This document shows, in pieces, positions 1 to 64,000 of a stretch of DNA of 64,000 nt. How positions within the stretch are numbered: the first letter of the stretch is position 1; each line of letters begins with the position of its first letter. The DNA comes from an uncultured bacterium (GTDB lineage: Bacteria; Patescibacteriota; Gracilibacteria; Absconditabacterales; Absconditicoccaceae). Under the pieces are notes generated by a model that was not told the DNA's origin, did not search any database, and worked only from the letters and a program-made list of their open reading frames with translations. The stretch lies in NCBI GenBank assembly GCA_903953935.1, contig CAJBLF010000015.1:1039-65038 (forward strand). Direction: 5' to 3'. The translations under genes were made by a program, and so were the position numbers.

Positions 1-340
1 CTACCCCGATAGAAATTCATCCGAGAATAAGCCCAACCTGTAATCCTACAATACTAAATCCTACAAAAAGGGAAAACACCACCAACACATAAAATATAAT
101 ATCTCCTATCAATGCAGAGACATTCTCAATATCTTTATTTCCTTTGACGATAAAATTTTTGGTAATCTTGCCTTTGAGATACGCTGCTAATATCTTGGAT
201 AATGACATCAAAAACAAACTTAGAACGATTGCCAAAATCACAGAAATTAGCTTCGAGACAAAAGGATTTTCATACATCCTCAATAAGAACCCTCGAAATG
301 TTTCTGTAACCGATCCTGCTGCCGCACCTAAAGTATTCAT
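1..340 (-). CDS. Mechanosensitive channel (MscS-like) membrane protein, N-terminal part; gene runs off the left edge
   Basis: ATG at 338-340. The N-terminus has several hydrophobic helices. The track ORF stops at TGA 17-19, but with TGA=Gly the frame continues (..VGLILGgISIGV) to base 1. The family call rests only on an MscS-like TM3 pattern. Confidence 0.4.
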
Positions 341-350
341 GCTATAGCGC

Positions 351-382
351 TTAAACGACTAAATGATGAAACGACTAAACGA
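351..382. repeat. Tandem 8-mer array (TTAAACGA CTAAATGA TGAAACGA CTAAACGA) just upstream of the minus-strand start codon at 340
   Basis: Read directly. The same 8-mer family recurs at 55229-55268 in front of fusA. Confidence 0.8.
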
Positions 383-743
383 TACTGTAAGCTTTTTAGT
401 CATCTTAGTAATTATAACCAGATTCGTGAAAAATGCAAATTTCCTTCGGAAATTTATGCCTCGGCATAATTCTCTCATCCAAAACTTTTACAAAATTTTG
501 GTGTTCGAAATATCCATTCTTCAACCAAAACTATTGAAACATATTTTTGGAGGAGAATGTACAAATTCCACCATATTTACCTTATTCCGGCGTTAAGATT
601 TGGAGCCGGAATCTATAACTAGAGTACTAAAGCATGGATTCTCTCTTTCAAACCTTGACACGAGCATGAGGTTACCACTGAATTGCCTTGATACTTACTA
701 CAAGATTTATAGTATAGTCGTATTTATCTTTACTCATAAAGAA

Positions 744-1850
744 ATGTGGACACTTATTATCTTATTATCACTTGTTATAGCAATTGTTGTCGTTGTACTT
801 TTTGTGTTTTTTAAAGAAGATAGTAAGGGTATGTTTAATTTTTTCAAAAAACAAGAGAAACCTTCTGACCACCATCACAAAATACATACTAAATATTTCG
901 AAGAAGGACTCGAATTGATTGAATTTCATCATAAAGAACTACAACACCTCAAAGAATCATTACACCTACATATCATAGGCATGGATGGGCTTATCAATGC
1001 TATCATGATCAACATCCTCTGTGGAGGACATGTTTTGGTGGAAGGATTTCCTGGATTGGCCAAGACAAAAACCATCCATGTTTTTTCCCAACTTCTTGGA
1101 CTAGATTTTAAAAGAATACAATTTACTCCAGATCTCCTACCCGCAGATATTCTTGGCGGAGAAATTTATAATAGCAAATCACAAGAATTTGATACCAAAA
1201 TGTGACCAATCATGGCAAACATCATCTTAGCTGATGAAATCAATAGAGCGACCCCAAAAGTACAGTCAGCACTTCTTGAAGCTATGCAGGAACATCAAGT
1301 AACAATAGGAGGAGTAACCCACAAACTTCCTGACCCATTCTTTGTATTAGCTACCCAAAATCCGATAGAACAAGAATGAACCTATCCCCTCCCTGAAGCA
1401 CAAATCGATAGATTTTTGTTTAAGGTATTGGTAAGTTATCCTAGTCTTGCAGATGAAAAGAAAATACTTGATACTATGGAAAAAGAAGATCTGACAAAAA
1501 TAAAGAGTGTAATTTCTCACAGCGAATTAGCAGCGATTAAAAAAACGATCGATGACGTAATTATCTCTGATGAGATTAAACATTATATCACAAAACTCAC
1601 AAGTATCACCAGAAAAGAACACGAATATATTTTATATGGAACATCACCAAGAGGTTCTATAGGATTGATGCAGGCAAGCAAAGCAGTTGCTTTAGCTGAA
1701 TGAAGAGCGTACGTAACGCATGAAGATGTTCAGAGAGTTGCATTACCCGTGTTGAGACATAGGGTCATTTTGAATTATCAGGCAAAATTGTCTGGATTGA
1801 CCGAAGATCAAGTATTGTTGAGTTTATTTGAGACGGTAAGTTTAGTATAA
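744..1850 (+). CDS. MoxR-family AAA+ ATPase with N-terminal TM helix
   Basis: Walker A GFPGLAKT, Walker B ILADEINR, [20 protein letters not shown]. Three in-frame TGA (1203, 1377, 1701) join three track ORFs. TAA at 1848. The start at ATG 744 is a choice and is uncertain. Confidence 0.8.
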
Positions 1851-1909
1851 TTTATTGTATCACATAGAAGCGGTTATAGGACATTTATTTTCTAACGAAA
1901 CAACACAAA

Positions 1910-2419
1910 ATGAAACTTCTTAATCGAAACACTCCCATCATTATGAACGCAATTGCATTTGCTAAAGTTGAATACGAAAAAAATGATCCACTTCATCGTT
2001 GGTCTCATATAGAAAATGTAATGAAAAGAGCTTCGGAAATAGTTGAGAAAATCACAATACCAGTTGATTTGGAGTTATTAAAACTTGCCATAATTTTTCA
2101 TGATATTGATTATAATTCTGAAAAAGATTTTGAAGAAAGTTACAAAAAACATCCAGACAATAGCGTTAAGATTGCAGAAAAATTTTTACATGATCATAAT
2201 TATCCTCAAGAAAGAATCGAAAAAGTAAAAGAAATTATGTTGGATCATTCTACTCCACATAGAAAAATTCGTGGTGAGGCCAAAAGTATAGAAGGCAATA
2301 TTATCTATGATGCAGACAAATCAATAGGTATAGATTGGAGCAATCCCGAACTCTATAATAAATATTTTTCTCAGCTCTATCTTGATGAAACAAAAGAAAT
2401 GGTTAAAGCGACCAAATAA
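1910..2419 (+). CDS. HD-domain phosphohydrolase
   Basis: Intact 169-aa ORF with H..IIFHDIDY, LDHS and YDADK motifs. TAA stop. Confidence 0.7.
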   Translation: MKLLNRNTPIIMNAIAFAKVEYEKNDPLHRWSHIENVMKRASEIVEKITIPVDLELLKLAIIFHDIDYNSEKDFEESYKKHPDNSVKIAEKFLHDHNYPQERIEKVKEIMLDHSTPHRKIRGEAKSIEGNIIYDADKSIGIDWSNPELYNKYFSQLYLDETKEMVKATK

Positions 2420-2487
2420 AAAAATCCATTTCGTAAGAATGTTAAAAAAACAAACATAAAACCCTTCTTTTTAATGGCCATTTTACT

Positions 2488-2525
2488 GAAAAAACTTTTT
2501 GGTAGCATCTATTGTAGCGATAATA
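2488..2525. repeat. Degenerate copy of an intergenic motif family (AAAAAACTTTTTGGTAGCATCTATTGTAGCGATAAT)
   Basis: Shares AAAAAACTTT.TGGTAGCATC with 2657-2699 and 3377-3419. Its 3' part read in reverse (ATCGCTACAATAGAT) resembles the 32-nt core motif at 55412-55443. Confidence 0.6.
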
Positions 2526-2656
2526 TAATAAGACGTTCCTCCTTTACTGAAAGGAGGTGTCCGCATAGGAGGACGGAGGATTTTGTAACTTTAGTAAAAT
2601 CTCCCACCGTTCCGGTCCCCCCTCTTTCAAATAAAGAGGGTACGTTATTTAGTATT

Positions 2657-2699
2657 TTCAAAAAACTTTCTGGTAGCATCCACTATCGAATTAAGATAC
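2657..2699 (+). repeat. 40-nt intergenic motif TTCAAAAAACTTTCTGGTAGCATCCACTATCGAATTAAGAT
   Basis: Near-identical to 3377-3419 (3 mismatches). It sits right after a hairpin (CCCTCTTT-CAAAT-AAAGAGGG) and about 107 nt upstream of the 2806 gene. Confidence 0.75.
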
Positions 2700-2805
2700 T
2701 GCACAAAAACCCATATACACAGCTATTTTTCATAAATTCAGTCTCTATTGACTTTGTCATTATTTTGTATATAGTATACTATACAAATACAAATAAAAAA
2801 TCGAT

Positions 2806-3321
2806 ATGAAAAAACAAATTTATGTGACATTTTGCATCATTGGATGCATATTGTTCCTCGCTTGGGCTGGATTCAGAACTTACCATGGCATTCAATTTGA
2901 CCGCAATTGTGATGGCTTTCTGAAACGTGCCGCCGATGCCAATACGGTTGATCTGGCAAAACAGCAACTCCAGCTTGCAGTAAATTACTGTGACGCTAAT
3001 GGATTTACTGTAAACTCCGGGTATACATCCATATGGTACAATACACCTGATGAAGAAATTGGCTTTTGGTATAAAAACCTGGAAGAATCTCTTATAGGAT
3101 TATCCAAAGTCCCACCTGATGCTAGTGAATTGGAAAAAAGCAACCAGCTGATGAAACTCCGGGAGACTCTATTAGATGACGACAGTGATGGCACTACTGT
3201 GACTTGCCCTGAAGGCATTTCCATATATCCATACAACAATGGGTATTTCTGGTGGGCTATTGTTTCGTTTATCATAGCAGCCCTATTCGGAATTCTCGCC
3301 TATCGCGAAAGTCAGTATTAA
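2806..3321 (+). CDS. Hypothetical membrane-anchored protein (N- and C-terminal TM helices)
   Basis: Intact 171-aa ORF, TAA stop, hydrophobic ends. No family recognised. Confidence 0.55.
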   Translation: MKKQIYVTFCIIGCILFLAWAGFRTYHGIQFDRNCDGFLKRAADANTVDLAKQQLQLAVNYCDANGFTVNSGYTSIWYNTPDEEIGFWYKNLEESLIGLSKVPPDASELEKSNQLMKLRETLLDDDSDGTTVTCPEGISIYPYNNGYFWWAIVSFIIAALFGILAYRESQY

Positions 3322-3344
3322 TATTAAAGCAAAATTTGCTTATT

Positions 3345-3375
3345 GGAGGACCTCATATTGAGGTTCCTTTTTTTT
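3345..3375 (+). terminator. Rho-independent terminator
   Basis: GGAGGACCTCA-TAT-TGAGGTTCC followed by a T8 run, 24 nt after the stop at 3321. Confidence 0.75.
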
Positions 3376-3376
3376 A

Positions 3377-3419
3377 TTCAAAAAACTTTCTAGTAGCGTC
3401 CACTATCGAATCAAGATCA
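3377..3419 (+). repeat. 40-nt intergenic motif, second full copy (TTCAAAAAACTTTCTAGTAGCGTCCACTATCGAATCAAGAT)
   Basis: Direct comparison with 2657-2699. It follows a terminator and points into the 3' end of the convergent GH26-like gene. Confidence 0.75.
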
Positions 3420-3454
3420 GCTTTATCAAATCTCTTATATTTTTTACTTAGCGT

Positions 3455-4687
3455 TCAATTCTTTTGGGTCTCATCAAGAAAATTGAGTTGTTCTGCGAGT
3501 CCTGTGATATAGGTCGTCGTAAAGAGATAGAGATCCTTTACCGGTTTCGCATAATCAGATGTGATTAAATATGTTTTTTTGTTGAGTGTTACACGTTTGA
3601 CATTGAATAGATAATACAAGGCATTGCTTTCGTTGGGCTGTCCTGCTTCATAAACGTCGAGAATTTTATCGTAGAATTTGTTGGAAGCGAAATCTATCAC
3701 GGACCGATCCAATTCCCCGAGCGTTCGATTCTTGAGCCCATTACTGAGATCTACATTGAAATAGATAGCTCCTGCGATTCTCGTCTCTCTGAGGAGAAAG
3801 TCTTTGAGCTGAAGTAGTCGCATGTTTTTGAGTCATGAATTGTTGGCATAGACCTCGAGTGATTTGTTGAAATTATATGCTCAGGTATAATTGACTGCAG
3901 TCGTTCCTACTTCATCTACAAAAATCGGTTTATCAAATTGTTTGAGTCTATCAAGTGTCTTTCGTCATGCAGCATTTACTATCTGATCAGGTGTCCCCCA
4001 TCGTCTGTTGCTATTTCCCTTCCCCCGATTATAAAATGTCACCCCCATAAGATCCACGTAATTATCACCTGGATAATAATCTTCGAAAGTAGCACATTTG
4101 AGTTTTTCTTTAAGATTTTGCTGACATTGAATGAATGTTGCTGTCTGAGCTGGTTTACCACCTTTAGCAGGTAAATCTCGTGCATTTACTGACATATCAA
4201 AAAGAATATTGTCTTGTTGTAATCACTCCTTTCTCGAGAGTTCTCGCACATGAATCCACGCCTTTTTGAATCGATAAGGATTGGAACTTCGCGGATATCG
4301 TCCACCATTCATTTCATGCATCGTACGAAAAATCACTCTAAGATCATTCTTTTTCACATCTTGAAAAAATTGTGTATATTGTTTATCAAACTTTCCCGCA
4401 GCGACTTCCTTTGCGCTAAACATATTTGGAGAAAGTGAAATATGATAGATCTTGTCCTCTCATAACTTACTATTGAGTCCTGACATAAGTTTCTCTACAT
4501 GTGATCCTCGTGGATCGAAAATAAACGAAACTATGGGCAGATCAAGCTTGTATTCTTTTTCTATGCGTTGAATGTTTTCGATACTATTGTCCCATGATTT
4601 CATACCAAAGAGATATGCCTCTGATTTTGCTCACCAAGAAAATATTCCTACAACGAATACTATACCTATCACTATTTTTATTTTCAT
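3455..4687 (-). CDS. Secreted glycoside hydrolase, GH26-like (mannanase/endoglucanase-like)
   Basis: One frame from ATG 4687 to TAA 3455 with six in-frame TGA. N-terminal signal/TM MKIKIVIGIVFVVGIFSW. Motifs FRTMHEMNGG, YYPGDNYVDLMGVTFYN, FVDEVGT. Confidence 0.6.
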
Positions 4688-4696
4688 ACCCATATA

Positions 4697-4746
4697 TAAT
4701 TTTAAATTCTAAATTTAAAATCCGCAATTCTCAACTCTCCACATTA
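4697..4746. repeat. 7-nt periodic array (minus-strand reading GAGAGTT GAGAATT GCGGATT TTAAATT TAGAATT TAAAATT) upstream of the GH26-like gene
   Basis: Read directly. Belongs to the GAGAATT/GAAAATT heptamer family. Confidence 0.75.
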
Positions 4747-5397
4747 TAGCTCAACAACTGTCGTTCCCTTAAATCATTTCTTTTCTCATTTACTTGTCGG
4801 CGTCATTCGGAGTCTAAACATCAGATCAGGTAATTTATCTTGTTTCTTGTATATTATATCCAACAAAGTCGTCTCTATTACTAATGATTCAGGCGTCAGG
4901 TAGATAGCATTTATTTTGCCTATGATAGGACTTATATCAAATTTTCTGTTTCCCAAATGAAATACCATGGATGAAATTGGCTTGGTAATATCTCTCGGAC
5001 TGATATCAAATGTCTCTGGCAATCTAAGATTTTGAATACTCTCTTTTTTTATTTTCTTTCACTTGGTAGTTCATCCATCCCGATAATAATCTATATGTTT
5101 TCCTCATACAGGAATTTGATGTATATCATTTACTCCATGTAATGCCCTTCTGATTCCGTCTTTGAAAATATCCTCGTATGATACCATAGTTTCTAAACTT
5201 TCCGTTGATAGCTCTTTATCTTGATATGATTCAATAGTATTTTGTTGCTGTGATATACCTCAATCCTCACTCTTGATTTGCAGCGATGGAGTCATCAACA
5301 ATACTGCCAATATATATGTGTGTAGTTTGGGCAATACAATAGACTTCTTCTCTTGTTTCTCTCAAGAGATAACATACTCACGATTTCATGCTATCAT
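4744..5397 (-). CDS. Hypothetical protein
   Basis: ATG 5397, preceded by an in-frame TAG at 5413-5415. The frame stays open through several TGA, including the track stop at 4786, to TAA 4744-4746. No family recognised. Confidence 0.45.
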
Positions 5398-5457
5398 CAG
5401 ATTTTTCTCACACTATCAAATAAAAAAAAACAACGGTTACTATTCTTTTTTTGTTTT

Positions 5458-5979
5458 TTATTTGACGAATAGACTGTATGCATTTACCAAAAAATATCCA
5501 GCCATAATGATACTCACGACAAGCTTAAGCAAACTTCATGTAACAAATCACACGAACGATCATCGTGCTGATTTTAATGCGTGGTCATGATTTTTTCCTG
5601 CATATTTTTCTCAGAGATAGGCTCATAAAAATGGTCAACCAATCAGTCATAATAATCCAAATGGTCAGAGCACAATCCCAAAGATAGGAAGTACAATAAC
5701 CGCAACAACTAATCATATATTACTTCCACGAACTCCTCGCTTGGTTCCTCAGAATTTTTTTGTTCCTCGTGATGGAATGATATAATCTAGTACAGTAAGG
5801 AATATAATGATTGCTGCTCGAACAGTAAAAAAAGTCCAACCAAAAGGATGTCCTGAAGTAAGTTGCAAGAGTATGAATGCGACATACGCTAATAATGGAC
5901 CAGGTAAAACTGGCAGTACTGATCCTATGATAGCTACGATACATAGAAGCAATCAGACAATAACTAACACGATATCCAT
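5458..5979 (-). CDS. DUF456-family small membrane protein
   Basis: ATG 5979 to TAA 5458 with about ten in-frame TGA, all inside Gly-rich TM segments (..GPFGLLgLIGgPFLgAYLgEKYAGK..ARgSFVgFVTg..). Confidence 0.55.
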
Positions 5980-6084
5980 ACTTTATAACTAACAACTAAA
6001 AACGAATAATTAACAATTATTGTGTTTTCTTGTTATAAACTATAACGATTCTGTGAAGGCTATCAAGTTTTTTGATATAGAGCA

Positions 6085-6107
6085 AAAGCCCGGAAATTCC
6101 GGGCTTT
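6085..6107. terminator. Stem-loop AAAGCCCGG-AAATT-CCGGGCTTT
   Basis: Perfect 9-bp GC-rich stem. Short U tracts on both strands. It fits as the 3' end of the minus-strand ORF-free unit. Confidence 0.55.
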
Positions 6108-6903
6108 CAATCAAATATCTTGTTTGTTTTGTGTAATGGTCTTACCATCATTGAGGCTCTGCTTCCTCTTGGCTTACAACTTCATAGACTTAGCTATGGT
6201 TATCATCAAAGAATCCTTTTCTTCTAGACAACTATTCCATGTAACGGCGAAGATTTTTATGTCCTGTGGTTGCATATCTGGCATATAGACATTAACTCAA
6301 ATCCTCAAAAGAGTCTTATTGTGCTTGAAGAAGGGCTTGATTATCGGGCCTTCTCTTCCCTTAACTATGGACCATAGATAGCCTCGCTTTCTTTTTTGCT
6401 CGTGGATACCTTTGTGTATTTCTTGTGAAGACCTTACAGGCTTCGTGGAGAACCGTCTCTCTTGCCTCCCATTTTCCGTTAACATCCACGGAAATAGCGA
6501 TTAAACCACGCCCCTGCGTTTTGTTGAGTGTCGGGGATTTTCTGAAAGAAATGGATTGTAGGGAATATGAATTTGGTTATCGGGTCCCTATACCCTTCTA
6601 CTTAAAACATAGTTTTATAGCAAATTTGAGCGTTAAACAATTGATTGAATTGATGTACATGTGTAATCGGCGGTGACCTCCCTGATGTAGGTTCGGATCG
6701 TCCGATGCAAGCGCTCTTCATGGCGCGGTTTTTTTGTTTTTTCATGGCATACAGGTTTTAGGCTGGCTCCCGTTGCGATAGTTGCGGAGCGGCCGGGCCG
6801 GTTACTTAATACAGATCGATTCGATTGACTTTCCCTTGGGGAAAGTCGGAGATGCTCTAATCATGACTTTTGTTTTAGTTAGCACTATTTTTGTTAATTG
6901 TGT
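6085..6903 (-). ncRNA. Candidate large structured RNA (about 0.8 kb), family unknown
   Basis: No credible ORF under table 11 or 25, and visibly GC-richer than the flanks. A consensus promoter lies upstream (6910-6937) and the 6085-6107 hairpin downstream. Contains many local hairpins, e.g. GACTTTCCC-TTG-GGGAAAGTC at 6825-6848. Confidence 0.3.
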
Positions 6904-6909
6904 ATCAAT

Positions 6910-6937
6910 CTTATAATTATTTTATATTAAATGTCAA
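6910..6937 (-). promoter_or_regulatory. Sigma70-like promoter, TTGACA-16 nt-TATAAG
   Basis: On the minus strand, TTGACA is at 6937-6932 and TATAAG at 6915-6910. Confidence 0.55.
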
Positions 6938-6964
6938 GTCTTTTTAATTTTATTTTAGGACAAG

Positions 6965-7315
6965 AAAAAGGAGTAGGTTGAGAGCTATGGAAACCATAGA
7001 TGAACCTGACTCCTTCATTGTTTGGCAGGTAGCTGCTATAGCAATACTGCCAGATGCGGATTTACCGCGATAATGATGATAATAAAAACCGGGCCGATTA
7101 GCGTTGCCCGTATTGCTCTTTTTCTAAGCTGCGGTCGGAACATTACAGATGGGAGCCTAATCCACCTGAACATCTGATATGGACGGCGTGCCTCGCATTG
7201 TGTTGTTCCCATTCCTCTCGTACTAGGGAACTTCATGATATGCATAATGATGCTTAGAAAAAGAATACTGATATCCAAGATGCCAAAGAACAATGAGAAT
7301 TTTGCTACCTAGGAT
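6965..7315 (-). ncRNA. Candidate structured RNA (about 300-350 nt) with a sarcin-ricin-loop-like hairpin; family unknown
   Basis: ORF-free and GC-richer than the flanks. Ends in a long hairpin (6970-7013) followed by TTTTTCTTG on the minus strand. The 5' end is not defined. Confidence 0.3.
7205..7231 (-). other. Hairpin GUUCCC-UAGUACGAGAGGAAU-GGGAAC mimicking 23S rRNA helix 95 (sarcin-ricin loop)
   Basis: 15 consecutive nt (CCUAGUACGAGAGGA, 7213-7227) are identical to the E. coli 23S SRL region. The loop length is the same and is closed by a 6-bp stem. No flanking rRNA similarity. Confidence 0.5.
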
Positions 7316-7376
7316 TGGTGTGTTATATATATTTTAAGCAATAAGACAAGAGATAGTTTTTCGCGTTTATTTCGCT

Positions 7377-8657
7377 CTATAAACTTGGTACAGGAAATTT
7401 TAAACTGATCTCTCTGACTTTATTTCTCAGTTCTGCTAAGACTTCTTCATTATCTTTATTTTTGAATGCTTGATCCATATATTCAACAATTTGTTTTACC
7501 TCTTCTTCTTTCACTCCTCTAGTAGTCATCGCTGGTAGACCAATTCTCAATCCAGATGGGCGAAATGGAGGATTTGGATCGTCGGGTATAGTAGATTTTG
7601 ATGTTGAAATTCAGATTTTATCTAATGTTTTTTCTGCGACAGATCAATCTAATTCAGTACCACTAAAATCAAGAATCACCATGTGATTCTCTGTTCATCC
7701 CGTCACTAGTTTGTATCCAAGAGCCAATAACTCGGACGCTAAAACTTGTGCGTTTTTGAGGGCTTGCTCCGCATATGCTTTGAATGCTGGTGTAGCTGCT
7801 TCATGTAATGCCACAGCGATAGCGGCAATAGTATTCATGTGTGGTCATCATTGCATACCAGGGAATACTGCTCTATCGATTCTCGTAGGAATATTTTCTA
7901 TCGTATCGTCAGGTTTTTTGAGTGGATTGGAAACAACTCATTTACTAAGTATCAACGCTCCTCTGGGTCCACGAAGTGATTTGTGTGTTGTAGTCATCAT
8001 CACATGAAAACCATAATCCAATGGGTTCTTCAAAAGTCATGCAGCGATAAATCCTCCGATATGGGAAACATCAGCGAACGCAATAGCTCACACCTCCTTT
8101 GCTATTTCTACGAATTTTTCATAGTCGAGTTCTCTTGGATATGCAGAGAATCCTGCAAGAATAATTTTTGGTTTGTATTCATGCGCCAATGTACGAACTT
8201 GATCAAAATCAACGGTCCCATCAGCCTTTGTTTTGTATCTCATAAAATTAAATACTTTGGAAAAAAAGGTAACGGGTGCTCCATGAGTCAGGTGTCATCC
8301 ATGAGAAAGATCCATCCCGAGAATAGTGTCTCCAGGATTCATCAATGCAGAATATACACACAAATTTGCTGCTGCACCAGATAATGCTTGCACGTTTGCA
8401 TGGTCCGCATGAAAAATTTCTTTTGCTCTATCGATAGCGAGTTGTTCTATAGTATCAGTATTTTCTTGTCCTCCATAATATCTGCGACCGGGAAATCATT
8501 CAGAATATTTATTGGCAAAAACCGAAGATTGTGCTTCAAGCACTGCAGGAGATTGGTAATTCTCACTTGCAATAAGCTCCATCCCCTCTGACTGCCTTTT
8601 TTGTTCGGCGAGAATCGCTGTGTAAATATCATGATCTACATTTTGGATTTTTTTCAT
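7377..8657 (-). CDS. glyA: Serine hydroxymethyltransferase
   Basis: ATG 8657 to TAG 7377 in one frame. N-terminus [39 protein letters not shown] and LSHGgHLTHG, with TGA at conserved Gly positions. Confidence 0.9.
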
Positions 8658-8661
8658 TGGT

Positions 8662-8696
8662 TACAAATTAGAAATTGAAAATTAGAAATTATATAT
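8662..8696. repeat. Heptamer array TACAAAT TAGAAAT TGAAAAT TAGAAAT TATATAT next to the glyA start
   Basis: Read directly. Confidence 0.8.
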
Positions 8697-8808
8697 TAGT
8701 ATATAGATATTTGGTTTTTGCTATCAAGTAAAGATATAAAAAAACATAAATCATTGTTTATGATTTCACTACTACGTTGAATTTTTAAGAGAACTATCTT
8801 ATAGATAT

Positions 8809-10560
8809 TTATTTTGATTGTGCTATCGCTAACACCTCTTCGATTATCTTTCTTTCAGATGATAACTTAGGTATTTTAGTTTGCCCTCACAATGTTTTTT
8901 TTTGTGACTGTATCCGTTGGTTAAATGTACCTGGAGGGACGATATGTATGATAGGCATTTTGAGTAAGATATCGTTTTTACGCTTTGATTCGTAGTCCGC
9001 ATTTTCCTCTTGTAAATATATATCAAGCTGCTCTGTTAATGCCACTAACGAGCATTGTTTTGGGAGTTCGCCTTCAAGTATCCATTCATGAACCTGAGGA
9101 TTATCATCATTATCTGGTCCGACTGTGTATCATGAAAAATCAGATTGATATAGTTTGTGTATCTTATACAGTGCTCTATTGATATGATCTTCCATCAATT
9201 CCTCTCCTTTGAGATTGATACATTCCTTTGTTCTTCCTACAATTTCAAATCTCCATCACTCATCGACAAAACAAATGACATCACCTATTACATAACGAAA
9301 CAACCCACTATTTGTGGTTATCACCAATGCGAATTTGGTTTTTTGTGAAATATCATGAGCAGTTATTTTTCGAATTGGTTTAACATGTGCTGTAGGCCTG
9401 ACCCTTCATTGATCGAAATTTTCTGGCGTAAATGGAATGAATTCATAAAATACTCAATGATTGATAACAAGCTGATATGGAGCCTGTGCCTGATCATTTT
9501 CATAATGCACAAGATCCTGATATCAAAAATATCATTCGGATGCATTATATGCTCAGATGTGAGATATGCCTAATGTATTGAAATATCTAATATAGGGTCT
9601 TGCACTCACTCATCACCACACTACTAAATCCAAATTTTTGATGAATGATCTAAATTTCTTGGGTGATTTTTTCTTCATATATTGTAGCATCTCACATATC
9701 CGGCTTGTCACACCAAGCATAATGGTATGCTCATTGGGACGAAGTTTTTTTATAAAAAGATTTCTTTTGATATACCAATTTGGCTCTAAAAACACCGACA
9801 ATGGATATTTATATTTTTTTTGTAAAAGACGACTTCTTTCCAAAATCATCAATGCAGACACATCAGCGATAATGCTTCCGTCTTCGAGTTGTTCCTGTAT
9901 AGTACCACCAAGCGGTCGTGAATATGCCCCGAACGCCTGTGTTTCTGGGTATTTCATAGCATAGGTGGCAAAGGTAGCTAATCCCGCTTTATTTATCGAT
10001 TCCAAAGATTCATCGGTCACAGGAATATGTTTTTTTCTGCTTGTCGTCCCCGCAGAAGCTGAAAATCTCTGTATTTTACCTGGCCAAATTATGTCTGACT
10101 CTTTTTTTGCGCGTTCTATTCGATACTTATACTGATCATAGGTGACAATAGGGACATGACTGATAAAATCCTTGTACATATCATCAGAAAAAGACACGAA
10201 ATCATGCTCCTTACCAAATGCTGTTGCCTTTGTTTTGGAAATCAAATAAGATAGAATATCTTTTTGTGTCTGTTCGGCATTTTCTAGAGATTCCTCTATT
10301 GATGGATAGATGAATGACTTTAGATAGGTCACAAATATAAAATTAAATGTCTTGGTCTCTAATAGTAATGATAGTAGCCCTCTTGTATATTCACCCATAT
10401 TTTCTTCTGTAACAAATTTTTCTTCGTGATCAATCGATGCATATCTTTTTATAATACGTGCAATCGTTTTTTTATTATCACCAAAAAGTTCATGTACGGG
10501 GAAAGTCCAGTAGTACACTCTAACAAATATATTTCATAGTCTTTTTCGCATGGGCTTCAT
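8809..10560 (-). CDS. GH3-family (acyl-acid amido synthetase-like) protein, paralog 1
   Basis: One frame across many TGA. Motifs FGKEHDF, SASAGTTSRKKHIP, YNASEgYFgYQD, GLFRYVIGD, GRTKECINLKGEEL, LggQTKIPKL. Starts 3 nt after the stop of paralog 2. Confidence 0.75.
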
Positions 10561-10563
10561 ATC

Positions 10564-12369
10564 TTATGATATATTTATCATACCCAATATCTCGTCAATG
10601 TTTTTTCTATCGTTGGCAACTTTGGGTACCTTATATTGTCCACCAAGTTTGTTTTTTGTTTTCATCCATTCATAAAATGTTCCTGTAGGTGCAGCGTGCA
10701 CTATAGGAAACCCGAGCACTTTCGTAGAATACCTTTCATCAGCATAAAAAGGATTAATCGTTCATAATTCTTGATCCAGCGTCTTGGTAAAGATATTCAT
10801 ATGCTCTGGCTTTTTGATAAATTCTATGATTCGTTCATGAGCACCTCTTGCCTCACGTCATCATTCATATACATGTGGTCATACGGTATATTCTGCTATA
10901 ATAGTATCTGTTTTTTTACATGTTTCCAATATTGCTTTTTCTATATGAGATAAGAACATACGCTCCCCTATCATATCTATAAAATATTTTGTTCTTCCTG
11001 TAATCTTTATCTTTCGTGGAGTAAGATTGGTAAACACAACTACATCTCCTAATATATATCTCCAAAATCCGGAACAATTGGTGATAATGATAACATATTC
11101 TTTCCCCAACTCTACTTCTTGTAAAGAAAGTACGGGAACATTTGTTGTTCCATAATTTTCTAAAGCAATAAACTCATAGAAGGTACCATGATTGGTCAAG
11201 AGCAACATATCGTCTACATCATTTTCATCTTGTATACCAAAAAATCATTCAGAGGCGTTATAGACTTGATAATATTTCATCTTGGGATTTGGTATTAGTT
11301 TTTCAAATTGATCCTTATATAGGGTAATGGGCAATCATCCTCGAAAAAACAATTCCAAATTTGGTCGAACTTCTGATATGTTTTTTTTGCCTGTATATTC
11401 TAATACTCTATATAATACATTCAATAACCATCATGGCTGACCATTGATAGAGGTTATATTTTTATCTACGGTATACTCAACAATGGCATCTAGCTTGTTT
11501 TCTCGATCTTCTATATATGCGATATCATCTTGTGGCTCTTTGAGTATCTTACCAAGCCATGGGGTGTTTTTTTGTAAAATAGCAGAAATGAATCACACAT
11601 TTTCTTCTCCTGTATAGGGATTTGTACTGAGTGCTCCTCAAATAATCAATCATTTACCGTTCAAAAACTGACTTCTTGGATTATTTTTGATATAAAATGT
11701 TAATCCATCAATACTTCCTTTAAAGTGACATTTTCTGAGTCACTCCATAGTAACCGGAAGATATTTTGCAGTAGTCCCGGTAGTTCATGATGAAGTAGCA
11801 AATCGATCTATTTTACCAGGATAGGTTATGTCTTCTCATCATTTGAGCATATAATGTACCCATGGCTCAAAATCATGATAATGAAAAATAGGGACTTGGT
11901 TTTGAAAATCTGCGATAGTTTTTATCTCACTAAATGCATATCTTTTTCCAAACATAGTTTTTTTACATTTGTTGATGAGTCCAATCAATATAGCTTCTTG
12001 ATCCAAAAAACTATTATCACGGAAATCTGCATTCAAGGTAAAAAATGTTTTTACTACCTTATTCAATACACGTACGGGCATATGTAAGAGCTGTTTAGGT
12101 ACCTCAGTAATTTTACCTGGATGTCCCAAAATATCCACGGAAGCATTGATAAGATCAAGCGACATTTCCCATGACATATTCAAAATATCCTTTGGCATAT
12201 TCAAAATAAGCTTTGGTGCTTTCAACACTTTTTTGGATACTCTCAGTACTTTCTTGGGAACCGTAGATACGTGAGCTTTCATAGAACAAGATACGTATAA
12301 AAAATAGGCCAACAATAGTGCGTCTTTTGTATGTATTATACGTATGAATGCAAGAATTTTTATATCCAT
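10564..12369 (-). CDS. GH3-family protein, paralog 2, with a repeat-containing N-terminal insert
   Basis: Motifs FGKRYAF, TSSgTTGTTAKYLP, YNASEgFFGIQD, GFWRYILGD, LGGQYKVPKV. The N-terminus carries about 70 aa of short PK..L repeats. Confidence 0.75.
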
Positions 12370-12518
12370 ATATATAATTCCACAAAAATAGATACCAACA
12401 TTTTCTCTTTTTTTCTCATGAGATTTTGTTATTTATACTTTACTATTAAAATAGTATGAATATTTAGAATATTACAAGATTATGTGTACTAGAAATCTTT
12501 TAATCTTTTAGTTGTAGT

Positions 12519-15074
12519 ATGAAGTATACCTCACCACTCTTGAAAAAATTTATCTCTATCAACGATACACCAGAAAATATCGCGAAGAATCTCATATTGA
12601 AAACCTGTGAAATAGAAGAAGTTCATCATAGAACTATCGCTGAGACAATCGTCATATGATATGTAAAATCTTGTGAACAACATCCTGATGCAGAAAAATT
12701 AAAAGTCTGTATGGTCGATTGCGGAAAGCAATGAGAATACCAGATCATCTGTGGTGGATCAAATGTCGCTGCGGGATTGTATGTCCCTGTCGCATTACCA
12801 GGAACGGTATTTGAAAAAGCTGGGATCACTATCGAGCCGAGAAAGATGAGAGGTATAGTTTCCAATGGTATGATCTGTAGTAAAGAAGAACTATGAATTC
12901 TTGAAGATTTGGAAAAACATTCCATCTGGTCACTGACCGAAGATTTGGAAGACATTTCTGACGCCGATGTGTGAACCGCATTGAGCGCAAAATTTCCTCG
13001 ACTTGAAAGTCGAGTGATGGAAGTCGACAATAAATCATTAACCAATAGACCTGATTTGACTGGGCATTTTGGTGCAGCAACGGAACTTAATGCAATATAT
13101 AGCGTAGTCGAAGGTTGAAAGTCAAAAACCGAAGGTCAGAAAATTAGTTTCAATAAAATCAAAGAATATTATGAACAATGCACACCACAACATATCATGC
13201 AAATATTGGAAAATAGTACAAAACCCGAAAGAAAGGTTATCGGAGAAAGTGATGGTTTGAATTCATATCTTCTCTTACATTTGAAAAATATAGAAGTTCA
13301 ACAAACATCATTTTTTACAAGATTACAGATGTTGGATCTATGATCTAACCCAATTAATAACTGGGTAGACTTTTCTAATTTATTTATGAATATCAGCGGA
13401 CAACCGATTCATTTCTTTGATGCAGAAAAAGTAGATGGAGATATTATCGTAAGAAACGCCAAAGACGGAGAGAAATTTACTGATCTGTTTGAAACTCAAC
13501 ATATATTGAAAGCAGCTGATGTCGTGATAGCTGATAAAAAGAAGATACTTGCACTTGCGGGAGTTGTCTGAGGACTTGAAAGTTGAATTACTGAAAGCAC
13601 AAAAAATATTTTGGTAGAAATCGCAAATTTCGATCCAGTAGCAGTCAGAAAGACATGAACAAGATTGAGCCTCAGAACTGATGCAGAATTGAGATTTGAA
13701 AAAAATATCAATCCACGATACACTTTATTTTGTCTGATTCTTTTCTTGGATGAATTAAATTATTATAAAAAAGACCTTGGAAATTTCGAGATCGGATGAT
13801 TATCTTATTTTATTAACGACCAACTCAAAACTCAAAATTCAAAGCAGATAGATATAGATATAAAAGTCATGGAACAATTCATTCTTGGACAAAAAGCAAA
13901 AGGATTTGATAAAACAACAGAAGAAATTTTGAAGGGATTATGATTTACATGAGTAGGTGGTTTAAAATTAGAAATTGAAAATTGAAAATTACATGTAGTT
14001 TGTCCTTTACGAAGAGGTCCCGACGATCTCAATATCCCAGAAGATATCTATGAAGAAGTAGCAAGAATCTATGGATATGATCAGATAGAAAATCTTCCTT
14101 TATTGGGAGATACTAGCTATGTCCCCTACACTGACTATGTCGCGATCCAAAGAAAACTAGAAGATGTTCTTGTAAGAACTATTGGTTGTAATCAAACAGA
14201 AACGTATCCACGAATTAGTGAAAAAACACTGAAAGAGCTTGGAAGAAACAAAGACCACATGTATATGTTACAAAATCCTGTAAATCCTGAAGCACCCTAT
14301 ATGAGAGATGATATGGTTTATGGTCTACTCGCACACACCGCGAAAAATAGCAAATTCTTTGATACATGCAAAATATTTGATATTGGAAAAATATGGAGAA
14401 AGGATGGTGCAGTAAAAAAAGATTCACCATTCGCTTCAGATTTCGTCAATGAACAGACAGAACTCTGAGTAATGCTCTATCAAAAAAACATAGACCAATG
14501 GAACAAAGACCCTATCTTGGAAGCTAAAAAAATCGTACAAGTGATTGCCAAAGAATTGGAACTCGGAAAAATTACGTTTGAAAAACCTGATGTTTCCCGA
14601 TTTCGGCTCCACCCAAAAAAACAAGCACTCATCAAAATTGGTGATCTTGTTATAGGATTTGTCGGTTCGTTACATCCATTAATTTTACAAAGCAATAAAA
14701 TCGGAGAAATCAGTGGTGTGGGATATCTCTCATTAAATATCACTACTATTATAGAGCATACTAAGAAAACTAGTGAACACATATATACCTATGAATCCTT
14801 ACAAGATCAAATCATCCGGAGAGATTTATGTTTCGTTGTAGAGAGTACTAATAGTTTTGATGCTATAATCACAGCAGTAAAACATGTTGCCGAAATCAAA
14901 GAAGTAGAAGTCTTTGATGTGTATGCAGGAAAAAATTTGGGTGAAGACAAAAAATCAGTTTCCATTAAGATAAAAATGGTCGGTGACTGAACGATGACTA
15001 CAGAACAAATCAATGACGTAATGAACAAAGCCATCAAAGCCGCAGAAGGTGCTGGTGGAACTTTAAGAGCATAA
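12519..15074 (+). CDS. pheT: Phenylalanine--tRNA ligase beta subunit
   Basis: tRNA-binding domain ([35 protein letters not shown]), B5 region ([14 protein letters not shown]), C-terminal domain. All fragments share the frame of ATG 12519. TAA at 15072. Confidence 0.9.
13962..13989 (+). repeat. Heptamer array (TTAAAAT TAGAAAT TGAAAAT TGAAAAT) inside pheT
   Basis: In frame it encodes [11 protein letters not shown]. The TGA at 13983 is in frame. Confidence 0.85.
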
Positions 15075-15090
15075 AAACATCATAGAGAAA

Positions 15091-15121
15091 ACTGAGATAT
15101 ATTTGTTGTCTCAGTTTTTTT
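15091..15121 (+). terminator. Rho-independent terminator after pheT
   Basis: ACTGAGA-loop-TCTCAGT followed by a T7 run. Confidence 0.7.
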
Positions 15122-15183
15122 ATTTAATTGACTTTTTATATTAAATCAATATGGTATTTTACATAATCATAAACAAAAACCAT

Positions 15184-15525
15184 ATGCCAGCAATTATGCT
15201 CTTAGGTGTTCCTAAGGAACAACGAACCATCAAATTTACTACCGCACTCCAACAAAGAGTGTGTGGTATGGACGTCCTTCATCTCACAGAAAATGATGTT
15301 TCTCCCTTTTTTATGCCCGCAGAGGGTCCTGTGGGAGAAATCATGATTTTAATTGCGTTCTTTTTTGATCTGCCCGAACGCACTCCAGAAGTCCGTCAAC
15401 TCCTTGTAGAAAGATTGCGCGATTGTACAAAAAAATTCTGTCCTGATGCTACACTGATTGAATGTGGTTATCTACCCTTTGATCAGACACTTGGATTTGC
15501 AAGATTTGCTAAACCCATAGAATAA
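15184..15525 (+). CDS. Hypothetical protein (GC-richer, no TGA)
   Basis: Intact ORF. ATG 15184 (MPAIMLLG..) is preferred over ATG 15151, which lies in AT-rich sequence. TAA stop. Confidence 0.45.
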   Translation: MPAIMLLGVPKEQRTIKFTTALQQRVCGMDVLHLTENDVSPFFMPAEGPVGEIMILIAFFFDLPERTPEVRQLLVERLRDCTKKFCPDATLIECGYLPFDQTLGFARFAKPIE

Positions 15526-15550
15526 TACCTTGCCTTACTCGCCTACTCTA

Positions 15551-15576
15551 CTGCCGGATACTCCGGCAGTTTTTTT
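15551..15576 (+). terminator. Rho-independent terminator
   Basis: CTGCCGGA-TAC-TCCGGCAG followed by a T7 run. Confidence 0.8.
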
Positions 15577-15580
15577 GATT

Positions 15581-15608
15581 AAAAAAAAATCCCTCTTTCG
15601 AGGGATTT
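15581..15608 (-). terminator. Rho-independent terminator of the convergent minus-strand gene
   Basis: AAATCCCTC-TTTC-GAGGGATTT, with a T9 run on the minus strand. Confidence 0.75.
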
Positions 15609-15616
15609 CTATCTTT

Positions 15617-16180
15617 TTACTTGGGCTTCGAACCATCAGGATCTTCTTCATATCATGTAATAATTTCTTCTACATCACTATCAGTATAATCACTAGTATT
15701 CTTTTCGGGTACAAATTTACTTGTCGGGGGCATATCGGTTCATTGATTTATGAATGCTTTCAATGCAGGCAATTCTGCCAATAAGTCATTGTTCGAGACA
15801 TTCTTCAATTCATAAAGCACATCACCCTCGTCGGAATTGAGACGTATATTAAGATTGCCAGCAGGCGTTACTGTGACTATCATTTGTCATTCTCCGAGAA
15901 CAGTTTTTCACTGTATAGGAGTCAATGGTCGTCAGGTCAATTGCACAACGATATCTTTTCTAGCAATATGATAGACACGAAATCCTTCTTTTTTAAGAAA
16001 ATTATAGTCCGTTCAGAATGCTTCTTTCAGAATATCTGCCGTTTTATTGGCTTTATCTTTAGCTTCTTTCGCCAATAAAGCTTTTGCAAGAGCCGCTCTC
16101 TGTGGCGCAGTATTTCCTCTTTGAAAATTGGCAGACTCCCTTCTCATTTCATGCTCTTCTTTGCTATAACGTTTTTCCAT
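15617..16180 (-). CDS. Hypothetical protein
   Basis: ATG 16180 to TAA 15617 in one frame with several TGA (..KEAFgTDYNF.., ..VLGEgQMIV..). The plus-strand track ORFs here are antisense artefacts. Confidence 0.5.
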
Positions 16181-16363
16181 GATACTCAGTATGATTATGT
16201 AAAATGTATTCTACTATTTTTAGTGTATATATTATAATTATTTAAACATCTTTGTCAATCATATCTTATCTAAATTATCTCTTGTATTTCATCAGGAATA
16301 CCATATACTCTTTATTGGAGATAGAAATCTACTCCAAATTTTATTCATTACCAATATTATTCA

Positions 16364-16579
16364 ATGACAACTGGTATCGTTAAGTTCTTCAACAGAACTA
16401 AAAACTTCGGATTCATTACTCCAGAAGATGGAAGTAAAGATGTATTCGTACACGGAACAAATGTAATTGGTGAATCTATCGCTGATGGTGACACTGTAGA
16501 ATTTGAACTCGGAGAAGGAAGAAAAGGTCCTGAAGCTAAAAACGTAACAAAGACTGGTTCAGGCGCTATGGCTGACTAA
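16364..16579 (+). CDS. Cold-shock domain protein (CspA family)
   Basis: [27 protein letters not shown] contains the RNP1/RNP2 motifs. 71 aa with no TGA despite many Gly. Confidence 0.9.
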
Positions 16580-16670
16580 TCATGTTACCAACAAAAAGAT
16601 CTTAACATATTATAGAACATATAATACCAATTATATACCATATAATACATAAAGACTTTTTTGGGAAAAA

Positions 16671-16693
16671 CACCGCAGTACTGCGGTGTTTTT
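16671..16693 (+). terminator. Rho-independent terminator after the cold-shock gene
   Basis: CACCGCAG-TA-CTGCGGTG followed by a T5 run. Confidence 0.75.
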
Positions 16694-16725
16694 CTTTATT
16701 AAAAAAATATTTTGAATATATTTTT

Positions 16726-17136
16726 TTAGGTATTGGAAAAGAAAAAATTGTTCACCTCATTTCCGTTATCGTCACAAGAAACATATTTTTCTCCATCAAA
16801 ATATACATACCCACGATCGTACATAAGGTAATCATGTGTTTTAAAAGGCACCAGTTCCCCTGTCCTTTCATTATATACGAAAAAATCACTCTGCGTATTT
16901 CTTTTAGATAGTTTCACTTTATTTTCTTTATTCAATTGTATGGTTTCTTCTTTTGTTTTGAAAGAAAAATCCGACCAACAATTACGACCTTCTTCCTTTT
17001 TTCCAATATACAGAATATCTTCAAGCTCACCATTAGTTATGGTGATAAGTTCCTGTATATTTTTGAAATGATAGGCTTTGCTTGTGTTTGTGGAGTCTTG
17101 CTGTACTATCGGTGTTTTCATGCGACACAATGACAT
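16726..17136 (-). CDS. Hypothetical protein
   Basis: Intact 136-aa ORF beginning 3 nt after the PilB-like stop. TAA stop. Confidence 0.5.
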   Translation of the reverse strand: MSLCRMKTPIVQQDSTNTSKAYHFKNIQELITITNGELEDILYIGKKEEGRNCWSDFSFKTKEETIQLNKENKVKLSKRNTQSDFFVYNERTGELVPFKTHDYLMYDRGYVYFDGEKYVSCDDNGNEVNNFFFSNT

Positions 17137-17139
17137 AAT

Positions 17140-18723
17140 TTATAAAACTCTTCTAAGCTCATCCAAGGTAGTTTCCCCTTGGAGCATCTTTATGATACCA
17201 TCTTCTTGAATTGTTAAAAATCAATTTTCTCTAGCTTTGGCATATAAGTCGACCCCAATTTTTCCATCTACAATCATCTTTCTGAGATCATCAGTTATTT
17301 CAAATGTTTCAATAATTGCCATTCTTCCCTTATATCAACTTCCATTACATTCGTCACATCCCACGATTGCAGGTACTTTCCCATCAAATGGTAGAATTAA
17401 TTTAGAATCGATGTCAGTTATTTTTTTGATAATATCTTTTATTTCAGCTTGTTCTCAATAATCTGCATCCCTTTTCGTTCCACAACGAGGACAAATTCTT
17501 CTGACTAATCTCTGTGCTACAATAAGGTTCAACGCTGGTGCCAACATGTATGGTTTGATTTCCATACTCGATAATCTCGGAATAGATTCTATTGCAGAAT
17601 TCGTATGTAATGTTGTAAATACCAAATGTCCTGTCAATGCTGCGTTTATCGCTATTTCTGCTGTTTCCTTTGATCTCGTCTCTCAGATAAGAATAATATC
17701 CGGATCATGTCTCAGAATTGATTTGAGTCCAACTTCATAGGTATATCATTTGCCATAATTGATCTGTGATTGTTGAATTCATTTTATCTCATATTCGATA
17801 GGATCTTCAAGAGTAATAATCTTTCTTTTTCCATCATTGAGATATCCCAAAATTGTATACAGGGTCGTTGTTTTTCATGAACCTGTAGGTCAAGTAAATA
17901 CCGTAATTCCTGTGTTTTTTTGTATATTTCTTTTGAGTATATTATATGTTCTTTCTGAAAATCCTATTTTCTCAAATGTAGTTATACCCCTTGTCGGATC
18001 TAAGAATCTGAGTACAGTACTTTCCGACCCCACTCCAGGCATGAAGTTTACTCTGACATCAATCTTTCTTTCTAATCCATTCACATCAGTTGCTTCAAAT
18101 ACAAACCTTCCATCCTGAGGAAGATAATCTATATTCATTTTGGTTCCTGATATAAATTTTATTTTCTGAAGATATTTTCTAAAATCAGCGTGAGTAAATT
18201 CGAGTAACTCTTGCAATACTCCATCTATTCTTATCCTTACAATCACCCCATCTTCTTGTGACTGAAAATGAAGATCTGATGCTCATGTCTGAAATGCTAA
18301 TCTTATAAATTCCATGATAAAATCTCCGGGCTCCATAGCATCTCTTTGTTCATATATTTTCTGAATCATTGCAATCGCCCCTTTTCCTGCAGCTTTTTTT
18401 TGTTCTGAATCAGATTTTCTCTTCTGTATTGCTATACCTTCCATGTCGTCATACCAACTCATTGCATAAGCAAATCATTGTGATGACGTATAAAATACCT
18501 CATATTTATATCCTTTGTCTTCTAGATTTTTAAGCAACGCTTTGAGTCATTCAGGAAAATTATTTGTGGTAAGCACTTTGAATGTATTTTTATCTTTCGA
18601 GAAAATTAATGTCTCTATTTTTTGAGCGGTCTCTTGAGCAATAATTTTGATTTGCTCAAAATTGGGACTTATTCCTTGTAAGTCATCAATTTCTAAAATA
18701 CTTTTACTTAACGTTGTTGGCAT
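17140..18723 (-). CDS. pilB: Type II/IV secretion-family ATPase (PilB/GspE-like)
   Basis: [15 protein letters not shown], Walker A gPTGSgKTTT, Walker B DPDIILIgE, His box [12 protein letters not shown], Cys cluster CPRC..CDEC. One frame from ATG 18723 to TAA 17140. Confidence 0.85.
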
Positions 18724-18877
18724 ATCCGCTTTCGTGTTCCAAGTTAAATGTTTGTGCCATAAAACAAGTATATCCTCAATCGCTATTTTTTCAAAGTTTT
18801 AACGACTCTTTCACCTAATTTTACTTGACTTTTTTATTCTTTTGGATATAAAAAATAAATAAACAAAATACATTCTT

Positions 18878-19369
18878 ATGAACGACAAAACCACAAAAAC
18901 CAAACTCACAGAATTGGGATCAGATCCATCTCATGAAAAAGCTACGCCTGGCAATTTTCGTGCCTGTGTTATGCTCGATTCATGTATATACCAAATCGGG
19001 GAAGATGTACCCGCCCGTGAAGATGCATTCACCCTTTGTTCAGAATACAGAGGTATGGACGCACCTATCCAGATTTTCGATGATCAGGGCAAGGAACACA
19101 TCATCAATGGGCAGCTCAAAATGGGCAAAGACAATTCATTCTTCCACAATGCTTCGTCATATTTTGACAAGTTGATGAACCAGACCTACGTCAGCAAATC
19201 AGAGATTCTTTCTTTGAAAAAAAAGCTCAAAGTACTCAAAGAATCTGGCTCATCAACAAGCTACAACAATATTTTAAACAGAGTTACTGGACTTTCTGCC
19301 AAGGCCAAGGGTAAAAATCCTGTTGAACTCTTAAAAGAAGTATATGATGATTTCAAACAGATCTCTTAA
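18878..19369 (+). CDS. Hypothetical protein
   Basis: Intact 163-aa ORF, TAA stop, followed by a terminator. Confidence 0.5.
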   Translation: MNDKTTKTKLTELGSDPSHEKATPGNFRACVMLDSCIYQIGEDVPAREDAFTLCSEYRGMDAPIQIFDDQGKEHIINGQLKMGKDNSFFHNASSYFDKLMNQTYVSKSEILSLKKKLKVLKESGSSTSYNNILNRVTGLSAKAKGKNPVELLKEVYDDFKQIS

Positions 19370-19383
19370 TGTATTTCTCTGGC

Positions 19384-19411
19384 GTTCCCGATATATCGGG
19401 AACATTTTTTT
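19384..19411 (+). terminator. Rho-independent terminator
   Basis: GTTCCCGAT-AT-ATCGGGAAC followed by a T7 run. Confidence 0.8.
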
Positions 19412-19460
19412 GAAATAACAAAAAAGTATAATGGAACAATGTTGTGTTCTACCTTCAAAC

Positions 19461-19877
19461 CTATAAAAAAAGCCGCCTAATATAGGCAGCAATACTACAA
19501 TACGTTTCATATCAATCTCTTTCTTCAAAGGTACTCCGAATACGGAAATATTCTTTGGTTTGTCCGGGATTTTTGCCAAGTATCTCTACATAAAGCTCAG
19601 TGCGCATAGCATCTTTTGCCACTTCGTAGAAATTGACTATTTCCTCAGAATACACCTTTTTGTACAGAAAAATGATATTTTTTTCTTTTCTCGATGGTGT
19701 TCCTACTCGATACCCATCATTGTTTTCATCATCCGGATTAGATGGTATCGTCTCTACTTTATACACCACCATAGCGTTGTTTTCATCATCCGGAAATGAG
19801 TTGATAAACTCCTGAACAGTTGATGTCATTTTGAGACGTTCCTTGATGAGTTTTTTTAATGATTCTATCTCTTCCAT
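19461..19877 (-). CDS. Hypothetical protein
   Basis: ATG 19877. The track stop at 19512 is TGA, so with table 25 the frame runs on to TAG 19461-19463, through a GCTGCC/GGCGGC hairpin. Confidence 0.45.
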
Positions 19878-20051
19878 AGCAATATGTATTAATGATTTTA
19901 TTTTTTTTCCTTATATCTAAATACTTTACATTTTCAATAGTTTATATCTAATTAACGGACAAATCGTTTTTTTTATTTATAGTTGAATTTCAGAGACTAA
20001 TTTATACAAATAAATTATGCATTTTTACTTATTAGTTGATCGTTGGTATAC

Positions 20052-22754
20052 ATGGCATTTACTCCAGCAATTATCCAATATCTTGATATCAAGAAAGAAC
20101 ATGAAGATTGTATCTTATTTTTTCGTATGGGAGATTTTTATGAGACTTTTTTTGAAGATGCAAAAACCTGTAGTAAAGTCTTGGATATCGTTCTAACGAG
20201 CAAGAATAAAAATTCTGAGAATTCCGTGCCTATGGCAGGTATTCCCTATCATAGTGCAGACAAATACATAACAAAACTTATCAATCATGGGTATAAAGTC
20301 GCTATTGCCGAACAAACTAGTGAACCTATTCCCGGAAAAATTGTAGAAAGAGAGGTCGTAAATATCATAACCCCAGGAACCTATATCCAAGAGACCAAGA
20401 AGGAATTTACATATACGATGGCGCTAACGTTTCTCCCCCATACTACGTGACAAAACTACCACATCGCTTGGGGTGATTTTAGTATCGGTGAGTATTGGAC
20501 TAAGAGCTTCGCTGATATCGCTGAGATGCAAAAATTCATCCTCACTATCAAACCCGTAGAGCTTATTTTTGATGTTGATTTTCCAGAAAAAGAAATGGTC
20601 ACTCTACCCGTCCAACACTATTTAAAATGTCTTATTTCCGTATGGGACTTACCCCCTGATCCAGAAAAATTTCTTGCATGAACGACGGGAGTACAACATA
20701 GCGCAAGTTATGGAAAGGCCATTGAAGAGTGAAGACTAGGTACGATCGCACTCCTCCTCTATTATTTGAAACACACCCAAAAACATGCACTGACCAATAT
20801 CACGAAAATCTCCTTTCATAGTCAGGATACCTATCTTATTTTGGATGAAGTCACGATAAAGAATTTGGAAATACTGTCGTCTACCTATGAGAGCAATGAA
20901 AAATATAGTTTATTGAATATTATAGATACTACCCAAACAGCTGGTGGTGCAAGACTTCTTCGTTATGTTATTACTAATCCTATCAAAGACAAACAACAAC
21001 TTGAACGAAGACTCACTACCATAGAAAAATACATGAACGATGAAACAATGGAACGATTGATTGATGGAAACATATATAGAGAGCATATTAGCAAACGCAT
21101 TCATCAGATGTTGAGTCATGTTCGTGATATTCCAAAAATTATAAGCATACTCTTATACAAGAAACTATTGCCAAATACTTTTATCAAGCTCAGAGCAACC
21201 TTGAGAATTTTTTTCGAAAATAAATTTTTGCTTGATGAATTAAGCTACTTGTGACTCAATGAAACTATCCAGTGACATGTACAACACATATACAACCATC
21301 TCGAACAACTTTTGAAAAACGATGAAGAATATAAAGATGATATAGATTTCATCCGTGATGGGTATCAAGAAAAAATAGATGAACTCAGAAAGATAGCATA
21401 TCACAGCGATGAGCTTCTCATGCAGTATCAACAAGAATTGGCAAGAGTCTGATGAATACCAAACGTAAAAGTAAAATACGTATTGAATCAGTGATATTTT
21501 CTTGAGGTAACGAATAAAGACATTGAGACTTTTGAAACAAAGATCTCAAATTCAGAATTGAGAATGCAGAATGCAGAATGAAAATTTGAAATAGTTCGTA
21601 GAAATACGCTGAAATGAGGTCAGAGATATTCTTCTCCGTACCTGGAAAATCTAGAAGTACATATATTGCAAGCAAAAGACGATTTACGCAGTTTGGAGTT
21701 TACATTACTCCAGCAAGCACAAGAAAAAATAGCATGATGAGTAAAAGAGTTGAATGAGTTTGCTGAACGAATAGCTCGGTTGGATCTATTTGTTTCTCAG
21801 GCACTATTAGCAAAAGAAAAATCTTTTGTAAAACCCGAATTTATTTCATGAGACAGTTTAACTATTATCGAATGAAGACATCCCGTAATCGAAAAATACC
21901 TTCCCCTTGATCAACAATTTATACCAAATGACCTTATACTAAATGGAGAATTGAATATTGACGTATCTTCGAATGAGGGAAATTGAAAATTAGAAATTGA
22001 AAAATCTGATTTTCTACATATCATTACATGACCAAATATGTGAGGTAAATCAACCTATCTGAGACAGAATGCACTTATTGTTTTGATGGCACATTGTGGA
22101 TTATTTGTACCTGCAAAAGTATGCAAAATAGGAATAGTAGATGCGATTTTTGCGCGTATCGGTAGTGGTGATATCATCGCAAAAAATCAATCTACGTTTA
22201 TGACAGAAATGATTGAAGTAGCAAACATATTAAATAATGCGAGTAAAAAATCATTCATCATTTTCGATGAATTATGACGTTGAACAGCAACGTATGATGG
22301 TCTTGCATTAACCAAAGCAATACTAGAATATCTCGTCACGAATATCGAGGCAAAAACATTGATAGCGACACATTATCATGAATTAATTCAGTTGGAAGAG
22401 ACTCTGCCTGGAGTAAAAAACTTTTCCGTCAGTGTCTATGAAACAGAAAAAGAAGTTGTCTTTATGAAAAAGATCGTCAGATGATGAGCGAGCAAGAGTT
22501 ATGGTCTCGACGTAGCAAAACTCGCATGAATACCAGCGACTATAGTAGAAAGAGCAAAATATAATCTCGAACATCTTGAACAAAACACAAAAAACACAGG
22601 ACAAGAAAACACTCCTATACCTTTGACCATTGATCTTCCACCTTCAAAAAATTATGAGAAAGTACATACCATACTCCAGAGCTATGATTTAAATAGCATC
22701 ACTCCTCTGCAAGCATTACAGATTTTAGACAAAATCAAAGACGAATTGCTGTAA
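20052..22754 (+). CDS. mutS: DNA mismatch repair protein MutS
   Basis: [17 protein letters not shown]-loop [15 protein letters not shown], DELgRgTATYDG, THYHEL. About 900 codons in one frame. TAA at 22752. Confidence 0.9.
21551..21592 (+). repeat. Heptamer array (TTCAGAA TTGAGAA TGCAGAA TGCAGAA TGAAAAT TTGAAAT) inside mutS
   Basis: In frame it encodes [15 protein letters not shown]. Confidence 0.8.
21977..22004 (+). repeat. Heptamer array (GGGAAAT TGAAAAT TAGAAAT TGAAAAA) inside mutS, just before the P-loop
   Basis: In frame it encodes EGNgKLEIEKS. Confidence 0.8.
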
Positions 22755-22777
22755 ATTTTTATATATCATTGTATCGT

Positions 22778-23563
22778 ATGAAAAAGGGAGAGATATATAT
22801 AGATCTAAACATCCAAGATCCCAACTGCACCATGCTATGTCCAGGATATATATATTTGGAAGATAAAGATGGATTTCGCACACGCGATAAAAAAGAGCGA
22901 GATCCTGACAATCTTCTTAAACTTGAACATATGATATCTACCCGTATGCAAAAACGCTATCAAGAAGAACTTTTGGACACACTCAATAAAAACACACCGA
23001 TATTATACATTGATTGTTCACAAAAATGAGAAGATGATATCATGCTATTTATTTTTAAAGAATATATCAAACAATCACAAGCACACAACAAAAACAATAT
23101 CGTGAGTAATGCTATTTGAAGACATACTATTGTAACAGAAAGCAAAGAACAATGGGACAAACATATTAAAGAAAATAATTTAACTCTTGATGGAATATTA
23201 CACTATTATAGTGAATCACTCAAAACATTATTACAAAAAAATACTGATGAAGAACGAAGAAATAGACTTTTGAATTTTGAAAGTGATATTACCTTCAATG
23301 GACTAGGTCAACTCATGGAAGATGAATGACATACCCACATAACACTCTATCTTGATAGAGTACAATCACTCAGTATAGAGGAACAACAGCGCATCAATAT
23401 GCTTCTTTTTACGAGATGAAACATCCCCCAAAACAAACGAATCAGACTCAAGATAAACGATGGCCAATGATCATGGAAAACATGGAGAACTATGTCTGGA
23501 CATAGAACCGAAGCAACTCATGATTATTCTGAAATAACTATACGTGAAAATGAATTGGAATAA
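22778..23563 (+). CDS. Hypothetical protein
   Basis: ATG 22778, one frame through five TGA to TAA 23561. This stop abuts the stop of the convergent gene. Confidence 0.5.
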
Positions 23564-24250
23564 TTATTTTTCAAGAATTTTCCATTCACCTGCTTTCAAA
23601 TCTCCTAAACTATATTTTCCTTCACGTACTCTTTCGATATCCATCACACGGTATCCGATAGTCTTAAACATTCTACGGATATGTCTTTTTTTGCCTTCAT
23701 TAAGCGTTATAGTATAATGATACTTTTTTTTGTTCTTAGTAATCTTTATTGCTCTAAGCATTTCATCCTCGTCTTTGACTCAGGAGAGTGCTCTCTGGAT
23801 ATCTTTGGATTCCAATTCCATATCAAGTTCTACTATATATTCTTTTTCTATACCATGTTTTGGATGTTCGTATTCGTTGACCAATGCAGGATCATCAGTC
23901 AGAAGAAGTAATCAATGAGAATTCTTGTCCAGTCTTCAGATATAATAATAATTTGTATATTCTGGAGGAAGTATTTCATAAATTGTTTTGTTGTGTGGAT
24001 CAGATTTGGAAGCAACATAACCAAGAGGTTTATTTAGCAAAATAAGTGTAGAGGATGTTTGTTTTTCTTCGATAATCTCATCTATCTTAAAATTTGGTGC
24101 TTTGATAGAAAGCTTATCACCAGTTATGACTTCTTGCGTATATGAGGTGATTTTTTTTCCATTTATAGAAACATATTCTTTGTTTACCATTGCAACAAAG
24201 TTTCTTCTAGATAGTTGATGACGTGTTTGTATATAAGTAAGTAAGCGCAT
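23564..24250 (-). CDS. rRNA pseudouridine synthase, RsuA/RluB family
   Basis: N-terminal S4-like domain. Catalytic motif gRLDKNSHgLLLLTDD. C-terminal GKKRHIRRMF. Confidence 0.8.
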
Positions 24251-24334
24251 ATTTTTTTATAACGATAAAAAGAGAACCTTACGATCCCCTTTCTACTACT
24301 TTGTCAGCGGATTTCAACCTATCTATGTAGGGAA

Positions 24335-24550
24335 TTATTCTGCTGTAGGTGTTGGAGCAACTTCTGTAGTTGGAGCTTCTACTGTTCCAGTCACTGTTGT
24401 GTCTGTTGTAGGTGCAACTTCTACTACTGGAGTTGTTGTTTCTTCTACTACTGGAGTTGTTGTTTCTTCAGTTGTTGCAGGCTTATCCATGCATCCAGCA
24501 AAAAGAGCAACACCAGCTACTAGAGCTCCTAGAGTTAGTAATTTTTTCAT
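24335..24550 (-). CDS. Small Thr/Pro-rich lipoprotein
   Basis: Signal peptide with lipobox LFAGC. A perfect 24-nt tandem duplication at 24421-24468 encodes EETTTPVV twice. Confidence 0.65.
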   Translation of the reverse strand: MKKLLTLGALVAGVALFAGCMDKPATTEETTTPVVEETTTPVVEVAPTTDTTVTGTVEAPTTEVAPTPTAE

Positions 24551-24752
24551 AGTAACACATTTTAATTATATAAAAAAATATTTAATGCAACCGGTGTATA
24601 AAAAAATCTGGCACAATTGCAAGAGGATTGTTGACATTTTTTTATGAACACTTTTTTTGATTGTGCCTAATAAAGATTATTTTGACAAATAGGAACAAAA
24701 AGAATATACTTATTATCATAAGCAAATACTTTATTGTAAGAGTTTATATAGT

Positions 24753-26918
24753 ATGGATACACTTCAAACAAAAATCATAAACAGCTACAAGAAGATATCG
24801 GGTTTTATCTTTCATTATCTAATTTTTCTTGTTGCCTTCATTATTGCTGTATTCATCTTCCAAAGAATACTCTCGCAAGCATCCTCCATACGCGTATTTC
24901 AATCTAACAATATTCTTTCACTACAAAAAACAAAGCTGATTACAGAATTTACTACGTTTCTAAAACAATATACACAAGGAAACGACATTCAGATTACCAT
25001 TCTCCAATGAGATTTCCAAGCCTGAAAAGAATCCATAACATCGGTAAACAACCTTATCACCTACAAAGGCTTTGTTGTACCGAGATACTTTTCTATGGAT
25101 ACCACTATGACTATTAAGCCTCTCAGCTATTTTTCCTGAGAAACCTATGACACCGCTGAATTAGAACATTTCATAAATACTTTCCTCTTTACCAAAAAAG
25201 CATCGGTTTCTCAATCTGTAGCCCGCTCCCAATTACCGATATCAAAATCATTGGTCGACGACTTCAATCTCTCTTGTCTCTTTGAAAAAAAATTTTCCAC
25301 AAGTACATGTGATTATTATCTCAATACATTCCTAGATAGTTTTTTTGTCTATGACATCTCCTCAGATTATTCTGGACTCAAAAACATTTTCAACGCACTC
25401 ATTACCTCCCCTACCAAAAAAAACAACATATGTGAATGATTGTCAAAATATTCTCTGTATGCTAACAATCAACACGACACCATCAAGGAGTTATTGAATA
25501 TGTGTGGAAAAACATATTGAGATATTTTCACAAGAACTACCTTTTTTATAGAGATACAAAAAACATTGGAAAATCAAATATTCGATAAAACCACCTATAA
25601 AGATCCTATACTCAACACCTATAAGTTACTTTCCTACCAACAACAAATATATCAGGACTTTCTTATCAATAAGACCGATACCTACAAGATAAGTACCTAT
25701 TTGGATTTCGTCAGAGAGTTGCTCAAAAAACAAACTATTGACCCATTTTATATGGATGAAATATATCGATATAACAATAACTATCTTGATATAACGCTTG
25801 AACAACTCACCTATCAATCAAGCAACTTTAGTCAAAACTTATGAAGCAGTAAATTCACTCCAATTATTATCAGCATCAAAACACTTAACGAATGAGATGC
25901 TATGCTCGGCTTCTCTTGACTAACCAAACTCATCAAAAACACATCACTTATCGTACAAAGAGAATCACTTACCTGAACGATTAATGATATGAATCAATCA
26001 GAAAAAATCCAAAAAAAACTCCAAAGCATCTATTATTTAACCATAGAAAAACAAAGCGTCCTCGAAAACACTATTGATATCATAGGATATATAAAATTTT
26101 TCTCTAAGGATAAAAATGAAACCATAAAAACACATATCATCATGGAATACAAAAATGACACACTTCTTGTAAAAAATATAGAACTCCAAAACAAACCTGA
26201 GATGAATGATGTCATCAAAAACCTTCTCATAATCCAGGATTTCCCTATCGGAGAACTATATAGCTATATCTCCAAAAATCTTGTCTTTTATGAACAAACC
26301 GACATACCTACAGACCTCTGCCCTTGATTACAATCACTTAGATCTATATCTGTCATCTCATGTACGCCTATTTCAGCGATACTAGAACAAAAAGCCATAC
26401 GCTATGAATTTACCCTCAAAAATGGCGGTATAGAAAGCATCAATATCTCTGACAAAACACTGGAAGGTCTTATTAAATCTTCATATGGTACCATCGTTTC
26501 CAATGTATTCTCACTTATAGATACTATCCAAACAATATTGAATTATGAACTACCTACACAAGTACATGAAGGAACCACCAACGCTATTGTTGTTTTTGAA
26601 AAAATTCAACAATATATGTGAATCAAAACAAACGATATTGCTGACAAGAGTTGAAAGGTTCTTGTAGATATCTCATTTGGATGAATCAATTTTATAGTAA
26701 ATTACGTCCTAAAAACTAATACGCTCGGACCCCGATATTTCAAAGATATATTATCAAATAACAAACCATATTTGATACAAAATTTCAATTTAACGCTTGA
26801 TGATGCTAACCAAAACACTATAAACGCTTTTGTCATGGATCCTTTGGCTGCAATCAAAAATTCTGACATCACTGCATGGCAGAATTACCAAGCCTTCATA
26901 CAACAAAAAAAGAAATAA
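24753..26918 (+). CDS. Large hypothetical protein (721 aa) with N-terminal TM helix
   Basis: Track ORFs at 24753, 25251, 25566 and 25989 share one frame and are linked only by TGA. TAA at 26916. No family recognised. Confidence 0.55.
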
Positions 26919-26963
26919 TCCGGATTTTTTCCATGCACAATTTATACTTTGTATTTTTTGTAT

Positions 26964-27959
26964 ATGTATAAAAGATTTACTCTTGATGAACTCAAAACGG
27001 TACAAAATACCTTTATCAGTAATTTTTATGGTATCCTCAAAAAAGAACACTGCATGATGGCTATCGATCTTTTTAAAAAGATATTTAAGGAAGGCAATGA
27101 AATCTATTATATGTATAGAGGAGACTTTACTTTTAGATTTCAAAAAAACAATTCGGAGTATGTCCTTATGGATGAAAAAGAGAAAATTCAAGTAGTGCTC
27201 AACGAGCAGGACACAAGAGAATTTCAGTGAATGGTCAAAAATTTCATACTCAAAAAAGAAAAAATAACCTGACAAAAAACTATAGAACAGATACTTCTAG
27301 ACGAATTTCATACGGGAAAATATTCCACGCTCTGATGAAAAAATTATATGGTCTATGATATCGAAACAGATACTAATATCGAAAATCTCAAAGAAACAAA
27401 ATTTCTCCTTGCATATGCTATGTATCCCACCACAGGAAACAAAATGACATACGAATATGTCGACCAAGAATGATTACAGGATTTCGTAAAAAAAATGTTA
27501 GATTTTGATGGATATATTGTTGGATTCAATAGTATTGCATTCGATAATATAGTATCCGTATATAACGTAGGAGGAAATGACGATGATATCCAAAAATTAC
27601 ATGATAAAAGTATTGATCTATTCCTTTTTGTACGAGCTATGACTGGCAAAAGATTATGATTGAACAAGATAGCTGAAGCATTAGTCAATGTAAGTAAAAC
27701 ACTTACCTCATGAGCCGAATGAGAAATATTATATAAAAAATATATCGAAGAACATGATCTTGATGCGTTGGAGGAATTTAAAAAATATTGTAAAAACGAC
27801 GTAAGAATGACCATGCTTATCTTTCTCTATTTCATGCATTTCAAAAAAATATTTATAGAAGGAGATGAGATTACCTTTACACTTGAAGATTTACAACATC
27901 AATCTCGTCAAGCAGCAAAAGAAACAGGTCGTATGGTTTGACAGAATATGTTTGAATAA
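26964..27959 (+). CDS. RNase H-fold 3'-5' exonuclease (PolB-exo-like) with unassigned N-terminal domain
   Basis: Exo motifs YDIETD, GFNSIAFD, YCKNDVRM. One frame through several TGA. The minus-strand track ORFs here are artefacts. Confidence 0.6.
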
Positions 27960-27966
27960 AAATTTA

Positions 27967-28001
27967 TTGAGAATTGAGGATTGAGAGTTAAGGATTAAAT
28001 A
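27967..28001. repeat. Heptamer array TTGAGAA TTGAGGA TTGAGAG TTAAGGA TTAAATA
   Basis: Begins 8 nt after the stop at 27959. Confidence 0.8.
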
Positions 28002-28009
28002 TTGTTTTT

Positions 28010-28041
28010 ATTATAGACTGTTCTAATTTACAATAATTCAT
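28010..28041 (+). promoter_or_regulatory. Conserved intergenic core motif, copy A (ATTATAGACTGTTCTAATTTACAATAATTCAT); possible -10 TACAAT
   Basis: 25/32 identical to copy B (42527-42558). Lies about 48 nt upstream of ATG 28082. Confidence 0.4.
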
Positions 28042-28081
28042 ACAAATCAAATCAATTCATTCATCATTCATTATTTGAAAA

Positions 28082-28864
28082 ATGGATATCAAAGACAGCC
28101 TTAGAAAATTCTATGATGCTAATGCAGAAAAGTATTATCAGACAAGAAACAAACATCGATCCGATGCAGATATTTTTTTGGAAGAAATAAAAAATAGCGA
28201 AAAAAAAACAGTACACATATTGGAATTTGGTTGTGGAAGTGGGAGACTTCTTGCATACCTACTCACGCTCAAATGAATCACTATACATTATACTGGGGTC
28301 GATATCTCCAAAAATCTTCTGACTTTTGCAAAAAAGCAACTCACCAACAAAACAACCGCTAAACATATCAAAGCTACATTCATCTGTGATGATATATCAC
28401 ATTACCTCAGATGACCAAAACAGGAATCTTTCGACTTTGTCATCGGCGTAGCAAGTTTTCAACATATTCCAACGAGTAAAGAAAGATTTTTTGTTATGAA
28501 AAGCATCTATAGAATATTACAATACGATGGTAAACTCATTATGACCAACCGGTCATTCTCTCTACGATTTCTTAGAAAATATCAACAAGATTTTTTACGT
28601 TCATTGGGGAAATATATCATCTCATTGGGCAAACATCAATGGAATGATCTTATGATACCCCGACAAGATGGCAAAACTACCCATAAGAGATTCTATCATA
28701 TCTATACCCTGACTGAATTGAAAAAAATAGCATCTCTCAGTGGTTTCGTCATCAAACAATTGGGATATATCAACAAATGAATACTTAGCTACACATGGAA
28801 ACAGTCACAAAACTCCCTCATTATAGCACAAAAAAGCATATTCTTGCAAAATACCCCAAATTAA
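28082..28864 (+). CDS. SAM-dependent methyltransferase
   Basis: Motif I ILEFGCGSGRL, VDIS, FQHIP. Three in-frame TGA, including the track stop at 28778. TAA at 28862. Confidence 0.7.
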
Positions 28865-28953
28865 GTATCATACATGCAACATATCAAAAAGCATTGAAAA
28901 TACGCTACACCGCAACTTATTCTAAGGTTTTATCGTCTTACCCCTCTTGGATT

Positions 28954-29532
28954 ATGAAAAAAACTTTTTCTTTTATGTTAGTCATGAGTCTATTCTTCCT
29001 TTTGGGATGTACAAAACAAAGTTCGCCTACTATCGTACCTACAGCTCCTACCACTCCGACCACTAGTCTTGAAGAAAACATTCCTGCTCGACAGACCTAC
29101 GAGAGCAAAATTGATGGTTTCCTCATCCAATTTCCTTCCACTTGGACTGCTCAAGAAAAAGTCTATGGATCATCTGTTACCTTTAATTCTCCCACCAACG
29201 AAACTGATAAAATCAAAGAGAACGTAGCCATTAATACATCAAAATTAAATAACACATACACCATCGATGAATATTTTACTGCCAATAAAGAGAGATTAAT
29301 TACACAGACTTGATATGTAGAAATCGAAAATAGTACTATCAAAATCAATGAGATGGATGCAAAAAAAATCATATTCAAAAGCATATACAAAGACTATAAA
29401 CTTCAATTTGAAGAAGTATTCATCATTAAAAATACCACACTCTATACAATAACCTATACAGCTACTGAAGCTACCTTCAATGACTTTGCCCAACAAGTAA
29501 ATGAAATGATTGCAACATTTGAAATCAAATAA
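28954..29532 (+). CDS. Lipoprotein, hypothetical
   Basis: MKKTFSFMLVMSLFFLLGC lipobox followed by a Pro/Thr linker. One TGA. TAA at 29530. Confidence 0.6.
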
Positions 29533-29562
29533 TACCATAAAGATATTTTCACTATAAAAAAA

Positions 29563-29583
29563 GCCCGGGGAAATACCCGGGTC
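29563..29583. terminator. Bidirectional stem-loop GCCCGGG-GAAATA-CCCGGGTC between convergent genes
   Basis: A-run upstream and T-run downstream. Confidence 0.7.
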
Positions 29584-29604
29584 CTTTTGTAGTAAAACTA
29601 CAGA

Positions 29605-30111
29605 TTAATCTTCTTTCTCCTCAGAAAAACCACTCTCTTTTCTTGTCTTGGGGTCCATGACCTCTATCTCGACTTCATCCAGCCTGGGAATATCATAGAG
29701 GAATCCACCGGCATACTGCATATCATCCATTATGAGTCTTCCGAGACTGACAACCATGATAGGCCTGAAAAAATCGGTTTTGGTCTGAATAAAAATCTCC
29801 AGTGCTTCACTGATGGTCACTCCCGCTTCTGTCTTATGCAGATCAGGAAACAATTCAGTAATACGGAAGAGTTTAAGCGTTTTCCGTCCTTTCTTGCGAA
29901 CGATGAAGAAGATGGCGCGAAGCTCATTTTCTGCATCATCCTTGGTCAAGATAGTCTTATCGAGCAACGATTTGGGGTTTTTTGATTCAACAGCCCAATA
30001 CAACATCTGACGATCCGGATTTACAGGAAGGATTCCGAATTTCTTAAACATTCCCTCAAGAAGAGGCACACACTGACTGTGTTTTTCTGATAAATTGGTA
30101 ATTTTTGCCAT
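29605..30111 (-). CDS. Hypothetical protein (no TGA)
   Basis: ATG 30111 (MAKITNLSEK..) is preferred. The longer track ORF would overlap the upstream gene's 3' end. TAA stop. Confidence 0.5.
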   Translation of the reverse strand: MAKITNLSEKHSQCVPLLEGMFKKFGILPVNPDRQMLYWAVESKNPKSLLDKTILTKDDAENELRAIFFIVRKKGRKTLKLFRITELFPDLHKTEAGVTISEALEIFIQTKTDFFRPIMVVSLGRLIMDDMQYAGGFLYDIPRLDEVEIEVMDPKTRKESGFSEEKED

Positions 30112-30181
30112 ACGCAGAATTATTATTTTATTATTATTTTGTATATATACCATACATATTTTACACAAAATAGCAAGCTTT

Positions 30182-30643
30182 TTATATGGAAGAAATTTGA
30201 TTACATGCTCGCATGAAAATAGCCGAACTCTGGCCCACATTGAGCGATTCCTTGATTCCACACATGGGAATATGCACGACCTTCTCCACTAATTTCAATG
30301 TTGAATCCAACACCCCATCGACTTCGTTTCAGAAAATTATGGCTATACCTATATGTTCTCCCTTTTTTAATGTTGCTAGAGAAACTGATGTCTCTGTTAT
30401 TTCAGCTGCAATCACTAGTAATCATGCTTTTTTTGCATACTCGATAGCTTCTGGTGTATGCCCAAATTGCTTCAATCCAACATTGGTTTCAGCACCAAGC
30501 GATGTCTTTACCACTTTTTGCGTATCTTCTGGCGATGGTGTATATCCAGTTAGTCGGACCTGCCATCCCAGTGCATCAGCAGTACGAATAATATTTCCTA
30601 CATTGTAGGCAGAACGAATATTTTCGAGAATCACTACATTCAT
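30182..30643 (-). CDS. SpoU/TrmH-family RNA 2'-O-methyltransferase
   Basis: NVGNIIRTADALG, IIFgNEVDGV, IPMCGIKESLNV. TAA at 30182. Confidence 0.75.
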
Positions 30644-30669
30644 ACTATATACTTATATCGTAAAAAGCT

Positions 30670-31407
30670 TTATTCCTTATGTAGACAAAATACCAAGTAT
30701 TTATCCTTTTGATCGTATTCGACATGATATCATGATATCAAAAGATTATCCAGTGTGCTAATAATTTCATCTGAATGACTTGAAATATTATGAACCCCCA
30801 TGATTTTTCATCATGATTTGGTTATGAAAAATGCACTTTGTAATGCTTTCCTCATCTCCTCTATCACCAGAGCATTATCTCCTTTATAGAGTTTATCCAA
30901 AACAAAATTAAAAAACACCACATCCTGACTATTAGAATCAATTCATTGTATATCTTGAGCAAATGATGGATTACGTACTATCTTTTGATCTGTACTAATA
31001 TCATAGTGTTGTCGTCTTTCTATGCCCGTATATATCTCTTTTTGAGCAAGTAATATATGTGCTACATTTTTTGCGGTGGATTGTTGGGTCTGGAGTAATC
31101 TGTTTCATGCTCTTTCTTTTTCCTGTTCCAAGATGTCATTGAAATTTTCAGAAGCAAATATGGGATCTACTATTATTAATTTTTTTGCACTTGCATACAG
31201 TTCAAAAGCTAAATTACTAAGTCATCATCAGACATCTGTCACCTGTTTATCTACGATTTCCGGATATATATCTCCTTGTTTTTTTAGTCACAAAAGATCC
31301 AATGCTTTGGATCCAGATATTTGTGGAGCAACCAATATACCGTTGTTCAAACCATTATACACATATTTTTCTTCATATAAATCTTTCACTGATTGTTGCT
31401 TGTTCAT
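30670..31407 (-). CDS. SAM-dependent methyltransferase-like protein
   Basis: Motif I VTDVgggLSNLA, encoded with three consecutive TGA (31222-31230), then KKLIIVDP. One frame from ATG 31407 to TAA 30670. Confidence 0.55.
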
Positions 31408-31429
31408 CACATTCCTACAAAAGTAAAAT

Positions 31430-32002
31430 TTATACTATTGTCTTATAATATATCTTTTGTGCTTCTGTCGAAAATAATGTCCTTTTACTTACTCAAGATT
31501 TTTTGGTCGCATCATATATCTGAGGATATCCATTTTTGTTTCCTGCAAAAATAGCAACATGACCACAGAAATTTTTTTTATCAACAAAAAACAATACTGA
31601 TCCGGGAATAATATCAGAATTTTGGAGTATACCATTATCTCCGAAACGTAAGGTTTGTGTAGGCTTTTCTTTTTTAAACATATTTGGTGTCGCATACACT
31701 CATTCAAATGTTTTTTTTCCTGCGTCTGCAAATACTTTTTTTACAAAAGTATCGCAAACATATTTATTTCTACCTACTCAGTATCCATAATTTTTATGTG
31801 TCATCTCCTCTGCTCTGTTAAGAATTTCATCCATACTTTCTTCTACTTTTTGTTCGTTTTGTGCAATAATTTGCTCTCACAAATCACTTCGTTCTTTTTG
31901 TGATGCATCCAAGATATCTGCCACCTCTTTTTGATCATAGTTTAAAATTTCCATATACATCAACAACAAAATAAAACATCTGTGTATACGTTTTTGCTCC
32001 AT
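31430..32002 (-). CDS. NlpC/P60-family cell-wall hydrolase
   Basis: YGYgVGRNKYVCDTF (catalytic Cys) and GHVAIFAG (His). The frame reads through the TGA at 31493 to TAA 31430. Confidence 0.65.
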
Positions 32003-32088
32003 TTTTTCAATAACGATTGATTTGTTTTAGAATTTCTTTAGAGTATTTTGTGCTTCATTATCAACGTTTATACTCTCTATGTATTGAT

Positions 32089-32448
32089 ATGAATAAGCAT
32101 ACAACACTACTCATTACTACAGCCATCGTCGGAGGATTAACAACATCGTCTTGTGAAAAGGAACAATATATCATTCCTGATAGTAAAAAAAACCTTACTC
32201 CATCTACAGTCATCATCACACCTGACACTGTACAAAAGCCATACGACAATCATCCCAACTATGAAAACACCTATGAAGAACTTCTAAAGATTCTTGATCC
32301 TACTAGTAAATCTTTTACTAAAAATGCATCTCAAACTACAGATACTACCATGGAAAAAAAAGCAACAATAAATAAATCAATTCCATCAAAAACCAACCAA
32401 TCAAAAAAAAATATTATTGAAAAAATCTGGTCTATTTTCCAGGATTAA
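32089..32448 (+). CDS. Lipoprotein, hypothetical
   Basis: MNKHTTLLITTAIVGGLTTSSC lipobox-like signal. TAA stop. Confidence 0.55.
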   Translation: MNKHTTLLITTAIVGGLTTSSCEKEQYIIPDSKKNLTPSTVIITPDTVQKPYDNHPNYENTYEELLKILDPTSKSFTKNASQTTDTTMEKKATINKSIPSKTNQSKKNIIEKIWSIFQD

Positions 32449-32537
32449 TGCTACTTCCAGCTCCTCCTATACTATTTTCTCTATCATGTACATCACAAAA
32501 TCTCTTACAACCTATACGGTAAGAATAAACATAGTAT

Positions 32538-33284
32538 TTATTTTTTTATTTCATTTATAAAATTTTTATCTTCTTTCTCTTTTTTTAGTTTATTAATTCC
32601 ACTACTAATAGCACTTTTTCTCTTAGCTAACACATAACTGCGCAAATGATCCTGATAATATCTTGGATTGGGGAGAATAGCCGCAAGTAAAGCAGATTGG
32701 CTTTTGGTTAATTTATCTGCAGAAGTATCAAAGTAATAGTGTGCTGCTTGGTCGATACCGTAAATACCATCACCAAATTCTACGATATTGAGATAGACTT
32801 CAAGGATTCTTTGTTTGCTTCGTCAGATTTCCATAAGCACAGTAAAATAAGATTCTAATATTTTTCTAAAGATGGAACGACCTTGTCGAAGGAATAAATT
32901 TTTTGCCGTCTGTTGGGTTATAGTACTTCATCACACACTCACTGATTGATTTTTGATATTGATTTCTAGAGCATTTCGAATTGCATCGAAATCAAAACCA
33001 TAATGATTAAGAAATTTCTGATCCTCTCCTGCCATAACAGCATACATACCATAATCAGATATCGCCTCAATAGGCACCCAAGTATATTTGAGAACTATAG
33101 GTCTATTGTCTGCGACTTGTTCTATAAATCTCGTCACCATCAATGGCGTCATTCATGGATTCTGCCATTTGTAGAGAAGAACAAAATATATTGATGTAAT
33201 GAAAAAAATAAACAGTAAGGATCTAAATCGTCCTTCCAGTTTTCGAAACCAATATTCTAATCGTCGTGATAGTCTATGTCTCAT
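32538..33284 (-). CDS. mtgA: Monofunctional peptidoglycan glycosyltransferase (GT51)
   Basis: N-terminal TM helix, then [12 protein letters not shown], [15 protein letters not shown] (TGA-TGA at 32928-32933) and RKILE. Confidence 0.85.
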
Positions 33285-33619
33285 GCCGAAACTATATATT
33301 TTATGGAGTAAAAAACAATGAATTTTGGTTTCAAATATATTTTACATTATTATATTTCCTTCGGAGACATACTTTTTTTATCATTGCCATAAAAAAAGTA
33401 TGCAAAAAAACCTCTAGCCAGATGCAAATACAACGAACTGTCATTTCATTATATACGACTTATTTATCTCACCTTGTTCGCACACATTCGTGTGACTCAC
33501 ATCAGTTCGATTATACTGATTGTTTCAAATTTGGGGAGTGTCTGGCATGCATCTTGCTTGGATACTATAGTAAAATTAAAACGTAAATAATTTTTTTGCT
33601 GGAAAATTCTTCTTGATAC

Positions 33620-33646
33620 AAAAAAGACGACACGATACGGTCGTCT
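33620..33646 (-). terminator. Rho-independent terminator
   Basis: On the minus strand, GACGAC-loop-GTCGTC followed by a T6 run. Confidence 0.75.
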
Positions 33647-33669
33647 CCCCATATGAGATAAAGTATATC

Positions 33670-33936
33670 CTATGGTAATTGGGGTTGGTGTTTACCGGGA
33701 GCGCAACGAATTCGTCGCACCTCACAGTGGGCTCTGTACTGATCAACATCTTCATCGATCTCCGTGTTGTATGGATTGACCTGTGGCCACGCATCACCAC
33801 GAAAGTGATCACACATCGGCGTGACTTGTGGGTGCAATTTCCCTGCCTCAATCTTAAAGACCTGATACACTCTCCTAGGATTCAAGTCGAAGTCGAACCT
33901 CCGCTTTCCTTGGTTAACTTTTGCTTTGATTGCCAT
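33670..33936 (-). CDS. Small GC-rich hypothetical protein (88 aa, basic, no TGA)
   Basis: ATG 33936 (MAIKAKVNQGKRRF..) to TAG 33670. Bracketed by two strong terminators. Composition is clearly GC-richer than the neighbours. Confidence 0.4.
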   Translation of the reverse strand: MAIKAKVNQGKRRFDFDLNPRRVYQVFKIEAGKLHPQVTPMCDHFRGDAWPQVNPYNTEIDEDVDQYRAHCEVRRIRCAPGKHQPQLP

Positions 33937-34015
33937 AAATTTTTTGTTTATGTGAGATTTTTTTATAATAATTATATTTAAAAAGTCAACATTACTACCA
34001 ATTTGTTTTTCTCTT

Positions 34016-34043
34016 AAAAAAAACCGTATCTCATACGATACGG
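34016..34043 (-). terminator. Rho-independent terminator
   Basis: CCGTATC-TCATAC-GATACGG, with a T8 run on the minus strand. Confidence 0.75.
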
Positions 34044-34046
34044 CTT

Positions 34047-34487
34047 CTATAGGTCTTGAGATACTATACCCTGTCAATTGGCATAGGTTACAAAGTAATG
34101 TCCTTTATTAAAAAATCCTCTGATAGCATCTTCAATCGCTTCGACCGTTTCTCCATGTTCCTTTAAGAATGTCCTGATGGCATCTTCGTTGAACAATGTT
34201 ATCGGGTATTCTCCCGGCAATAAACTGCCTGTACGTAGGAAATACTTAATTTTTTCAATAGTCACTGTTTTGAAGTTTTCATCGGATGGTCTGGGAGTAT
34301 CCACTCTCTTGAACAGCAACGGTGAGATTTGATACGTCGGACGGATAAGTTGTTCCTCAAATTTTGAATAGTTTTGACCAGGAGGATCAATTCTCCTCTC
34401 AGATTCATACACATCAGTCTTTACTGTTTCGAAACTTTTTATGAACTTGATGATGCTAGCAATCATCATAAAAAACAGATTTTTCAT
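34047..34487 (-). CDS. Hypothetical protein
   Basis: ATG 34487. The track stop at 34074 is TGA, and the frame continues 9 codons to TAG 34047. Confidence 0.5.
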
Positions 34488-34620
34488 TGGTTGCGTTTTT
34501 GTATTTGTTTTACATTTATATATATTTTATATAATATGTCAATACCAAGTAATAATTTTTTTGCTGGTAATTTTTGAGGCTTTCCTTACATTTATATGGA
34601 ATTTAACATTCCATATTCTC

Positions 34621-35682
34621 ATGATACTAGGTTTAGCACCCATGGACTGATTTACCGATTGTGCTTTTCGCCAAATAACGAAAGAAATTTTTGATGTATA
34701 TGGAGAAAAAGAGAAATATACCTTATGATTATGGACTGAATTTATGAACGCTGATGGCTATATTATCAATCCGACATGAGTAATTAAGCACTTATTAACT
34801 GACACAGACCAGTCTCCTGTAATCGCACAAATCTTTTGAGCAAATGAGGGAATGATAATGAAATGTTTCGATGATATTCAGAGTAAATATTTTCATCATT
34901 GAAAATTGAAAATTGAAAATTGAAAATTCAGCTTTGCGGGTATCGAATTGAATATGGGTTGTCCTGCAAGAAACGTCATGAATACCTGATGATGAAGTGC
35001 ATTGTTGAAAGAAAGAAAACAGACATTAGCTATCATAAAAAAACTTTCATGAATTATGAAGATACCATTGAGTATCAAGACAAGAACCGGTAGAGATGAA
35101 CACGATCTCAAAGAACAAATGAATTTTTTGATCGAAATAAGTACCTATGTCAGCATGATCACTATCCACGGAAGAACTGTAAAACAGTGATATTCTGCAG
35201 ATAGTAACTGGGATTTTATCTACAAACTAAAACATAAAGCAGATAAAAAATGTAAGATACTCTGAAATGGTGGAATAAAAAACTATGAAGATATAGCATC
35301 ATTGGCAAAAAATCTAGATGGAGTTATGATTGGTCAAGCAGCTATTGGGAACCCACGAATCTTTACGCCACACACTCCAAGTAGAGAAGAAATAAAAGAA
35401 ACCATTCTGAAACATCTCGACTATATGATTAGCTATGAAAACTATTTTCAAGACCAAAAAGCGAGCTATCAAGATATGTTGTCGATGCCAGAACATTTAC
35501 CTATGAATATCAGAAATCCACAAGCTATTACGCTTGCAGAATTTAGAAAACATTTGTTCCAATATGTAAAATGAATTCCATGATCCAAAGAATTTAAGCA
35601 GAAAGTAAGCACGATAAGTGAATATAATCCGCTCGTACAAGAGATTCAGAAATTTTTTGAAAATGGTGACCAAAATGAATAA
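34621..35682 (+). CDS. tRNA-dihydrouridine synthase (Dus family)
   Basis: LAPMDgFTD, IELNMGCPARNV, NTgggSALL (three consecutive TGA at 34987-34995), TIHGRT, MIGQAAIGNP. Confidence 0.85.
34899..34926 (+). repeat. Perfect 4x TTGAAAA heptamer array inside the dus gene
   Basis: In frame it encodes HHgKLKIENgKF, just before the NMGCP active-site region. Confidence 0.9.
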
Positions 35683-35784
35683 ATATTCTGCTGATAAACT
35701 CTAATTTCTATATCATTCCGACCATTTGAGATTGAGTCTCAATTAAAAAAATCTGGCAAGAATACCTTACCAGACATACTATTG

Positions 35785-36285
35785 TTAGTGCAATCACGTG
35801 AATATTCGTTTAAATACTGTCACGACATTTGCGAAAAGCGAACTTTTGCTTACTCGATGAACATTTGATGTAAAGGATGTATTGATGCTATTCCAGTGCA
35901 TCTCAAGCAAAAAGATACCGAGAGGCGTGTAGTTTAACACTTCGTTTTTCATCTCATTGTTGTTCATGTTCACTTCTCCCTGAGGAGTACTCATGAACAG
36001 TCCCTTCTCATCGGGATCGACATTTTCTTCAGCGATTTTTTTCAGCAAGGACCCCTGGAGCATTTCAATACTGTATGATAAAACACTGAGTGTCTCATCA
36101 TCAAGCGTATCGAAATCCACTACTGCAGTAATCTTTCCCGTTTTTTCATCTGTAGTAAACGTCCAGATTTGCGCTCCTATGCTTTTAAGATGTTGGAGAT
36201 CTTCAATAGCTGTTTTTTGCATCGCTCCGACAAGAGAGGCTAGACTAATTTGCTGTTCTTTTGTTATGTTTTTAAAGTCTATCAT
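35785..36285 (-). CDS. Hypothetical protein
   Basis: ATG 36285. The only TGA lies 3 codons before TAA 35785. Confidence 0.5.
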
Positions 36286-36421
36286 AATGTCTTTTTTTTG
36301 TTTTTTATATGTATTTATCTAAATAAGTCAATCTTATCTACATTAGCACACAATAGACAGTACTCGTTACCTAACAGCAGAAAAAAAATGAATAAATATG
36401 TTTTAATCATATCTTATATTT

Positions 36422-36446
36422 AAAAAAATACCAGGAATATCCTGGC
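36422..36446 (-). terminator. Rho-independent terminator
   Basis: CCAGG-AATAT-CCTGG, with a T7 run on the minus strand. Confidence 0.65.
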
Positions 36447-36473
36447 ATCTTAGTTGTTTGTACTGAGATCATG

Positions 36474-36734
36474 TTACTGAATGACTTCGTGTCCGAGTTC
36501 GGTATATTTTTCGAGCACGGCAGACACCATAGTACTAACACAACCGCTATGGACAAGATTAGCAAATGCAATATAGAGACTTTCTGTATCAACGGTGGTG
36601 ATTTCTGCCGCCATCTTAGCCTGTTTTGGTCTTTCAAGATCCCTTAATAAGAGCTCAAGAGACTCGTTTGCACCTTCTTCTCTGCTAAAACATTTTGCAG
36701 CAGCCAAAATTCCGATAAGCGTGAATTGTTTCAT
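36474..36734 (-). CDS. Hypothetical small protein (85 aa)
   Basis: Intact ORF from ATG 36734 to TAA 36474. Confidence 0.45.
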   Translation of the reverse strand: MKQFTLIGILAAAKCFSREEGANESLELLLRDLERPKQAKMAAEITTVDTESLYIAFANLVHSGCVSTMVSAVLEKYTELGHEVIQ

Positions 36735-36858
36735 ACCTGTACTTTTTTATGTGTTTTGTACTTATTTTATATACTTATAAATAAAAAAGTCAATAGATAT
36801 TGATTTCAGAACATAAATATATACTCTATCACTCTAAAACACATATAAATATACACAT

Positions 36859-37623
36859 ATGCAAATAGAAAATCAAAACACAATCGCCACTATCAGCGAT
36901 GACTTCCCTACTATTACCGCATGGAAAGTAGATGGAATGGATATCTTATTTCCTGAACGAATCCTGCCTATAGATGGTAAACAAAGAAAACGAGGCGGAA
37001 TACCTATCTGTTTTCCTAACTTTGGAATACCTGTCAACTACAAAGGAGCACAAATTCCTCAGCATGGATTCTTGCGGGACACAAAAAAAGCTCTCTATGT
37101 ATCCGAGACGGCAAGTGATTTCATTGTTATGAGCGGCATCATAGATGCCTATGACGTATCCTATGAAATGACTATCAAAATGCAGGTGCATCATCAATTC
37201 AACACGCCTACTCTGACACAGACACTCTCCGTGTGGTCCGGCAATCCCTCGGAGGTAATGCCACTTTGTCTCGGATTTCACCCCTATTTCAAAGTAAACA
37301 GAAAATATTTAAATTTTCTGCGGGATGGGAAAGCTATGAATATGGACATCTTTTCTGACGAAAATCTTCTCCGTGCTCAAACCTTTGACTTCAGAAATGT
37401 GTTCGAAGTCCAGCTTGATGAGAAGCTATCTGTCATTATGGTCTGTCTGGGCGATTTCGAAACAGATCGTCAACGAGTCTGTATCTGGTCTGACAATCCT
37501 GATGAATATATCTGTATTGAACCTATCATCCATGATAGCACGCTTTTCGGAACCCCACAAGGACATTTCGTAGGAAACAAAAAACAAGAATTCCATGTTT
37601 CCTATGCGTGTAAAACATGGTAA
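36859..37623 (+). CDS. Aldose 1-epimerase superfamily protein (glucose-6-phosphate 1-epimerase-like)
   Basis: RGGIPICFPNFG, PQHGFLR, LGFHPYF. 254 aa with 15 Gly and no TGA. GC-richer than the neighbours. Confidence 0.7.
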   Translation: MQIENQNTIATISDDFPTITAWKVDGMDILFPERILPIDGKQRKRGGIPICFPNFGIPVNYKGAQIPQHGFLRDTKKALYVSETASDFIVMSGIIDAYDVSYEMTIKMQVHHQFNTPTLTQTLSVWSGNPSEVMPLCLGFHPYFKVNRKYLNFLRDGKAMNMDIFSDENLLRAQTFDFRNVFEVQLDEKLSVIMVCLGDFETDRQRVCIWSDNPDEYICIEPIIHDSTLFGTPQGHFVGNKKQEFHVSYACKTW

Positions 37624-37853
37624 AACAAGAAAATAAAATAAGACGCCGAAACTTCCAAAAGAAGTTCAACGTCGTTTTTATCCAGCTTTGCTGAATAGGA
37701 ATTGTTTTGAAATTCCTATGTGACAAGCATGACCCAGCGGAATATTTTCGCTGGTTTTTTTGTTTTCGAGCATTTTATACAATTATAATTTGAATCTCAG
37801 TGAAATTTCCATACTAATTCGTTTATGAATTACGAACGCTTTGACCACAACAT

Positions 37854-37895
37854 ACCTAAACTAACAACTAACAACTTAGAGTGAACAACTAAAAA
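37854..37895. repeat. Heptamer array ACCTAAA CTAACAA CTAACAA CTTAGAG TGAACAA CTAAAAA in the priA-like leader
   Basis: Read directly. Confidence 0.75.
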
Positions 37896-37914
37896 GTCTA
37901 TTTTTCTTGTCAAT

Positions 37915-38904
37915 ATGAGCAAAGAGATTACTTCATATTTTTCGCAATTGGCCAGTGATGGTATAGAAAAATATCTCAATCAATGAAAGAAAATCTGAAT
38001 TCTTGTAAATAAAAAATGATATTCTGGGGGCATAATCTGTCACGAATGCTGAAGTATTCCAAAATGTAAAAATTGTTCGATAAGCATTAGCTATCATAAG
38101 CTATCTTCTTGAGACACTATCTGACTCTGTCACATCTGTAAGACCCAATACACTGTTCCCACAACGTGTCCTACCTGTCGTAGCACGAAAATCAAAGAAT
38201 TCTGATTGGGAACCCAAAAAGTCGCTGAATACCTAAAAAACCAATATGGAAAAGATGCCCTTATCATCGAATCAGAAACAGTTAATTCTCCTAATAAAAT
38301 CAAAAAAATCACAGAACAAATATCTCAACACCAAATCATTATCTGAACCTCTCTCCTCGCTACCCCGCCAAGCAAAATTAATTTTGACCTCGTCATATTT
38401 CTCAATGCAGACTTGGGATTAAATGTACCCGATTATACATCGGCAGAAAGAAATTTTTATTTTCTCTATGAAGCTTTTGTAAAACACCCTACAGCAAATT
38501 TTATTGTACAATCATTTAACCCAGATCAGTACAGCATTCGTAACGCATGTAGAATGAGTAAAGAAAAATTTTATGAAGAAGACAATATTTTTAGAAAGAT
38601 AAATTGATATCCTCCCTTTGGTGAACTTTGTATAATTTTATACAAAAACGAAATTGAAGAATCGCTCTATACCAAAGTTGATACCTTACATAAAGATCTC
38701 CTCTATCTCAAAGAAAAATATCAGTTGAAAGATATTGAAATCTATTCTACCCCACCACTGATTTACAAAATGTTTGGAAAATATAGATATAATATCATCC
38801 TAAAATGACCTACTGTTAGACAATTTATGGATATTGTTTTCACAAAATTGAATATAGCCAAGAAGGGATTTAAGATAGACTGGATGGCTGAAAGTATTGT
38901 ATAA
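37915..38904 (+). CDS. priA: PriA-like protein, C-terminal half only (helicase lobe 2, Cys-rich region, C-terminal domain)
   Basis: Aligns by eye to E. coli PriA from about residue 415 onward: ILVNKKgYSGGIICHECgSIPKCKNC..LCHIC..CPTCRS..FgLGTQKV, IIIgTSLLA. There is no Walker A/B region upstream, and motif VI (GRAGR) is not conserved. Confidence 0.7.
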
Positions 38905-38964
38905 TACATACTTTCGACGTCGTAAAAAACCTCAATTTTTCGGCTTTTTATTGCGTCTCAATTT

Positions 38965-39003
38965 AAAAAAACTCTCCCGAAGATATCGAGAGAATCACGT
39001 ATA
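38965..39003 (-). terminator. Terminator module, copy 1 (39-nt exact repeat)
   Basis: On the minus strand, CTCTCGATATCTTCGGGAGAG followed by a T7 run. Identical to 39456-39494. Confidence 0.7.
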
Positions 39004-39014
39004 ACGTATGCGTA

Positions 39015-39392
39015 CTATTTTTCTTTTTGTATCGTGTCACAAGGACATGGAACATTTGGTTCAAAGTATACAAAATAACCAGATGTCTTACCGTATCCCG
39101 TACGATCATTAGGAGCAAAAGCAACCATACGTAATTCTGTATGCTGCCGTATAAATGATGATAAATGGGTTCCGAAATCACTCTGGTGATACTTAAAGTA
39201 ATACACCCCATTACCAAAATCAGTAATTTCATCAGCTTGAATGGTAGGCGAAACCTTTTGAGGTAAGGAATCTACCACAACATATTGCTTTCCGTCTTGA
39301 CCGGTAATGGTTTTTGTATTCTGTTTTTGTTCGTTTCCACAACCAGCAACAATAATCATCATAATTATTGCTAAGAAAATTTTTGTTTTCAT
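39015..39392 (-). CDS. Lipoprotein, hypothetical (no TGA)
   Basis: MKTKIFLAIIMMIIVAGC lipobox. TAG stop. Confidence 0.6.
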   Translation of the reverse strand: MKTKIFLAIIMMIIVAGCGNEQKQNTKTITGQDGKQYVVVDSLPQKVSPTIQADEITDFGNGVYYFKYHQSDFGTHLSSFIRQHTELRMVAFAPNDRTGYGKTSGYFVYFEPNVPCPCDTIQKEK

Positions 39393-39455
39393 GTTTTTAA
39401 CATTTATTTTTTGTATTGTATTTATATATATTTATATGTAATTGTCAATACAATA

Positions 39456-39494
39456 AAAAAAACTCTCCCGAAGATATCGAGAGAATCACGTATA
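39456..39494 (-). terminator. Terminator module, copy 2 (39-nt exact repeat)
   Basis: AAAAAAACTCTCCCGAAGATATCGAGAGAATCACGTATA is identical to copy 1. Confidence 0.7.
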
Positions 39495-39509
39495 CGTGTA
39501 TTGGCTATA

Positions 39510-39854
39510 TTACCATGCGATAGCGATATATTCTTTTTTGACTATTGTCTTACACAAAGCTACCCGTCCGGCAATTGCCGCATTAGTCCCCAAAGCAGAT
39601 ACTGGTGGGGTTTCTGGAATTTTGAATCCATACAGATTTACAACAATGGTGCTGTTATCTTTTCTTATGTCTATAGGCAATGGATTTTCATATCCATACC
39701 TTTCGGAAGCATAGAACTGTTCTTTGAGTGTGTGCCAATTACCGTATTGTGTCGGCACGTACCCAGCATATTCTGGCAATTCATTCCAATGCTCCCCAAA
39801 TCCGAAATGAGAGGCAATTTCTTCTTTTGTTTCCATGTACTTACTTTTTTTCAT
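39510..39854 (-). CDS. Hypothetical protein (114 aa, no TGA)
   Basis: Intact ORF. Its start overlaps the upstream gene's end by 14 nt. Confidence 0.5.
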   Translation of the reverse strand: MKKSKYMETKEEIASHFGFGEHWNELPEYAGYVPTQYGNWHTLKEQFYASERYGYENPLPIDIRKDNSTIVVNLYGFKIPETPPVSALGTNAAIAGRVALCKTIVKKEYIAIAW

Positions 39855-40260
39855 GGTTATTTTTACTCATTATCCCGTGCACTACAGGGAGAAAATCAAA
39901 ATGGCTCTTCAGCGGGACAATTTCCCTTCTTTTGACGTTTTCACCCCAGTTTTCAAGTGCTGCTTCTATACTGTTTGCCCATACGATTACTTTTGTATGC
40001 CTTTTGTGTTCAAAGAACTTTCTGTAAATTGCCTGTCCAATCTGTGAATCTGGCACCTCAAAATGTCCGTGACTATACATGTTTGGCTGTATGATTACAA
40101 TGTCATAATGAAAACTCGACATAGTACTCAGTTGAAAAAATTTGTGTATAGATGAACAACAATCTACCGCATAATACTGTTTCAATTTCTCATAATATCC
40201 CATATGCGAATGATATCCTGCATCAAGGATCAGAATCTTTTTTTTGTTTTTTTTTGACAT
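39841..40260 (-). CDS. Hypothetical protein, flavodoxin/receiver-like fold suspected (139 aa, no TGA)
   Basis: The KKILILDAG...YDIVIIQPN pattern is the only basis for the fold guess. Intact ORF. Confidence 0.4.
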   Translation of the reverse strand: MSKKNKKKILILDAGYHSHMGYYEKLKQYYAVDCCSSIHKFFQLSTMSSFHYDIVIIQPNMYSHGHFEVPDSQIGQAIYRKFFEHKRHTKVIVWANSIEAALENWGENVKRREIVPLKSHFDFLPVVHGIMSKNNHEKK

Positions 40261-40448
40261 ATTTTTCTATGTGTTTTTATTTACACACCTATATGTATTT
40301 ACAACCACAAGTCAACAAGTATTAGATATTTTTTTATTTGTCAATCTTAAATAGCGATACTACGGGGTGTTTTTTTGCTTCTTATAGTACGCTGAGTATA
40401 CTTACATGGAGCAAATTAAGGTATATTTAGCACTTAGCATTATAAATT

Positions 40449-42497
40449 ATGGAAGTCATCCAAAACGTAGTGTATGATACCGACTATAGCGCATATGTCG
40501 CTGACGGCGGATATCCACTCTTTCAAGCTTCTGCTACAACAGAAAAGCTATGATTTTTCGATAAAATATTATCCAACATATTTCCTAATCTTTATGCAAA
40601 AAAATGATGAACAACAAGTACAGGTAACGCAGGCAACAAAGCAAAAGATGTCTTACCTGAAAATGTCGCCATTAAAGATAAAACATTGAGGGATCAGGTA
40701 AAATACCTCCTAGAACTTCCCGATAACGAATATAATGACAAACTACTTACGAGCAAACTCAGACAATACATCTCCGAAACAGAAAAAGAATATGCATCTG
40801 TTATTAATGATTACAAGACTCATATAGCCCCTTCCTACTGGGAATTTAAATCCACACATTATAATGTGTCTGGAATCTTCTGAAAAACGTATTACGCACA
40901 AAGCTATCCTTCGTATATCGACGCACTTTGGACAAGAGATATTTTTGGTTTACATGCAAAACGAGATATGAGCCGATTCATTTTCCCTGAAGATGACGCA
41001 GCTATTCAGTCGATGTTAAAAAATAGAGCAACTCAACTGAAAGCAGAAGTAAAAGATGCCATGCAAAAAGGAATCACCCTCGATATGGAAATAGAACAGC
41101 AATATAGAGACGTAGAGATGATTAGAGAAAAACTTACCACACGCGAGGAAAGATATTTTGAAAATTCTTTCTACATCAATGTTTACGATGATGACGAAGA
41201 AAAACTCAAAGAAACGGGAAAAAAGATTGAACAAAAAATATCAGGATATGGAATAAGAATCAAAAGTGCAATCCAAAGAATGGATGAATGATTTGTTTCA
41301 TGATTACCACTCTGTACTGATGAACTTGCTATCAGCAGGAGCTCAGTCACTTCATCACTTGCTGGAGGATTTCCATTTATTTCCAACGATATGGTTAGTG
41401 ACACAGGAATTCTTTATGGCGTCAACTTACATACTGGATGATTAGTAATTTTTGATAGATACAATCAAAAACTACCAAACATGAATGGTGTTATACTTGC
41501 TACATCATGAGCTGGAAAATCCTTTACGGTAAAACTTGAGGTTTTGAGATATCTCATCAACGGTATCGATGTTATCATCATTGATCCAGAAAACGAATAT
41601 AAGGCACTCTGTCAGAAAGTAGGCGGTACCTATGTAAACATCGCAACAAATTCACAACAATATCTCAATCCTTTTGATATTCCGCCGAAAATAGAAGATG
41701 TAGAATATGGAAAATGAGATCTTTTGAGAAGTCAGATTATGAGTTTGATATGAATGATTCAGATTCTTATCTGAGGATGTACGCCAGAAGAAGAAGCATT
41801 GTTGGATAAGGCGCTACAAAATACGTATTCATTGAAATGATTTTCCCTAGATGCCGATAATTATGAAGGCAAACAACCACCAATCATGGGAGATCTTATG
41901 AATGTACTCGAAGGCATGGAAGGATGAGATAGACTAGCATTAAGATTAAGTAAATATGTAACCTGAACCTTTGGAAAAGTATTCAACAACTACACCAATA
42001 TCGACATCAACAATAGACTTACCGTAATAAGTATTAGAGATTTGGAAGATGCACTAAAAACTCCTGCCATGTTCAATGTACTCAACTGGATCTGGACTAA
42101 AGTAAGATCCCACAAGAAAAAGAGAATGCTCGCTTGCGATGAAGCATGGATTATGTTCCAAAATGAGACATCAGCAGAATTTCTTTTTGGACTCACTAAA
42201 AGAGCAAGAAAGTATGGATTATGAATCACCGTTATCTCGCAAGATATCGAAGATTTCGTAAAAAGCAAATACGGTAAACCAATCATATCCAACTGTGCTC
42301 TGCAAATATTATTAAAACAATCTACGACTTCGATCAGAGTATTAAATGAACTTTTGTGACTTTCTGATGCTGAGCAGAAAAGACTGGTCTCGGCAGGCAT
42401 ATGAGAATGATTGATTTTTGCTGGTAATCAGCATGTGGGAGTAAAAATACTAGCTTCCCCAGAAGAGAAAGCATTTATCACGACTGACGTAATATAA
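40449..42497 (+). CDS. virB4: VirB4/TraC-like type IV secretion ATPase
   Basis: Walker A GVILATSgAGKSFTVK, IIIDPENEY, Walker B MLACDEAW, GLgITVISQD. About 682 codons in one frame from ATG 40449 to TAA 42495. Confidence 0.75.
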
Positions 42498-42526
42498 CAA
42501 AACAACTACCAACGAATGAATTGTAC

Positions 42527-42558
42527 TTTACAGACTATAGCAATTTACAATAGTTCAT
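42527..42558 (+). promoter_or_regulatory. Conserved intergenic core motif, copy B (TTTACAGACTATAGCAATTTACAATAGTTCAT)
   Basis: 28/32 identical to copy C (55412-55443). Lies about 62 nt upstream of ATG 42613 and is flanked by short-period repeats. Confidence 0.45.
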
Positions 42559-42612
42559 CAACAAACCAAGTCCTAAATTATTCATTTTTACTTATTACTT
42601 ATTCATTCATTT

Positions 42613-43641
42613 ATGATGGAAGAAATGAAAGCAGTTGATACCAACACCAAAACTCAGCTTTCGCTTGCAGCAGCGTTGTTTTTTTCTCCATTGGTACAAA
42701 ACATACTCAACAAAAGCACATGGGATCTCACCGATAAAGATAAAGACTTCGTTCGTGGATACATCAAATTCTGATATATAACCCTCTTGTTTTGACTTAT
42801 TACCATTGCAACTTGAATTCTAAATTATGTATTTACTCTAAATATTCTAAGCGTCATTTACACGGTCAGTATATTTATTTTAATTTTCTTGTTGGTTATA
42901 AGTATAGTCAGTATTCTTTCTGATATTAGCCTCGTCAAATGAGGTGACTATCAGATTAAAACATATACTGTCGAAGGCAACAAAAAAGATATTATATTCA
43001 AATATCTCCCTCTCTACAACATCTATCTCCGATATAACATACATAGCTTTAATAAACCCAATCGATGGATTAAAGAGTCTCTCTTACTCTGGACTATTTT
43101 TTTCTTAGTAAGTATTTTGGGCAATGTTTTTCTCAGCAGCACTATGCTTATTATCATAATATTTAGAGTTGCAGCATTGATGTCTGATATCGATTTTCTC
43201 AATATGAATATCAAACAACATCTCAACGCTTTGTTTTTCAAAAATCCTGAAGAAATCATCTGATATATTACTGGGTCTGTTAGTTACCTTATAAAATCAA
43301 TCACCCATACGATATTTACCATGCAACCATATTCCCTAACAACAGAGATTACCAAGGAAAAGGAAGCATATAGCCATATCATTATTATCAGAGGCAATAC
43401 TTTTCTCATCATAGAATATATTCTCTGAATACTTTTGGCGAGTGGATTGATATATTTTATACACCCAAATTTTAGCATTCGAACGTATTATGCTAGCATA
43501 TGATTATTCATATCAAGATATGTAATTATGGCAGCACAACTTCAACATCTTCCCCATCTTCCTATCGCAAGAGAACTCTTGTTGCTTGTATATACTATCA
43601 TACCATACCTTAAAAGAAAATCTTTTATAAAAAATCCATAA
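42613..43641 (+). CDS. Polytopic membrane protein, hypothetical
   Basis: 342 aa with at least 6 hydrophobic helices. One frame with several TGA. The next gene's ATG begins 5 nt after its stop. Confidence 0.55.
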
Positions 43642-43645
43642 TAAG

Positions 43646-46306
43646 ATGACGTACAGACACAGACTGACTACTGGCATAGCAAAAATCATTGGTTCATGCA
43701 TGATGATGTTTTTTGCGCTTGTAGCATTTGCTCATGGACAAAATTGTACACTTCTCCCATGATGGAATCCTTCTGTTCTTATTGATGGACAATCCAAAAC
43801 CGGATATCAGGTACCTGAAGCAACATTTACTCAAAGTTGTACTGGATCAGTAGGCGTCATTACCTGTATAAGTGGTAGTATTGCTAACGGTAATGTCTTT
43901 AAATATCAATCATGCATTCCCCATACTCGAGCAAATTGTACCACACCTACGTGAGCTAATCATTTGGAATACAGAACATTATATAAGCTTGCTCAATCGA
44001 CATACACACAAACATGCCAGCAGTTAAGCCAAAATCTACAATGTCTCAATGGTATATTTACCTGATGAATAACGCCCAATCTCTTTACTCATGCGACATG
44101 CGTAGATCCCAACCGAACACAATGTATTGATGTTTGGACCAATAGTTACAAAGATCACGGTGAAATGCTTGTATGATATACCGCCAATCATCCATCTATA
44201 GGACAAATGTGTTCTACGATGCAAAAAACACTTACCTGCACCAATGGTACCTGGGCATGAAACGGAACCCAATGACAAGCTTGACTTGTTACCGGCTGTA
44301 CTAATCCACCAGTATTTTCTTGATGTCTAAATATCCGAACAAATACTACTCTTCCTCATTGATCGTCTTTGGGCGCATATCTCTATCCTAGTGGTATATG
44401 TAGCAACTTATATTATCCCCTTCTTTGTATCAATGGTTTGCGAAGCGGTGGAAATCAAATTTCATTATATTCATGATGCGCGAATACAAATACACAATCA
44501 TGTCCAAACATCATAACTAATTCTGGTACACTTCCTCATTTATCAGTAATCACCAAATATTCCCAAAAATTCGCTTTTGGAATGAATAATGATTATTGTA
44601 GTGATTTCGCTAAAATACTACAATGCACCAATGGCATCCGATCAGGTAATGTAGCAGGTCTCTTTACTTGATGCTTAAATATCGAATCATGAGCATGTTT
44701 AGATACTTCAACCAATATATATACACCAAATCTCCACTCTATAACAAAATATACTATTGCTCAAGCAACCTCTACCCAATCATGTGAAGAATCTCAAGTA
44801 CAATTTACCTGTGTAAACAGTGTACGATCTGGCGGTAATCCAAGTTCATATCCTTTCTCGTGATGTTGATGATGTAAACTTCCTTCAGCACGATGAGTCG
44901 CTGTCAGTGAATGACGACAAGGCTATTGATACTCCGTAACATGAGCGATATTTCCAAAAACATGTAATGATTATTCTACTTTACTTTCATGTACCAGTGG
45001 AATTTTGAATGGAAACCGACAAACCTACAAATATCCAAGTTCCCAATGTCAAAATAGTTGAGCGTTGGTTACTGGTATAGATCTCGCTATCGATTGATCA
45101 CCAGGAATTCCTGGACAGGAGAATATCAGTGGCGCTGTAATTGCCCAATGATCAAGTCCGCAAATGACTATTCTCATCCAAAATAAATGAACAGATCTCG
45201 TCAATCAACCTATCAATACTTCTGGGTTTCTCACCTGTAGACGAGCACAACAAAATCTTATCGTCTATACCTCTAAACCGATAACCAATTTTGTTGTTAA
45301 TCCTGGAACGAAAGTAGGAGTAAGTATCAGAATTAAATCACTCTTTACTCAAGCATTGGGTACAAAAACGCTAATATGCAAAATAGATACTAGCCTACTC
45401 TGAGGAAGTATTGTAGGCCCTGGTAATGATACACGATCAGGAACCTTTGAAATCGTACAAGCAGATAGATTTGATCTCGCTCTCAGTAAAAGTATTCAAA
45501 CAATAAGTCAAAATCTTGAGGCTGCTGAATGAGCCAAAGGTGTACAGTGAGTACAAAACTTTTTGTATAATAAAATCATGAATGTTCTTGTTCCTCTCAT
45601 AGTCATCATTGGAATTCTTTCTGCGATTCTCTGATTCTATAAGATTATGTTCTCCAGTGAAGATGCTGCTACTAAAGAATGAGTTAACTATATTATTTAT
45701 TGAGTGATAGGTATTATTGTAATTATGAGTGCTAAATTTATTGGACAAAATATTTTCGATTTACTCAATCCTCAAGGCGGTCAAATTCAATGATATACTA
45801 TAGCCAGTGGACTCTATGATAAGGTTATCTATCCCTTCATTAAATTTGCTATCTATCTTGTACTTGGTGCTATGTTTATCATCTTGATATCTCGTGTTAT
45901 CACCTTTCTCTTCGGTAGCGATACTGATGCACAGAAAAAGGCATGAACATTAATCTGATGGAATATAGTTTCTATGTTGATTATCATCTGAGCCAAACAA
46001 ATTGTTGAAGCTATCTATGGTAAACAAGATCAAGTAGTAAGAGATATAACTAATCTTGGGGATATCGGTTCATGAATTCTCGCCGATAGAAACATACCAA
46101 TTCTCTATCAAGTCATCAATTATGCACTTGGCATAGCATCACTAGTTATCCTGGTTATTATTATCATCCAGACCATTCAACTCCTCACGAAACCAGATGA
46201 TCCTGCGCAAATAAAAAGTATTAAGAATAGTCTGCTCTATATGCTTATAGGAATTCTTATTCTTGGAGCTGGTTATCTGATAGTCAACTTTGCTATTATC
46301 AACTAA
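43646..46306 (+). CDS. Secreted Cys-rich repeat protein with C-terminal multi-TM TrbC/VirB2-like region
   Basis: Signal peptide, then about seven repeats of roughly 55-60 aa built on ..C..NG..(S/T)G.. (CISGSIANGN, CLNGIFTgg, CTNGTWAgNG, CINGLRSGGN, CTNGIRSGNV, CVNSVRSGGN, CTSGILNGNR), then 4-5 TM helices. 886 codons. TAA at 46304. Confidence 0.55.
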
Positions 46307-46343
46307 AAAACTTATAGATTACTATTCATCTACATACATGAAT

Positions 46344-46375
46344 AACGGTTGCCGAAAGGTCGCCGTTCTTCCTTT
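46344..46375 (+). terminator. Probable terminator
   Basis: AACGGTTGCC-GAAA-GGTCGCCGTT (imperfect stem) followed by a T-rich tract. Confidence 0.5.
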
Positions 46376-46486
46376 TTGGAATACCTTTCACGAATATGTA
46401 TCAGTTTTCATGTTTTTTATCTCGTGTTGCTTTTTTTGGGTAGATTTATATAAAGTAAATCACTTTATTTTTTGTTATTATAAAAA

Positions 46487-46711
46487 ATGCGTACGCTCTT
46501 GATTATCGTACTTATCCTTGTGTGAATAATATTTATAGGATCAGTGTTATTGATGTCTCCAAAATGATGACTATGATTGGGTATTGGCTGAATGGCTTGA
46601 TGAAATGAATACGGAAGCAAAAAAACTCTCGAAACGAAACTAAAGAAAGTTGCCCTCATTACTGGTGTCATCTTTGTAATCATATCGCTTGTTTTACCGT
46701 ATACCAAGTAA
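46487..46711 (+). CDS. secG: Preprotein translocase subunit SecG
   Basis: 74 aa with two TM helices around the Gly-rich loop SPKggLgLGIGgMAggNEYGSKKTLE. Seven TGA codons. Confidence 0.75.
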
Positions 46712-46714
46712 GCA

Positions 46715-48709
46715 ATGATCACCATTAAAATGAAAATAATAAGAGATATCCTTAGATATGTCTTTTTCTTGTCTTTATTCTGACGAGTATTGATTAGTAT
46801 CTATATATGATATCAATATGTCTGGTGATCCTCCACTCAAGTTAGCAACAAATGAGGAACTTTCGTAGAAGGTATTTTTGGGAATACTTCATATCTCCCC
46901 TACCTTCGCAACGATACCCAAAGTAATTTTTATCAATGATTGCTGTTTAATTCTTGTCTCAAACCCTCATACGATAAAAATGCTCCAACCTATGTGCCCG
47001 ATCTCTGTGCTATTACAACAAATGATAACCTAAATTATACTATCGCACTGAACAAGTGATTTATTCGATCTGATTGAACCCCCCTTTCTATAGAGGACAT
47101 CTATTTTACTTACAATGAAATCCTTCGTGGCAATATGCGAGACATCCCTAGCTTAAGCCAATATTCATCTCTGACGGTAGCCAAAGATACCAACAATACC
47201 ATTAAAGTAACTTTCCCTATCGCATCCCCATACAATAATCTTTTTTTCACTAATTATATCCTCCCTAAACATGTGTTAATAAATGCAGAACTTCGTGATT
47301 ATACATCATTATTTGCATTCAAACCCGTATACACCAACTGTTCTAATCTCGTCTCTCAATCCAATGATGAATACAGTCTTGTATTCAATCTTGTTAATTG
47401 CAATCAAACTAACCTTAACTTCTACCAGGTAAAGAATATGGTATCTTTCGATGCCTTTAAAAATACTATCAACAACTGATGAGATTCAATTATTGATGCG
47501 TATATTGGTGATGAAAACCTACGTTGATATCAAGCAAAAAAAATATTAACCAACCAGCTTATTACGGTTTTTTTCAATACTCGCTCTGATAGGCTCAGCG
47601 TAAGAGGAAGAAGAGTCCTTTGATGATTAATTAAACATAATTTTTATGATAGCTGATATGAAGACTATTTCAAAAAAAATGATGATGGTCTTTTTGATGT
47701 TTTCCAATCCACATGAGGTGATGTAAAAAACCTACTTAATCGTGATTATACCAATAATATGATTACCAAAAGCGATCTTGAAGATAGTGATATCAAACCA
47801 TTACCAAAATCTATCTCACTTCAATGAGAGAATCAAAAATTGGTATATTTCATAGAGACATGAGCATTAGTTTCTACAGAATTCACCTTCGATAAAGGAC
47901 ATGATAAAGTCACTATGGATTACAGATGAAAGTCATATACCCCCAAACACTTCGTCAAATGAGGTAAATCATGATGGTTTACGTTCTGAGTTACAGAAAA
48001 TAATTTTGCAAGCTGATTGAATAAATATAGTATTTATGGATACGATAAAAACAAAAAAACACTGCTTGCTTCCTTAGATATCTACAATGTAATACCTGAA
48101 ATCACTACGGAAGATGTTGTGGTAGGAGAACCCGTAAAATTTACTGTAATATATTATAGTGATTATATTAATGATTTCGTGATGACGAGAATGCAAAAGA
48201 TATTTAATGATGCTGATATCGGCCAAAACTTTACCTTCGAAAAAATCACTACCCCACAAGAACTACAATGAAGACTTATGGTTGGCGATTACGATCTCTT
48301 AATCAATACGGTAGATATGTGACTCAAAAAGGACCTCACCAAACTCTTTAGTACTGACAAATCCGATATCAATCCCTCACAATATCAGAACCAAAAATTT
48401 ACTACGCTACTCAAACAATATATTGCTGCTGATGAAAAAAGCAAAAAAAAATCTCTTATAGAGATTAATAGCATCTACTCTAAGGATATGCCTTTTGTTG
48501 TCCTTGGAAAAGAATATCTCACGATAAACTTCAAACCCGATATCATGGAAAAATTATTCGCTTCATGACATTACTGAGATATGGATGAATATGGTCGAAG
48601 AAATTACATCTATAAAAATCTTAAACTCGTAAATAATGTCCAAATTGATGGAAAAAGAATATGGAATTTTGATAACTTTTCAAAATTTTTGACTAATGCG
48701 ATAAAGTAA
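46715..48709 (+). CDS. Extracellular solute-binding protein, family 5 (OppA/DppA-like)
   Basis: N-terminal TM/signal. YTIALNKgFIRSDgTPLSIEDIYFTYNEIL is typical of SBP_bac_5. 664 codons in one frame. No permease gene is adjacent. Confidence 0.6.
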
Positions 48710-48728
48710 CTATTAGAGAACAAAAGTA

Positions 48729-48763
48729 TGGAGAATTGAGAATTGAGAGTGGAGGGTGGAAAG
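48729..48763. repeat. Heptamer array TGGAGAA TTGAGAA TTGAGAG TGGAGGG TGGAAAG
   Basis: Begins 20 nt after the stop at 48709. Confidence 0.8.
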
Positions 48764-48812
48764 TATCCTTCAAGACAAAAATGTTAAAAACTTTATATTT
48801 GAATACCATCAT

Positions 48813-49448
48813 ATGTGAATACTTGAGATAATTCAGTTAGCCATTATATTAGCGGTTTCCATATGAATGCACGAATATGCGCATGCATATGTTTCATATC
48901 GCTTATGAGATCCAACACCAAAACTTCAATGAAGACTCACACCCAATCCCATAAAACATATCGATCCCATAGGATTTCTTATGGTCTTTGTAGCACATTT
49001 CTGACGAGGAAAACCAGTACAGGTTAATCCGCTCTATTATAAAAATCCTCGTAAATGAGAACTAATGGTAGCACTTGCATGACCAGCAACGAATCTTGTC
49101 TTAGCAATCATAGGAATCTTTGTAATACTTATCTATGTAAAGCTTATGGGCTGAACTCCCAATGACATATACCTCAATACCACTGATTTGATGATTGAAT
49201 TTTGGAAAAACTTTATATGACTCAATATCGGTCTCGCTATCTTCAACCTCATCCCTATTGCGCCACTTGATGGATACAGACTCATCAAGATTCGATGGTA
49301 TAAATGAGCTGAATGGATGGAAAAAAACTCACGTTTCGGCGTTATTTTTGTCATAGCACTCGTCTATATCGCAAGTCCTGTTTTCGTTACTGTTATTAAT
49401 TTCATATTCAACTTTTTGTTTACTATCATAGGACAAATGTTTTACTAA
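48813..49448 (+). CDS. Site-2 protease family (peptidase M50-like) membrane metalloprotease
   Basis: HEYAHA zinc motif and NLIPIAPLDGYR motif, with multiple TM helices. The start ATG 48813 is uncertain. TAA at 49446. Confidence 0.7.
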
Positions 49449-49513
49449 CGAAATATAATGTTTTACTGTAAGACAGATTCATAACTCTGTCCTACGAATT
49501 CATTTTATTTTTT

Positions 49514-50596
49514 ATGATACATACGATGTTAGATAAATTGGCCAGTATAGAAAAAAAATACCTTGAGCTCAGAGAACAAATGATGAATCCTGAAATTATT
49601 TCTGATAACAAAAAATCTATCCAGCTCAGCAAAGATGTCTCTGGAATGCAGGAGATTTATGATCTCTATCAAGCATATAAGAAGGCACATCAGCAAAAAC
49701 AGGAAGCACAAGACATGATAGATACTGAACAGGATCCCGAAATGCTCGATATGGCAAAGGAACAACTCAAAGAATCTGAAACACTTATCGACGAATTGGA
49801 TGCAAAAATAAAGATTTCCCTCCTTCCCAAAGATCCGAATGACGATAAAAATATCTTTCTAGAAATTAGACCAGCTGCATGAGGAGATGAAGCGTGATTA
49901 TTCGCTACAGAACTTTTGAAAATGTATCTCTGATACGCAACAAAAAAATGATGGAAACCAGAAATTACCGAAGAACAACTCTCAGATATCGGTGGAATTA
50001 AATTCGTGATGGTAAAAATCAGTGGAAATAGCGTTTATTCTATTATGAAATTTGAAAGTGGAGTACATAGAGTACAAAGAATACCTTCAACAGAATCACA
50101 AGGAAGAGTTCATACTTCGACAGTTACTGTAGCTATCATGCCAGAAGCTGAAGATATAGACTTTGTTATTGATCCAAAAGACGTAGAAATGGATACCTAT
50201 GCTGCCTCTAGTAGTTGAGGTCAGAATGCCAATAAGAATCAAACATGAGTAAGATTACGCCATATACCAAGCGGATTAATTGTTAATATCTGAGACAGTA
50301 AATCACAATTACAAAACAAAGATAGAGCATGGTCAGTCCTCAAGGCAAGATTGTATCAAATAGAACTCGATAAAAAAACTGCTGAAACTAAATCACTCAG
50401 AGGAGATCAGATTGGTGGTGGTGATAGATCAGAAAAAATCAGAACATATAATTATCCTCAAGATAGAATAACCGATCATCGTATCCATCAATCATGGTCA
50501 AACTTACCGGTCTTTATGACATGAGAAATTGATGATATGATCAATGCGCTAGTACTCGAAAACCAGACAAGACTCTTGGAAGAAAGCATGAAATAA
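49514..50596 (+). CDS. prfA: Peptide chain release factor 1
   Basis: [17 protein letters not shown] (RF1-type PxT tripeptide) and SSgGQNANK (the first Gly of GGQ is TGA at 50216). Confidence 0.9.
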
Positions 50597-50620
50597 TAGG
50601 ATAGAATTATAAAAAAATCA

Positions 50621-50648
50621 TTTACACCATAATTTCACCATGTAAAAT
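50621..50648 (+). promoter_or_regulatory. Sigma70-like promoter TTTACA-16 nt-TAAAAT upstream of pyrG
   Basis: Read directly. It would give a leader of roughly 165 nt. Confidence 0.45.
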
Positions 50649-50720
50649 CAAACAGTAAAGAAGCATTTTACAAAAATCATTTGTAAATCAAAAAACAATC
50701 TATACCTATCATAGTATATT

Positions 50721-50800
50721 AGACTAAAAAAAAACCCTTCATTTTTGATGGTTACCATAGAATATCAGGTACCATACGGCGTTCTCTTTAGTCTTTTTTT
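50721..50800 (+). promoter_or_regulatory. Terminator-like leader structure (candidate attenuator) 20 nt before the pyrG ATG
   Basis: AGACTAAA (50721-50728) pairs with TTTAGTCT (50787-50794) and is followed by a T6 run. Inner pairing ATGGTTACC/GGTACCAT. Confidence 0.4.
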
Positions 50801-50820
50801 ATTTTTTTTAAAAAAATATC

Positions 50821-52428
50821 ATGAAATTGATTTTCGTTACGTGAGGGGTGATTTCCGGTCTAGGAAAATGAATAATGGCTGCATCTATGGGTAAGCTACT
50901 GAAAGCGTGTGGATACAAAATCAATATCATGAAGATGGATCCCTATCTCCAAATTGATGCAGGGACGATGTCTCCTTTTGAGCATGGAGAGACCTTTGTT
51001 ACTACTGATGGATTCGAAACTGATCTTGATCTCTGACACTACGAAAGATTTATTGATCAAAGTATGACCAGCAAAAGCAGCGTAACTTCAGGACAGATTT
51101 ATCTTTCTGTCATTGAAAAAGAAAGGAAGGGCGATTATCTTGGGAAAACAGTCCAAGTAATCCCACACATCACCAATGAGATTAAAGAAAGAATAACCTC
51201 ATTTGCAGCAGACAATGATGCTACCATAGTAGAAATAGGAGGAACCGTGTGAGATATAGAATGATTACATTTTATCGAGGCTATCAGACAACTACGTCAG
51301 GAATTGGGAAAAGAAAATGTAATGATTGTCCATGTTGTACCTATGATTTCTGTCTCTACTTCTGGAGAAATGAAATCCAAAGCTATCCAGCATTCTGTTA
51401 TAAAGCTCAGAGAATTGTGACTCCACCCCAGCATACTCGCTTGCAGAACACCGCGTCCTATGGATCAAGAACTTAAAGATAAATTATCTATGTTTACCGA
51501 TATAGATACTGATCATATTATAGAGGTCCTTGATCAAAAATCTATTTATCAAGTACCAATAGCCCTACAACAACAAGATATTCACCTCTTGATACAGAGA
51601 AGACTGTTTGGTGAATTCAGAGAACCAGATATGTCAAATCGAGAAGCATTGGTAGAAAAAATAATGCAACCAAAGCAAACACTTAATATTGCACTTGCAT
51701 GAAAATACACTCATCTCACCGACAGTTACATGAGTGTTATAGAAGCATTGAAACATGCATGAGTACAATTCGATAGTGCTATCAATGTACATTTGCTCGA
51801 TATGGAATCGTTTGAATGACAAGATCGAGAAACTACATTATCTTCATATATCAATGAACATAATATCAAAGGTGTTGTCGTACCTGGTGGGTTTGGTTCA
51901 AGATGAATAGAAGGTAAAATCAATATTGCACATTACTGTAGAACCCACGATGTACCCTATCTCTGATTATGTCTTGGGTTACAGATTGCTGTGATCTCTT
52001 TTGCAAGAAATATATGCTGAATCTCCACCGCAAACTCTACTGAATTCAACGAAGAAACACTGCATCCCGTAATAGATATCATGGAAGAACAAAAGCATAT
52101 CAACCAAAAATGATGAACTATGCGTTTAGGAGCATATGAAGCGATTTTGAAACCATGAAGCAAGATCCAAGCGTTATATAATCAAGATAGTATCCAAGAA
52201 AGACATCGTCATAGATATGAGGTCAATCCAGCATATCATGAACTCTTAGAAAACAATGGTATGGTTATCAGCTGAATGTCTCCTGATAGAAAATTGGTAG
52301 AATATATAGAACTACCTAACCACCCGTATTATACAGCCACGCAATCACATCCAGAATTCAATTCTAGACTAGATAAACCACACCCCCTCTTTCTATGATT
52401 GATCAAGGCATGCTTACCACAACTATAA
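50821..52428 (+). CDS. pyrG: CTP synthase
   Basis: [13 protein letters not shown], [10 protein letters not shown], IEIGGTVgDIE, GFGSRgIEGK, Lg[14 protein letters not shown]. 17 in-frame TGA. TAA at 52426. Confidence 0.9.
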
Positions 52429-52433
52429 AACTG

Positions 52434-52518
52434 TGGAAATTGGAGAGTGGAGAGTGGAGAATTGAAAAATAAAAAAGGCACATTTTCATTCTCCCTCATC
52501 AATTCTCAATTCTCCACA
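52434..52518. terminator. Long imperfect hairpin formed by two inverted heptamer arrays between convergent genes
   Basis: TGGAAAT TGGAGAG TGGAGAG TGGAGAA TTGAAAA ... TTTTCAT TCTCCCT CATCAAT TCTCAAT TCTCCAC. Confidence 0.6.
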
Positions 52519-52523
52519 TTTTA

Positions 52524-53027
52524 TTATATCTTCCTCGCGTCGTACGCTCGATGAAGCACTGCTTGTCTTTGTCTTTTTCTACACTCCCAATCTAAGGGAT
52601 AACAATTATTTCTGATTGCCTTTACGTGTCTCACCATATTTTTTCGGCGTTTGATCTGACGTTCATCATCCGGTCCCCTCCTTCCCATATAATATCTACA
52701 ATATCGTTGAAACCGTCCTCTTGGATCTTCTTCATATATTCGTCATTTTTCTTGTCGGATTTTTAATGACTGCGAAGCATTTACTTTGAAAAAATTAAGT
52801 TTCGGATTTTTTTTGTCGGGAGAAAGTTTGGCGTTAGTAAATCGGTCAGTAGGAAATTCATCTCTACAATCTGTCATATATTTTCCTCAAAATATGCCCA
52901 TCTCGAGCATCTCTTGCGGGGTCAATTCCGGATGAAATATCGGAGAAAAATTCTGTCCCATGGGTTGAGTCAGATAATAGGTATAATTTTTTTGTAGAGT
53001 ATCGTTGACGATTATTTTTTTATTCAT
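52524..53027 (-). CDS. DUF4385-like protein
   Basis: LTPQEMLEMGIFgGKY and DPRGRFQRYCRYYMGRRGPDDERQIKR resemble the DUF4385 pattern as recalled from memory. Confidence 0.5.
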
Positions 53028-53063
53028 AACTAAAATATAGTACTTGAAGCTTTTTTTGCAAGC

Positions 53064-53091
53064 AAAAAAGCTCCGCTTTGCAGCAGAGCTC
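53064..53091 (-). terminator. Rho-independent terminator after fusA
   Basis: On the minus strand, AGCTCTGC-TGCAAA-GCGGAGCT followed by a T6 run. Confidence 0.7.
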
Positions 53092-53124
53092 TTTCATATG
53101 TTCGTCATTGGTAATTCGTAATTA

Positions 53125-55224
53125 TTATTCCGCGTCCATAGCTTTGATTTTTCCAGATCTTTCTTCGATAATTTTCTTTGCAACATTTTCTGGAACTTTC
53201 TCGTATGATGCGAAGCTCATAGATGATTGAGCTCTTCCTTGGGTATTTGATCTCAAATCTGTGGTATATCCAAACATCTCAGACAATGGAACTTTAGCTT
53301 TGATAACTGCTGCATTTCCTCTCTTGTCTTGTCCCTGGATCATTCCTCTTCTAGAAGACAAATCTCCCATTACATCTCCAACATAATCTTCTGGAGTCAC
53401 TACTTCTACATCCATAATAGGTTCCAAGATACATGGACCTGCTTTCATAAACGCGTCTTTGAATGCTCTATATGTTGCGATTTTAAACGCTATTTCTGAT
53501 GAATCCACATCATGATATGATCCATCGTATGCGATTACTCTTACATTGATGATAGGATATCCTGCCAATACTCCTTGAGCAACAGTTTCTTTTGCTCCTT
53601 TATCGATAGCTGGAATAAACTCTTTTGGAATCGTACCTCCTGTCACTTCATCTTTGAATTCATATTCTTTTTCCATATTTTTTTCTAATCTCAACAATAC
53701 ATGTCCAAATTGTCCTCTACCTCCTGTCTGTCTCTTGAAGATTCCTTCTCCCTTAGCATTTTGGGTAATTGTTTCTCTGTAAGCAACTTGTGGTTTACCT
53801 GTATTTACTTCTACTTTATGTTCTCTCTTGAGTCTATCTACAATAATTTCTAGATGCAACTCTCCCATACCTGCAATGATAGTTTGATTGCTTTCTGGGT
53901 CAGAAAAATATTTGAATGAAGGATCTTCGTATGCAAGTTTAGAAAGTGCTATACCCATTCTTTCTTGATCAGATTTAGTCTTTGGTTCGATAGCGATATC
54001 GATAACTGGTATAGGGAACGTCATCTTTTCTAGAATGATAGGATTTTTCATATCACAAAGTGTGTGTCCTGTTCTTGTGTCTTTGAGTCCAAGGAACGCA
54101 CAGATATGTCCTGCATGTATTTCTGAAATTTCTTCTCTCTTGTTTGCGTGCATAAGCAACAACCTTCCCACTCTTTCTTTTTGTCTTGTAAGTGGATTGA
54201 GCAATGTATCTCCTGTCTTAATGATACCTGAATATACTCTTACGAAGGTAAGTGTACCTACGAATGGATCAGTAGCGATTTTGAAAGCGATAGCTGAAAC
54301 TGGATCAGTATCGTTTGGTTGTCTCTCAAGTGTTTTAGTTTCATCATCTGGATCAAGTCCCTTCATTGTTCCTCTATCAAGTGGAGTTGGTAAGAAATCA
54401 ATTACCGCATCAAGCACTAATTGTACTCACTTGTTTCCAAGTGCAGAACCACATAAAATAGGATATAAATCACTCTTTATCGTTCCTGCTCTGATAGCTT
54501 TTTTGATAAGTTCAATGGATGGTTCTTCTCCTGCGAGAAATTTTTCTGCTAATTCATCATCAAACATAGATACCTTATCGATCATTTCTTCTCTATATTT
54601 CTTTGATTTTTCAAGCATATCAGCTGGAATTTCTTCTTCATGTACTTCAATACCTTTATCTCCTGAGAACGTATACATTTTCATAGTAAGCAAATCGATG
54701 ATTGCTTTGAATTCGTCAGCTTGTCCTACAGGAATCTGAAGAACGACTCCTTTGTCTGTAATTCTAGATTTGATAGAATCTACGGACATATAGAAATCAG
54801 CTCCAAGTTTATCCATCTTGTTTGCAAAGATGATTCTTGGCACACCATATTTATCAGCTTGTCTCCAAACTGTTTCTGTCTGTGGTTCAACTCCTTGTGA
54901 ACTATCGAGCAATGCTACTGCACCATCGAGAACTCTCAATGATCTTTCTACTTCAACAGTAAAATCCACGTGTCCTGGGGTATCAATAATATTGATTTGA
55001 CAATCATGCCAAAAACACGTTGTCGCAGCAGAGGTAATAGTAATTCCCCTTTCTTTTTCTTGTTCCATCCAGTCCATTTCTGCAGCACCATCATGTACTT
55101 CTCAGATTTTGTGTTTCTTTCCTGTATAAAACAACACTCTTTCAGTGGTAGTAGTCTTACCTGCATCAATGTGAGCCATGATTCCAATGTTTCTCACATG
55201 TAACAGGTCTTTTCGCTCGGCCAT
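53125..55224 (-). CDS. fusA: Elongation factor G
   Basis: AHIDAGKTT, [25 protein letters not shown], [12 protein letters not shown], [12 protein letters not shown]. 699 codons with only two TGA. Confidence 0.95.
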
Positions 55225-55228
55225 AATT

Positions 55229-55268
55229 ATAAACGATTAAACGATAAAATGATGAAATGATAAAACGA
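55229..55268. repeat. Tandem 8-mer array (ATAAACGA TTAAACGA TAAAATGA TGAAATGA TAAAACGA) abutting the fusA start
   Basis: Same family as 351-382. Confidence 0.8.
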
Positions 55269-55322
55269 TGTATATGCGTTTTACTGGATTTTTCTTGTAT
55301 AAAAAAAACTCCTATTGGACTC

Positions 55323-55350
55323 TATATAGGCAATCGCCGGTTTATTTCAA
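55323..55350 (-). promoter_or_regulatory. Sigma70-like promoter TTGAAA-16 nt-TATATA for fusA
   Basis: On the minus strand, TTGAAA is at 55350-55345 and TATATA at 55328-55323. Confidence 0.45.
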
Positions 55351-55360
55351 GAGAAACTAC

Positions 55361-55395
55361 TAAATTAACTAATAACTAATAGTTAACAACTAACA
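55361..55395. repeat. Heptamer array TAAATTA ACTAATA ACTAATA GTTAACA ACTAACA
   Basis: Read directly. Flanks core motif copy C on the left. Confidence 0.75.
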
Positions 55396-55411
55396 ATGAT
55401 GGAATTATTTA

Positions 55412-55443
55412 TTTACTGACTATCGCAATCTACAATAGTCCAT
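55412..55443 (+). promoter_or_regulatory. Conserved intergenic core motif, copy C (TTTACTGACTATCGCAATCTACAATAGTCCAT)
   Basis: 28/32 identical to copy B. Here it points into the 3' end of gatC, i.e. antisense. Confidence 0.4.
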
Positions 55444-55459
55444 ATTAAAGCAAATCTCT

Positions 55460-55494
55460 CACTGTTCACTGTTAGTTATTCACTGTTCACTGAT
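55460..55494. repeat. Heptamer array CACTGTT CACTGTT AGTTATT CACTGTT CACTGAT
   Basis: Read directly. Flanks core motif copy C on the right and ends 1 nt before the gatC stop. Confidence 0.8.
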
Positions 55495-55495
55495 T

Positions 55496-55789
55496 TTAAG
55501 ATAATACTGATTTTATAACTATGGAATTATTGACCAACTCATGTTTCACATTTTTCAAGATTTTTTTACCATCTGAACTTTCTTTATTTCCCGTAATAGT
55601 TCTAAGCGTAAACTTCTCTTCCGCAATTTTCAATTTTCAATTCTCAATTTTCAATTTTGGTTCTGGGAGCTGTCCAAGAAATCCTATAATATCGCTGAGT
55701 TGTGCTCAAAGTTTCTCTTCTTGCTGAGGAGAAAGTGCAATACAAGAAAGCTTCTGAAGACGTTTTATTTCTTGAGTAAAATCAACCAT
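55496..55789 (-). CDS. gatC: Asp/Glu-tRNA amidotransferase subunit C
   Basis: 97 aa: ..IKRLQKLSCIALSPQQEEKLgAQLSDIIGFLGQL..LRTITGN..ILKNVKHELVNNSIVIKSVLS. TAA at 55496. Confidence 0.7.
55625..55659 (-). repeat. Heptamer array (plus-strand reading AATTTTC AATTTTC AATTCTC AATTTTC AATTTTG) inside gatC
   Basis: In frame on the minus strand it encodes PKLKIENgKLKI. Confidence 0.85.
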
Positions 55790-55844
55790 CGGTAGAATAA
55801 AGATAAAGTGATTTGAGTATATCAAAACGACACATAGTTTCAAC

Positions 55845-56070
55845 AAAAAAAGTCCTCTAAAATTTGCACATCATCCTCCAAAAGTATATTTCATGATTTT
55901 GGTTGAATGATGGGTAAAATTCACATAAAAAAAGTCCTCTAAAATTTACAATCATCCTTCAAAAATATATTTCATTGTTTTTGAGTGAATTATGGATCAA
56001 ATTTGATCATATAAAAAAGTCTCTCAAAATTTGACAAAATACCACCCACCCTATATACTTATTATACGAT
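55845..56070 (+). repeat. Three tandem direct repeats of 82-86 nt, each starting AAAAAAGTC(C/T)CT(A/C)AAAATTT(G/A)(C)A
   Basis: Units start at 55845, 55927 and 56013. The third is truncated and carries the best promoter. Confidence 0.75.
56031..56059 (+). promoter_or_regulatory. Sigma70-like promoter TTGACA-17 nt-TATACT (in repeat unit 3)
   Basis: Read directly. Units 1 and 2 have TTGCAC/TTTACA with only a 15-nt spacer to TATATT. Confidence 0.55.
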
Positions 56071-56181
56071 GAACAATCGGGAATGATATTTAAGAATGCT
56101 TAGCATTCCTTAAATTCTACTATCTACCAAAATGGGGGTGTGATAGACTACACAAAAAACTACCTTTGAGGTAGTTTTTTT
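56066..56181 (+). ncRNA. Candidate small RNA (about 115 nt) between the promoter and a bidirectional terminator
   Basis: Internal hairpin GAATGCT-T-AGCATTC. Terminator TACCT-TTG-AGGTA followed by a T7 run at 56161-56181. The only reading frame is about 14 codons. Confidence 0.3.
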
Positions 56182-56207
56182 GTTAACGATATTTTTACTT
56201 TATCCAA

Positions 56208-57290
56208 CTATTTTTTTTCGGTGTGATGTTGGTGATGAGGATCATGTGGATGATGTATATGGTGCGGATGATGTGCTTCGTGTGCATGTGTATGATGAGC
56301 ATGATGTACCGCTCTCTTCTTTCTTCTTTTTTTCTCCTGTGACAACAACATTATTATACCGCCAAAGAGGATAATAAGCATAACTACAACATATCAGATC
56401 ACCTTTCACATTCAAATTACCGTTTCCTGTTGTATCGTTCAATTAACCTGTGCTGGAGTATCGAAACTAAATGGCGTATTGTTGATGGTGAATTTTATTT
56501 TTAAATTGTATGGTTGAACCTCTCAAATGTTTTTGGTGATTACTAGTAATTCTCCATTGAGAATTTTACGAGATTCTACAAACGTATCATTGTATCATAA
56601 AATATTAGAGATATCTCATGTAATCATAACATCTTGTTCTACTGATGAGACATTGTGAATTTTAATCTGAACAACATAGGTATTGTCCGTAGTGTCTTTG
56701 TAAATTCTGACTTTGGGATCATTGGAAATATTTTCTCCGTCCGCATTACTAAACTCTTCCAACACTATTCCTGTCCCTTGCACGATAGTTTTAAGATTAC
56801 CGAGAAACACGTCTATAAATTTTGCTTTGCGCATAATAATAGTAAACCCTGATATTGTATTTGGTTTATCTTCTACCAAAGAATATACTATACATCCATG
56901 AAACAATCCATTCATGCCCGTGGCATATAACAGTTTAGCCTCTCTTTTGACCGTTTCTCATCCTTTCAAAGCAACAATTTGACCACTATTGGTCACATAT
57001 TTTCCAAACTTTTCTACATCATCATCACTAAGACATGCTTTATTCTGCTGTTGATCATTGGTAAACGTACCATCGATAAATCATACTTTTACCTTAACGG
57101 ACGCATCTGAAGCATTTGTTATAGTATAACAAATCCCTGTCGTGACACCTGAATCTAGATGATAAGTCAGCGTACTTTCTTTAGTAGTACAAAAATCGAG
57201 AGAAATGTTGGCTAAATTAGCAGCATGTGTTCGTCCAACAAATAGCCCTACAAGTGGCAATGTCCAGAGAAATTTTTTCATAGCGAACAT
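56208..57290 (-). CDS. Secreted surface protein with C-terminal TM anchor and His-rich cytoplasmic tail
   Basis: Track ORFs at 57081 and 56616 and the tail share one frame, linked by TGA. Signal peptide MKKFLWTLPLVGLFVGRTHA. C-terminus YVVVMLIILFGGIIMLLSQEKKRRKKRAVHHAHHTHAHEAHHPHHIHHPHDPHHQHHTEKK. TAG at 56208. Confidence 0.6.
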
Positions 57291-57396
57291 AAAAAAATAA
57301 AGAACTATGTGATGTGATTTTTTATAGGAAACTCCATTTCATATTCAACTCAAATATACATTTGATATTTCATGTATTCTTTGGATAGTCGAGTAT

Positions 57397-57422
57397 AAAA
57401 AAATCTCCAGAATACCTGGAGA
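57397..57422 (-). terminator. Rho-independent terminator
   Basis: TCTCCAG-AATAC-CTGGAGA, with a T7 run on the minus strand. Confidence 0.75.
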
Positions 57423-57431
57423 CCTATCGTT

Positions 57432-58076
57432 TTATAGATGTTTTTTTGTCTGGTATTCTTCCCATTCCATAATCATAGTACCGAATGATCTTTCAAACAG
57501 TATAATATACTGTCCGTTTTCTTCAACAATACCCCCATTATAGACAACGTTTATACGTTTCTCAGGAAACAGCGTACACAATGCAAATGCCATACCCAGC
57601 TCGATATGTGTCGCATACAGTCGCTTAGGATGATACTCTATAGGAATAATTTCCTTTCGCATCATCTCTTCAAGCTTCTTGAACCATGCATTATATCCTC
57701 CGAACTTTTCATCAAAAATCCTCTGCAAATGCAGTATATTCAAAGGATCATCAGCGGAATATGCAATCATATGAAACAGCTTCTCCGGATGTAGATAAAT
57801 ATCTACGAATTTCACTCCGATATCAAAGTGAGAACCTTCGGATTTTCCATCATAAAATACGTGTGTTTCTGCAGCAGCAATATTTACTGTAGTGTTTTGT
57901 ACACATATTTCATGTCCGCTTCCGGATTGGTTTGTATCCAAATGAGGAAGATGGACTTTATATCCTTGTGATTCTAACTTTTGTTTGTATGCTACCAATT
58001 CCTGTCGTGTAGCATCATCTGCTTTTCTTACCGAACAGATGATAAATACCGATTTTTTTTCTGTTTTTGGTTCCAT
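57432..58076 (-). CDS. Nucleoside 2-deoxyribosyltransferase/DNPH1-like protein (no TGA)
   Basis: VFIICSVRKADDATRQELVAYKQKLESQGYKVHLP and SEGSHFDIG resemble the Rcl/DNPH1 pattern (CGSIRGG.., S.G.G.E.G). A second, degenerate half has HIELGMAFAL. Confidence 0.4.
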   Translation of the reverse strand: MEPKTEKKSVFIICSVRKADDATRQELVAYKQKLESQGYKVHLPHLDTNQSGSGHEICVQNTTVNIAAAETHVFYDGKSEGSHFDIGVKFVDIYLHPEKLFHMIAYSADDPLNILHLQRIFDEKFGGYNAWFKKLEEMMRKEIIPIEYHPKRLYATHIELGMAFALCTLFPEKRINVVYNGGIVEENGQYIILFERSFGTMIMEWEEYQTKKHL

Positions 58077-58109
58077 ATATTTCTATGTTTGTGTTTGTTA
58101 CTATTAGTG

Positions 58110-60488
58110 TTATTTTACTTTTATTGTGATTGTTCCATCAATAGTTGGCTGATCTTTATATACTACTGCAGACCTTACCAAATATGTACCTGCTTGGGCA
58201 TACACATGCGTTATTGAAGCACATTCTTGTCTGGTATTACATGTCATTGTTTTCCCATCACCAAAATCCCAACGGATCTCTGATGGCAATCCATTGAATT
58301 CTATAGAAAATCCTACTCTATCTCAGATGTTCGCTACTTGCGCTGGATAATCGGGTATACTTATGATCAATTTCTGAATTGCTCTTTTGACTATAATATC
58401 ATTTTCTGGTGATACAGAAATCTCACGACCTTTTTTTGTTTTGATAATAACTACTGGATGGTAGTTTCCGTTATTGGTCTTGGTATCATATCTATAGGTA
58501 TGAGAAATAATAGATTCGGAAGAATTTTTGATCATCGATCCTGTTCCATCGCCAAAATCCCACGTGAATGACACCAATTCATCACCAGTATCGTTGAGTA
58601 CTGTCGTCGATGCATCAAATTTCACGGTAAATGGATCCATACCTACAGTATCAGGTGTCACCACTAATTTTCCTACAATATCGGCTCTATTGATACTAAC
58701 TGGGAGTTTTGTTTCTGTCTTAGCACCACTCTGCTTATCTTCCACTACTATCAAAACCTCATGGTCTGCACTATCATCAATAGTAAATTCAAACGTATTT
58801 CCATCTACAGAGATTATCTGCTTAGCATCTACAAAAATCTTCTTGGTAGCTGTCGGTGTATTTGGCACAATCTGATTAATCTGAATTTTGATGATAGTAG
58901 GAATCTCTGTCAACACCAATTCTCCTGAAACCATTGAGACAATACCTTGAGTACCTACTTTCTGAAATTGTGGTGATTGAGATGACTTAAAATACGTATC
59001 GTAATTTATCTGAAAATCACTCACTCCAATTTGCACATCATCACTCTCACATTGTCCTTGTTTATCATCTTCTGTGATGAAGGTATTTTGGATTGCATAT
59101 AAACCTGCACTATTAAATTGATAGCTAAATGTTCCGTTATTGTTTTTTATCGTATCAATAGATACATCCTTCTTATTTCTATCAAGCACATCAAACTGAT
59201 ATGTTGTTATATTTATAGTTTTATCAAAGAAATTTGTAGTCACCGTATAATTTTTTCCCTCACTTTTGGTGACAATAACTTCACATACAGGGACATCTGA
59301 TTGCTCTACCCTAACAGGAAATGTATAAATATACTCATTGAGCGCTGGAAACCTAACAAATACATTATATAATTTTGCCTCATTGTATACAAAGGTAGTC
59401 GATACATTATTTTGCTTGTCTGGCGTACCATCACCATCAAAATCCCAGATAATGTTATAATCACTAAGTCCGAGATCTTTGAATACTGCACTTGCATCAA
59501 ACATCACTTTACTTGGGGCTTTGCCCAAAACCATTTCTGTCTTTGCATCATTGAAAGATAAATCCATTTTGGTTGGACTTATAGTTATTTCAGAATCGAA
59601 TATGATAGATCATCCAGAAAATGTTTTTTGAAGTCTTTCTGATGTAGGGATGTTTGTATAACTAGTATCTAAATTGAGGAGATATTCGCCTTTTTTGAAA
59701 TACACGCAATATCCATCAAATTCTGACGTGGTAAAATTCAGAGTAAGTTTTTGTCCATTTCCACAGTCCAAAAGTATCTCAGTAAAATTTGCCTGACCGA
59801 GTGAAGGAAGTATTTGTGAATTGAAGTAATTGGTATTGAGCTTGTAGTACAAAGTTGCCGGTGCTATGAGATTGAGATTTGGCGTGGTGCGGGTATATTT
59901 GGTCCCATCCTTCAATTGTAGGTATGGCATAATTAATTTGTCACTGTCTAGAATATTATCCACAGAAAAATTACGCACCATGGTGATTACTCTCGCTCAC
60001 AAAACAATGGCGAAAATAAAAATCAAAAATCAAAACATAGTACCTATGATATATCATATTTTTGATTTATTCTTGACGCTAATCAATCTATAGAGATTGG
60101 TAACAAACAATCCTATACCCAAAAACGTCAACAGTCCAAAAAACAATACAGAAAATGTCTGCAACAGTGTTTTTGTAGTATTGGGATCCAATCCTACACT
60201 TGTCAACTGAGTTGGATTATTGATAAGATTGTAGAATACGAGTGCTAATCACCCTACAACGAACATAAACAATACACCACATCAGATTAGCACGGTCTTT
60301 ATAGACATCTTTGAGGTAGGTTTGGTAATATTTGCTGTCTGTTGGGGACGGACGGGAGCTTGCTGTACCGGCGCTTGTTGAAATGGAAATTGCGGAGCTG
60401 GTGGTGGTGTTCCCATTGGTGGCATCTGAGGATTTGCCTGAGGTTGTACTCATTGAGGAGAAACTGTTTGTGGAATCTGATCGACCAT
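58110..60488 (-). CDS. Membrane protein with Pro/Gln-rich N-terminus, TM helices and PKD-repeat ectodomain
   Basis: 792 codons in one frame from ATG 60488 to TAA 58110. PKD signatures IWDFDGDGTPD, TWDFGDGTG, RWDFGDGKT. N-terminus MVDQIPQTVSPQgVQPQANPQMPPMGTPPPAPQFPFQQAP. Confidence 0.7.
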
Positions 60489-60722
60489 TTCATAAAACTA
60501 ATGATAAATACTCATTAACAGATACTGCATTATTTCAGCTTTGAACTTTATGCTTTCGGCTAAAATATAACATTTGAGGGGTAAAATTCAACAGTAGTTG
60601 TATGGTAGTTGTGTGTCACCTACCACATCATTTTTTTCTAAAAAAACAAGTTAAAATTACCGCATATCTTGGAATATTTGCAAATCTTTTTGTTGGGCTA
60701 TATAATAGTAGATAAGTACTTT

Positions 60723-63700
60723 ATGTTACTCAAAAAACCAATCATGGAACAAGAAAAGCAAGCATTCTTTCCAAAACTCATTAGCATTCTCTTGATAGCT
60801 ATGGGAATCTTTCTAGGTTTCTACGCCTTTTTTGCTAATGCTACTACGCGGACTTTGCCTGGATGAGCAACATGGAACAATAAGAACTATCTCACATGAT
60901 TGTTTCGAGACAACGCCCCAACCACTGGCGATATTATCACTGCACTGTATGGAAGTGGCGCAGAAGCAACTGCTTACACCAAAAATCGATCTTCAAATGT
61001 TTGCGATCCTGCTGCCATGGTAGTAGATTATATATATCCTGGGCCAGATACTATTCCACAATCATTGATACATAACACCATATACGTACTAGCATCATGA
61101 AATTATGTATTATCTCAGTGAATTACCACAGACACATCTTGTGTTGCTATAATTGGTAATTGAAACGTAAAATTGTATTCAAGTGGTTATCTCGATGCTA
61201 TGATTTGGATGGATGTACAACCAAATGCGATATTTGACAACATTGATATAGATGGGACAAATAATGGTTTATGAGTCAACCATACTCCTAATAATTATTG
61301 AATAAAGTATCAGGGTTGAACACATTCACACACAATAAACAATATAAAAGCACATCATAATAATTTTTGAATATATTATAGTGATGCTACTCGTGACACC
61401 ATAAGCAATAGTCAAATTTACAACAATTCTTACTGAATAGTTTTTGATGGAGCTTCTTACAACAATGTAAATACTAGTCAAATATATAACAATAGTGAGT
61501 GAATATATTTAGAAAATATATCAAACTATAATACTATTGCCGATGCTCATATTTACAATAATGATAATTGAATAAACATATCTAGTGGCCATAATACCAA
61601 CAACAATATACACACATCTCAGATTCATAACAATCAAGATAAATGAATTTATTTAAACAGTTGATCTAGCAATAGTATTGTTGACTCTCAAATTTACAAT
61701 AATGATAATTGAATTTATTTAGACAATAGTACCAATAACAACATCAATAATGCTATTATTTATAACAACAATGGCAATTGAATACTTTTCAATAATTCCT
61801 CATATAACAGCATCAACAATTCTCAAATCTATAATAGCCAAAATGGAATATATTTAAATTCTAGTCCAAACAACATTATCAACAATTCTCAAGTCCATAA
61901 TAACAACAATGGAATACCTTTATTTACCAATTCCAATAATAATATATTACATAAGGTAGAATCATATAATAATAATTTTTGAATTTGGATAAGCAATTCT
62001 ACTAATACTAGATATTATGATACCCTCTTATTATTTTGAAATTGAACTAATATTGTTGGACCTTGAACAGCAATCATTTCATGATCTAATAGTGACATTA
62101 CAGGTTCTATGCTTTCATTAAACGATTGAGTATTAAGTACCTGATGAACTATGGATTGCTCTCGAATCACCAATCCCACTACCTGATGAATATATTTACA
62201 GACATGAGATTTATGTACTAGCACATGACAAGTAGTATCATGGATATGAAACACAGCGAACAATTATAGATACTGAAGCAATGTACTTGCACAGAAACGT
62301 CCTGCACACCGAAGCTGATGAACTATCGCATTATATTGAATACTATGATCAGACTATGATACCGGCAGATATATCTGACAATACTGACCAATCGGATGAA
62401 CATTCAACATCAACAACAATACTGGTATAACATATACAACGAATGTTACTTTTTACAATACCGTTACTTGAGGAAGCAGCGTAACAGTTACTGATCTAGA
62501 ACATTGGGAGTTTATGAGCGAAAGTTATTGACCATCATTTAGTTATCTTCTTTACTGAGGCACAACCTGATTAAAAACAATTTATGCAGATTTTTCTGGC
62601 ACAAATTGAACCTTTATGGCCATGGATACTATCATTTATGATATTCCTGATACTACTCCGAATCAATTTAACTTTACTGCAATGACTGGAGTAGAATTAA
62701 ACACATTATATACATCTAATGTTATTACCATAACTTGAATAACTCCATGATTTTTTACTTGAGTATCTATAAATACTTGAAGTTTATTTAAAAATTGAAT
62801 CAATATTAATCAATCTTGAACTGGTTGAAATGGAGATCAATTTTATATAACATTACAATCTAGTGATACCTATTACACAAAAACAATTTCAACGATAAAT
62901 ATATGATGAGTAACTGGAAATTTTGAAATAGAGACTATTATGGATACTCCCATTCCTCCTTCTTGAGGTTGAATGGTACGAGAAAACAATAATTTTATTG
63001 ATAGTACTTTTTGGTCACAATCCCCAACATCTTGAGATATTATAATTGCTTTATATGGTATAAATACTTGAGACGAAACAGCATATACACAAAATCGATT
63101 TAACAACAATTGTAATCCAGCATATATAAACCTAGTATATAAGGATCCATGAACAAACACGCTACCCCAACAACTAAGTAATAATACCATCTATATCCTC
63201 AATTCTGGTAATTATACTATAAGTTATGTTAATTGATTATGGATGAGTGGATGTACTGCTATAGTTTGATCCGGTAATGTCACTATATATAGTACGGGAA
63301 CATTAAATTCTTATGCTATGATTTATGCTAGCTGAAGACAAAACAATATCATAGACAACATAATGATAGACTGACTATCCAATGGAAGTGGAGGTACTCA
63401 CACAAAAAACAATCACTGAATTTATTTAGAACATTCTTCAGGCAATAGTATCAACAATTCTCAATTCTATAATAATGGTAGTTCATTATCCTTGTACAAT
63501 AGTTCAAACAATAGCATTAGCAATTCTCAAGCTTACAATAATACGTATTATTGAATATATATTTGAAATAGTTCAAATAATAGCATTAGTTATTCTCAAG
63601 CTTACAACAATAATTCTGCCTGAATATACCTCTATAATTGCTCAAATAATAGTATTAGCTACTCTCAATCATACAACAACATAAATGATTGAATATATTT

Positions 63701-64000
63701 ATCAACTAATTCGAACAACAATAATATAAACAATTCTCAAACTTACAATAACACTAGTGCTTGAATACATTTAGTATCTAGTTCAAACAACAATAGCATA
63801 AATAACTCTCAAGCTTATAACAACATGAGTTATTGAATATATTTGGTAGCTAGTTCAAGTAATAATAGTATAAACAACTCTCAATCCTATAATAATCCAT
63901 ATTGAATATATCTACAGTCTAGTTCAAATAATAATAGCATAAACAACTCTCAATTCTATAATAATCTCTATTGGATTTATATAACTAGCTCTACGGGTAA
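60723..64000 (+). CDS. Giant right-handed beta-helix (PbH1-type) repeat surface protein, 5' part; runs off the right edge
   Basis: N-terminal TM/signal. Repeats of about 22-24 aa of the form S.NNSI.NSQ.YNN..gIYL. More than 1090 codons in one frame with no TAA or TAG. The minus- and plus-strand track ORFs inside it are artefacts. Confidence 0.7.

Follow-up and report, generated by a model that had tools for sequence, protein, structure and literature searches.

UGA glycine codons, predicted CGA/CGG tryptophan codons and a minority of TGA-free genes in a putative Absconditabacterales genome

Genes of the window and the meaning of UGA

The 64-kb stretch of DNA analysed here (the window) belongs to a genome of about 1.3 Mb with a GC content of 33%. 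Judging by protein similarity the source organism is most probably an uncultured Absconditabacterales (SR1) bacterium, since its EF-G shares 83-93% identity with entries whose titles name Candidatus Absconditabacterales or Absconditabacteria and homologues of the proteins of the genome carry the name Absconditicoccaceae; these nearest relatives agree with the lineage first proposed for this DNA. With stops restricted to TAA and TAG, 87% of the window lies in ORFs of 100 codons or more, compared with 36% under table 11, and the expectation that a standard-code annotation would fragment the contig is thus borne out. The window contains 426 in-frame TGA, corresponding to 34% of its Gly-family codons. 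As had been anticipated, every complete ORF ends in TAA or TAG (52 of 53, the other one running off the window end), a count that has to be read together with the fact that the 53 ORFs were themselves delimited by TAA/TAG.

The gene mutS (20043..22754, plus strand, 903 codons, Pfam MutS_I-V) has 22 TGA, two of them at 22029 and 22041 in the P-loop ITgPNMgGKST, where the lower-case letter stands for TGA. Between 4 and 21 TGA occur in each of its 17 matches from the same genus, and none in the sister-family orthologues. In the gene encoding the PilB/T2SSE ATPase (17140..18723, minus strand, 11 TGA, Pfam T2SSE with E 4.5e-104) the Walker A motif gPTGSgKT includes TGA at 17890-92 and 17875-77, and relatives present a Gly-family codon at 99 of the 110 aligned TGA positions. 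The same is found at 50/50 TGA positions of glyA, encoding SHMT (7377..8657, minus strand, 10 TGA, Pfam SHMT with E 2.7e-152), and nine of its ten TGA, masked as X, fall on Gly when the protein is aligned to PDB 3gbx. The gene prfA (49514..50596, plus strand, 8 TGA, Pfam PCRF and RF-1) encodes the first G of GGQ by the TGA at 50216. In the mtgA-like transglycosylase gene (32538..33284, minus strand, 4 TGA and 7 CGA, Pfam Transgly) the motif ggSTITQQ has its TGA at 32928-33, in dus (34441..35682, plus strand, 14 TGA, Pfam Dus) NTgggSALL has them at 34987-34995, and in a VirB4/TraG-type ATPase gene (40449..42497, plus strand, 18 TGA, Pfam P-loop_TraG and DUF87) SgAGKS has TGA at 41508. Only two TGA occur among the 54 Gly-family codons of fusA (EF-G; 53125..55224, minus strand, Pfam match, motif KIgEVHDG), both on Gly of E. 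coli, while a gene that is secG-like by sequence resemblance (46487..46711, plus strand) has seven in 74 codons. The gene pyrG (CTP synthase; 50821..52428, plus strand, Pfam CTP_synth_N and GATase) contains 17 TGA and 2 CGA; in the one relative sampled, 16/17 TGA correspond to a Gly-family codon and 2/2 CGA to a Trp-family codon. Finally, a beta-helix surface protein gene (60669..63998, plus strand, Pfam Beta_helix and NosD) runs off the window with 68 in-frame TGA. The motif positions originally listed for MutS, PilB, the VirB4-like protein, RF1, MtgA, Dus, SHMT, EF-G and SecG all proved correct.

For a genome-wide view, each TGA was masked as X in the TAA/TAG-delimited ORFs, which were then searched by blastp against 350 kb of E. 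coli K-12; antisense artefacts were removed by retaining just the best-scoring ORF per locus. With this one organism as the reference, 383 of 661 non-gap masked TGA columns correspond to Gly (58% in the tally of 659 columns) and less than 2% to Trp, which is the outcome the original prediction had called for. The background frequency of Gly is 8.1% (binomial P ~3e-234), and the GGN codons themselves fall on E. coli Gly in 51-64% of cases, bracketing the value for TGA. An apparent Arg signal at TGG (18% R) was caused by antisense ORFs matching E. coli antisense ORFs and was gone after the filter. Between same-genus orthologues TGA swaps with GGA, GGT, GGC and GGG; in core genes compared between genomes G000 and G035, the other Gly codon most often found opposite GGA is TGA. 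UGA specifies glycine as a sense codon and accounts for about one third of all Gly codons. This is already known in the Absconditabacterales group, and PMC8629427 cites Campbell et al. (2013) and Rinke et al. (2013) for table 25 (SR1/Gracilibacteria, UGA=Gly).

A tRNA-Gly with anticodon UCA and the absence of prfB had also been expected, and the genome agrees in both respects. The tRNA(UCA) gene (contig C57, complement of 23949-24022) is 74 nt long and has the complete Gly identity set G1-C72, C2-G71, G3-C70 and U73; its T-arm core CGGGTTCGAGTCCCGT is common to tRNA-Gly UCC and GCC, and G035 holds a near-identical gene with one base different. From its anticodon and identity elements, this tRNA would be the one that reads UGA. 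With the TIGR00020 cut-off, prfB was found in 0/19 same-genus genomes compared with 12/12 genomes of sister families of the class. In a tblastn search of the genome with E. coli RF1, prfA was the sole match; its product scores below the prfB cut-off, has the PST tripeptide that makes it RF1-type and is the single class-I release factor of the genome. The sole other protein with an RF-1 domain (141 aa, GGQ, without a PCRF domain) is read as a putative ArfB-like protein. The genus as a whole has lost RF2 and kept RF1. That UGA could instead be tryptophan (table 4), selenocysteine or a leaky stop has practically no chance of being right, although ARAGORN names the tRNA(UCA) 'SeC' and low GC is also typical of UGA=Trp lineages, for the pre-filter columns (n=737) comprised 385 Gly, 10 Trp and 6 Cys, the 74-nt tRNA combines a Gly acceptor stem and U73 with no Trp identity, the genome has its own tRNA-Trp(CCA), and 426 in-frame TGA occur in 64 kb.

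CGA and CGG in the bulk of the genes

In the comparison with E. coli the residues at CGA columns were led by Trp (17%), Phe (10%) and Tyr (10%), Arg being outside the top three; CGG gave just seven columns, and its assignment to Trp rests on codon exchange between relatives. In these exchanges, whose counts are not phylogenetically independent, CGA of contig C15 is paired at 36 relative loci with CGA 239 times, TGG 75, CGG 49 and AGA 3, and CGG with CGA 22 times and TGG 13; in 465 orthologue pairs of G000 and G035, CGA is paired with CGA 1348 times, TGG 450 and CGG 67, the top nine partners being without an Arg codon. Two of the seven CGA of mtgA lie on Trp conserved in E. coli MtgA (NLFL[CGA]QG and MEIg[CGA]SK), and CGA of this gene is paired with Trp-family codons in relatives at 45/56 positions. 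Moreover, ribosomal proteins encoded on contig C46 have CGA on conserved Trp, and the usage per 10,000 codons is 32 for CGA and 37.5 for UGG.

The tRNA genes point in the same direction. Those with anticodons UCG and CCG have G73 and A/G1-U72, are without A20 and resemble tRNA-Trp(CCA), which is present as a separate gene, while the Arg tRNAs GCG and UCU keep A20 and A73. Neither G000 nor the 99%-complete relative G035 yielded a tRNA-Arg(ACG), and G035 has the same UCG and CCG tRNAs. Codon statistics and tRNA identity together indicate that CGA and CGG are tryptophan codons in the bulk of the genes, and the identity elements suggest that tRNA(UCG) and tRNA(CCG) are charged with Trp. The working code would then be table 25 with CGA/CGG=Trp. 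Since table 25 itself keeps these codons as Arg, it would mistranslate about 130 codons of the window. Of the proposal that table 25 applies throughout, the part that concerns UGA=Gly stands; the part that concerns CGA/CGG, which seem to be Trp in most genes, does not, and MtgA is among the proteins that would be mistranslated.

A plain table 25, in which UGA alone is reassigned and CGA/CGG are Arg in every gene, is very improbable. In its favour are the CGA/CGG codons at invariant Arg positions of ThyA, GuaB, the PhoH-like protein and an epimerase (see below), as well as ARAGORN, which calls the UCG and CCG tRNAs 'Arg' by anticodon alone. Against it, in the 465 core orthologue pairs these codons have TGG, rather than Arg codons, as exchange partners, the E. 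coli residues at CGA are W/F/Y, and the two tRNAs, with G73 and without A20, are unlike the GCG and UCU Arg tRNAs.

The genome resembles the table 25 lineages in having UGA on conserved Gly, tRNA-Gly(UCA), no RF2, UAA/UAG stops, low GC and an Absconditabacterales affiliation, but differs from table 25 in the probable use of CGA/CGG as Trp in most genes. A code with UGA=Gly and CGA/CGG=Trp has been predicted with Codetta for Absconditabacteria (Shulgina & Eddy 2021, eLife, PMC8629427). According to the available text of that paper, the likeness extends to CGA/CGG on Trp columns and their swapping with UGG, to tRNA(UCG)/tRNA(CCG) with G73 and without A20, to the replacement of tRNA-Arg ACG by GCG and, for its most advanced genome, to a CGA usage close to that of UGG.

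A minority of genes without TGA

Approximately 5-7% of the genes contain no TGA, encode Trp by TGG alone and place CGA/CGG on invariant Arg. Genes with zero TGA number 64 compared with 4.6 expected and form a separate spike at zero in the distribution of TGA share across genes; the pattern recurs in the 99%-complete G035. In this class CGA/CGG swap freely with CGT/CGC/AGA on invariant Arg, CGG is enriched threefold, the GC content is 38% versus 33% with a CGY-rich Arg usage, and the 5' leaders are rich in A (fraction 0.58 versus 0.34, P = 1e-19). A G035 orthologue exists for 15/64 zero-TGA genes, and just 8 of those 15 are also zero-TGA in G035. As an observation on these genomes, the standard-dialect state is conserved across the genus. 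The claim that UGA is Gly throughout fails in its 'throughout': a discrete minority of genes is without any TGA, has CGA/CGG on invariant Arg and counts six members in the window.

The aldose-1-epimerase-like gene (36859..37623, plus strand), recognized by Pfam, has 0 TGA in 15 Gly codons, a GC content of 41%, Trp by TGG only and an A-rich leader. Its CGA (codon 45) and CGG (codon 73) are on invariant Arg, as checked in 23 homologues and in the codon columns of 4 recoded genomes, PDB 3k25 and 2ciq having Arg at both; the slot of this gene is empty in the relative G006. Two further TGA-free ORFs on the plus strand are at 2806..3321 (12 GGN, 5 TGG and 1 CGG, leader 64% A), whose CGG is paired with an Arg-family codon in the single relative having the gene, and at 18878..19369 (10 GGN, no CGA/CGG, leader 60% A). 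On the minus strand there are a lipoprotein-like ORF (39015..39392, 10 GGN, leader 68% A), an ORF without a Pfam match (57432..58076, 13 GGN and 3 CGA, leader 60% A) and an ORF of uncertain start (29605..30261, 8 GGN and 2 CGG). The lipoprotein-like ORF lies within a TGA-free cassette (39015-40260); in the adjoining ORF 39510-39854 the CGG position is an Arg-family codon in 1/2 relatives.

Outside the window, ThyA has CGR on the equivalents of R99, R127 and R166, the last being CGG/CGA in 6/8 genomes. A TGA-containing ThyA paralogue next door encodes Arg by AGR/CGT and Trp by TGG/CGA/CGG. Five guaB genes have TGA at 0/222 Gly codons and four of the five have CGA on invariant Arg; 11 PhoH-like genes have 0-1 TGA each and CGA/CGG on invariant Arg. 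These standard-dialect genes contradict one uniform code. For annotation this means that table 25 writes Arg at positions that are Trp in most proteins, that the corrected code applied uniformly would put Trp on the catalytic Arg of ThyA, GuaB and similar proteins, and that no single table translates the genome correctly. The one meaning per codon per genome of Shulgina & Eddy is at variance with this conserved minority, in which CGA/CGG are used as Arg and TGA is missing; the available text of PMC8629427 makes no mention of such genes and states ambiguity as untested, and we found no published description of them.

Readings of the TGA-free class

Taken jointly, UGA=Gly, the loss of RF2, CGR=Trp in the bulk genes and a standard-code-like minority, the latter as an observation, are the best explanation of the data, with a probability of about 90%. 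That a small genome should contain two codon dialects, divided gene by gene and maintained across the genus, is difficult to square with a single tRNA pool. The two dialects bear on the course of sense-codon reassignment (ambiguous intermediate or codon capture) and on how recoded episymbionts keep genes or exchange them with standard-code neighbours.

Somewhat short of even odds, and put forward tentatively, is that the class represents a conserved chromosomal subset of genes in the standard code, kept by selection. The tRNA genes found in G000 and the 99%-complete G035 include no Arg-type one for CGA/CGG, and a search for a second TrpRS or ArgRS gave one trpS and one argS each in G000, G035 and G033. 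A standard-code subset in genomes with this equipment and without RF2 would imply a second decoding regime. Candidates for it are that the charging of tRNA(UCG) and tRNA(CCG) could be gene-sorted or ambiguous, that translation components might be derived from the host, or that the mRNAs might be translated outside the cytoplasm of the bacterium, such as inside a host cell. That a codon has two meanings within one cell, a possible reading of CGA/CGG here, recalls the ambiguous CUG of Ascoidea/Saccharomycopsis yeasts, in which Ser and Leu tRNAs compete (cited in PMC8629427). Unlike CUG in yeast, the two meanings here are sorted by gene and not mixed, G000 and G035 have no Arg-type CGA/CGG tRNA, and there are one TrpRS and one ArgRS.

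It is rather unlikely that the class consists of unadapted imports from standard-code donors, with Trp misread for Arg, partly or wholly non-functional products and a fast turnover. Such an origin would suit the higher GC (38% vs 33%) and CGY-rich Arg usage, the patchy distribution (PhoH-like gene in 16/30 genomes, ThyA group A in 8/30), the G035 orthologues for just 15/64 genes, the variable slot of the epimerase, the Bacteroidota as nearest outgroup of GuaB at ~60% identity and the resemblance of ThyA to ThyA of PDB entries (E ~1e-116). However, the families of the class are clade-specific and old. The FG-GAP/CTD family spans 35-77% identity with named members from Gracilibacteria or Absconditicoccaceae only, and the GuaB clade spans 64-98% with a conserved guaB-purA synteny. 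Homologues of the epimerase (54-93% identity) are confined to recoded contigs, with the next match at <=30%, and a fresh import of the window's copy was judged unlikely on this ground. The divergence has proceeded without a gain of TGA (0/222 Gly codons in guaB, at most one TGA per gene in 11 PhoH-like genes), and CGA has been kept on invariant Arg (4/5 guaB, 6/8 thyA) although one base change leads to AGA.

Less plausible still as an account of the whole class is an extreme of expression-linked codon bias, in which strongly expressed genes shun codons whose tRNAs are scarce (UGA, as well as CGA/CGG in their Trp sense), favour CGY and possess strong, A-rich initiation regions. Genes for EF-G, EF-Tu-like and chaperone-size proteins are indeed TGA-depleted at 3-10%, rpsI has none, leaders of the class are A-rich with TTGACA enriched upstream in G000 (26% vs 5%), and some members, such as a ThyA-family paralogue in G035, are without both TGA and CGR. 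A part of the zero-TGA class may be just strongly expressed genes. Nevertheless, contig C46, which carries the ribosomal-protein cluster, uses TGA for 27% of its Gly-family codons, ribosomal proteins encoded there have CGA on conserved Trp, CGG is threefold enriched in the class and not depleted, and enzymes of nucleotide metabolism are unlikely to out-express EF-G. Moreover, such a bias cannot put CGA/CGG on invariant catalytic Arg.

Genes without in-frame TGA in a code-25 context are also a trait of the code-11-compatible phages of Gracilibacteria/Absconditabacteria (Liu et al. 2023, mBio, PMC10746230), whose genes would be readable under both codes. Unlike those phage genomes, the genes described here stand singly on the chromosome amid housekeeping genes, in some cases in a conserved gene order, and they are not code-neutral because CGA/CGG are used as Arg. 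No phage hallmark was detected by Pfam among the window neighbours of the TGA-free genes, which are housekeeping genes (Dus, PriA-like, MutS).

Among the members of the zero-TGA class are nucleotide-metabolism enzymes, the PhoH-like protein, the epimerase and proteins that carry a sorting domain of the T9SS type. A search of 30 genomes for T9SS machinery (SprA_N, GldM_1st) gave no match, as did the controls. Expression signals of the Bacteroidota type were mixed. In the leaders of the class, A peaks between -13 and -11, as in the A-rich motif of Bacteroidetes. Upstream of the class, TAnnTTTG, the -7 promoter motif of Bacteroidota, shows no enrichment (7% vs 6%) whereas TTGACA does, which speaks against expression in a Bacteroidota host.

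Reassignment of UGA to glycine

When translation is stopped only by TAA and TAG, 87% of the window falls within ORFs of 100 codons or more (median length 246 codons), and under table 11 the share is 36% (median 135 codons). The genes so called end in TAA or TAG as predicted (52 of 52 complete ORFs, which are themselves delimited by these codons; the 53rd leaves the window end), and among those identified by Pfam are MutS, T2SSE, SHMT, PheT, Dus, Transgly, RF1, CTP synthase, EF-G and a VirB4/TraG-type ATPase. They contain 426 in-frame TGA codons, corresponding to 34% of the Gly-family codons. The motifs and coordinates in which the original prediction had placed TGA on conserved glycines are all correct, and SecG (46487-46711) does carry 7 TGA in 74 codons.

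The window spans positions 1039-65038 of contig C15 in a metagenome-assembled genome (G000) of 1.297 Mb in 65 contigs, with 33% GC, 96% completeness and 4% contamination. The EF-G of the window shares 83-93% identity with entries whose titles read Candidatus Absconditabacterales or Absconditabacteria, and one of the proteins has homologues named Absconditicoccaceae or Gracilibacteria. The 2.3 kb contig C9 holds nine tightly clustered tRNA genes which duplicate isoacceptors present elsewhere in the genome; this contig may come from a mobile element or be a contaminant.

The TAA/TAG-delimited ORFs of the whole genome were translated with the tested codon as X, and the residue opposite each X was tallied in a reference of 350 kb of E. 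coli K-12. In the unfiltered tally, 385 of 737 TGA columns were opposite Gly and 10 opposite Trp. Once antisense-against-antisense artefacts were taken out (113 ORFs left), Gly was the E. coli residue in 58% of 659 columns, the ordinary glycine codons (GGN) giving 51-64%; as the background Gly frequency is only 8.1%, the binomial P is ~3e-234. Moreover, SHMT aligned with PDB 3gbx has Gly opposite 9 of its 10 X, and in same-genus orthologues TGA interchanges with GGA, GGT, GGC and GGG. MutS has 4-21 TGA in 17 same-genus matches and none in sister families.

The tRNA(UCA) expected under this reading was found with ARAGORN (74 nt, C57:c[23949-24022], with G1-C72, C2-G71, G3-C70 and U73), and its T-arm core is common to tRNA-Gly UCC and GCC. 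The predicted absence of prfB was also borne out, with TIGR00020 scoring above cut-off in 0 of 19 genomes of the genus compared with 12 of 12 from other families of the same class. Two copies of the RF-1 domain are present in the genome, one in the prfA of the window (PCRF and RF-1, with the PST tripeptide) and the other in a 141-aa GGQ protein that is read as ArfB-like; tblastn of the genome with E. coli RF1 gave prfA as the sole match. The column tests, the tRNA(UCA) and the loss of prfB therefore establish that UGA encodes glycine in G000, as Shulgina & Eddy (2021, PMC8629427) already describe for the clade.

CGA and CGG as tryptophan in the bulk of the genes

The original prediction of table 25 throughout the window held for UGA. 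It failed for CGA and CGG in the bulk genes, which align and exchange with Trp and not with Arg, and for uniformity, given a class of genes with no TGA. In the E. coli columns CGA (n=81) is opposite W (17%), F (10%) and Y (10%) and is not aligned to Arg, with AGA, AGG and CGT giving 49-53% R and CGC 32% R as controls. In the MtgA of the window two CGA codons, at NLFL[CGA]QG and MEIg[CGA]SK, have Trp opposite in E. coli.

Across 36 loci of same-genus relatives, CGA is partnered by CGA (239), TGG (75), CGG (49) and AGA (3), CGG by CGA (22) and TGG (13), and TGG by TGG (200), CGA (107) and CGG (73). The comparison was extended to a second genome of the genus, G035, which is 99% complete and was used whole except for its last 907 bases; it has 465 reciprocal-best pairs with G000. 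In these pairs the partners of CGA are CGA (1348), TGG (450) and CGG (67), and no Arg codon is among the nine commonest. In addition, the tRNAs UCG and CCG carry U20, G73 and either G1.U72 or A1-U72 and resemble tRNA-Trp(CCA) more closely than they do the Arg tRNAs, of which GCG and UCU have A20 and A73. No tRNA with an ACG anticodon was found in G000 or G035. NCBI table 25 is without CGA/CGG as Trp, in which it differs from the bulk genes, and Shulgina & Eddy (PMC8629427) predict this same code for Absconditabacteria. We hold with high confidence that UGA as Gly together with CGA/CGG as Trp accounts for the bulk genes.

ARAGORN gives the tRNA(CCG) of both genomes (C45:22960-23032 in G000, C1:317025-317095 in G035) a 4-bp anticodon stem with a U27-U43 mismatch; a 2026 NAR paper states a 5-bp stem for all Absconditabacterales tRNA(CCG).

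A minority of genes in the standard dialect

In G000, 64 of the 923 genes with at least eight Gly codons have zero TGA, where 4.6 were expected. By TGA share, the genes form a spike of 48 at zero, dip to a trough of 10 at 0-5% and have a broad mode at 20-50%. The zero-TGA class has a higher GC content (38% versus 33%) and more TGG (130 versus 53) and CGG (26 versus 8) per 10,000 codons. G035 shows the same pattern: 1.8 zero-TGA genes would be expected among 614 and 20 are found, and TGG is at 142 versus 49.

In these genes CGA/CGG falls on invariant arginines. This is observed at RGGIPxxFP and QHGFxR of the aldose-1-epimerase-like, TGA-free ORF of the window (36859-37623, plus strand; compared with PDB 3k25, 2ciq and 23 homologues), at YRGMGS and DRY of GuaB, in a PhoH-like protein, and at the equivalents of R99, R127 and R166 of ThyA, where Trp is TGG at 7 of 7 positions. 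The state is conserved, in four epimerase genes among others. None of the 41-48 Gly codons in each of five guaB genes from recoded genomes is TGA, and in their R columns CGA interchanges with CGC, CGT and CGG. Of 11 PhoH-like genes, ten lack TGA and the other carries just one, CGA/CGG swapping with CGT/CGC and AGA/AGG. The clearest control for the split is ThyA. In the TGA-free gene of eight genomes R166 is CGG or CGA in six and CGC in two, and the conserved Trp cells are TGG in 54 of 56, GTT in two and CGA/CGG in none; in the TGA-containing paralogue the corresponding Arg columns hold AGA/AGG or CGT, and TGG, CGA and CGG are mixed in the corresponding Trp columns.

In G000 the two ThyA-family genes directly adjoin each other (C43:3342-4172 and C43:4434-5273, the paralogue with 6 TGA), as do the standard-dialect GuaB and a TGA-rich ORF with 14 TGA (C62:462-1904 and C62:2067-3548); in relatives an IMPDH-family gene lies upstream of guaB. 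The native ThyA-family paralogue (G035 C1:140367-141278, with orthologues in G039, G010, G003, G031, G007 and G001) has neither TGA nor CGA/CGG in some genomes, a version that both codes translate identically. In the PhoH-like family (G000 C51:32307-33818), alignment column 177 is TGG in G000 and G002 and CGT, CGC, AGG or other in nine relatives. It may record a CGG-to-TGG change, silent only if CGG is Trp there too.

As an observation the standard dialect is real, and the candidate that remains to account for it is a second decoding regime, which might rest on charging that is ambiguous or sorted, on components from the host or on translation elsewhere; the genome has one TrpRS and one ArgRS, and no description of a gene-sorted standard dialect was found in the literature searched. 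The lasting lack of TGA in these families and the retention of CGA/CGG on catalytic Arg contradict the reading that the genes are imports slowly adapting. Codon bias linked to expression is likewise contradicted, as on C46, the contig with the ribosomal-protein cluster, TGA makes up 27% of Gly-family codons, ribosomal proteins place CGA at Trp columns, and such bias cannot yield CGA/CGG on Arg.

Leaders, membership and distribution of the zero-TGA class

The leaders of the zero-TGA class are rich in A between -25 and -1 (fraction 0.58 versus 0.34 in G000, P = 1e-19; 0.62 versus 0.36 in G035, P = 3e-9), peaking at -13 to -11. This position agrees with that of an A-rich motif which the literature gives as characteristic of Bacteroidetes. 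Upstream of this class TTGACA is enriched and the Bacteroidota promoter motif is not. SD-like motifs are nearly missing from both classes (1-2% of genes, 25 nt upstream of starts, whole genome). In the main gene class, positions -22 to -15 are rich in T.

Members include Peptidase_C10, SPFH, TPM, a histidine kinase, a PRTase, purA and pyrF (the last two named on sequence motifs only), as well as proteins bearing a C-terminal T9SS sorting domain. Among 30 genomes of the genus, 27 have this domain (Por_Secre_tail), each time in a frame that no stop interrupts, TGA included, and that runs to as much as 1480 aa. SprA_N and GldM_1st gave no match in the 30 genomes, in a search without a positive control.

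The families are often accessory, the PhoH-like gene being present in 16 of 30 genomes and 15 of the 64 zero-TGA genes of G000 having an orthologue in G035. They are clade-specific and no recent arrivals. The TGA-free epimerase of the window lies in 2.1 kb between dus and a PriA-like gene (35683-37824); the same gap is 7 nt in G006 and ~250 nt in G007, and the epimerase slot is therefore variable.

Follow-up and report, generated by a model that had tools for sequence, protein, structure and literature searches.

In this study, we found that the window, the 64-kb stretch of Absconditabacterales (SR1) DNA analysed here, contains on its minus strand (6903-6078) what we judge, on balance, to be an independent gene whose product is a non-coding RNA of ~820 nt. 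It belongs to a modular accessory family, and the RNA would act in trans as a protein scaffold or decoy, possibly as an rRNA mimic. The unit has its own transcription signals, lacks coding potential, has homologues in related genomes, and shows purifying selection together with conserved base-pairing. Features of the unit (also RNA2 below) are collected in the table; L numbers denote loci of relatives.

An earlier note, made from the letters of this DNA, had pointed to a near-consensus promoter, a strong stem-loop at the end of the unit and an enrichment in G+C, and all three are present as described. In a promoter scan, the promoter of the RNA unit scored 10/12 in a register slightly shifted from TTGACA-16-TATAAG, and from the position of its -10 box the RNA would start at ~6903. 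The terminator hairpin is followed by TTTTGCTCT; only the break in its T-run keeps it from being detected by a simple terminator scan. The promoter of the DUF456 gene lies outside the unit and marks the 3' boundary of the RNA. The G+C content of 6085-6903 is 0.420 as compared to a window mean of 0.344, a value reached by only 0.2% of 819-nt windows, and the folding energy z-score of the unit is a modest -2.84 (20 dinucleotide shuffles).

Features of the RNA unit and of its borders, listed from the promoter onwards
Feature	Position	Strand	Elements and basis
Sigma-70 type promoter	6910..6937	-	-35 TTGACA (6937-6932), 16-nt spacer, -10 TATAAG (6915-6910); A-rich tract precedes the -35 box
5' domain	6720..6903	-	hairpin GACTTTCCC/GGGAAAGTC (6847-6827); GC block CCGGCCCGGCCGCTCCGCAAC (6801-6781); helix GCTCCG/CGGGAGC (6790-6766)
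Middle segment	6613..6719	-	candidate helices GCGC..GCGC (6728-6708) and GATC..GGTC (6702-6672); 77% identity to L013
M2 hairpin	6559..6590	-	stem TAGGGA/TCCCTA, loop CCCGATAACC...; covarying stem
M3 core of type A unit	6462..6545	-	Pa (6536-6511), Pb (6508-6498), Pc (6493-6474, loop GGATGTTA), then AAAATGGGAG
Two hairpins, variant 2	6425..6461	-	GAGA-GACGGT-TCTC (6461-6448); GAAGCC-TGTAAG-GTCTTC (6444-6427)
M1	6369..6388	-	Shine-Dalgarno-like AGCGAGG + ATG, mini-frame MVHS-stop; motif kept, peptide not
Second M2-type hairpin	6329..6354	-	AGAAGG / loop CCCGATAATCAAGC / CCTTCT
Type B multi-helix domain	6172..6320	-	has homologues in L001, L005 and L011 (E 3e-9 to 9e-21)
Two hairpins, variant 1	6130..6171	-	GAGG-AAGCAGAG-CCTC (6168-6153); ATGG-TAAGA-CCAT (6148-6136)
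Intrinsic terminator	6077..6107	-	AAAGCCCGG-AATTT-CCGGGCTTT (6107-6085, predicted -18.8 kcal/mol) and T-rich tail; sequence and folding energy
Separate promoter of the DUF456 gene	6039..6066	-	TTGATA-16 nt-TATAGT; scan 10/12

Family loci were anchored on glyA, and their members were compared by blastn, which gave mosaic matches, and by a module matrix. The same promoter and a similar terminator were found at the glyA/DUF456 site of at least 12 related Absconditabacterales genomes and on three distinct metagenome contigs. The promoter GACTTGACATT...AAAT...TATAAGA heads the homologous units of L001, L005, L006, L007, L008, L010, L011, L013, L020, L022, L024, L059, L071/73 and L072, and an equivalent terminator hairpin ends the unit in L001, L008, L010, L011 and L013. 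Among 13 stretches from a metagenome scan, five were true members and eight were chance matches in high-GC coding DNA. Between promoter and terminator, the units are mosaics of modules. The window RNA combines a type A unit with a type B domain, whereas L006, L013 and L020 have only type A, L005 and L011 have only type B, and L008 carries two tandem type A units behind one promoter; RNA lengths across relatives range from ~190 to 900 nt. Common to the family members are the promoter, the 3' hairpin pair and mostly also a similar terminator, whereas their module sets differ. In L012, L014, L017 and L021, glyA is directly followed by DUF456 without the RNA. Its absence from some close relatives makes the unit an accessory rather than a housekeeping RNA, and the family is restricted to one clade of Absconditabacterales (SR1, code 25).

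The RNA unit is a chain of separately folding modules, which occur in differing numbers and combinations among relatives. The hairpin and the GC-rich block highlighted in the earlier note are indeed there, on the minus strand, but they lie in the 5' third, in a domain common only to the window and its closest relative, L001, and have little structural support: the two-sequence consensus fold of this domain is weak (14 pairs, 1 compensatory). The helices listed for the middle segment were read off the sequence by inspection and are candidates only. Covariation, assessed on 4-11 sequences, is found further downstream. The M2 hairpin occurs in six copies at five loci; the loop begins alike in all of them, whereas the stem comes in four versions. 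In a stem register picked by eye, 100% of cells are paired, 6/6 pairs are changed on both sides, and the observed score was matched by 0/500 shuffles. The two M2 hairpins of the window have only the loop in common. The M3 core was detected by nhmmer in carrier loci with E values of 1e-4 to 1e-17, and its helices have 95.5% of cells paired versus 30-67% in slid controls, although covariation is scant (1 pair with a double change) since the core is too conserved. The variant-2 hairpins recur, with GGGA/TCCC in place of GAGA/TCTC, in the first unit of L008 and in L022 and L073. For the wider stretch 6325-6125, an alignment of 4 sequences that takes in the type B domain and both variant-1 hairpins, RNAalifold gave 50 pairs, 9 of them compensatory on both sides. 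The variant-1 pair is the 3' element common to type A and type B RNAs.

Between the window and relatives, identity over the central 50 nt of M3 is 0.85-0.98 (0.75-1.00 when all pairs are counted), whereas four-fold sites of glyA in the same genomes are 0.34-0.60 identical, synonymous sites being saturated. Core identity far above that of synonymous sites, together with compensatory changes in helices, places the unit under RNA-level purifying selection. The earlier suggestion of a large structured RNA holds in that the unit is non-coding, independently promoted and terminated, and selected at the RNA level; it is not, however, a single conserved fold of 0.8 kb. Considering that modules are reshuffled while loops stay fixed and stems covary, function most likely resides in individual loops or small domains rather than in a global fold.

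A modular chain could also be a polycistronic precursor that is cut into small RNAs, type A and type B among them, acting separately, for example as base-pairing regulators, with the 0.8 kb RNA being a transport form. This alternative departs from our favoured explanation in the processing step only. It would fit the separate, shorter type A and type B transcription units of relatives, the tandem pair of type A units in L008 and the A-rich linkers that lie between modules. However, a signal scan of the minus strand found no promoter- or terminator-like site inside the unit, a known processing signal is lacking, and conservation falls on structured loops and helices rather than on single-stranded seeds. 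We therefore regard such a precursor as doubtful, albeit the least improbable of the alternatives to a scaffold or decoy.

The possible relation to rRNA comes from M2 and M3. The 3' half of M3 matches E. coli 23S 605-641 at 29/37 positions, and M2 matches 652-679. When profiles of both modules were run against a control set of 0.39 Mb, the top match was the E. coli rrn operon at adjacent 23S positions 605-688, with nhmmer E values (0.6 for M3 and 8 for M2) that are statistically weak; the same profiles gave no match to six other bacterial 23S genes, so that only E. coli 23S was hit. A 7-taxon LSU profile did not match RNA2, the Rfam LSU model did not match a 171-nt slice, and the Rfam LSU and SSU models found nothing in the window. 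The order of M2 and M3 also differs from that in 23S. In the adjacent RNA1, a 15-mer of the 23S sarcin-ricin loop lies within a hairpin, and the RNA1 region of relatives contains an exact 19-mer of 23S 189-207 in hairpins with covarying stems. Further resemblances that had seemed attractive on inspection or in single local alignments, to 23S 800-832, 1771-1812, 1911-1946 and 2432-2456 and to 16S 521-559 and 949-962, were set aside because, in a whole-window control, single local alignments to rRNA scoring 30-38 occur throughout coding DNA.

Such segments might be taken for a scrambled 23S/16S pseudogene, a decaying and functionless remnant still transcribed from an old strong promoter. The short rRNA-like segments in RNA2 and the stronger ones in RNA1, a GC content above the genome average as in rRNA, and the patchy presence among relatives agree with this idea. 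Against it, conservation of the M3 core and the promoter far exceeds that of saturated synonymous sites, loops are fixed while stems covary, the segments are not collinear with the rRNA operon, and most of the unit lacks detectable rRNA similarity, with the Rfam LSU and SSU models silent. A remnant is thus unlikely. Like fragmented or pseudogenised rRNA, the unit has short stretches similar to conserved 23S segments, but these are out of order, lie within hairpins that have covarying stems of their own, and are under purifying selection.

Close to the unit lie glyA, GH3-family genes, MoxR, the gene of an HD-domain protein and GH26, but no r-protein gene, and the product of the downstream gene is a DUF456 membrane protein (PF04306, E 1e-35). 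A long leader of the DUF456 gene, a riboswitch or attenuator controlling this gene by termination and read-through at 6107-6085, would have the observed layout of promoter, structured RNA, terminator and gene, and the unit lies directly upstream of a co-oriented DUF456 in most loci (the window, L008, L011, L020, L059, L072 and L077). However, a separate conserved promoter, TTGATA-16-TATAGT, stands between terminator and gene, and AAAAACTTGATAGCC after the terminator is kept in L011, L013, L073 and L077. Moreover, L001 and L007 have a different, 316-aa ORF as the next gene, L006 has a convergent ORF there, the glyA-DUF456 arrangement exists without any RNA in the four loci named above, and a length varying from ~190 to 900 nt is unlike an aptamer. 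Since the downstream neighbour varies and a conserved promoter follows the terminator, the unit is not the leader of one particular gene, and we consider a leader as improbable as an rRNA remnant.

As to coding potential, the genome uses code 25, as glyA (7380-8660, minus strand) is unbroken only when TGA is read as Gly. The gap at 5983-7379 is the longest ORF-free stretch of the window, and the earlier remark that ~800 nt of it are devoid of a plausible ORF is borne out, with ~820 nt free of a credible code-25 ORF. The ten longest code-25 stop-to-stop frames (49-138 aa) had no Pfam match at E<=1. Another large gap with strong promoters, 33342-34371, contains small ORFs and not an RNA. The most conserved block contains 1-nt indels (+1 in L059, -1 in L020/L008b), so its conservation is not at the protein level and coding is ruled out there. 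It is highly improbable that small proteins, one or several, are made from the unit, for instance from the Shine-Dalgarno and ATG of M1 at 6388-6369, because, although this motif recurs in relatives as AAGGAGGCTATCTATGG and the frames of 49-138 aa do exist, the mini-frames are unrelated (MR*, MVHS*, MVRE*, MVNYIK*), the most conserved block has those indels and Pfam matches none of the frames.

No known RNA family accounts for the unit. Rfam 15 covariance models gave 0 matches in the whole window at gathering thresholds, and at E<=10 only noise far below threshold in 5900-7500, L013 8440-8900, L073 and L003 12840-13010. In line with what had been noticed by eye, covariance models of RNase P RNA, SRP RNA, 6S RNA and group I/II introns did not match, and ARAGORN detected neither a tRNA nor a tmRNA in the window, with no tmRNA match in Rfam either. 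GOLLD, ROOL, OLE, HEARO and raiA models had no match to the unit. Several further identities were tried and rejected. GGAAGCAG at 6166-6159 resembled domain IV of SRP RNA, but the SRP loops cannot be formed by the 5' strand, and from variant 2 the motif is evidently just the loop of a local hairpin. A CsrA sponge was considered as the GGATGT loop of Pc is similar to the CsrA SELEX motif, but GGA shows no enrichment (15 observed vs 14.0 +/- 2.6 expected from dinucleotide shuffles). A mobile repeat (MITE/REP) was dismissed as none of the modules has a second copy in the rest of the 64 kb, and a phage origin as two viral-contig scans gave chance matches only. Self-blastn of 5983-7379 found no internal direct repeat, only the inverted repeats of terminator and hairpins; lacking head-to-tail repeats, the unit is not a tandem-repeat array (type III antitoxins, CRISPR, TIGR). 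Nor does it have the location of an r-protein leader, as it is terminated ahead of a DUF456 gene having its own promoter and does not lie in an r-protein 5' UTR. An OLE-like RNP, in which the RNA is associated with the gene of the 4-TM protein OapA, was rejected since the neighbouring membrane protein is DUF456 and not OapA, which is CNNM-related (PMC11332333).

Like the unit, the large ornate RNAs are several hundred nt long, ORF-free, GC-enriched, lineage-restricted and rich in helices, and OLE likewise adjoins a membrane-protein gene, which for the unit is DUF456. These RNAs (OLE, GOLLD, ROOL, HEARO, raiA) keep one conserved global architecture, whereas the unit is a variable chain of modules. 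CsrB/RsmZ and 6S are stand-alone, strongly promoted and terminated non-coding RNAs that imitate the natural ligand of a protein, and the number of hairpin modules in CsrB/Rsm RNAs differs among species. The unit resembles them in standing alone with a strong promoter and terminator; it differs in having several unrelated kinds of module instead of one repeated kind, no Rfam match to CsrB, Rsm or 6S and no GGA enrichment. R-protein leaders (L1, L10, L20, S8, S15 etc.) are 50-150 nt 5' UTRs of regulated r-protein genes which copy an rRNA binding site so that the r-protein binds, whereas the unit is a terminated transcription unit of 0.8 kb whose rRNA resemblance is only suggestive.

In the explanation that we favour, the strong sigma-70 promoter drives expression of an RNA which the intrinsic terminator ends, and which in the window would join three parts: a poorly conserved 5' domain, type A (M2, M3 and two hairpins) and a type B domain. 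Modules have been gained, lost, duplicated and recombined among species. The RNA would work in trans by binding one or several proteins, as their scaffold or decoy. In the most specific scenario, some modules might imitate conserved 23S elements and titrate factors that recognise them, candidates being ribosomal proteins, rRNA-modifying or assembly enzymes and rRNA-cutting toxins. A more elaborate version, which we offer tentatively and consider improbable as a whole, is that RNA1 and RNA2 form an accessory island of highly expressed decoys, where swappable hairpins copy 23S loops (sarcin-ricin, 189-207 and 605-680) and one module copies an mRNA Shine-Dalgarno and start; this would be a trans sponge for factors of ribosomal sites (rRNA-cutting toxins, rRNA-modifying enzymes and free r-proteins) and, like a conflict system, would evolve rapidly.

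SR1 and other bacteria of the candidate phyla have not been cultured, possess very small genomes and presumably live on other cells, and to our knowledge almost nothing is known of their non-coding RNAs. Here, a reduced genome devotes 0.8 kb, in addition to a second adjoining RNA, to a unit with a consensus promoter and no match in Rfam 15. Although purifying selection on it is clear, the RNA is reshuffled among species and dispensable in some; this makes it a concrete new RNA family. As far as we know, RNA mimicry of rRNA is known mainly from mRNA leaders of r-protein genes. If the rRNA-mimic reading is true, this would be the first known stand-alone RNA showing copies of ribosomal hairpins as decoys, and it would tie RNA mimicry to an accessory, fast-evolving locus.

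RNA2, the unit under study (minus strand, ~6903-6078), is a strongly promoted, terminated and non-coding unit that forms the second half of the glyA-DUF456 gap (5983-7379); this gap, 1,397 nt lacking a long ORF, exceeds all others of its kind in the window. The elements from which an earlier note had proposed it were all recovered: a promoter on the minus strand (TTGACA at 6937-6932, 16 nt, TATAAG at 6915-6910), a hairpin at 6847-6827 (minus), a GC block at 6801-6781 (minus), and a terminator hairpin at 6107-6085 (-18.8 kcal/mol) followed by a T-rich tail. The unit is also GC-enriched as claimed (0.420 vs 0.344 for the window), a value reached by 0.2% of equally long windows. Its interior contains neither a promoter-like nor a terminator-like site on the minus strand, and it is predicted to fold with an energy 2.8 sd lower than shuffled sequences. 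Because glyA is unbroken solely when TGA is read as glycine, the genome uses genetic code 25; other genes are likewise whole under this code and fragmented under code 11. The genes near RNA2 (MoxR ATPase, HD-domain protein, GH26, a large ORF at 12504-15071, GH3-family genes and glyA) are ordinary, which makes a defence or mobile-element neighbourhood unlikely. Upstream of glyA lie two large tandem ORFs, 8812-10563 and 10567-12432 (minus), the former with GH3-family N, middle and C domains by Pfam; GH3 of the acyl-adenylate/amido synthetase type is unusual for a reduced genome. Another long gap, 33342-34371 (minus), has two consensus-like promoters (34542-34515 and 33989-33960) and contains two small ORFs, from ~34486 and ~33936, and no non-coding RNA.

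No described family fits RNA2. As in the first inspection by eye, known RNAs could not be matched: Rfam 15 at gathering thresholds gave 0 matches in the 64 kb, noise was all that appeared at E<=10 for 5900-7500 and for its counterparts in three relatives, and ARAGORN found neither tRNA nor tmRNA. The ten longest code-25 frames had no Pfam match at E<=1, in agreement with the suggested lack of a plausible ORF, and the most conserved block shows 1-nt insertions and deletions between species, which excludes protein-level conservation. OLE RNA is unlikely, its model giving no match and the membrane-protein neighbour being DUF456 and not the CNNM-related OapA (PMC11332333). A CsrB-like sponge is unlikely since GGA is not enriched (15 observed vs 14.0 +/- 2.6 expected), and a dispersed repeat since no RNA2 module has a second copy elsewhere in the 64 kb.

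A glyA-anchored scan with one genome per species yielded 69 loci (handles beginning with L), ~35 of them from SR1/Absconditabacterales-type genomes; these relatives are SR1/Absconditabacterales MAGs, several with records labelled 'Peribacteria'. Blastn of the gap against them gave a mosaic, different pieces of the window RNA being common to different relatives within a common frame of near-invariant promoter (GACTTGACATT...AAAT...TATAAGA), variable body, shared 3' hairpin pair, terminator (in many relatives of the same AAAGGCCCGG...CCGGGCCTTT type) and, often, a DUF456 promoter. The frame was found in L001, L005, L006, L007, L008, L010, L011, L013, L020, L022, L024 and L059. Searching metagenomes brought in L071/L073, L072 and L077, along with L076, which is the L008 contig again; the remaining eight stretches were chance matches in high-GC coding DNA, and two scans of viral contigs gave chance matches only. 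Unit length ranges from ~190 nt (L072) to ~900 nt (L073). In L012, L014, L017 and L021, DUF456 directly follows glyA with no RNA, and glyA identity is no more distant; loci L026-L042, which are more distant, showed no RNA2-type promoter. Thus, only one clade has the RNA2 family, as an accessory element.

Features of the glyA-DUF456 region and related loci
Feature	Position	Strand	Remark
glyA	8660-7380	minus	stop is TAG
RNA1 (first RNA, just upstream of RNA2)	~7270-6960	minus	13-nt closing helix, 7264-7252 with 7129-7117
RNA1 hairpin GTTCCC-TAGTACGAGAGGAAT-GGGAAC	7229-7203	minus	
RNA1 terminator AAGGAGT...ACTCCTTTTT	~7000-6962	minus	
RNA2 5' domain	6903-6720	minus	common to L001 only
RNA2 middle segment	6719-6613	minus	common to L013
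M2 hairpin	6590-6559	minus	
M3 core, helices Pa, Pb, Pc	6545-6462	minus	
Two hairpins, variant 2	6461-6425	minus	
Shine-Dalgarno-like motif and ATG	6388-6369	minus	after A-rich linker
Second M2-type hairpin	6354-6329	minus	
Type B multi-helix domain	6320-6172	minus	
Two hairpins, variant 1	6171-6130	minus	then terminator
DUF456 promoter TTGATA-16-TATAGT	6066-6039	minus	3' of RNA2 terminator
DUF456 membrane-protein gene	5982-5461	minus	PF04306, E 1e-35
19-mer of 23S 189-207	L006 8429-8447; L008 8261-8279; L010 7390-7408; L016 7811-7829; L022 7737-7755		between glyA and RNA2 promoter

Modules are freely gained, lost, duplicated and fused. The module-by-locus table places M3 in L003, L006, L008 (twice, as two type A units in tandem), L013, L020, L022, L024, L059, L071/73, L072 and L077, and type B in L001, L005 and L011; therefore, two kinds of RNA fill the promoter-to-terminator frame in relatives, type A (M2 hairpin, M3 core and two hairpins) and type B, and the window joins both in one unit. 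The RNA1/RNA2 site acts as a hotspot where content varies. L008 (7291-7986), and also L002, L005, L009 and L015, have a gene for an RsuA/RluB-family rRNA pseudouridine synthase (S4 and PseudoU_synth_2 domains) between glyA and the RNA island, a position where the window has none. Small ORFs are inserted in the RNA1-RNA2 interval or immediately upstream of it in L008 (8507-8758; no Pfam match), L010 (~7601-7965) and L072 (minus, upstream of the RNA2 promoter), the latter two being Cys-rich. In L020 (7600-7700) and L077 (~1630-1500, minus), the RNA2 terminator and the DUF456 gene are separated by a long palindrome, GTCATTGCGAG...CTCGCAATGAC; it resembles a dispersed REP-like repeat, and the window's copy does not have it.

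Loops and cores are under purifying selection, and the stems covary. Four-fold degenerate sites of glyA are near saturation between these genomes (0.34-0.60 identical). The 97-nt core of M3 is 0.72-0.95 identical and its central 50 nt 0.85-0.98 between window and relatives (0.75-1.00 over all pairs); strong purifying selection acts on this core. The M3 helices, with 95.5% of cells paired vs 30-67% when partners are slid, are too invariant for covariation, apart from one pair changing from C-G to U-A. Six copies of M2 share the loop start CCC(C/G)AT(A/G)A on four stems (TAGGGA/TCCCTA, GAGGAA/TTCCTC, AAGGAT/ATCCTT and AGAAGG/CCTTCT); with the register picked and the loops trimmed by hand, 6/6 pairs changed on both sides, pairing was 100%, and 0/500 shuffles reached the score. 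For type B, a four-sequence alignment (window 6325-6125, a span that also includes the variant 1 hairpins) gave a 50-pair consensus fold in which nine pairs are preserved by double changes. The variant 2 hairpin reads GAGA/TCTC vs GGGA/TCCC between loci, and support for the 5' domain is weak (14 pairs, one compensatory, two sequences).

RNA1 shares a short sequence with 23S rRNA. The loop of its 7229-7203 hairpin holds the sarcin-ricin loop 15-mer CCTAGTACGAGAGGA (E. coli 2651-2665; blastn-short E 0.006), and the 48-nt insertion carrying this hairpin has no counterpart in the closest relative, L001, and is absent in all other SR1 loci examined. Instead, the corresponding region of L006, L008, L010, L016 and L022 contains the 23S 189-207 19-mer GAACTGAA(A/G)CATCTAAGTA; the copy in L010 has a single substitution, and the other four are perfect. 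Its hairpin stems, read from the sequences directly, differ yet remain complementary (CATGAT/ATCATG, TGGA/TCCA and ACGGA/TTCGT vs GGGG/CCCC in 23S). L006 (8339-8355) and L008 (8174-8190) also have AGTAGTGGCGAGCGAAC, which matches 23S 241-257 at 16/17 positions; the order of this segment and the 19-mer is the reverse of that in 23S. When a 7-taxon LSU profile was run against 0.88 Mb, these segments of the relatives ranked highest.

The evidence for rRNA resemblance in RNA2 itself is weaker than that for RNA1. The 3' half of M3 matches E. coli 23S 605-641 at 29/37 positions ungapped (GTTAACGGAAAATGGGAGCCTAGAGGAAACAGAGCCT against GTTAACCGAATAGGGGAGCCGAAGGGAAACCGAGTCT), and the M2 region aligns with 652-679. 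In a 0.39 Mb control set, the best match for the profiles of both modules was the E. coli rrn operon, at adjacent 23S positions, with E values of only 0.6 and 8; against six other bacterial 23S genes they had no match, nor did the LSU profile or the Rfam LSU model match RNA2, whose rRNA-like modules are out of 23S order. Many other rRNA resemblances were discarded because a whole-window control showed single local alignments to rRNA scoring 30-38 to be common in coding DNA. None of the loci contains the organism's own rRNA genes, and the 23S comparison was made with other bacteria.

The selection, the covarying stems and the free exchange of modules fit an RNA that has its activity in single exposed loops or small domains. 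Of the proposal of a large structured RNA, the non-coding character stands, and a ribozyme-like global fold is disfavoured, as modules vary between relatives. The pattern fits a binding platform, which would serve as scaffold, sponge or decoy, rather than such a fold or a metabolite sensor. We lean, at somewhat better than even confidence, towards RNA2 as a trans-acting modular structured RNA, with a mechanism that we infer. The most specific hypothesis, since RNA1 has exact 23S loop copies and M2 and M3 best resemble 23S 605-680, is an rRNA mimic that would titrate rRNA-recognising proteins; this decoy version is given a low probability. The Shine-Dalgarno and ATG module could imitate an mRNA start site. 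That RNA2 is the leader of the DUF456 gene is not likely, because a conserved promoter intervenes, the downstream gene is different in L001, L007 and L006, and DUF456 is present without the RNA elsewhere. By kind, RNA2 belongs with the lineage-restricted large bacterial non-coding RNAs, from which it differs in its cassette-like variable architecture within a fixed promoter-to-terminator frame and in its possible rRNA mimicry.

Follow-up and report, generated by a model that had tools for sequence, protein, structure and literature searches.

Why should DNA that is not a ribosomal RNA gene carry a hairpin whose loop repeats the sarcin-ricin loop (SRL, helix 95) of 23S rRNA, and in what kind of transcript does it lie? 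The question arises from a 64-kb stretch of DNA (the window, to which all coordinates refer) from a member of the Absconditabacteria (SR1). The host genome uses code 25 (UGA=Gly), which was assigned because UGA sits at invariant Gly positions in GlyA, and glyA lies upstream of the stretch in question. A first-pass annotation, made from the window alone, had proposed that this stretch encodes a discrete small RNA that mimics the SRL.

The transcription unit downstream of glyA

The stretch is G+C-rich, as had been remarked, at 0.43-0.49 across 7000-7300 vs 0.344 for the window as a whole. It holds one structured RNA, RNA1, and is followed by a second non-coding unit, RNA2, with the following features.

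6965..7315, minus strand: RNA1, a structured non-coding RNA of ~350 nt, with homologues, covariation, a fold z-score of -2.9, no conserved ORF and no Rfam match.
7344..7349, minus strand: putative -35 element of the RNA1 promoter (TTGTCT), in a block, CTTG(C/T)(T/C)(A/T)T and then AAAATATATATAA, that is conserved upstream of every homologue.
7322..7327, minus strand: putative -10 element (TATAAC) after a 16-nt spacer, in the same conserved block in all homologues.
6965..7015, minus strand: 3' module and intrinsic terminator of RNA1 (AAGGAGU...ACUCCUUUUU), enclosing a covarying hairpin.
6081..6937, minus strand: RNA2, a second G+C-rich non-coding unit, with a promoter TTGACA-16-TATAAG at 6937-6909 and a terminator hairpin at 6107-6081.

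The predicted -10 element of RNA1 implies a start near 7315, in agreement with the 5' end proposed in the first-pass annotation, and the terminator hairpin that it placed on the minus strand is present as a 3' hairpin and U-run at 7015-6965. Its view that the stretch holds no credible ORF also stands: the longest ORFs vary in strand, frame and length among the homologues, none is conserved, and indels between the RNA1 of the window and that of locus L010 break the reading frame. Both the promoter-like and the terminator elements are conserved across the homologues, which at the sequence level makes RNA1 a candidate for an independent sRNA unit. A discrete, bounded unit is accordingly what the locus appears to encode, non-coding, structured and framed by a predicted promoter and terminator. 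RNA1 is probably a stand-alone, stable, structured non-coding RNA, which would be transcribed from the minus strand between ~7315 and 6965.

RNA2 directly follows RNA1 wherever RNA1 is present, and is also found without it; its promoter and 3' core are kept in L004, L007, L008, L010, L015, L016, L019, L026 and L040. The neighbouring genes are glyA, two genes of the GH3 family, a DUF456 gene and a GH26-like gene, among which there is no evident partner protein and no ribosomal-protein gene.

Searching Rfam, as had been suggested with the first-pass annotation, gave zero matches: with the 4227 models of Rfam 15 at the gathering threshold, neither the window nor 14 related loci yielded a hit, so that RNA1 matches no known RNA family, and RNA2 likewise has no Rfam match. 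Permissive scans (E<=10) of 2.5 kb, of the element alone and of the variant in L040 returned nothing credible, only noise far below threshold. The annotation's statement that this is not an rRNA gene is upheld by the LSU and SSU models, which found no match at the gathering threshold or at E<=10 (366-nt element alone), and by BLAST against E. coli rrnH, where the 15-mer described below was isolated and all other matches were short and not collinear. ARAGORN found neither tRNA nor tmRNA in the window. We also considered, on visual inspection, 5S rRNA, SRP RNA, RNase P RNA, tmRNA, 6S RNA and T-box elements as identities for RNA1 or RNA2, and rejected them on missing signature motifs and the lack of an Rfam match. 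A riboswitch or cis-regulatory leader was set aside given the terminator and the separate conserved promoter before the next unit, itself non-coding, and a ribosomal-protein leader given that RNA1 is not 5' of a ribosomal-protein gene and ends in a terminator, after which another promoter follows.

Distribution and modular architecture of RNA1

RNA1 forms a small, previously undescribed family confined to a subclade of the Absconditabacteria (SR1). Nine distinct sequences were found (the window, equal to L001/L002; L010; L008/9; L015/24/35/42; L016; L026/31; L019; L018; and L040), every one downstream of glyA and always just upstream of RNA2. The glyA loci of the close relatives L003, L005, L007 and L039 are entirely without RNA1. 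When scanned for the core anchor GGTGGANTAGGCTCCCATC, the GTDB species representatives gave four true homologues, and the JGI metagenomes also gave four; the remaining matches are chance or coding, three 'Nostocaceae' contigs among them sharing a repeated coding gene. Viral contigs gave no true match to this anchor, to the SRL hairpin variant or to the RNA2 core. An nhmmer profile search found no second copy of RNA1 in the window and exposed a partial variant in L040. The locus is also an insertion hot spot, with protein genes inserted in L003 and, in L004, L038 and L041, a gene for a pseudouridine synthase. That a 1.4-kb non-coding locus is kept in a phylum with tiny genomes implies importance.

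The structural elements shared by the family, apart from the 3' module given above, are as follows.

7281..7291, minus strand: boxA-like box GUUCUUUGGCA (GUUCUUUGACA in relatives), an invariant block of the RNA1 family.
7252..7260, minus strand: 5' strand of helix P1 (UUUCUAAGC), which pairs with 7129-7121; compensatory replacement of U-A by C-G, and of C-G by U-A or U.G, is seen among the homologues.
7132..7193, minus strand: near-invariant core (AGGCACGCCGUC ... CAGGUGGAUUAGGCUCCCAUCUG ... UUCCGACCG), including the P2 hairpin at 7168-7146, ~identical in the 8 members with a P1 domain.
7121..7129, minus strand: 3' strand of P1 (GCUUAGAAA), partner of the 5' strand, with compensatory changes across homologues.
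7056..7068, minus strand: P4 hairpin GCGG-UAAAU-CCGC, conserved, with a compensatory G-C to A-U change in L016.
7023..7052, minus strand: P5 variable hairpin (UGGCAG...CUGCCA), its base kept and its distal part varying in length and sequence by lineage.

Conservation at syntenic loci, on which the proposal of a functional RNA had been made to depend, is found for RNA1 as a whole, which is kept downstream of glyA in the homologues with covarying helices. Within these helices 89.5% of alignment cells are paired, vs 37-51% in slid controls, and nine pairs are altered on both sides, vs 0-2 in the controls; the observed count of both-side-changed pairs was reached in 1/500 shuffles. The inner hairpin of the terminator module illustrates the pattern, occurring as CUAUGG/CCAUAG, CUGGG/CCCAG and CUACGG/CCGUAG. 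The P2 hairpin has no covariation evidence because its sequence shows no variation.

RNA1 is modular. Its conserved scaffold consists of the boxA-like 5' box, the long-range P1 around the near-invariant core, three hairpins and the terminator module, and onto this scaffold lineage-specific hairpins are grafted, of which the SRL-like hairpin is one optional example. Other changes are equally local to particular lineages: the inner copy of the 3' module is duplicated in L019, a 5' module of ~150 nt is confined to L026 and L040, and the RNA1 of L040 is without the P1 domain.

Each RNA1 locus contains a single boxA-like box, and the ~330 kb of loci show it at no other site. Compared with the published boxA consensus GYTCTTTAANA (PMC5725501), which is gamma-proteobacterial, the form in relatives (GTTCTTTGACA) matches at 10/11 positions and that of the window (GTTCTTTGGCA), with a second mismatch (GGC), at 9/11. 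A degenerate pattern that fits the RNA1 box selects exactly the two rrn boxA sites in E. coli rrnH; the motif is short, and the count of this pattern in the 64-kb window alone is not above chance. These likenesses suggest that the box may act as a functional boxA, that is, as a NusB/NusE site.

Loops resembling 23S rRNA

Two hairpins of the RNA1 in the window have loops that resemble 23S rRNA, one of them within an insertion.

7205..7231, minus strand: SRL-like hairpin GUUCCC-UAGUACGAGAGGAAU-GGGAAC, 15/15 to E. coli 23S 2651-2665, with the AGUA/GAA signature and a GAGA tetraloop.
7194..7240, minus strand: 47-nt lineage-specific insertion bearing the SRL-like hairpin, confined to the window (=L001/L002) and L010; the other members read AUUAUGCA-AGGCACGCC uninterrupted.
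7090..7110, minus strand: hairpin CGGGC-AACGCUAAUCG-GCCCG, with a loop like 23S 1321-1331, in all members, its stem varying.

Recomputation returned the SRL-like hairpin exactly as first described, at 7231-7205 on the minus strand, with a perfect 6-bp stem and the 15-nt loop UAGUACGAGAGGAAU; the run of 15 identical nucleotides reported for it, CCUAGUACGAGAGGA (7227-7213), was likewise recovered as a 15/15 match to positions 2651-2665 of E. coli rrlH 23S rRNA. The GUUCCC/GGGAAC stem is present in the full-length MFE fold, and within it UAGUA-C-GAGA-G-GAAU has the make-up of a sarcin/ricin motif, with AGUA/GAA around a C-G pair and a GNRA tetraloop. It departs from the bacterial variant of helix 95 in reading ...GGAAU (A.A) vs ...GGACC (A.C). 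The A.C (trans-Hoogsteen) variant is typical of nearly all bacterial SRLs, and A.A, the form of archaea and eukaryotes, is also the generic and most stable form of the motif (PMC8450098). With its A.A (GGAA), the hairpin is therefore equally near the generic sarcin/ricin motif and the bacterial SRL.

The syntenic conservation expected for this hairpin was not borne out: only 2/9 distinct members carry it, namely the window and L010, which are ~97% identical, and all other homologues are without it. None of the 11 differences between these two sequences falls inside the hairpin, where 1.4 would be expected. Because the carriers form one shallow lineage, no conservation, covariation or purifying selection is demonstrable for it. 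Nor is a match of this length rare, with ~0.5 chance 15-mers to E. coli rRNA expected per 64-kb window; in ~400 kb of related CPR DNA (both strands), two independent ones lie in coding sequence, with ~1.7 expected. The 15-mer match to rRNA alone is within chance for the amount of DNA examined. Its setting is what stands out: the match forms the loop of a perfect hairpin, this hairpin lies on the sense strand of a non-coding RNA of 350 nt, and the family of that RNA has further rRNA-like loops.

The first-pass annotation had held that nothing else nearby resembles 23S rRNA, a statement that needs slight correction in view of the hairpin at 7110-7090, whose loop matches the 23S 1321-1331 loop at 10/11 positions and in L019 is part of a 14/14 match to E. 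coli 23S 1320-1333. The 23S counterpart is likewise an 11-nt loop, on a 7-bp stem, and its bacterial consensus is only moderately conserved. In RNA1 the loop is mostly kept across the family, but has diverged in L008 and L040, on stems that include CGGGC/GCCCG, GGGUC/GACCC, UGGGUC/GGCCCA and AGGGUC/GACCCU. We regard this resemblance as suggestive only.

The longest identity lies in other lineages. L018 and L040 each carry a 19/19 copy of E. coli 23S 189-207, the helix-11 loop, at a site other than that of the SRL insertion; ~0.007 such 19-mers would be expected across ~400 kb of CPR DNA (both strands), and two are observed. Both copies occupy one and the same position within RNA1, the stems that carry them are unrelated (CUACGGA/UUCGUAG vs AUGAU/AUCAU), and the closing pair, G-C in E. 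coli, is A-U and U-A in them. The helix-11 module thus combines a conserved loop with varying stems, the pattern of a selected rRNA mimic. Helix 11 and helix 95 each bear conserved sarcin/ricin motifs (PMC8450098). Throughout, identity to the reference, E. coli rrlH, is confined to the loop and the stems are unrelated to the 23S stems, as expected if the loop is the selected part.

Enrichment of the 1.4-kb gap in rRNA-like segments is modest overall (sum of the top-10 scores 210 vs 187+/-11.5 for shuffles, p~0.013). Further matches of 10-13 nt, to 16S 344-355, 951-960 and 1097-1112 and to 23S 639-669, 800-820 and 1928-1941, are not claimed; most matches of this length are discounted as variable hairpin tips or as occurring at the background frequency of coding DNA.

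Possible roles and related RNAs

The reading that we tentatively favour is that RNA1 is a modular, stable RNA in which displayed hairpin loops of the 23S type serve as binding modules or decoys. It would present these loops outside their ribosomal context, where they may serve as binding or decoy sites for one or more factors whose normal targets are these loops in the large subunit or in its precursors; in this organism, the SRL-type module could add an SRL-binding partner, perhaps a GTPase of translation or assembly, or a nuclease or glycosidase specific for the SRL. Three verified identities to E. coli rrlH speak for this reading (15/15; 19/19 in L018 and L040; 14/14 in L019), as does a modularity that differs by lineage in the SRL insertion, the 5' module, the loss of P1 and the duplication, and the helix-11 loop copy on unrelated stems in other RNA1 lineages gives indirect support. 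Against it, the SRL hairpin occurs in one shallow lineage with a 15-mer that is within chance; AGUA/GAA, C-G pair and GNRA tetraloop make up a generic modular design, in an A.A variant unlike the bacterial SRL (PMC8450098); and, because these modules, once given, fix everything except the closing pair and two positions of the tetraloop, convergence on the SRL is not very improbable. The moderate conservation of the 1321-1331 loop in bacteria, with its divergence in L008 and L040, the weak general enrichment of the 1.4-kb gap and the lack of an evident partner gene nearby count against it as well.

A bolder form of this idea, which we think unlikely, would make RNA1, probably with RNA2, a trans-acting 'ribosome look-alike' of predatory or epibiotic Absconditabacteria, with rrn-type (boxA/Nus) transcription and swappable helix 95/SRL, helix 11 and 1321-1331 grafts that titrate attackers or binders of the large subunit. 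Such an RNA might be an immunity decoy against SRL-directed or sarcin/ricin-motif-directed ribotoxins, or a buffer for GTPases or assembly factors, and lineages would exchange modules as targets change.

A possible, if rather doubtful, alternative is that the hairpin, a sarcin/ricin (bulged-G) motif with a GNRA tetraloop, is a generic building block of RNA1's own architecture, whose identity to the SRL reflects convergence on a highly constrained motif. It would then serve as a rigid arm, make a tertiary contact or offer a family-specific protein a platform, and would have nothing to do with recognition of the ribosomal SRL. Sarcin/ricin motifs do turn up in numerous unrelated RNAs, where they have diverse roles (PMC4551918, PMC8450098), the hairpin has the A.A form and not the A.C of bacterial H95 (PMC8450098), and it is peripheral and dispensable (missing in 7/9), with a statistically unremarkable 15-mer. 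This explanation leaves the 19-nt helix-11 copy of L018 and L040 unaccounted for, in which 11-12 apical-loop nucleotides outside the sarcin/ricin motif are identical to 23S; because of this precedent within the same family, pure convergence is the less parsimonious account of the SRL module.

It is improbable that the likenesses are neutral patches. On this view, short stretches of the cell's rRNA genes, or of their transcripts, would occasionally have entered a tolerant, variable RNA gene through template switching, gene conversion or break repair, and would persist without function. The insertions are lineage-specific and sit at permissive positions that also take unrelated insertions, in a locus that is an insertion hot spot. 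Yet identity ends at the loop, the flanking stems are unlike E. coli 23S and the grafts are perfect hairpins; moreover, the loops of the two helix-11 copies are 100% identical on differing stems, so that neutral patches would require these 19 nt to have been captured twice independently, or to have lasted long under loop-specific constraint.

We give little credence to pure chance, under which an otherwise unrelated RNA would have a variable hairpin that happens to match the SRL. Such 15-mers are to be expected in a window of this size and related loci have them in coding DNA, and the hidden multiple-testing factor is large, because the window was first read with an eye to recognisable motifs. 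But chance would have to place the match on the sense strand of an RNA of 350 nt, as the loop of a perfect 6-bp hairpin, and to reproduce both S-turn and tetraloop, and two further rRNA-loop matches occur in the RNA1 family. It is very improbable that RNA1 is a small-protein gene or a cis-regulatory element, whether as the 3' UTR of glyA or as a riboswitch or leader of the unit downstream: the position after glyA is fixed in all homologues and the invariant core might form a ligand-binding pocket, but a conserved promoter lies between glyA and RNA1, a terminator and a promoter follow RNA1, the glyA loci of close relatives are without it and there is no conserved ORF. A decayed rRNA gene fragment, or a piece of a fragmented 23S gene, is effectively refuted, for despite short 23S identities and a boxA-like box as in rrn leaders there is no LSU or SSU model match at E<=10, the flanks are unrelated, the 23S matches are not collinear (2651, then 1320 in the window), RNA1 has its own predicted promoter and terminator and family-specific covarying helices, and the SRL module cannot supply an essential ribosomal part because relatives do without it.

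On the most conservative reading, RNA1 and RNA2 are two new structured RNA families, in bacteria (SR1/CPR) whose RNA biology is essentially unexplored; our search of the literature on SRL mimics or decoys and on structured RNAs of CPR bacteria and Absconditabacteria returned nothing relevant. OLE, GOLLD, ROOL and raiA are large orphan structured non-coding RNAs from G+C-rich intergenic regions of AT-rich genomes, and RNA1 resembles them in its discovery in a G+C-rich gap, its covarying helices and its invariant core. Unlike RNA1, they are represented in Rfam 15; RNA1 is much narrower in distribution and bears rRNA-loop grafts. Its gains and losses make it a natural experiment on RNA structural modules.

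The rrn leader, with boxB, boxA and Nus antitermination, is similar in its strong promoter-like element, variable hairpin and invariant box (GUUCUUUGAC(A)), and P1 encloses the core of RNA1 as processing stems enclose rRNA; in RNA1, however, the box precedes no rRNA. With the SRL of 23S/28S rRNA the hairpin shares 15 identical nucleotides, the AGUA/GAA bulged-G signature, the C-G pair, the GAGA tetraloop and a closing helix, but it stands outside rRNA on an unrelated stem, is dispensable in its own family and has a loop ending in AU, not CC, which gives the A.A form (PMC8450098).

If RNA1 does display decoy loops, the reading that we prefer, its partners should depend on the module present, it should bind SRL ligands and its synthesis should be Nus-dependent. 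The nearest functional parallels would be 6S RNA, an open-promoter mimic, and protein-sponge sRNAs of the CsrB/RsmZ type. These are stable, abundant, stand-alone RNAs that present imitation binding sites, the role proposed here for RNA1; they have no sequence or structural similarity to it (no Rfam match), and RNA1 would imitate 23S hairpin loops. With functional loops, RNA1 would have no counterpart known to us among stand-alone bacterial RNAs in presenting several interchangeable copies of large-subunit hairpin loops. The autoregulatory leaders of ribosomal-protein operons (L1, L10, L20, S8, S15) mimic rRNA sites and so capture an rRNA-binding factor, and like RNA1 they reproduce short rRNA-like elements outside the ribosome. 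They are, however, cis-acting 5' leaders with one mimic each, whereas RNA1 has its own predicted promoter and terminator and several interchangeable loops; if those loops are functional, rRNA mimicry extends from such leaders to a modular, trans-acting RNA.

Genetic code and gene neighbourhood

Open reading frames called with table 11 are uniformly short in the window, and long genes reappear once UGA is read as sense. UGA occupies invariant glycine positions of GlyA (KYSE-G-FPG, SHG-G-HLTHG and Q-GG-P), so the genome uses code 25 (UGA = Gly) and table-11 ORF lists are misleading across the whole window. The top GlyA homologues belong to candidate division SR1/Absconditabacteria. A tandem pair of GH3-family paralogues, similar to acyl-acid amido synthetases, occupies 8812-12432 (minus strand) upstream of glyA, and the order GH3-GH3-glyA is kept in several SR1 relatives. 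No Rfam family of any kind, rRNA or tRNA was detected in the 64-kb window. Since glyA ends at 7380 and the next protein gene begins at 5982, the gene-free gap spans 1.4 kb, four times the interval originally flagged, and it comprises two units, RNA1 and RNA2, both of which combine a promoter-like element with a terminator hairpin:

8660-7380, minus: glyA
~7315-6965, minus: RNA1, the subject of this analysis
7291-7281, minus: boxA-like box GUUCUUUGAC(A), invariant in the RNA1 family (GGC in the window)
7240-7194, minus: 47-nt insertion holding the hairpin that resembles the 23S sarcin-ricin loop (SRL), in the window and L010 only
6937-6081, minus: RNA2, a G+C-rich non-coding unit of ~830 nt directly after RNA1
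6107-6081, minus: clean RNA2 terminator
5982-5461, minus: DUF456 gene

RNA1, a narrow family of modular structured RNAs

The first-pass annotation described a G+C-rich, ORF-less stretch ending in a terminator, and each element of this description was borne out: G+C is 0.43-0.49 over 7000-7300 against 0.344 for the window, a long hairpin and U-run occupy 7015-6965 (minus), and ORFs are not conserved, the window differing from the related locus L010 by a 4-nt deletion and two 1-nt insertions. The Rfam scan it proposed matched RNA1, or the element alone, to no family. The analysis in effect excludes a decayed rRNA gene for RNA1, and likewise a coding or cis-regulatory function.

Relatives' glyA loci were fetched via GlyA homologues, and GTDB genomes, JGI metagenomes and IMG/VR were searched with a pattern built on the conserved core. 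L001 and L002 derive from the organism of the window itself, matching it at 100% throughout the gap. True homologues are L010, L008/L009, L015/L024/L035/L042, L016, L026/L031, L019, L018 (cut by a contig end) and L040 (a partial variant), giving, with the window, nine distinct sequences, all that could be compared. RNA1 is absent from seven other SR1 glyA loci (L003, L004, L005, L007, L038, L039 and L041), so its distribution is patchy; the window contains no second copy. Matches to an 18-base anchor pattern in L014, L017, L020, L028 and L032 (three contigs of one 'Nostocaceae' MAG and two metagenome contigs) were rejected, as the pattern falls there in a repeated protein-coding gene unrelated to RNA1; multi-copy matches to a short pattern are not necessarily homologues.

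A promoter-like block (CTTGnnnT... AAAATATATATAA) past the glyA stop and a terminator module are common to all homologues. Compensatory changes mark P1, a long-range helix around the core (window CUAAGC/GCUUAG, L008 CCAAGU/ACUUGG, L018 CCAAGC/GCUUGG), and likewise the stems of the downstream hairpins P3, P4 and P5 as well as that of the hairpin inside the terminator. For a hand-curated structure of seven sequences, 89.5% of cells were paired versus 37-51% with slid partners, and nine pairs changed on both sides versus 0-2, a count reached by 1 of 500 column shuffles. At seven sequences this covariation is supportive, not overwhelming. The core (AGGCACGCCGUC ... CAGGUGGAAUAGGCUCCCAUCUG ... UUCCGACCG) is close to invariant, a pattern that indicates strong constraint and yields no covariation signal. 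Together these data define a new family, narrow in distribution, whose members are modular structured RNAs. Within the core (7146-7175, minus), CCAUCUG is predicted to pair with either CAGGUGG (9-nt loop) or the upstream CAGAUG, the two being mutually exclusive, and a conformational switch is possible; the CAGGUGG pairing is favoured because CAGA is deleted in L010.

The boxA-like box comes after a variable 5' hairpin. In the relatives, 10 of its 11 positions agree with the published consensus for boxA, GYTCTTTAANA (PMC5725501), and a degenerate pattern fitting it, applied to E. coli rrnH, selects the two boxA sites there and nothing else. Every RNA1 locus contains the exact box a single time, and ~330 kb of sequence has it at no other place; within the window alone so short a motif has no significance. 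A genuine boxA here would suggest that an untranslated stable RNA is transcribed in the Rho-resistant, rrn-type manner.

Plasticity of the locus and RNA2

A 5' module of ~150 nt is common to L026 and L040 and absent elsewhere, the P1 domain is wholly missing from L040, and the L019 homologue (4094-4432, plus) contains a duplicate of the 3' module (GGUUCAUCU...AGCUCUCAACC) internally, ahead of the genuine terminator, so this module is apparently a structural unit and more than a terminator. In L003 the place of the RNAs is taken by protein genes. In three further loci lacking RNA1, its position, with glyA on one side and either the RNA2 promoter or the next gene on the other, holds an RluA-family pseudouridine synthase gene, which may merely mark an insertion hot spot:

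L004, 6543-7238: pseudouridine synthase gene
L038, 5866-6558: pseudouridine synthase gene
L041, 4463-5149: pseudouridine synthase gene

RNA2 has a near-consensus promoter (TTGACA-16-TATAAG) kept in nine lineages, 5' modules that vary and have covarying stems, and a 3' core that is conserved (AAUCUUCGCCGUYACAUGGAA ... AGAGGAAGCAGAGCCUC plus the hairpin GAUGGUAAGACCAUC); it has no Rfam match. It is also found without RNA1 (L007, L004) and is therefore probably the older element. A 20-codon ORF inside it (MIRASPTFPKGKSIESICIK*; 6802-6864, minus) is in frame in the window, L010, L008 and L015, with an MIR(A/G)SP start, a K*/H* finish and a middle that forms a hairpin with a covarying stem; it may be either a micro-protein or a by-product of RNA structure.

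Loops that resemble those of 23S rRNA

The hairpin reported at the outset, GUUCCC-UAGUACGAGAGGAAU-GGGAAC, is present at 7231-7205 (minus), and its claimed 23S identity is exact: CCUAGUACGAGAGGA (7227-7213) equals E. coli 23S nt 2651-2665 at 15/15 positions (against rrlH, L037). Alignment of syntenic loci, also proposed there, revealed covarying helices in RNA1 and confined the SRL-like hairpin to the window and L010; all other homologues read ...AUUAUGCA-AGGCACGCC... uninterrupted where these two have 47 extra nt. As the two RNA1 copies are ~97% identical (11 differences), with 0 differences in the insert versus 1.4 expected, neither covariation nor purifying selection is demonstrable for it. 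The hairpin is a genuine yet optional module of RNA1.

Two further loops resemble 23S. L018 has a ~56-nt inserted hairpin between P3 and P4 whose tip, GAACUGAAACAUCUAAGUA, equals E. coli 23S 189-207 (19/19), and in L040 the identical 19 nt recur at that position on a wholly different stem (AUGAU/AUCAU inside GGAGUACU/AGUACUCC, versus CUACGGA/UUCGUAG inside AUGAAGUGU/ACACUUCAU in L018). Some 0.007 occurrences of this 19-mer were expected in all DNA examined, versus two observed, both in RNA1. We take the element to be helix 11 in standard numbering. The P3 hairpin (7110-7090, minus; loop AACGYUAAUCG) is found in all members, and its loop resembles the 11-nt loop of 23S hairpin 1314-1338 (14/14 in L019, 12/13 in the window); since that loop is only moderately conserved in the bacterial consensus and the P3 loop has diverged in L008 and L040, we grade this likeness as suggestive. 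Helix 11 carries one of the five sarcin/ricin motifs that are conserved in the LSU (PMC8450098), and among bacteria the variant it shows, CUAAGUAC*GGAACUG, is the most frequent one (PMC4551918).

In all three cases the identity spans the loop, and the stem bears no relation to its counterpart in E. coli 23S. Our tentative reading of these sequences, possible though short of probable, is that the grafted 23S-type loops would offer a binding site, or a decoy, to factors that normally recognise the matching loops on the ribosome. The identical helix-11 loop on unrelated stems is its strongest point, while the SRL module itself is its weakest link. That module could just as well be a generic sarcin/ricin-plus-GNRA building block, a reading we consider somewhat unlikely; it has the A.A (GGAA) form of the motif, the generic and most stable variant, and nearly all bacterial SRLs have A.C (PMC8450098). 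A neutral patch derived from rRNA is improbable. A chance match is slightly less probable again for the module. The 15-mer by itself is unremarkable because chance 15-mers arise at the expected rate (two independent coding-region matches to E. coli rRNA in ~400 kb of related CPR DNA, both strands).

What the first reader, a model, noticed from the sequence alone, without database searches (positions are those of the whole stretch)
13962..55659. A TGA-containing heptamer microsatellite sits in frame inside essential genes
Tandem arrays of the heptamer family TGAAAAT/TAGAAAT/TGAGAAT occur in spacers (4697-4746, 8662-8696, 27967-28001, 48729-48763, 52434-52518). They also occur inside conserved ORFs:
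- pheT 13962-13989 ([11 protein letters not shown])
- mutS 21551-21592 ([15 protein letters not shown])
- mutS 21977-22004 (NgKLEIEKS, just before the P-loop)
- dus 34899-34926 (perfect 4x repeat, HHgKLKIENgKF)
- gatC 55625-55659 (PKLKIENgKLKI)

Three heptamers make 21 nt, or 7 codons (K-L-E-I-E-N-G), and every reading frame of the array contains a TGA. Under the standard code, an array of three or more units would truncate any ORF. It is tolerated here only because UGA is sense. This suggests a mobile or slippage-prone simple repeat colonising linker regions of proteins in a recoded genome.
Basis: partly seen in the sequence, partly recalled or inferred. Interest (0 to 1): 0.75.

Follow-up and report, generated by a model that had tools for sequence, protein, structure and literature searches.

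The report
In-frame 7-base repeats in recoded bacterium
An uncultured SR1 (Absconditabacteria) bacterium that reads UGA as glycine is peppered with short tandem repeats of 7-base units, and some of them sit in frame inside housekeeping genes. The repeat class is already known from other bacteria, and the recoding only widens which units a gene can carry.

Summary
Tandem 7-nt arrays lie at all the stated coordinates, and every quoted peptide is reproduced.

- **Above chance:** 9 arrays of at least 3 units against about 0.07 expected. Inside coding sequence, 8 against 0.37 after codon shuffling. Period 7 is the only enriched period of 6 nt or more.
- **Recoding:** UGA is glycine (code 25), and the organism is an SR1/Absconditabacteria bacterium.

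- **Not one TGA family:** the arrays use many different units, and 27 of 40 coding arrays in related loci have no standard stop codon in their consensus unit.
- **Not explained by recoding alone:** two other SR1 loci, each about 22 kb, have almost no arrays.
- **No sign of mobility:** orthologous positions keep an array while the unit changes (pheT AACTCAA / AGCTCAA / AGCGGCA / AGGGACA / ATTGAAA). That pattern is concerted evolution in place.
- **No length polymorphism** in the few near-identical strains available.

Units found in genes are those that read as common codons in all three frames. ATTGAAA (I-E-N-G-K-L-K) ranks 6th of 2,344 possible units, and it is usable only because TGA is sense.

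Heptanucleotide repeat excess is already described in cyanobacteria (STRR), Xanthomonas and Beggiatoaceae. I class this as a new variant of a known kind, of moderate interest.

The parts
13106..13140 (+). pheT site C: degenerate in-frame heptamer array (AGTCGAA GGTTGAA AGTCAAA AACCGAA GGTCAGA), peptide [12 protein letters not shown]
   Evidence: L002 and L009 carry AGTCAAA/AGTCGAA arrays at the same position. L005 carries two different arrays there and is 17 aa longer.
13821..13844 (+). pheT site A: in-frame array with unit AACTCAA, peptide QLKTQNSK.
   Evidence: No length variation in 7 orthologs. Five of them are 7-nt periodic with different units: AACTCAA, AGCTCAA, AGCGGCA, AGGGACA, ATTGAAA.
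13962..13989 (+). pheT site B: in-frame array ATTAGAA/ATTGAAA, peptide LKLEIENgKL, within the B5 domain
   Evidence: It aligns with the FETTLKGETL beta-hairpin of Staphylococcus PheT (2rhq). It is 8-10 aa longer than in four of the six SR1 orthologs compared.
21549..21592 (+). mutS site 1 (domain IV): in-frame array AATTCAG/AATGCAG, peptide [15 protein letters not shown]
   Evidence: Same length in window, L001, L002 and L003. About +16 aa relative to Neisseria MutS (5x9w).
21940..22010 (+). mutS site 2, just before the Walker A motif: hypervariable block that contains the array 21977-22004 (NgKLEIEKS)
   Evidence: It is the only hyperdivergent block (73% mismatch) between strains that are about 94% identical in nucleotides. 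About +22 aa relative to 5x9w.
34898..34928 (+). dus: perfect (ATTGAAA)x4.4 in frame, peptide HHgKLKIENgKF
   Evidence: A 13-15 aa insertion relative to T. maritima Dus (1vhn). Present or absent in a patchy way among orthologs. The 29 nt are identical in 4 lineages whose dus genes are 72-82% identical in nucleotides.
37858..37880 (+). AACTAAC x3 array near the 5' end of a PriA_C-like ORF (peptide KLTTNNLE)
   Evidence: It may lie at or before the true start codon.
55624..55659 (-). gatC: in-frame array ATTGAAA/ATTGAGA x5, peptide PKLKIENgKLKI
   Evidence: GatC is 97 aa, a normal length. The array peptide is unchanged in close strains P0128 and P0129.
4697..4746 (-). Intergenic degenerate array (GTGGAGA GTTGAGA ATTGCGG ATTTTAA ...) between two minus-strand genes
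5987..6016 (-). 5'-leader array: GTTAGTT x4 on the sense strand, directly upstream of the DUF456 gene start at 5979
8661..8699 (-). 5'-leader array: AATTTCT/AATTTTC on the sense strand, directly upstream of the SHMT start at 8657
27966..27996 (+). Intergenic array ATTGAGA/ATTGAGG, 7 nt after the stop codon of the RNase_H_2-like gene
   Evidence: The same spacer carries AAAACTA in L001 and TTCATCA x6 in L002.
48728..48764 (+). Intergenic array GGAGAAT/TGAGAAT/GTGGAGG, 19 nt after a stop codon
52433..52518 (.). Inverted pair of heptamer arrays that forms a long hairpin between convergent genes. Probably a bidirectional terminator.
   Evidence: folding energy -33.8 kcal/mol, z-score -4.7, and 0 of 200 shuffles fold as well.
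55366..55393 (-). Array TTAGTTA in the fusA-gatC spacer
55459..55492 (-). Array CAGTGAA x5 immediately after the gatC stop codon

Best explanation
These are heptanucleotide simple-sequence repeats, the 'long SSR' or STRR-like class. They are a genome-wide trait of one Absconditabacteria (SR1) lineage.

**How they arise and persist (inferred).** Arrays arise and are kept homogeneous by misaligned replication or repair in a 7-nt register. They are densest in spacers. Upstream of start codons the sense strand of the array is T-rich. After stop codons it is purine-rich, and inverted pairs there can form terminator-like hairpins.

**How they survive inside genes.** Arrays also persist in structurally permissive loops and beta-hairpins of proteins. 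There, only frame-preserving states survive, so selection admits only certain units. A unit must have no TAA or TAG in frame, and it must read as frequent, hydrophilic codons in all three frames.

**Where the recoding comes in.** Under this organism's code and codon usage the best non-trivial unit is ATTGAAA. It reads I-E-N-G-K-L-K, an alternating strand followed by an N-G turn. It is usable only because TGA is a common Gly codon. Recoding therefore widens the set of allowed units but does not create the arrays.

**What is shown:** the enrichment, translation through the arrays, positional conservation with turnover of the unit, the codon-compatibility ranking, and the insertion status at each site.

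**What is inferred:** the slippage or conversion mechanism, the beta-hairpin fit of the peptides, and the regulatory roles of the spacer arrays.
For: **Period 7 is the enriched period**
- Window: 12 arrays against 0.54 expected. Coding sequence alone: 8 against 0.37.
- Ten related SR1 loci (L001-L010, MutS 61-95% identical): 1.3-7 arrays per 10 kb against about 0.1 expected.

**Many units, and denser outside genes**
- Non-coding: 6.4 per 10 kb. Coding: 2.2 per 10 kb.
- TAA or TAG occurs in 6 of 16 non-coding consensus units but only 4 of 40 coding ones.

**Concerted evolution in place**
- pheT site A keeps the same length in 7 orthologs, but the unit differs in every copy within each lineage.
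- mutS site 1 and the RNaseH-methyltransferase spacer behave the same way.

**Codon compatibility explains which units occur in genes**
- ATTGAAA ranks 6th of 2,344 possible units.
- Other observed units: AAAAATG 2nd, AAAATTC 12th, AAAATGG 24th, AAGAATG 31st. The median rank of observed coding units is 282.

**The arrays are translated and sit in loops**
- All are in frame with no in-frame stop.
- They map to insertion or loop positions relative to solved structures 1vhn, 5x9w and 2rhq.

**Recoding is permissive, not causal**
- In the (ATTGAAA)4 scan, sense-frame arrays in ORFs were found only in recoded contigs.
- Two other SR1 loci, L011 and L012, have almost no arrays.

**The class is already known**
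- Heptanucleotide SSRs are reported as the most abundant long-SSR class in many bacteria, with a polymerase-slippage hypothesis (Mrazek 2007, as summarised in PMC4679880 and PMC4692102).
- In viral contigs, other AT-rich heptamer x4 arrays (20-36 hits) are at least as common as (ATTGAAA)4 (12 hits). A hexamer array gave 3 hits and an octamer array 7.
Against: - **The dus array looks too well conserved.** Its 29 nt are identical in four lineages whose dus genes are only 72-82% identical, while the flanking codons show synonymous changes. That is more conservation than neutral homogenisation predicts. I explain it by three-frame coupling plus codon optimality, but this is untested.
- **Single-unit slippage should be harmful.** Gaining or losing one unit shifts the frame, so it is unclear how arrays are homogenised in essential genes without lethal intermediates.
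- **No direct sign of slippage.** No length polymorphism was seen in near-identical strains, although only 2-3 strains were available.
- **Why 7 nt is unexplained.**
- **Some sharing looks like transfer.** The same unit family recurs at many loci, and insert peptides are shared between distant Dus and MutS orthologs. This could also reflect transfer or recombination of arrays.
Confidence: 0.6

Rival explanations
1. Mobile or templated repeat. A pre-formed TGAAAAT-type array spreads to new sites by transposition, gene conversion between dispersed arrays, or templated insertion. It then colonises spacers and protein loops.
For: - The ATTGAAA/ATTGAGA/ATTAGAA family accounts for most arrays in the window, and it appears at different genes in other SR1 genomes: pheT site A in L006, a GTPase in L050, LigA in L071.
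- The dus array is present or absent in a patchy way among orthologs.
- The dus array is identical in nucleotides across diverged lineages.
- MutS site 2 alleles are shared between proteins that are 78% identical but differ between proteins that are 95% identical.
Against: - No terminal inverted repeats, target-site duplications or shared flanks were seen at any array. This rests on reading the flanking sequence, not on a dedicated search.
- Orthologous sites keep an array while the unit changes in all copies. That is turnover in place.
- Dozens of unrelated units occur.
- The dominance of ATTGAAA is predicted by codon compatibility alone.
- (ATTGAAA)4 is no more common than control heptamers of the same composition in viral contigs.
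Confidence: 0.12
2. Functional nucleic-acid elements. The arrays are maintained because a protein or the expression machinery recognises 7-nt periodic DNA or RNA. Possible roles are Shine-Dalgarno-independent translation leaders, terminator arms, pause sites or nucleoid-protein sites. On this view the coding copies are selected at the RNA or DNA level.
For: - Only 3 of 62 genes have a Shine-Dalgarno-like motif. T-rich arrays of 7-8 nt period abut many start codons, including mutS in six lineages. This parallels the TAACTGA repeats upstream of start codons in Beggiatoaceae (PMC4679880).
- The inverted array pair at 52433-52518 folds strongly between convergent genes.
- Similar inverted (ATTGAAA)4 pairs flank GC-rich spacers in contigs of 60-68% GC.
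- The dus array is conserved at the nucleotide level.
Against: - For coding arrays, the unit sequence differs completely at orthologous positions, which argues against sequence-specific recognition.
- Related SR1 loci lack the arrays, and close Dus orthologs do without the array.
- No expression data are available.

A role for spacer arrays is compatible with the best explanation and is not exclusive of it.
Confidence: 0.18
3. Phase-variation switches (contingency loci). Because 7 is not a multiple of 3, gaining or losing one unit would switch mutS, dus and other genes off and on. For mutS this would generate mutator subpopulations.
For: - The unit length shifts the frame.
- 7-bp repeats do mediate phase variation elsewhere, for example in H. 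influenzae hmw1A (PMC8262952, title and abstract as listed).
- mutS carries two arrays.
Against: - The arrays are short (3-5 units) and mostly imperfect.
- Array peptides are identical in near-identical strains for PheT, GatC and MutS site 1, and their length is conserved over 65-83% protein identity for Dus.
- Arrays sit in genes that cannot be switched off (pheT, gatC).
- No frameshifted gene was found at an array. The one apparent split of pheT, in L002, is caused by a scaffold gap of Ns.
Confidence: 0.05
4. Chance or compositional artefact of an AT-rich, purine-skewed genome, or an assembly artefact.
For: The genome is 34% GC, and the units are built from the commonest codons.
Against: - Markov order 1-5 models and codon-shuffled nulls give 0.05-0.5 arrays, against 8-12 observed.
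- Only period 7 is enriched.
- The arrays are shorter than sequencing reads.
- They recur at the same sites in relatives assembled independently, and the window's own MutS, PheT and GatC proteins are on record from several sources.
Confidence: 0.01

Closest known systems
Long simple sequence repeats with heptanucleotide units in prokaryotes (Mrazek, Guo & Shah 2007, as summarised in PMC4679880 and PMC4692102)
   Same: Tandem 7-nt units are specifically over-represented relative to other unit lengths. They are enriched outside genes and scattered across lineages. A polymerase-slippage origin has been proposed.
   Different: That survey reported that units whose length is a multiple of 3 are the ones found in coding regions. 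Here 71% of arrays (40 of 56) lie in frame inside genes, including conserved housekeeping enzymes, in a code-25 organism.
Cyanobacterial STRR sequences (Mazel et al. 1990, cited in PMC4692102; the unit sequences and the RNase P RNA case are from my own recollection)
   Same: Several heptamer families are each tandemly amplified at many loci in one lineage. By recollection they also invade variable regions of a structural gene, the P12 helix of RNase P RNA.
   Different: Different phylum and different units (CCCCAGT and others). No link to recoding is known, and in-frame arrays in protein genes have not been described as a systematic feature.
TAACTGA direct repeats of marine Beggiatoaceae, some cyanobacteria and Bacteroidetes (MacGregor 2015, PMC4679880)
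   Same: Heptamer arrays of 2-6 copies, mostly within a few nucleotides upstream of start codons in regions that lack a Shine-Dalgarno motif. The forward orientation is excluded from ORFs because TAA and TGA give stops in all frames. Reverse-orientation copies occur at the edges of proteins. The window has related TTAGTTA and GTTAGTT leader arrays.
   Different: That system is one dominant unit, whereas this one has many units. There the coding copies are mostly peripheral or in hypothetical proteins. Here they sit in internal loops of PheT, MutS, Dus and GatC, and TGA-containing units are read through as Gly.
GGGAATC repeats of Xanthomonas and GGGGA(T/C)T repeats of Nostoc (Rehm et al. 2015, PMC4692102)
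   Same: Intergenic heptamer arrays are conserved in position between related species but vary in length and sequence. Inverted pairs lie between convergent genes.
   Different: Those repeats are G-rich and may form quadruplexes. Here the units are A/T- and purine-rich and are not G4-forming, and many are in coding sequence.
Phase-variable contingency loci with 7-bp units (for example H. influenzae hmw1A, PMC8262952)
   Same: The unit length is 7 nt, and slippage by one unit would change expression.
   Different: Those tracts are long, perfect and strain-polymorphic, and they lie in surface-protein loci. Here the arrays are short, stable between strains and in housekeeping genes.

Membership tests
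Heptanucleotide long SSR (LSSR / STRR-like) class | Head-to-tail tandem copies of a 7-nt unit, longer than expected by chance | tested here: met
   TRF and self-similarity scans. 9-12 arrays against 0.05-0.54 expected.
Heptanucleotide long SSR (LSSR / STRR-like) class | Period 7 specifically over-represented relative to neighbouring unit lengths | tested here: met
   Period 6: 2 arrays against 0.42 expected. Periods 8-15: 0 or 1 array. This holds in the window and in 10 related loci.
Heptanucleotide long SSR (LSSR / STRR-like) class | Genome- or lineage-wide trait with several unit families, enriched in non-coding DNA | tested here: met
   56 arrays in 204 kb of non-redundant SR1 loci. Density is 6.4 per 10 kb in non-coding and 2.2 per 10 kb in coding sequence, with dozens of units. 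No whole genome was available.
Heptanucleotide long SSR (LSSR / STRR-like) class | Copy-number change by slippage (length polymorphism between strains) | tested here: inconclusive
   Array peptides are unchanged in 2-3 near-identical strains. Lengths do differ among more distant orthologs. No read-level data. A gapped-pattern scan for gatC array variants found nothing.
Genetic code 25 (UGA = Gly; SR1 / Gracilibacteria) | In-frame UGA at conserved glycine positions; UGA not used as a stop | tested here: met
   TGA at P-loop, GGQ and other invariant Gly positions. Stop codons are TAA 53 and TAG 9, with no TGA. ORF content triples when TGA is read as sense. Homologs are named SR1 / Absconditabacteria.
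Genetic code 25 (UGA = Gly; SR1 / Gracilibacteria) | tRNA-Gly(UCA) present and release factor 2 absent | not testable with these tools
   The window contains no tRNA gene. RF1 is present at 49514-50596 (GGQ motif; PCRF and RF-1 domains on the syntenic contig). Absence of RF2 cannot be judged from 64 kb.
Phase-variable contingency locus | Long, perfect tract whose copy number differs between closely related strains and toggles the reading frame | tested here: not met
   Arrays have 3-5 units and are mostly imperfect. They are identical in close strains. No frameshifted gene was found at an array.
Mobile element (MITE / IS-like) or dispersed repeat with a fixed sequence | Copies share sequence beyond the repeat, with terminal inverted repeats or target-site duplications, and insertion sites are not conserved between relatives | tested here: not met
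   No shared flanks were noticed when reading the sequence around the arrays; no dedicated flank comparison was run. Sites are conserved among orthologs while the units change.
Cyanobacterial STRR families | Specific units (STRR1-3, for example CCCCAGT) in heterocystous cyanobacteria | tested here: not met
   Different units and a different phylum. The resemblance is one of kind only.

The most novel reading that the evidence does not exclude
The 7-nt periodicity is itself maintained by selection or by a dedicated mechanism. On this reading, positionally fixed arrays inside essential genes and next to start and stop codons are functional nucleic-acid signals in a lineage without Shine-Dalgarno motifs. 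They might be binding or pausing sites, or register-shifting switches such as a mutS mutator toggle. Alternatively, they could be products of a lineage-specific process that generates heptamers. In either case the code-25 reassignment would have co-evolved with the arrays so that they can pass through coding sequence.
Probability: 0.1. Interest if true: 0.85.

Novelty: new variant of a known kind. Interest (0 to 1): 0.55.

Why it matters
- **A side effect of codon reassignment.** Once TGA becomes a common Gly codon, the heptamer that best fits codon usage (ATTGAAA) becomes translatable in all three frames. It then appears as I-E-N-G-K-L-K inserts in conserved enzymes.
- **A natural data set on microsatellite evolution under three-frame constraint.** The arrays keep their position, and at some sites their length, while the unit turns over across species. 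That is concerted evolution in sequence that must stay readable in three frames.
- **Practical cautions for annotation and phylogenetics.**
  - Hypervariable, repeat-encoded loops in marker proteins of candidate-phyla bacteria can mislead alignments and can look like recombination.
  - Proteins in public databases translated with code 4 show W where the organism inserts G.
- **A possible role in translation or termination.** The T-rich periodic leaders in a genome almost without Shine-Dalgarno motifs, and the terminator-like hairpins built from arrays, suggest that spacer arrays take part in these processes. This parallels an open question raised for Beggiatoaceae and Bacteroidetes.

Tried and rejected
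- Structure prediction would not accept the code-25 translation of Dus. The idea that the array peptides form beta-hairpins therefore rests on sequence alignments to 1vhn, 5x9w and 2rhq only.
- **Scan for gatC length variants found nothing.** A gapped pattern spanning the gatC array matched no metagenome contig.
- **A close strain could not be compared.** The contig carrying the P0128 GatC variant has no DNA on file. It would have covered five arrays.
- **A suspected slippage frameshift was not one.** pheT in L002 appears split next to an array, but the cause is a run of Ns from scaffolding.
- **Is ATTGAAA a special, widespread element?** It has more than 120 metagenome hits, some in contigs of 68% GC. 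However, heptamers of the same composition are equally or more frequent in viral contigs, so I did not treat ATTGAAA as special.
- **Unit choice is not simply 7-mer abundance.** ATTGAAA ranks only 72nd by raw frequency in the window, counting both strands. The codon-product ranking fits far better.
- **No annotated RNA overlaps the arrays.** Rfam and tRNA scans of the window found nothing.
- **Literature.** Searches for heptamer or tandem repeats in Absconditabacteria or Gracilibacteria found nothing relevant. Mrazek 2007 is not held and is cited second-hand.
- **Related genomes.** The related-loci scan of genome contigs returned only 6 loci.

Full report
**1. What the window is**

- The 64-kb window is 34% GC.
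- Reading TGA as sense triples the open-reading-frame content: 36,329 against 12,354 aa in ORFs of at least 100 aa.
- TGA falls on invariant glycines. Examples are the P-loops GPTGSgKT and GPNMgGKST, DELgRgT, the RF1 gGQ motif, and [12 protein letters not shown] of CTP synthase.
- TGA supplies 425 of about 1,270 Gly codons. All 62 gene calls end in TAA or TAG.
- MutS and Dus homologs are named "candidate division SR1" or Absconditabacteria by their sources.
- The window's own MutS, PheT and GatC proteins are on record, translated with W for TGA, on a 142-kb contig.
- The organism is therefore a code-25 Absconditabacteria (SR1) bacterium.

**2.

- Every listed stretch is period-7 tandem sequence, and the quoted peptides are exact.
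- Arrays of at least 3 units matching RTKVRRR number 9, against 0.05-0.09 expected from Markov models of order 1-5. Two-unit matches are at most about twice the expected number (15 against 5.5-9.7).
- Without fixing the unit, period 7 gives 12 arrays against 0.54 expected. Periods 8-15 give 0 or 1.
- Within coding sequence, with codons shuffled inside each gene, period 7 gives 8 arrays against 0.37 expected, with a maximum of 4 in 200 shuffles.

**3.

- TRF and the self-similarity scan find further period-7 arrays with unrelated units:
  - AACTCAA at 13821-13844, in pheT.
  - A degenerate AGTCGAA array at about 13106-13140, also in pheT.
  - AACTAAC at 5987-6016 and 37858-37880.
  - TTAGTTA at 55366-55393 and CAGTGAA at 55459-55492.
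- Ten loci from related SR1 genomes (MutS 61-95% identical) all show the same excess. They have 1.3-7 arrays per 10 kb against about 0.1 expected, with many different units.
- In 204 kb of non-redundant loci there are 40 coding and 16 non-coding arrays. That is 2.2 against 6.4 per 10 kb.
- Only 13-14 of the 40 coding units contain TGA. In 27 of 40, the consensus unit has no standard stop codon at all.
- Two other SR1 loci are nearly free of arrays: RAAC1_SR1 (L011, 0 arrays) and L012 (1 weak array). L013 has five arrays, mostly in spacers, including two long ones just upstream of mutS.
- The arrays are therefore a lineage trait, not a consequence of recoding.

**4. Position is conserved while the unit turns over**

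- **pheT site A.** Seven orthologs have the same length. The four or five consecutive 7-mers differ between lineages, and within each lineage all copies carry the change:

| Genome | Unit |
|---|---|
| window | AACTCAA |
| L002 | AGCTCAA |
| L005 | AGCGGCA / AGCGACA |
| L009 | AGGGACA |
| L006 | ATTGAAA |

- **mutS site 1.** It keeps its length in four genomes, with AATTCAG and AATGCAG variants.
- **The RNaseH-methyltransferase spacer.** It carries ATTGAGA in the window, AAAACTA in L001 and TTCATCA x6 in L002.
- **mutS leaders.** Leaders upstream of mutS are 7-periodic in six lineages, with units AGCTTTA, TTCATTG, CCTTTCA and TAAGTCC.
- This is the signature of concerted evolution in place, not of repeated colonisation by one sequence.

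**5. Exceptions that matter**

- **The dus array is unusually conserved.** Its 29 nt are identical in the window, L014, L015 and L016. The dus genes are only 72-82% identical in nucleotides, and the flanking codons show synonymous differences. Many orthologs, including some 76-79% identical in protein, have no insert at that site. Others carry different 7-aa-periodic inserts such as NAEFRMQNAE, NPKSKIQNPK and NSELWTMNSE.
- **MutS site 2 behaves like a swapped cassette.**
  - It is the only hyperdivergent block (73% mismatch, 18-nt length difference) between the window and strains about 94% identical in nucleotides (L003 and L010).
  - The L003-type peptide is nearly identical (38 of 39 residues) in a MutS that is only 78% identical overall.
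  - That points to recombination or an old polymorphism.

**6. Why these units, and what the recoding contributes**

- I scored each of the 2,344 possible heptamer units (counting rotations as one) by the product of this genome's frequencies for its seven cyclic codons.
- ATTGAAA (I-E-N-G-K-L-K) ranks 6th. Only homopolymer-like units and AAAAATG rank higher.
- Other units seen in genes rank 2nd, 12th, 24th, 31st and 47th. The median rank of observed coding units is 282.
- By raw 7-mer abundance ATTGAAA ranks only 72nd, counting both strands.
- TGA is the 13th most used codon.
- A metagenome scan for (ATTGAAA)4 illustrates this. It returned more than 120 contigs with GC from 24% to 68%, and I examined the first 80 loci.
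  - Standard-code contigs: 62 arrays outside ORFs, and 17 inside ORFs in the stop-free antisense frame (FQFSIFN), the only reading that code allows.
  - Recoded contigs: two carry the array in the sense frame, one just before the P-loop of a GTPase (L050) and one in a LigA-like ORF (L071).
- (ATTGAAA)4 is not special in itself. In viral contigs it has 12 hits, against 20-36 for three heptamers of the same composition, 3 for a hexamer array and 7 for an octamer array.

**7. Protein context**

- **Dus:** a 13-15 aa insertion before the strand that leads into the NxGCP motif, relative to 1vhn.
- **MutS:** +16 aa in domain IV and about +22 aa just before the Walker A motif, relative to 5x9w.
- **PheT site B:** LKLEIENGKL aligns with FETTLKGETL, the B5-domain hairpin of Staphylococcus PheT (2rhq). 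It overlays an existing hairpin with a net gain of only about 6 aa.
- **GatC:** 97 aa, and it aligns with the 94-aa A. aeolicus GatC over nearly its whole length, so there is no real insertion.
The opposite reading would give Phe-rich peptides. I infer protein-level selection on orientation.
- The alternating pattern followed by an N-G turn suggests a beta-hairpin.

**8. Stability**

- In near-identical strains the array peptides of PheT (P0125, P0126), GatC (P0128, P0129) and MutS site 1 (P0001, P0123) are unchanged.
- No frameshifted gene was found at an array. The apparent split of pheT in L002 is a scaffold gap.
- This argues against phase variation. It also leaves slippage as an inference rather than an observation.

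**9. Spacer arrays**

- Only 3 of 62 genes have a Shine-Dalgarno-like motif.
- T-rich repeats of 7-8 nt period directly abut the start codons of SHMT, the DUF456 gene, mutS, pheT, fusA and others.
- Purine-rich arrays follow stop codons (27966, 48728, 55459).
- The inverted pair at 52433-52518 folds at -33.8 kcal/mol, with a z-score of -4.7, between convergent genes.
- These features parallel the published TAACTGA repeats upstream of start codons in Beggiatoaceae and the Xanthomonas GGGAATC arrays, including inverted pairs between convergent genes (PMC4679880, PMC4692102).

**10. Comparison with what is known**

- Over-representation of heptanucleotide SSRs in bacteria has been reported, with a polymerase-slippage hypothesis (Mrazek 2007, via PMC4679880 and PMC4692102).
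- Cyanobacterial STRRs, Xanthomonas and Nostoc G-rich heptamers and TAACTGA repeats are described members of this class.
- That literature states that units whose length is not a multiple of 3 are rare in coding regions.
- I found no paper on such repeats in SR1 or Gracilibacteria.
- Three things appear to be new:
  - The scale of in-frame heptamer arrays in conserved housekeeping proteins.
  - Their concerted evolution at fixed positions.
  - The specific way code 25 admits the codon-optimal unit.

**11. Verdict**

- **Best explanation (confidence 0.6):** lineage-wide heptanucleotide SSRs, homogenised in place and filtered in genes by three-frame translatability, with UGA=Gly acting as a permissive factor.
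- **Rivals:** mobile repeat (0.12), functional nucleic-acid element (0.18, mainly for the spacer arrays), phase variation (0.05), chance (0.01).
- **Classification:** a new variant of a known kind, with interest 0.55.

Noticed in passing
window 55231-55269 and 352-383: Period-8 arrays of ATCGTTTN on the sense strand lie directly upstream of the fusA (EF-G) start codon at 55224 and upstream of the minus-strand gene that ends the window's left edge. A similar AATCTTTT x2 repeat precedes pheT at 12494-12510. They may be leader elements related to the heptamer leaders.
   Followed up: partly
whole window (62 gene calls): Only 3 of 62 genes have a GGAG, GAGG or AGGA motif within 20 nt of the start codon. 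Translation initiation appears to be largely independent of a Shine-Dalgarno motif.
   Followed up: partly
window 21940-22010; L003 3466-3582; proteins P0001, P0014, P0123: The loop of MutS before the Walker A motif behaves like an exchangeable cassette. It is completely different between MutS proteins that are 95% identical, yet 38 of 39 residues match between proteins that are 78% identical. This suggests recombination or an old balanced polymorphism.
   Followed up: partly
L025 5567-5661; L058 2229-2309; L061 8672-8749 and 10759-10837; also L036, L046, L079: In metagenome contigs of 60-68% GC, perfect (ATTGAAA)4 and (TTTCAAT)4 arrays occur as inverted pairs around GC-rich spacers of 20-45 nt. 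One 12-kb stretch has two such pairs. The architecture resembles a bidirectional terminator or a small dispersed element, in organisms that were not identified.
   Followed up: no
L093 about 2900-3020; L080 about 8128-8155: In standard-code contigs whose ORFs begin with signal-peptide-like sequence (they may be Bacteroidetes, but no taxonomic check was made), heptamer arrays (AATTACG, ATTGAAA) lie just upstream of, or within, the start of signal-peptide ORFs. Leader arrays are therefore not confined to SR1.
   Followed up: no
L010 7285-13265, compared with window 23563-23564: A strain about 94% identical carries an insertion of about 6 kb of purine-biosynthesis genes (FGAR amidotransferase, GARS, and a formyltransferase). 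It lies between the 261-aa gene after mutS and the pseudouridine synthase gene, and it is absent from the window.
   Followed up: no
window 55845-56033 and 63498-63980: Two longer tandem repeats. One has an 82-nt unit x2.3 and overlaps the region upstream of gatC. The other has 69-72-nt units x4-5 inside the large ORF (over 1,090 aa) that runs off the right end of the window, probably a repetitive surface protein.
   Followed up: no
window 40449-46306: A cluster resembling type IV secretion or conjugation genes: a TraG/VirB4-like ATPase (P-loop_TraG, DUF87), a 342-aa membrane protein, and an 886-aa Cys-rich protein whose orthologs give faint or weak hits to T4SS_pilin. The cluster is syntenic in L014 and L015.
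   Followed up: no
window 56208-57290 (minus strand): A secreted or membrane protein with a histidine-rich C-terminal tail (HHAHHTHAHEAHHPHHIHHPHDPHHQHH), encoded by short imperfect repeats.
   Followed up: no
proteins returned: Most database translations of SR1 genes use code 4, so W appears at every TGA (for example GPNMWGKST). This distorts alignments and would mislead structure prediction and conservation analysis.
   Followed up: yes
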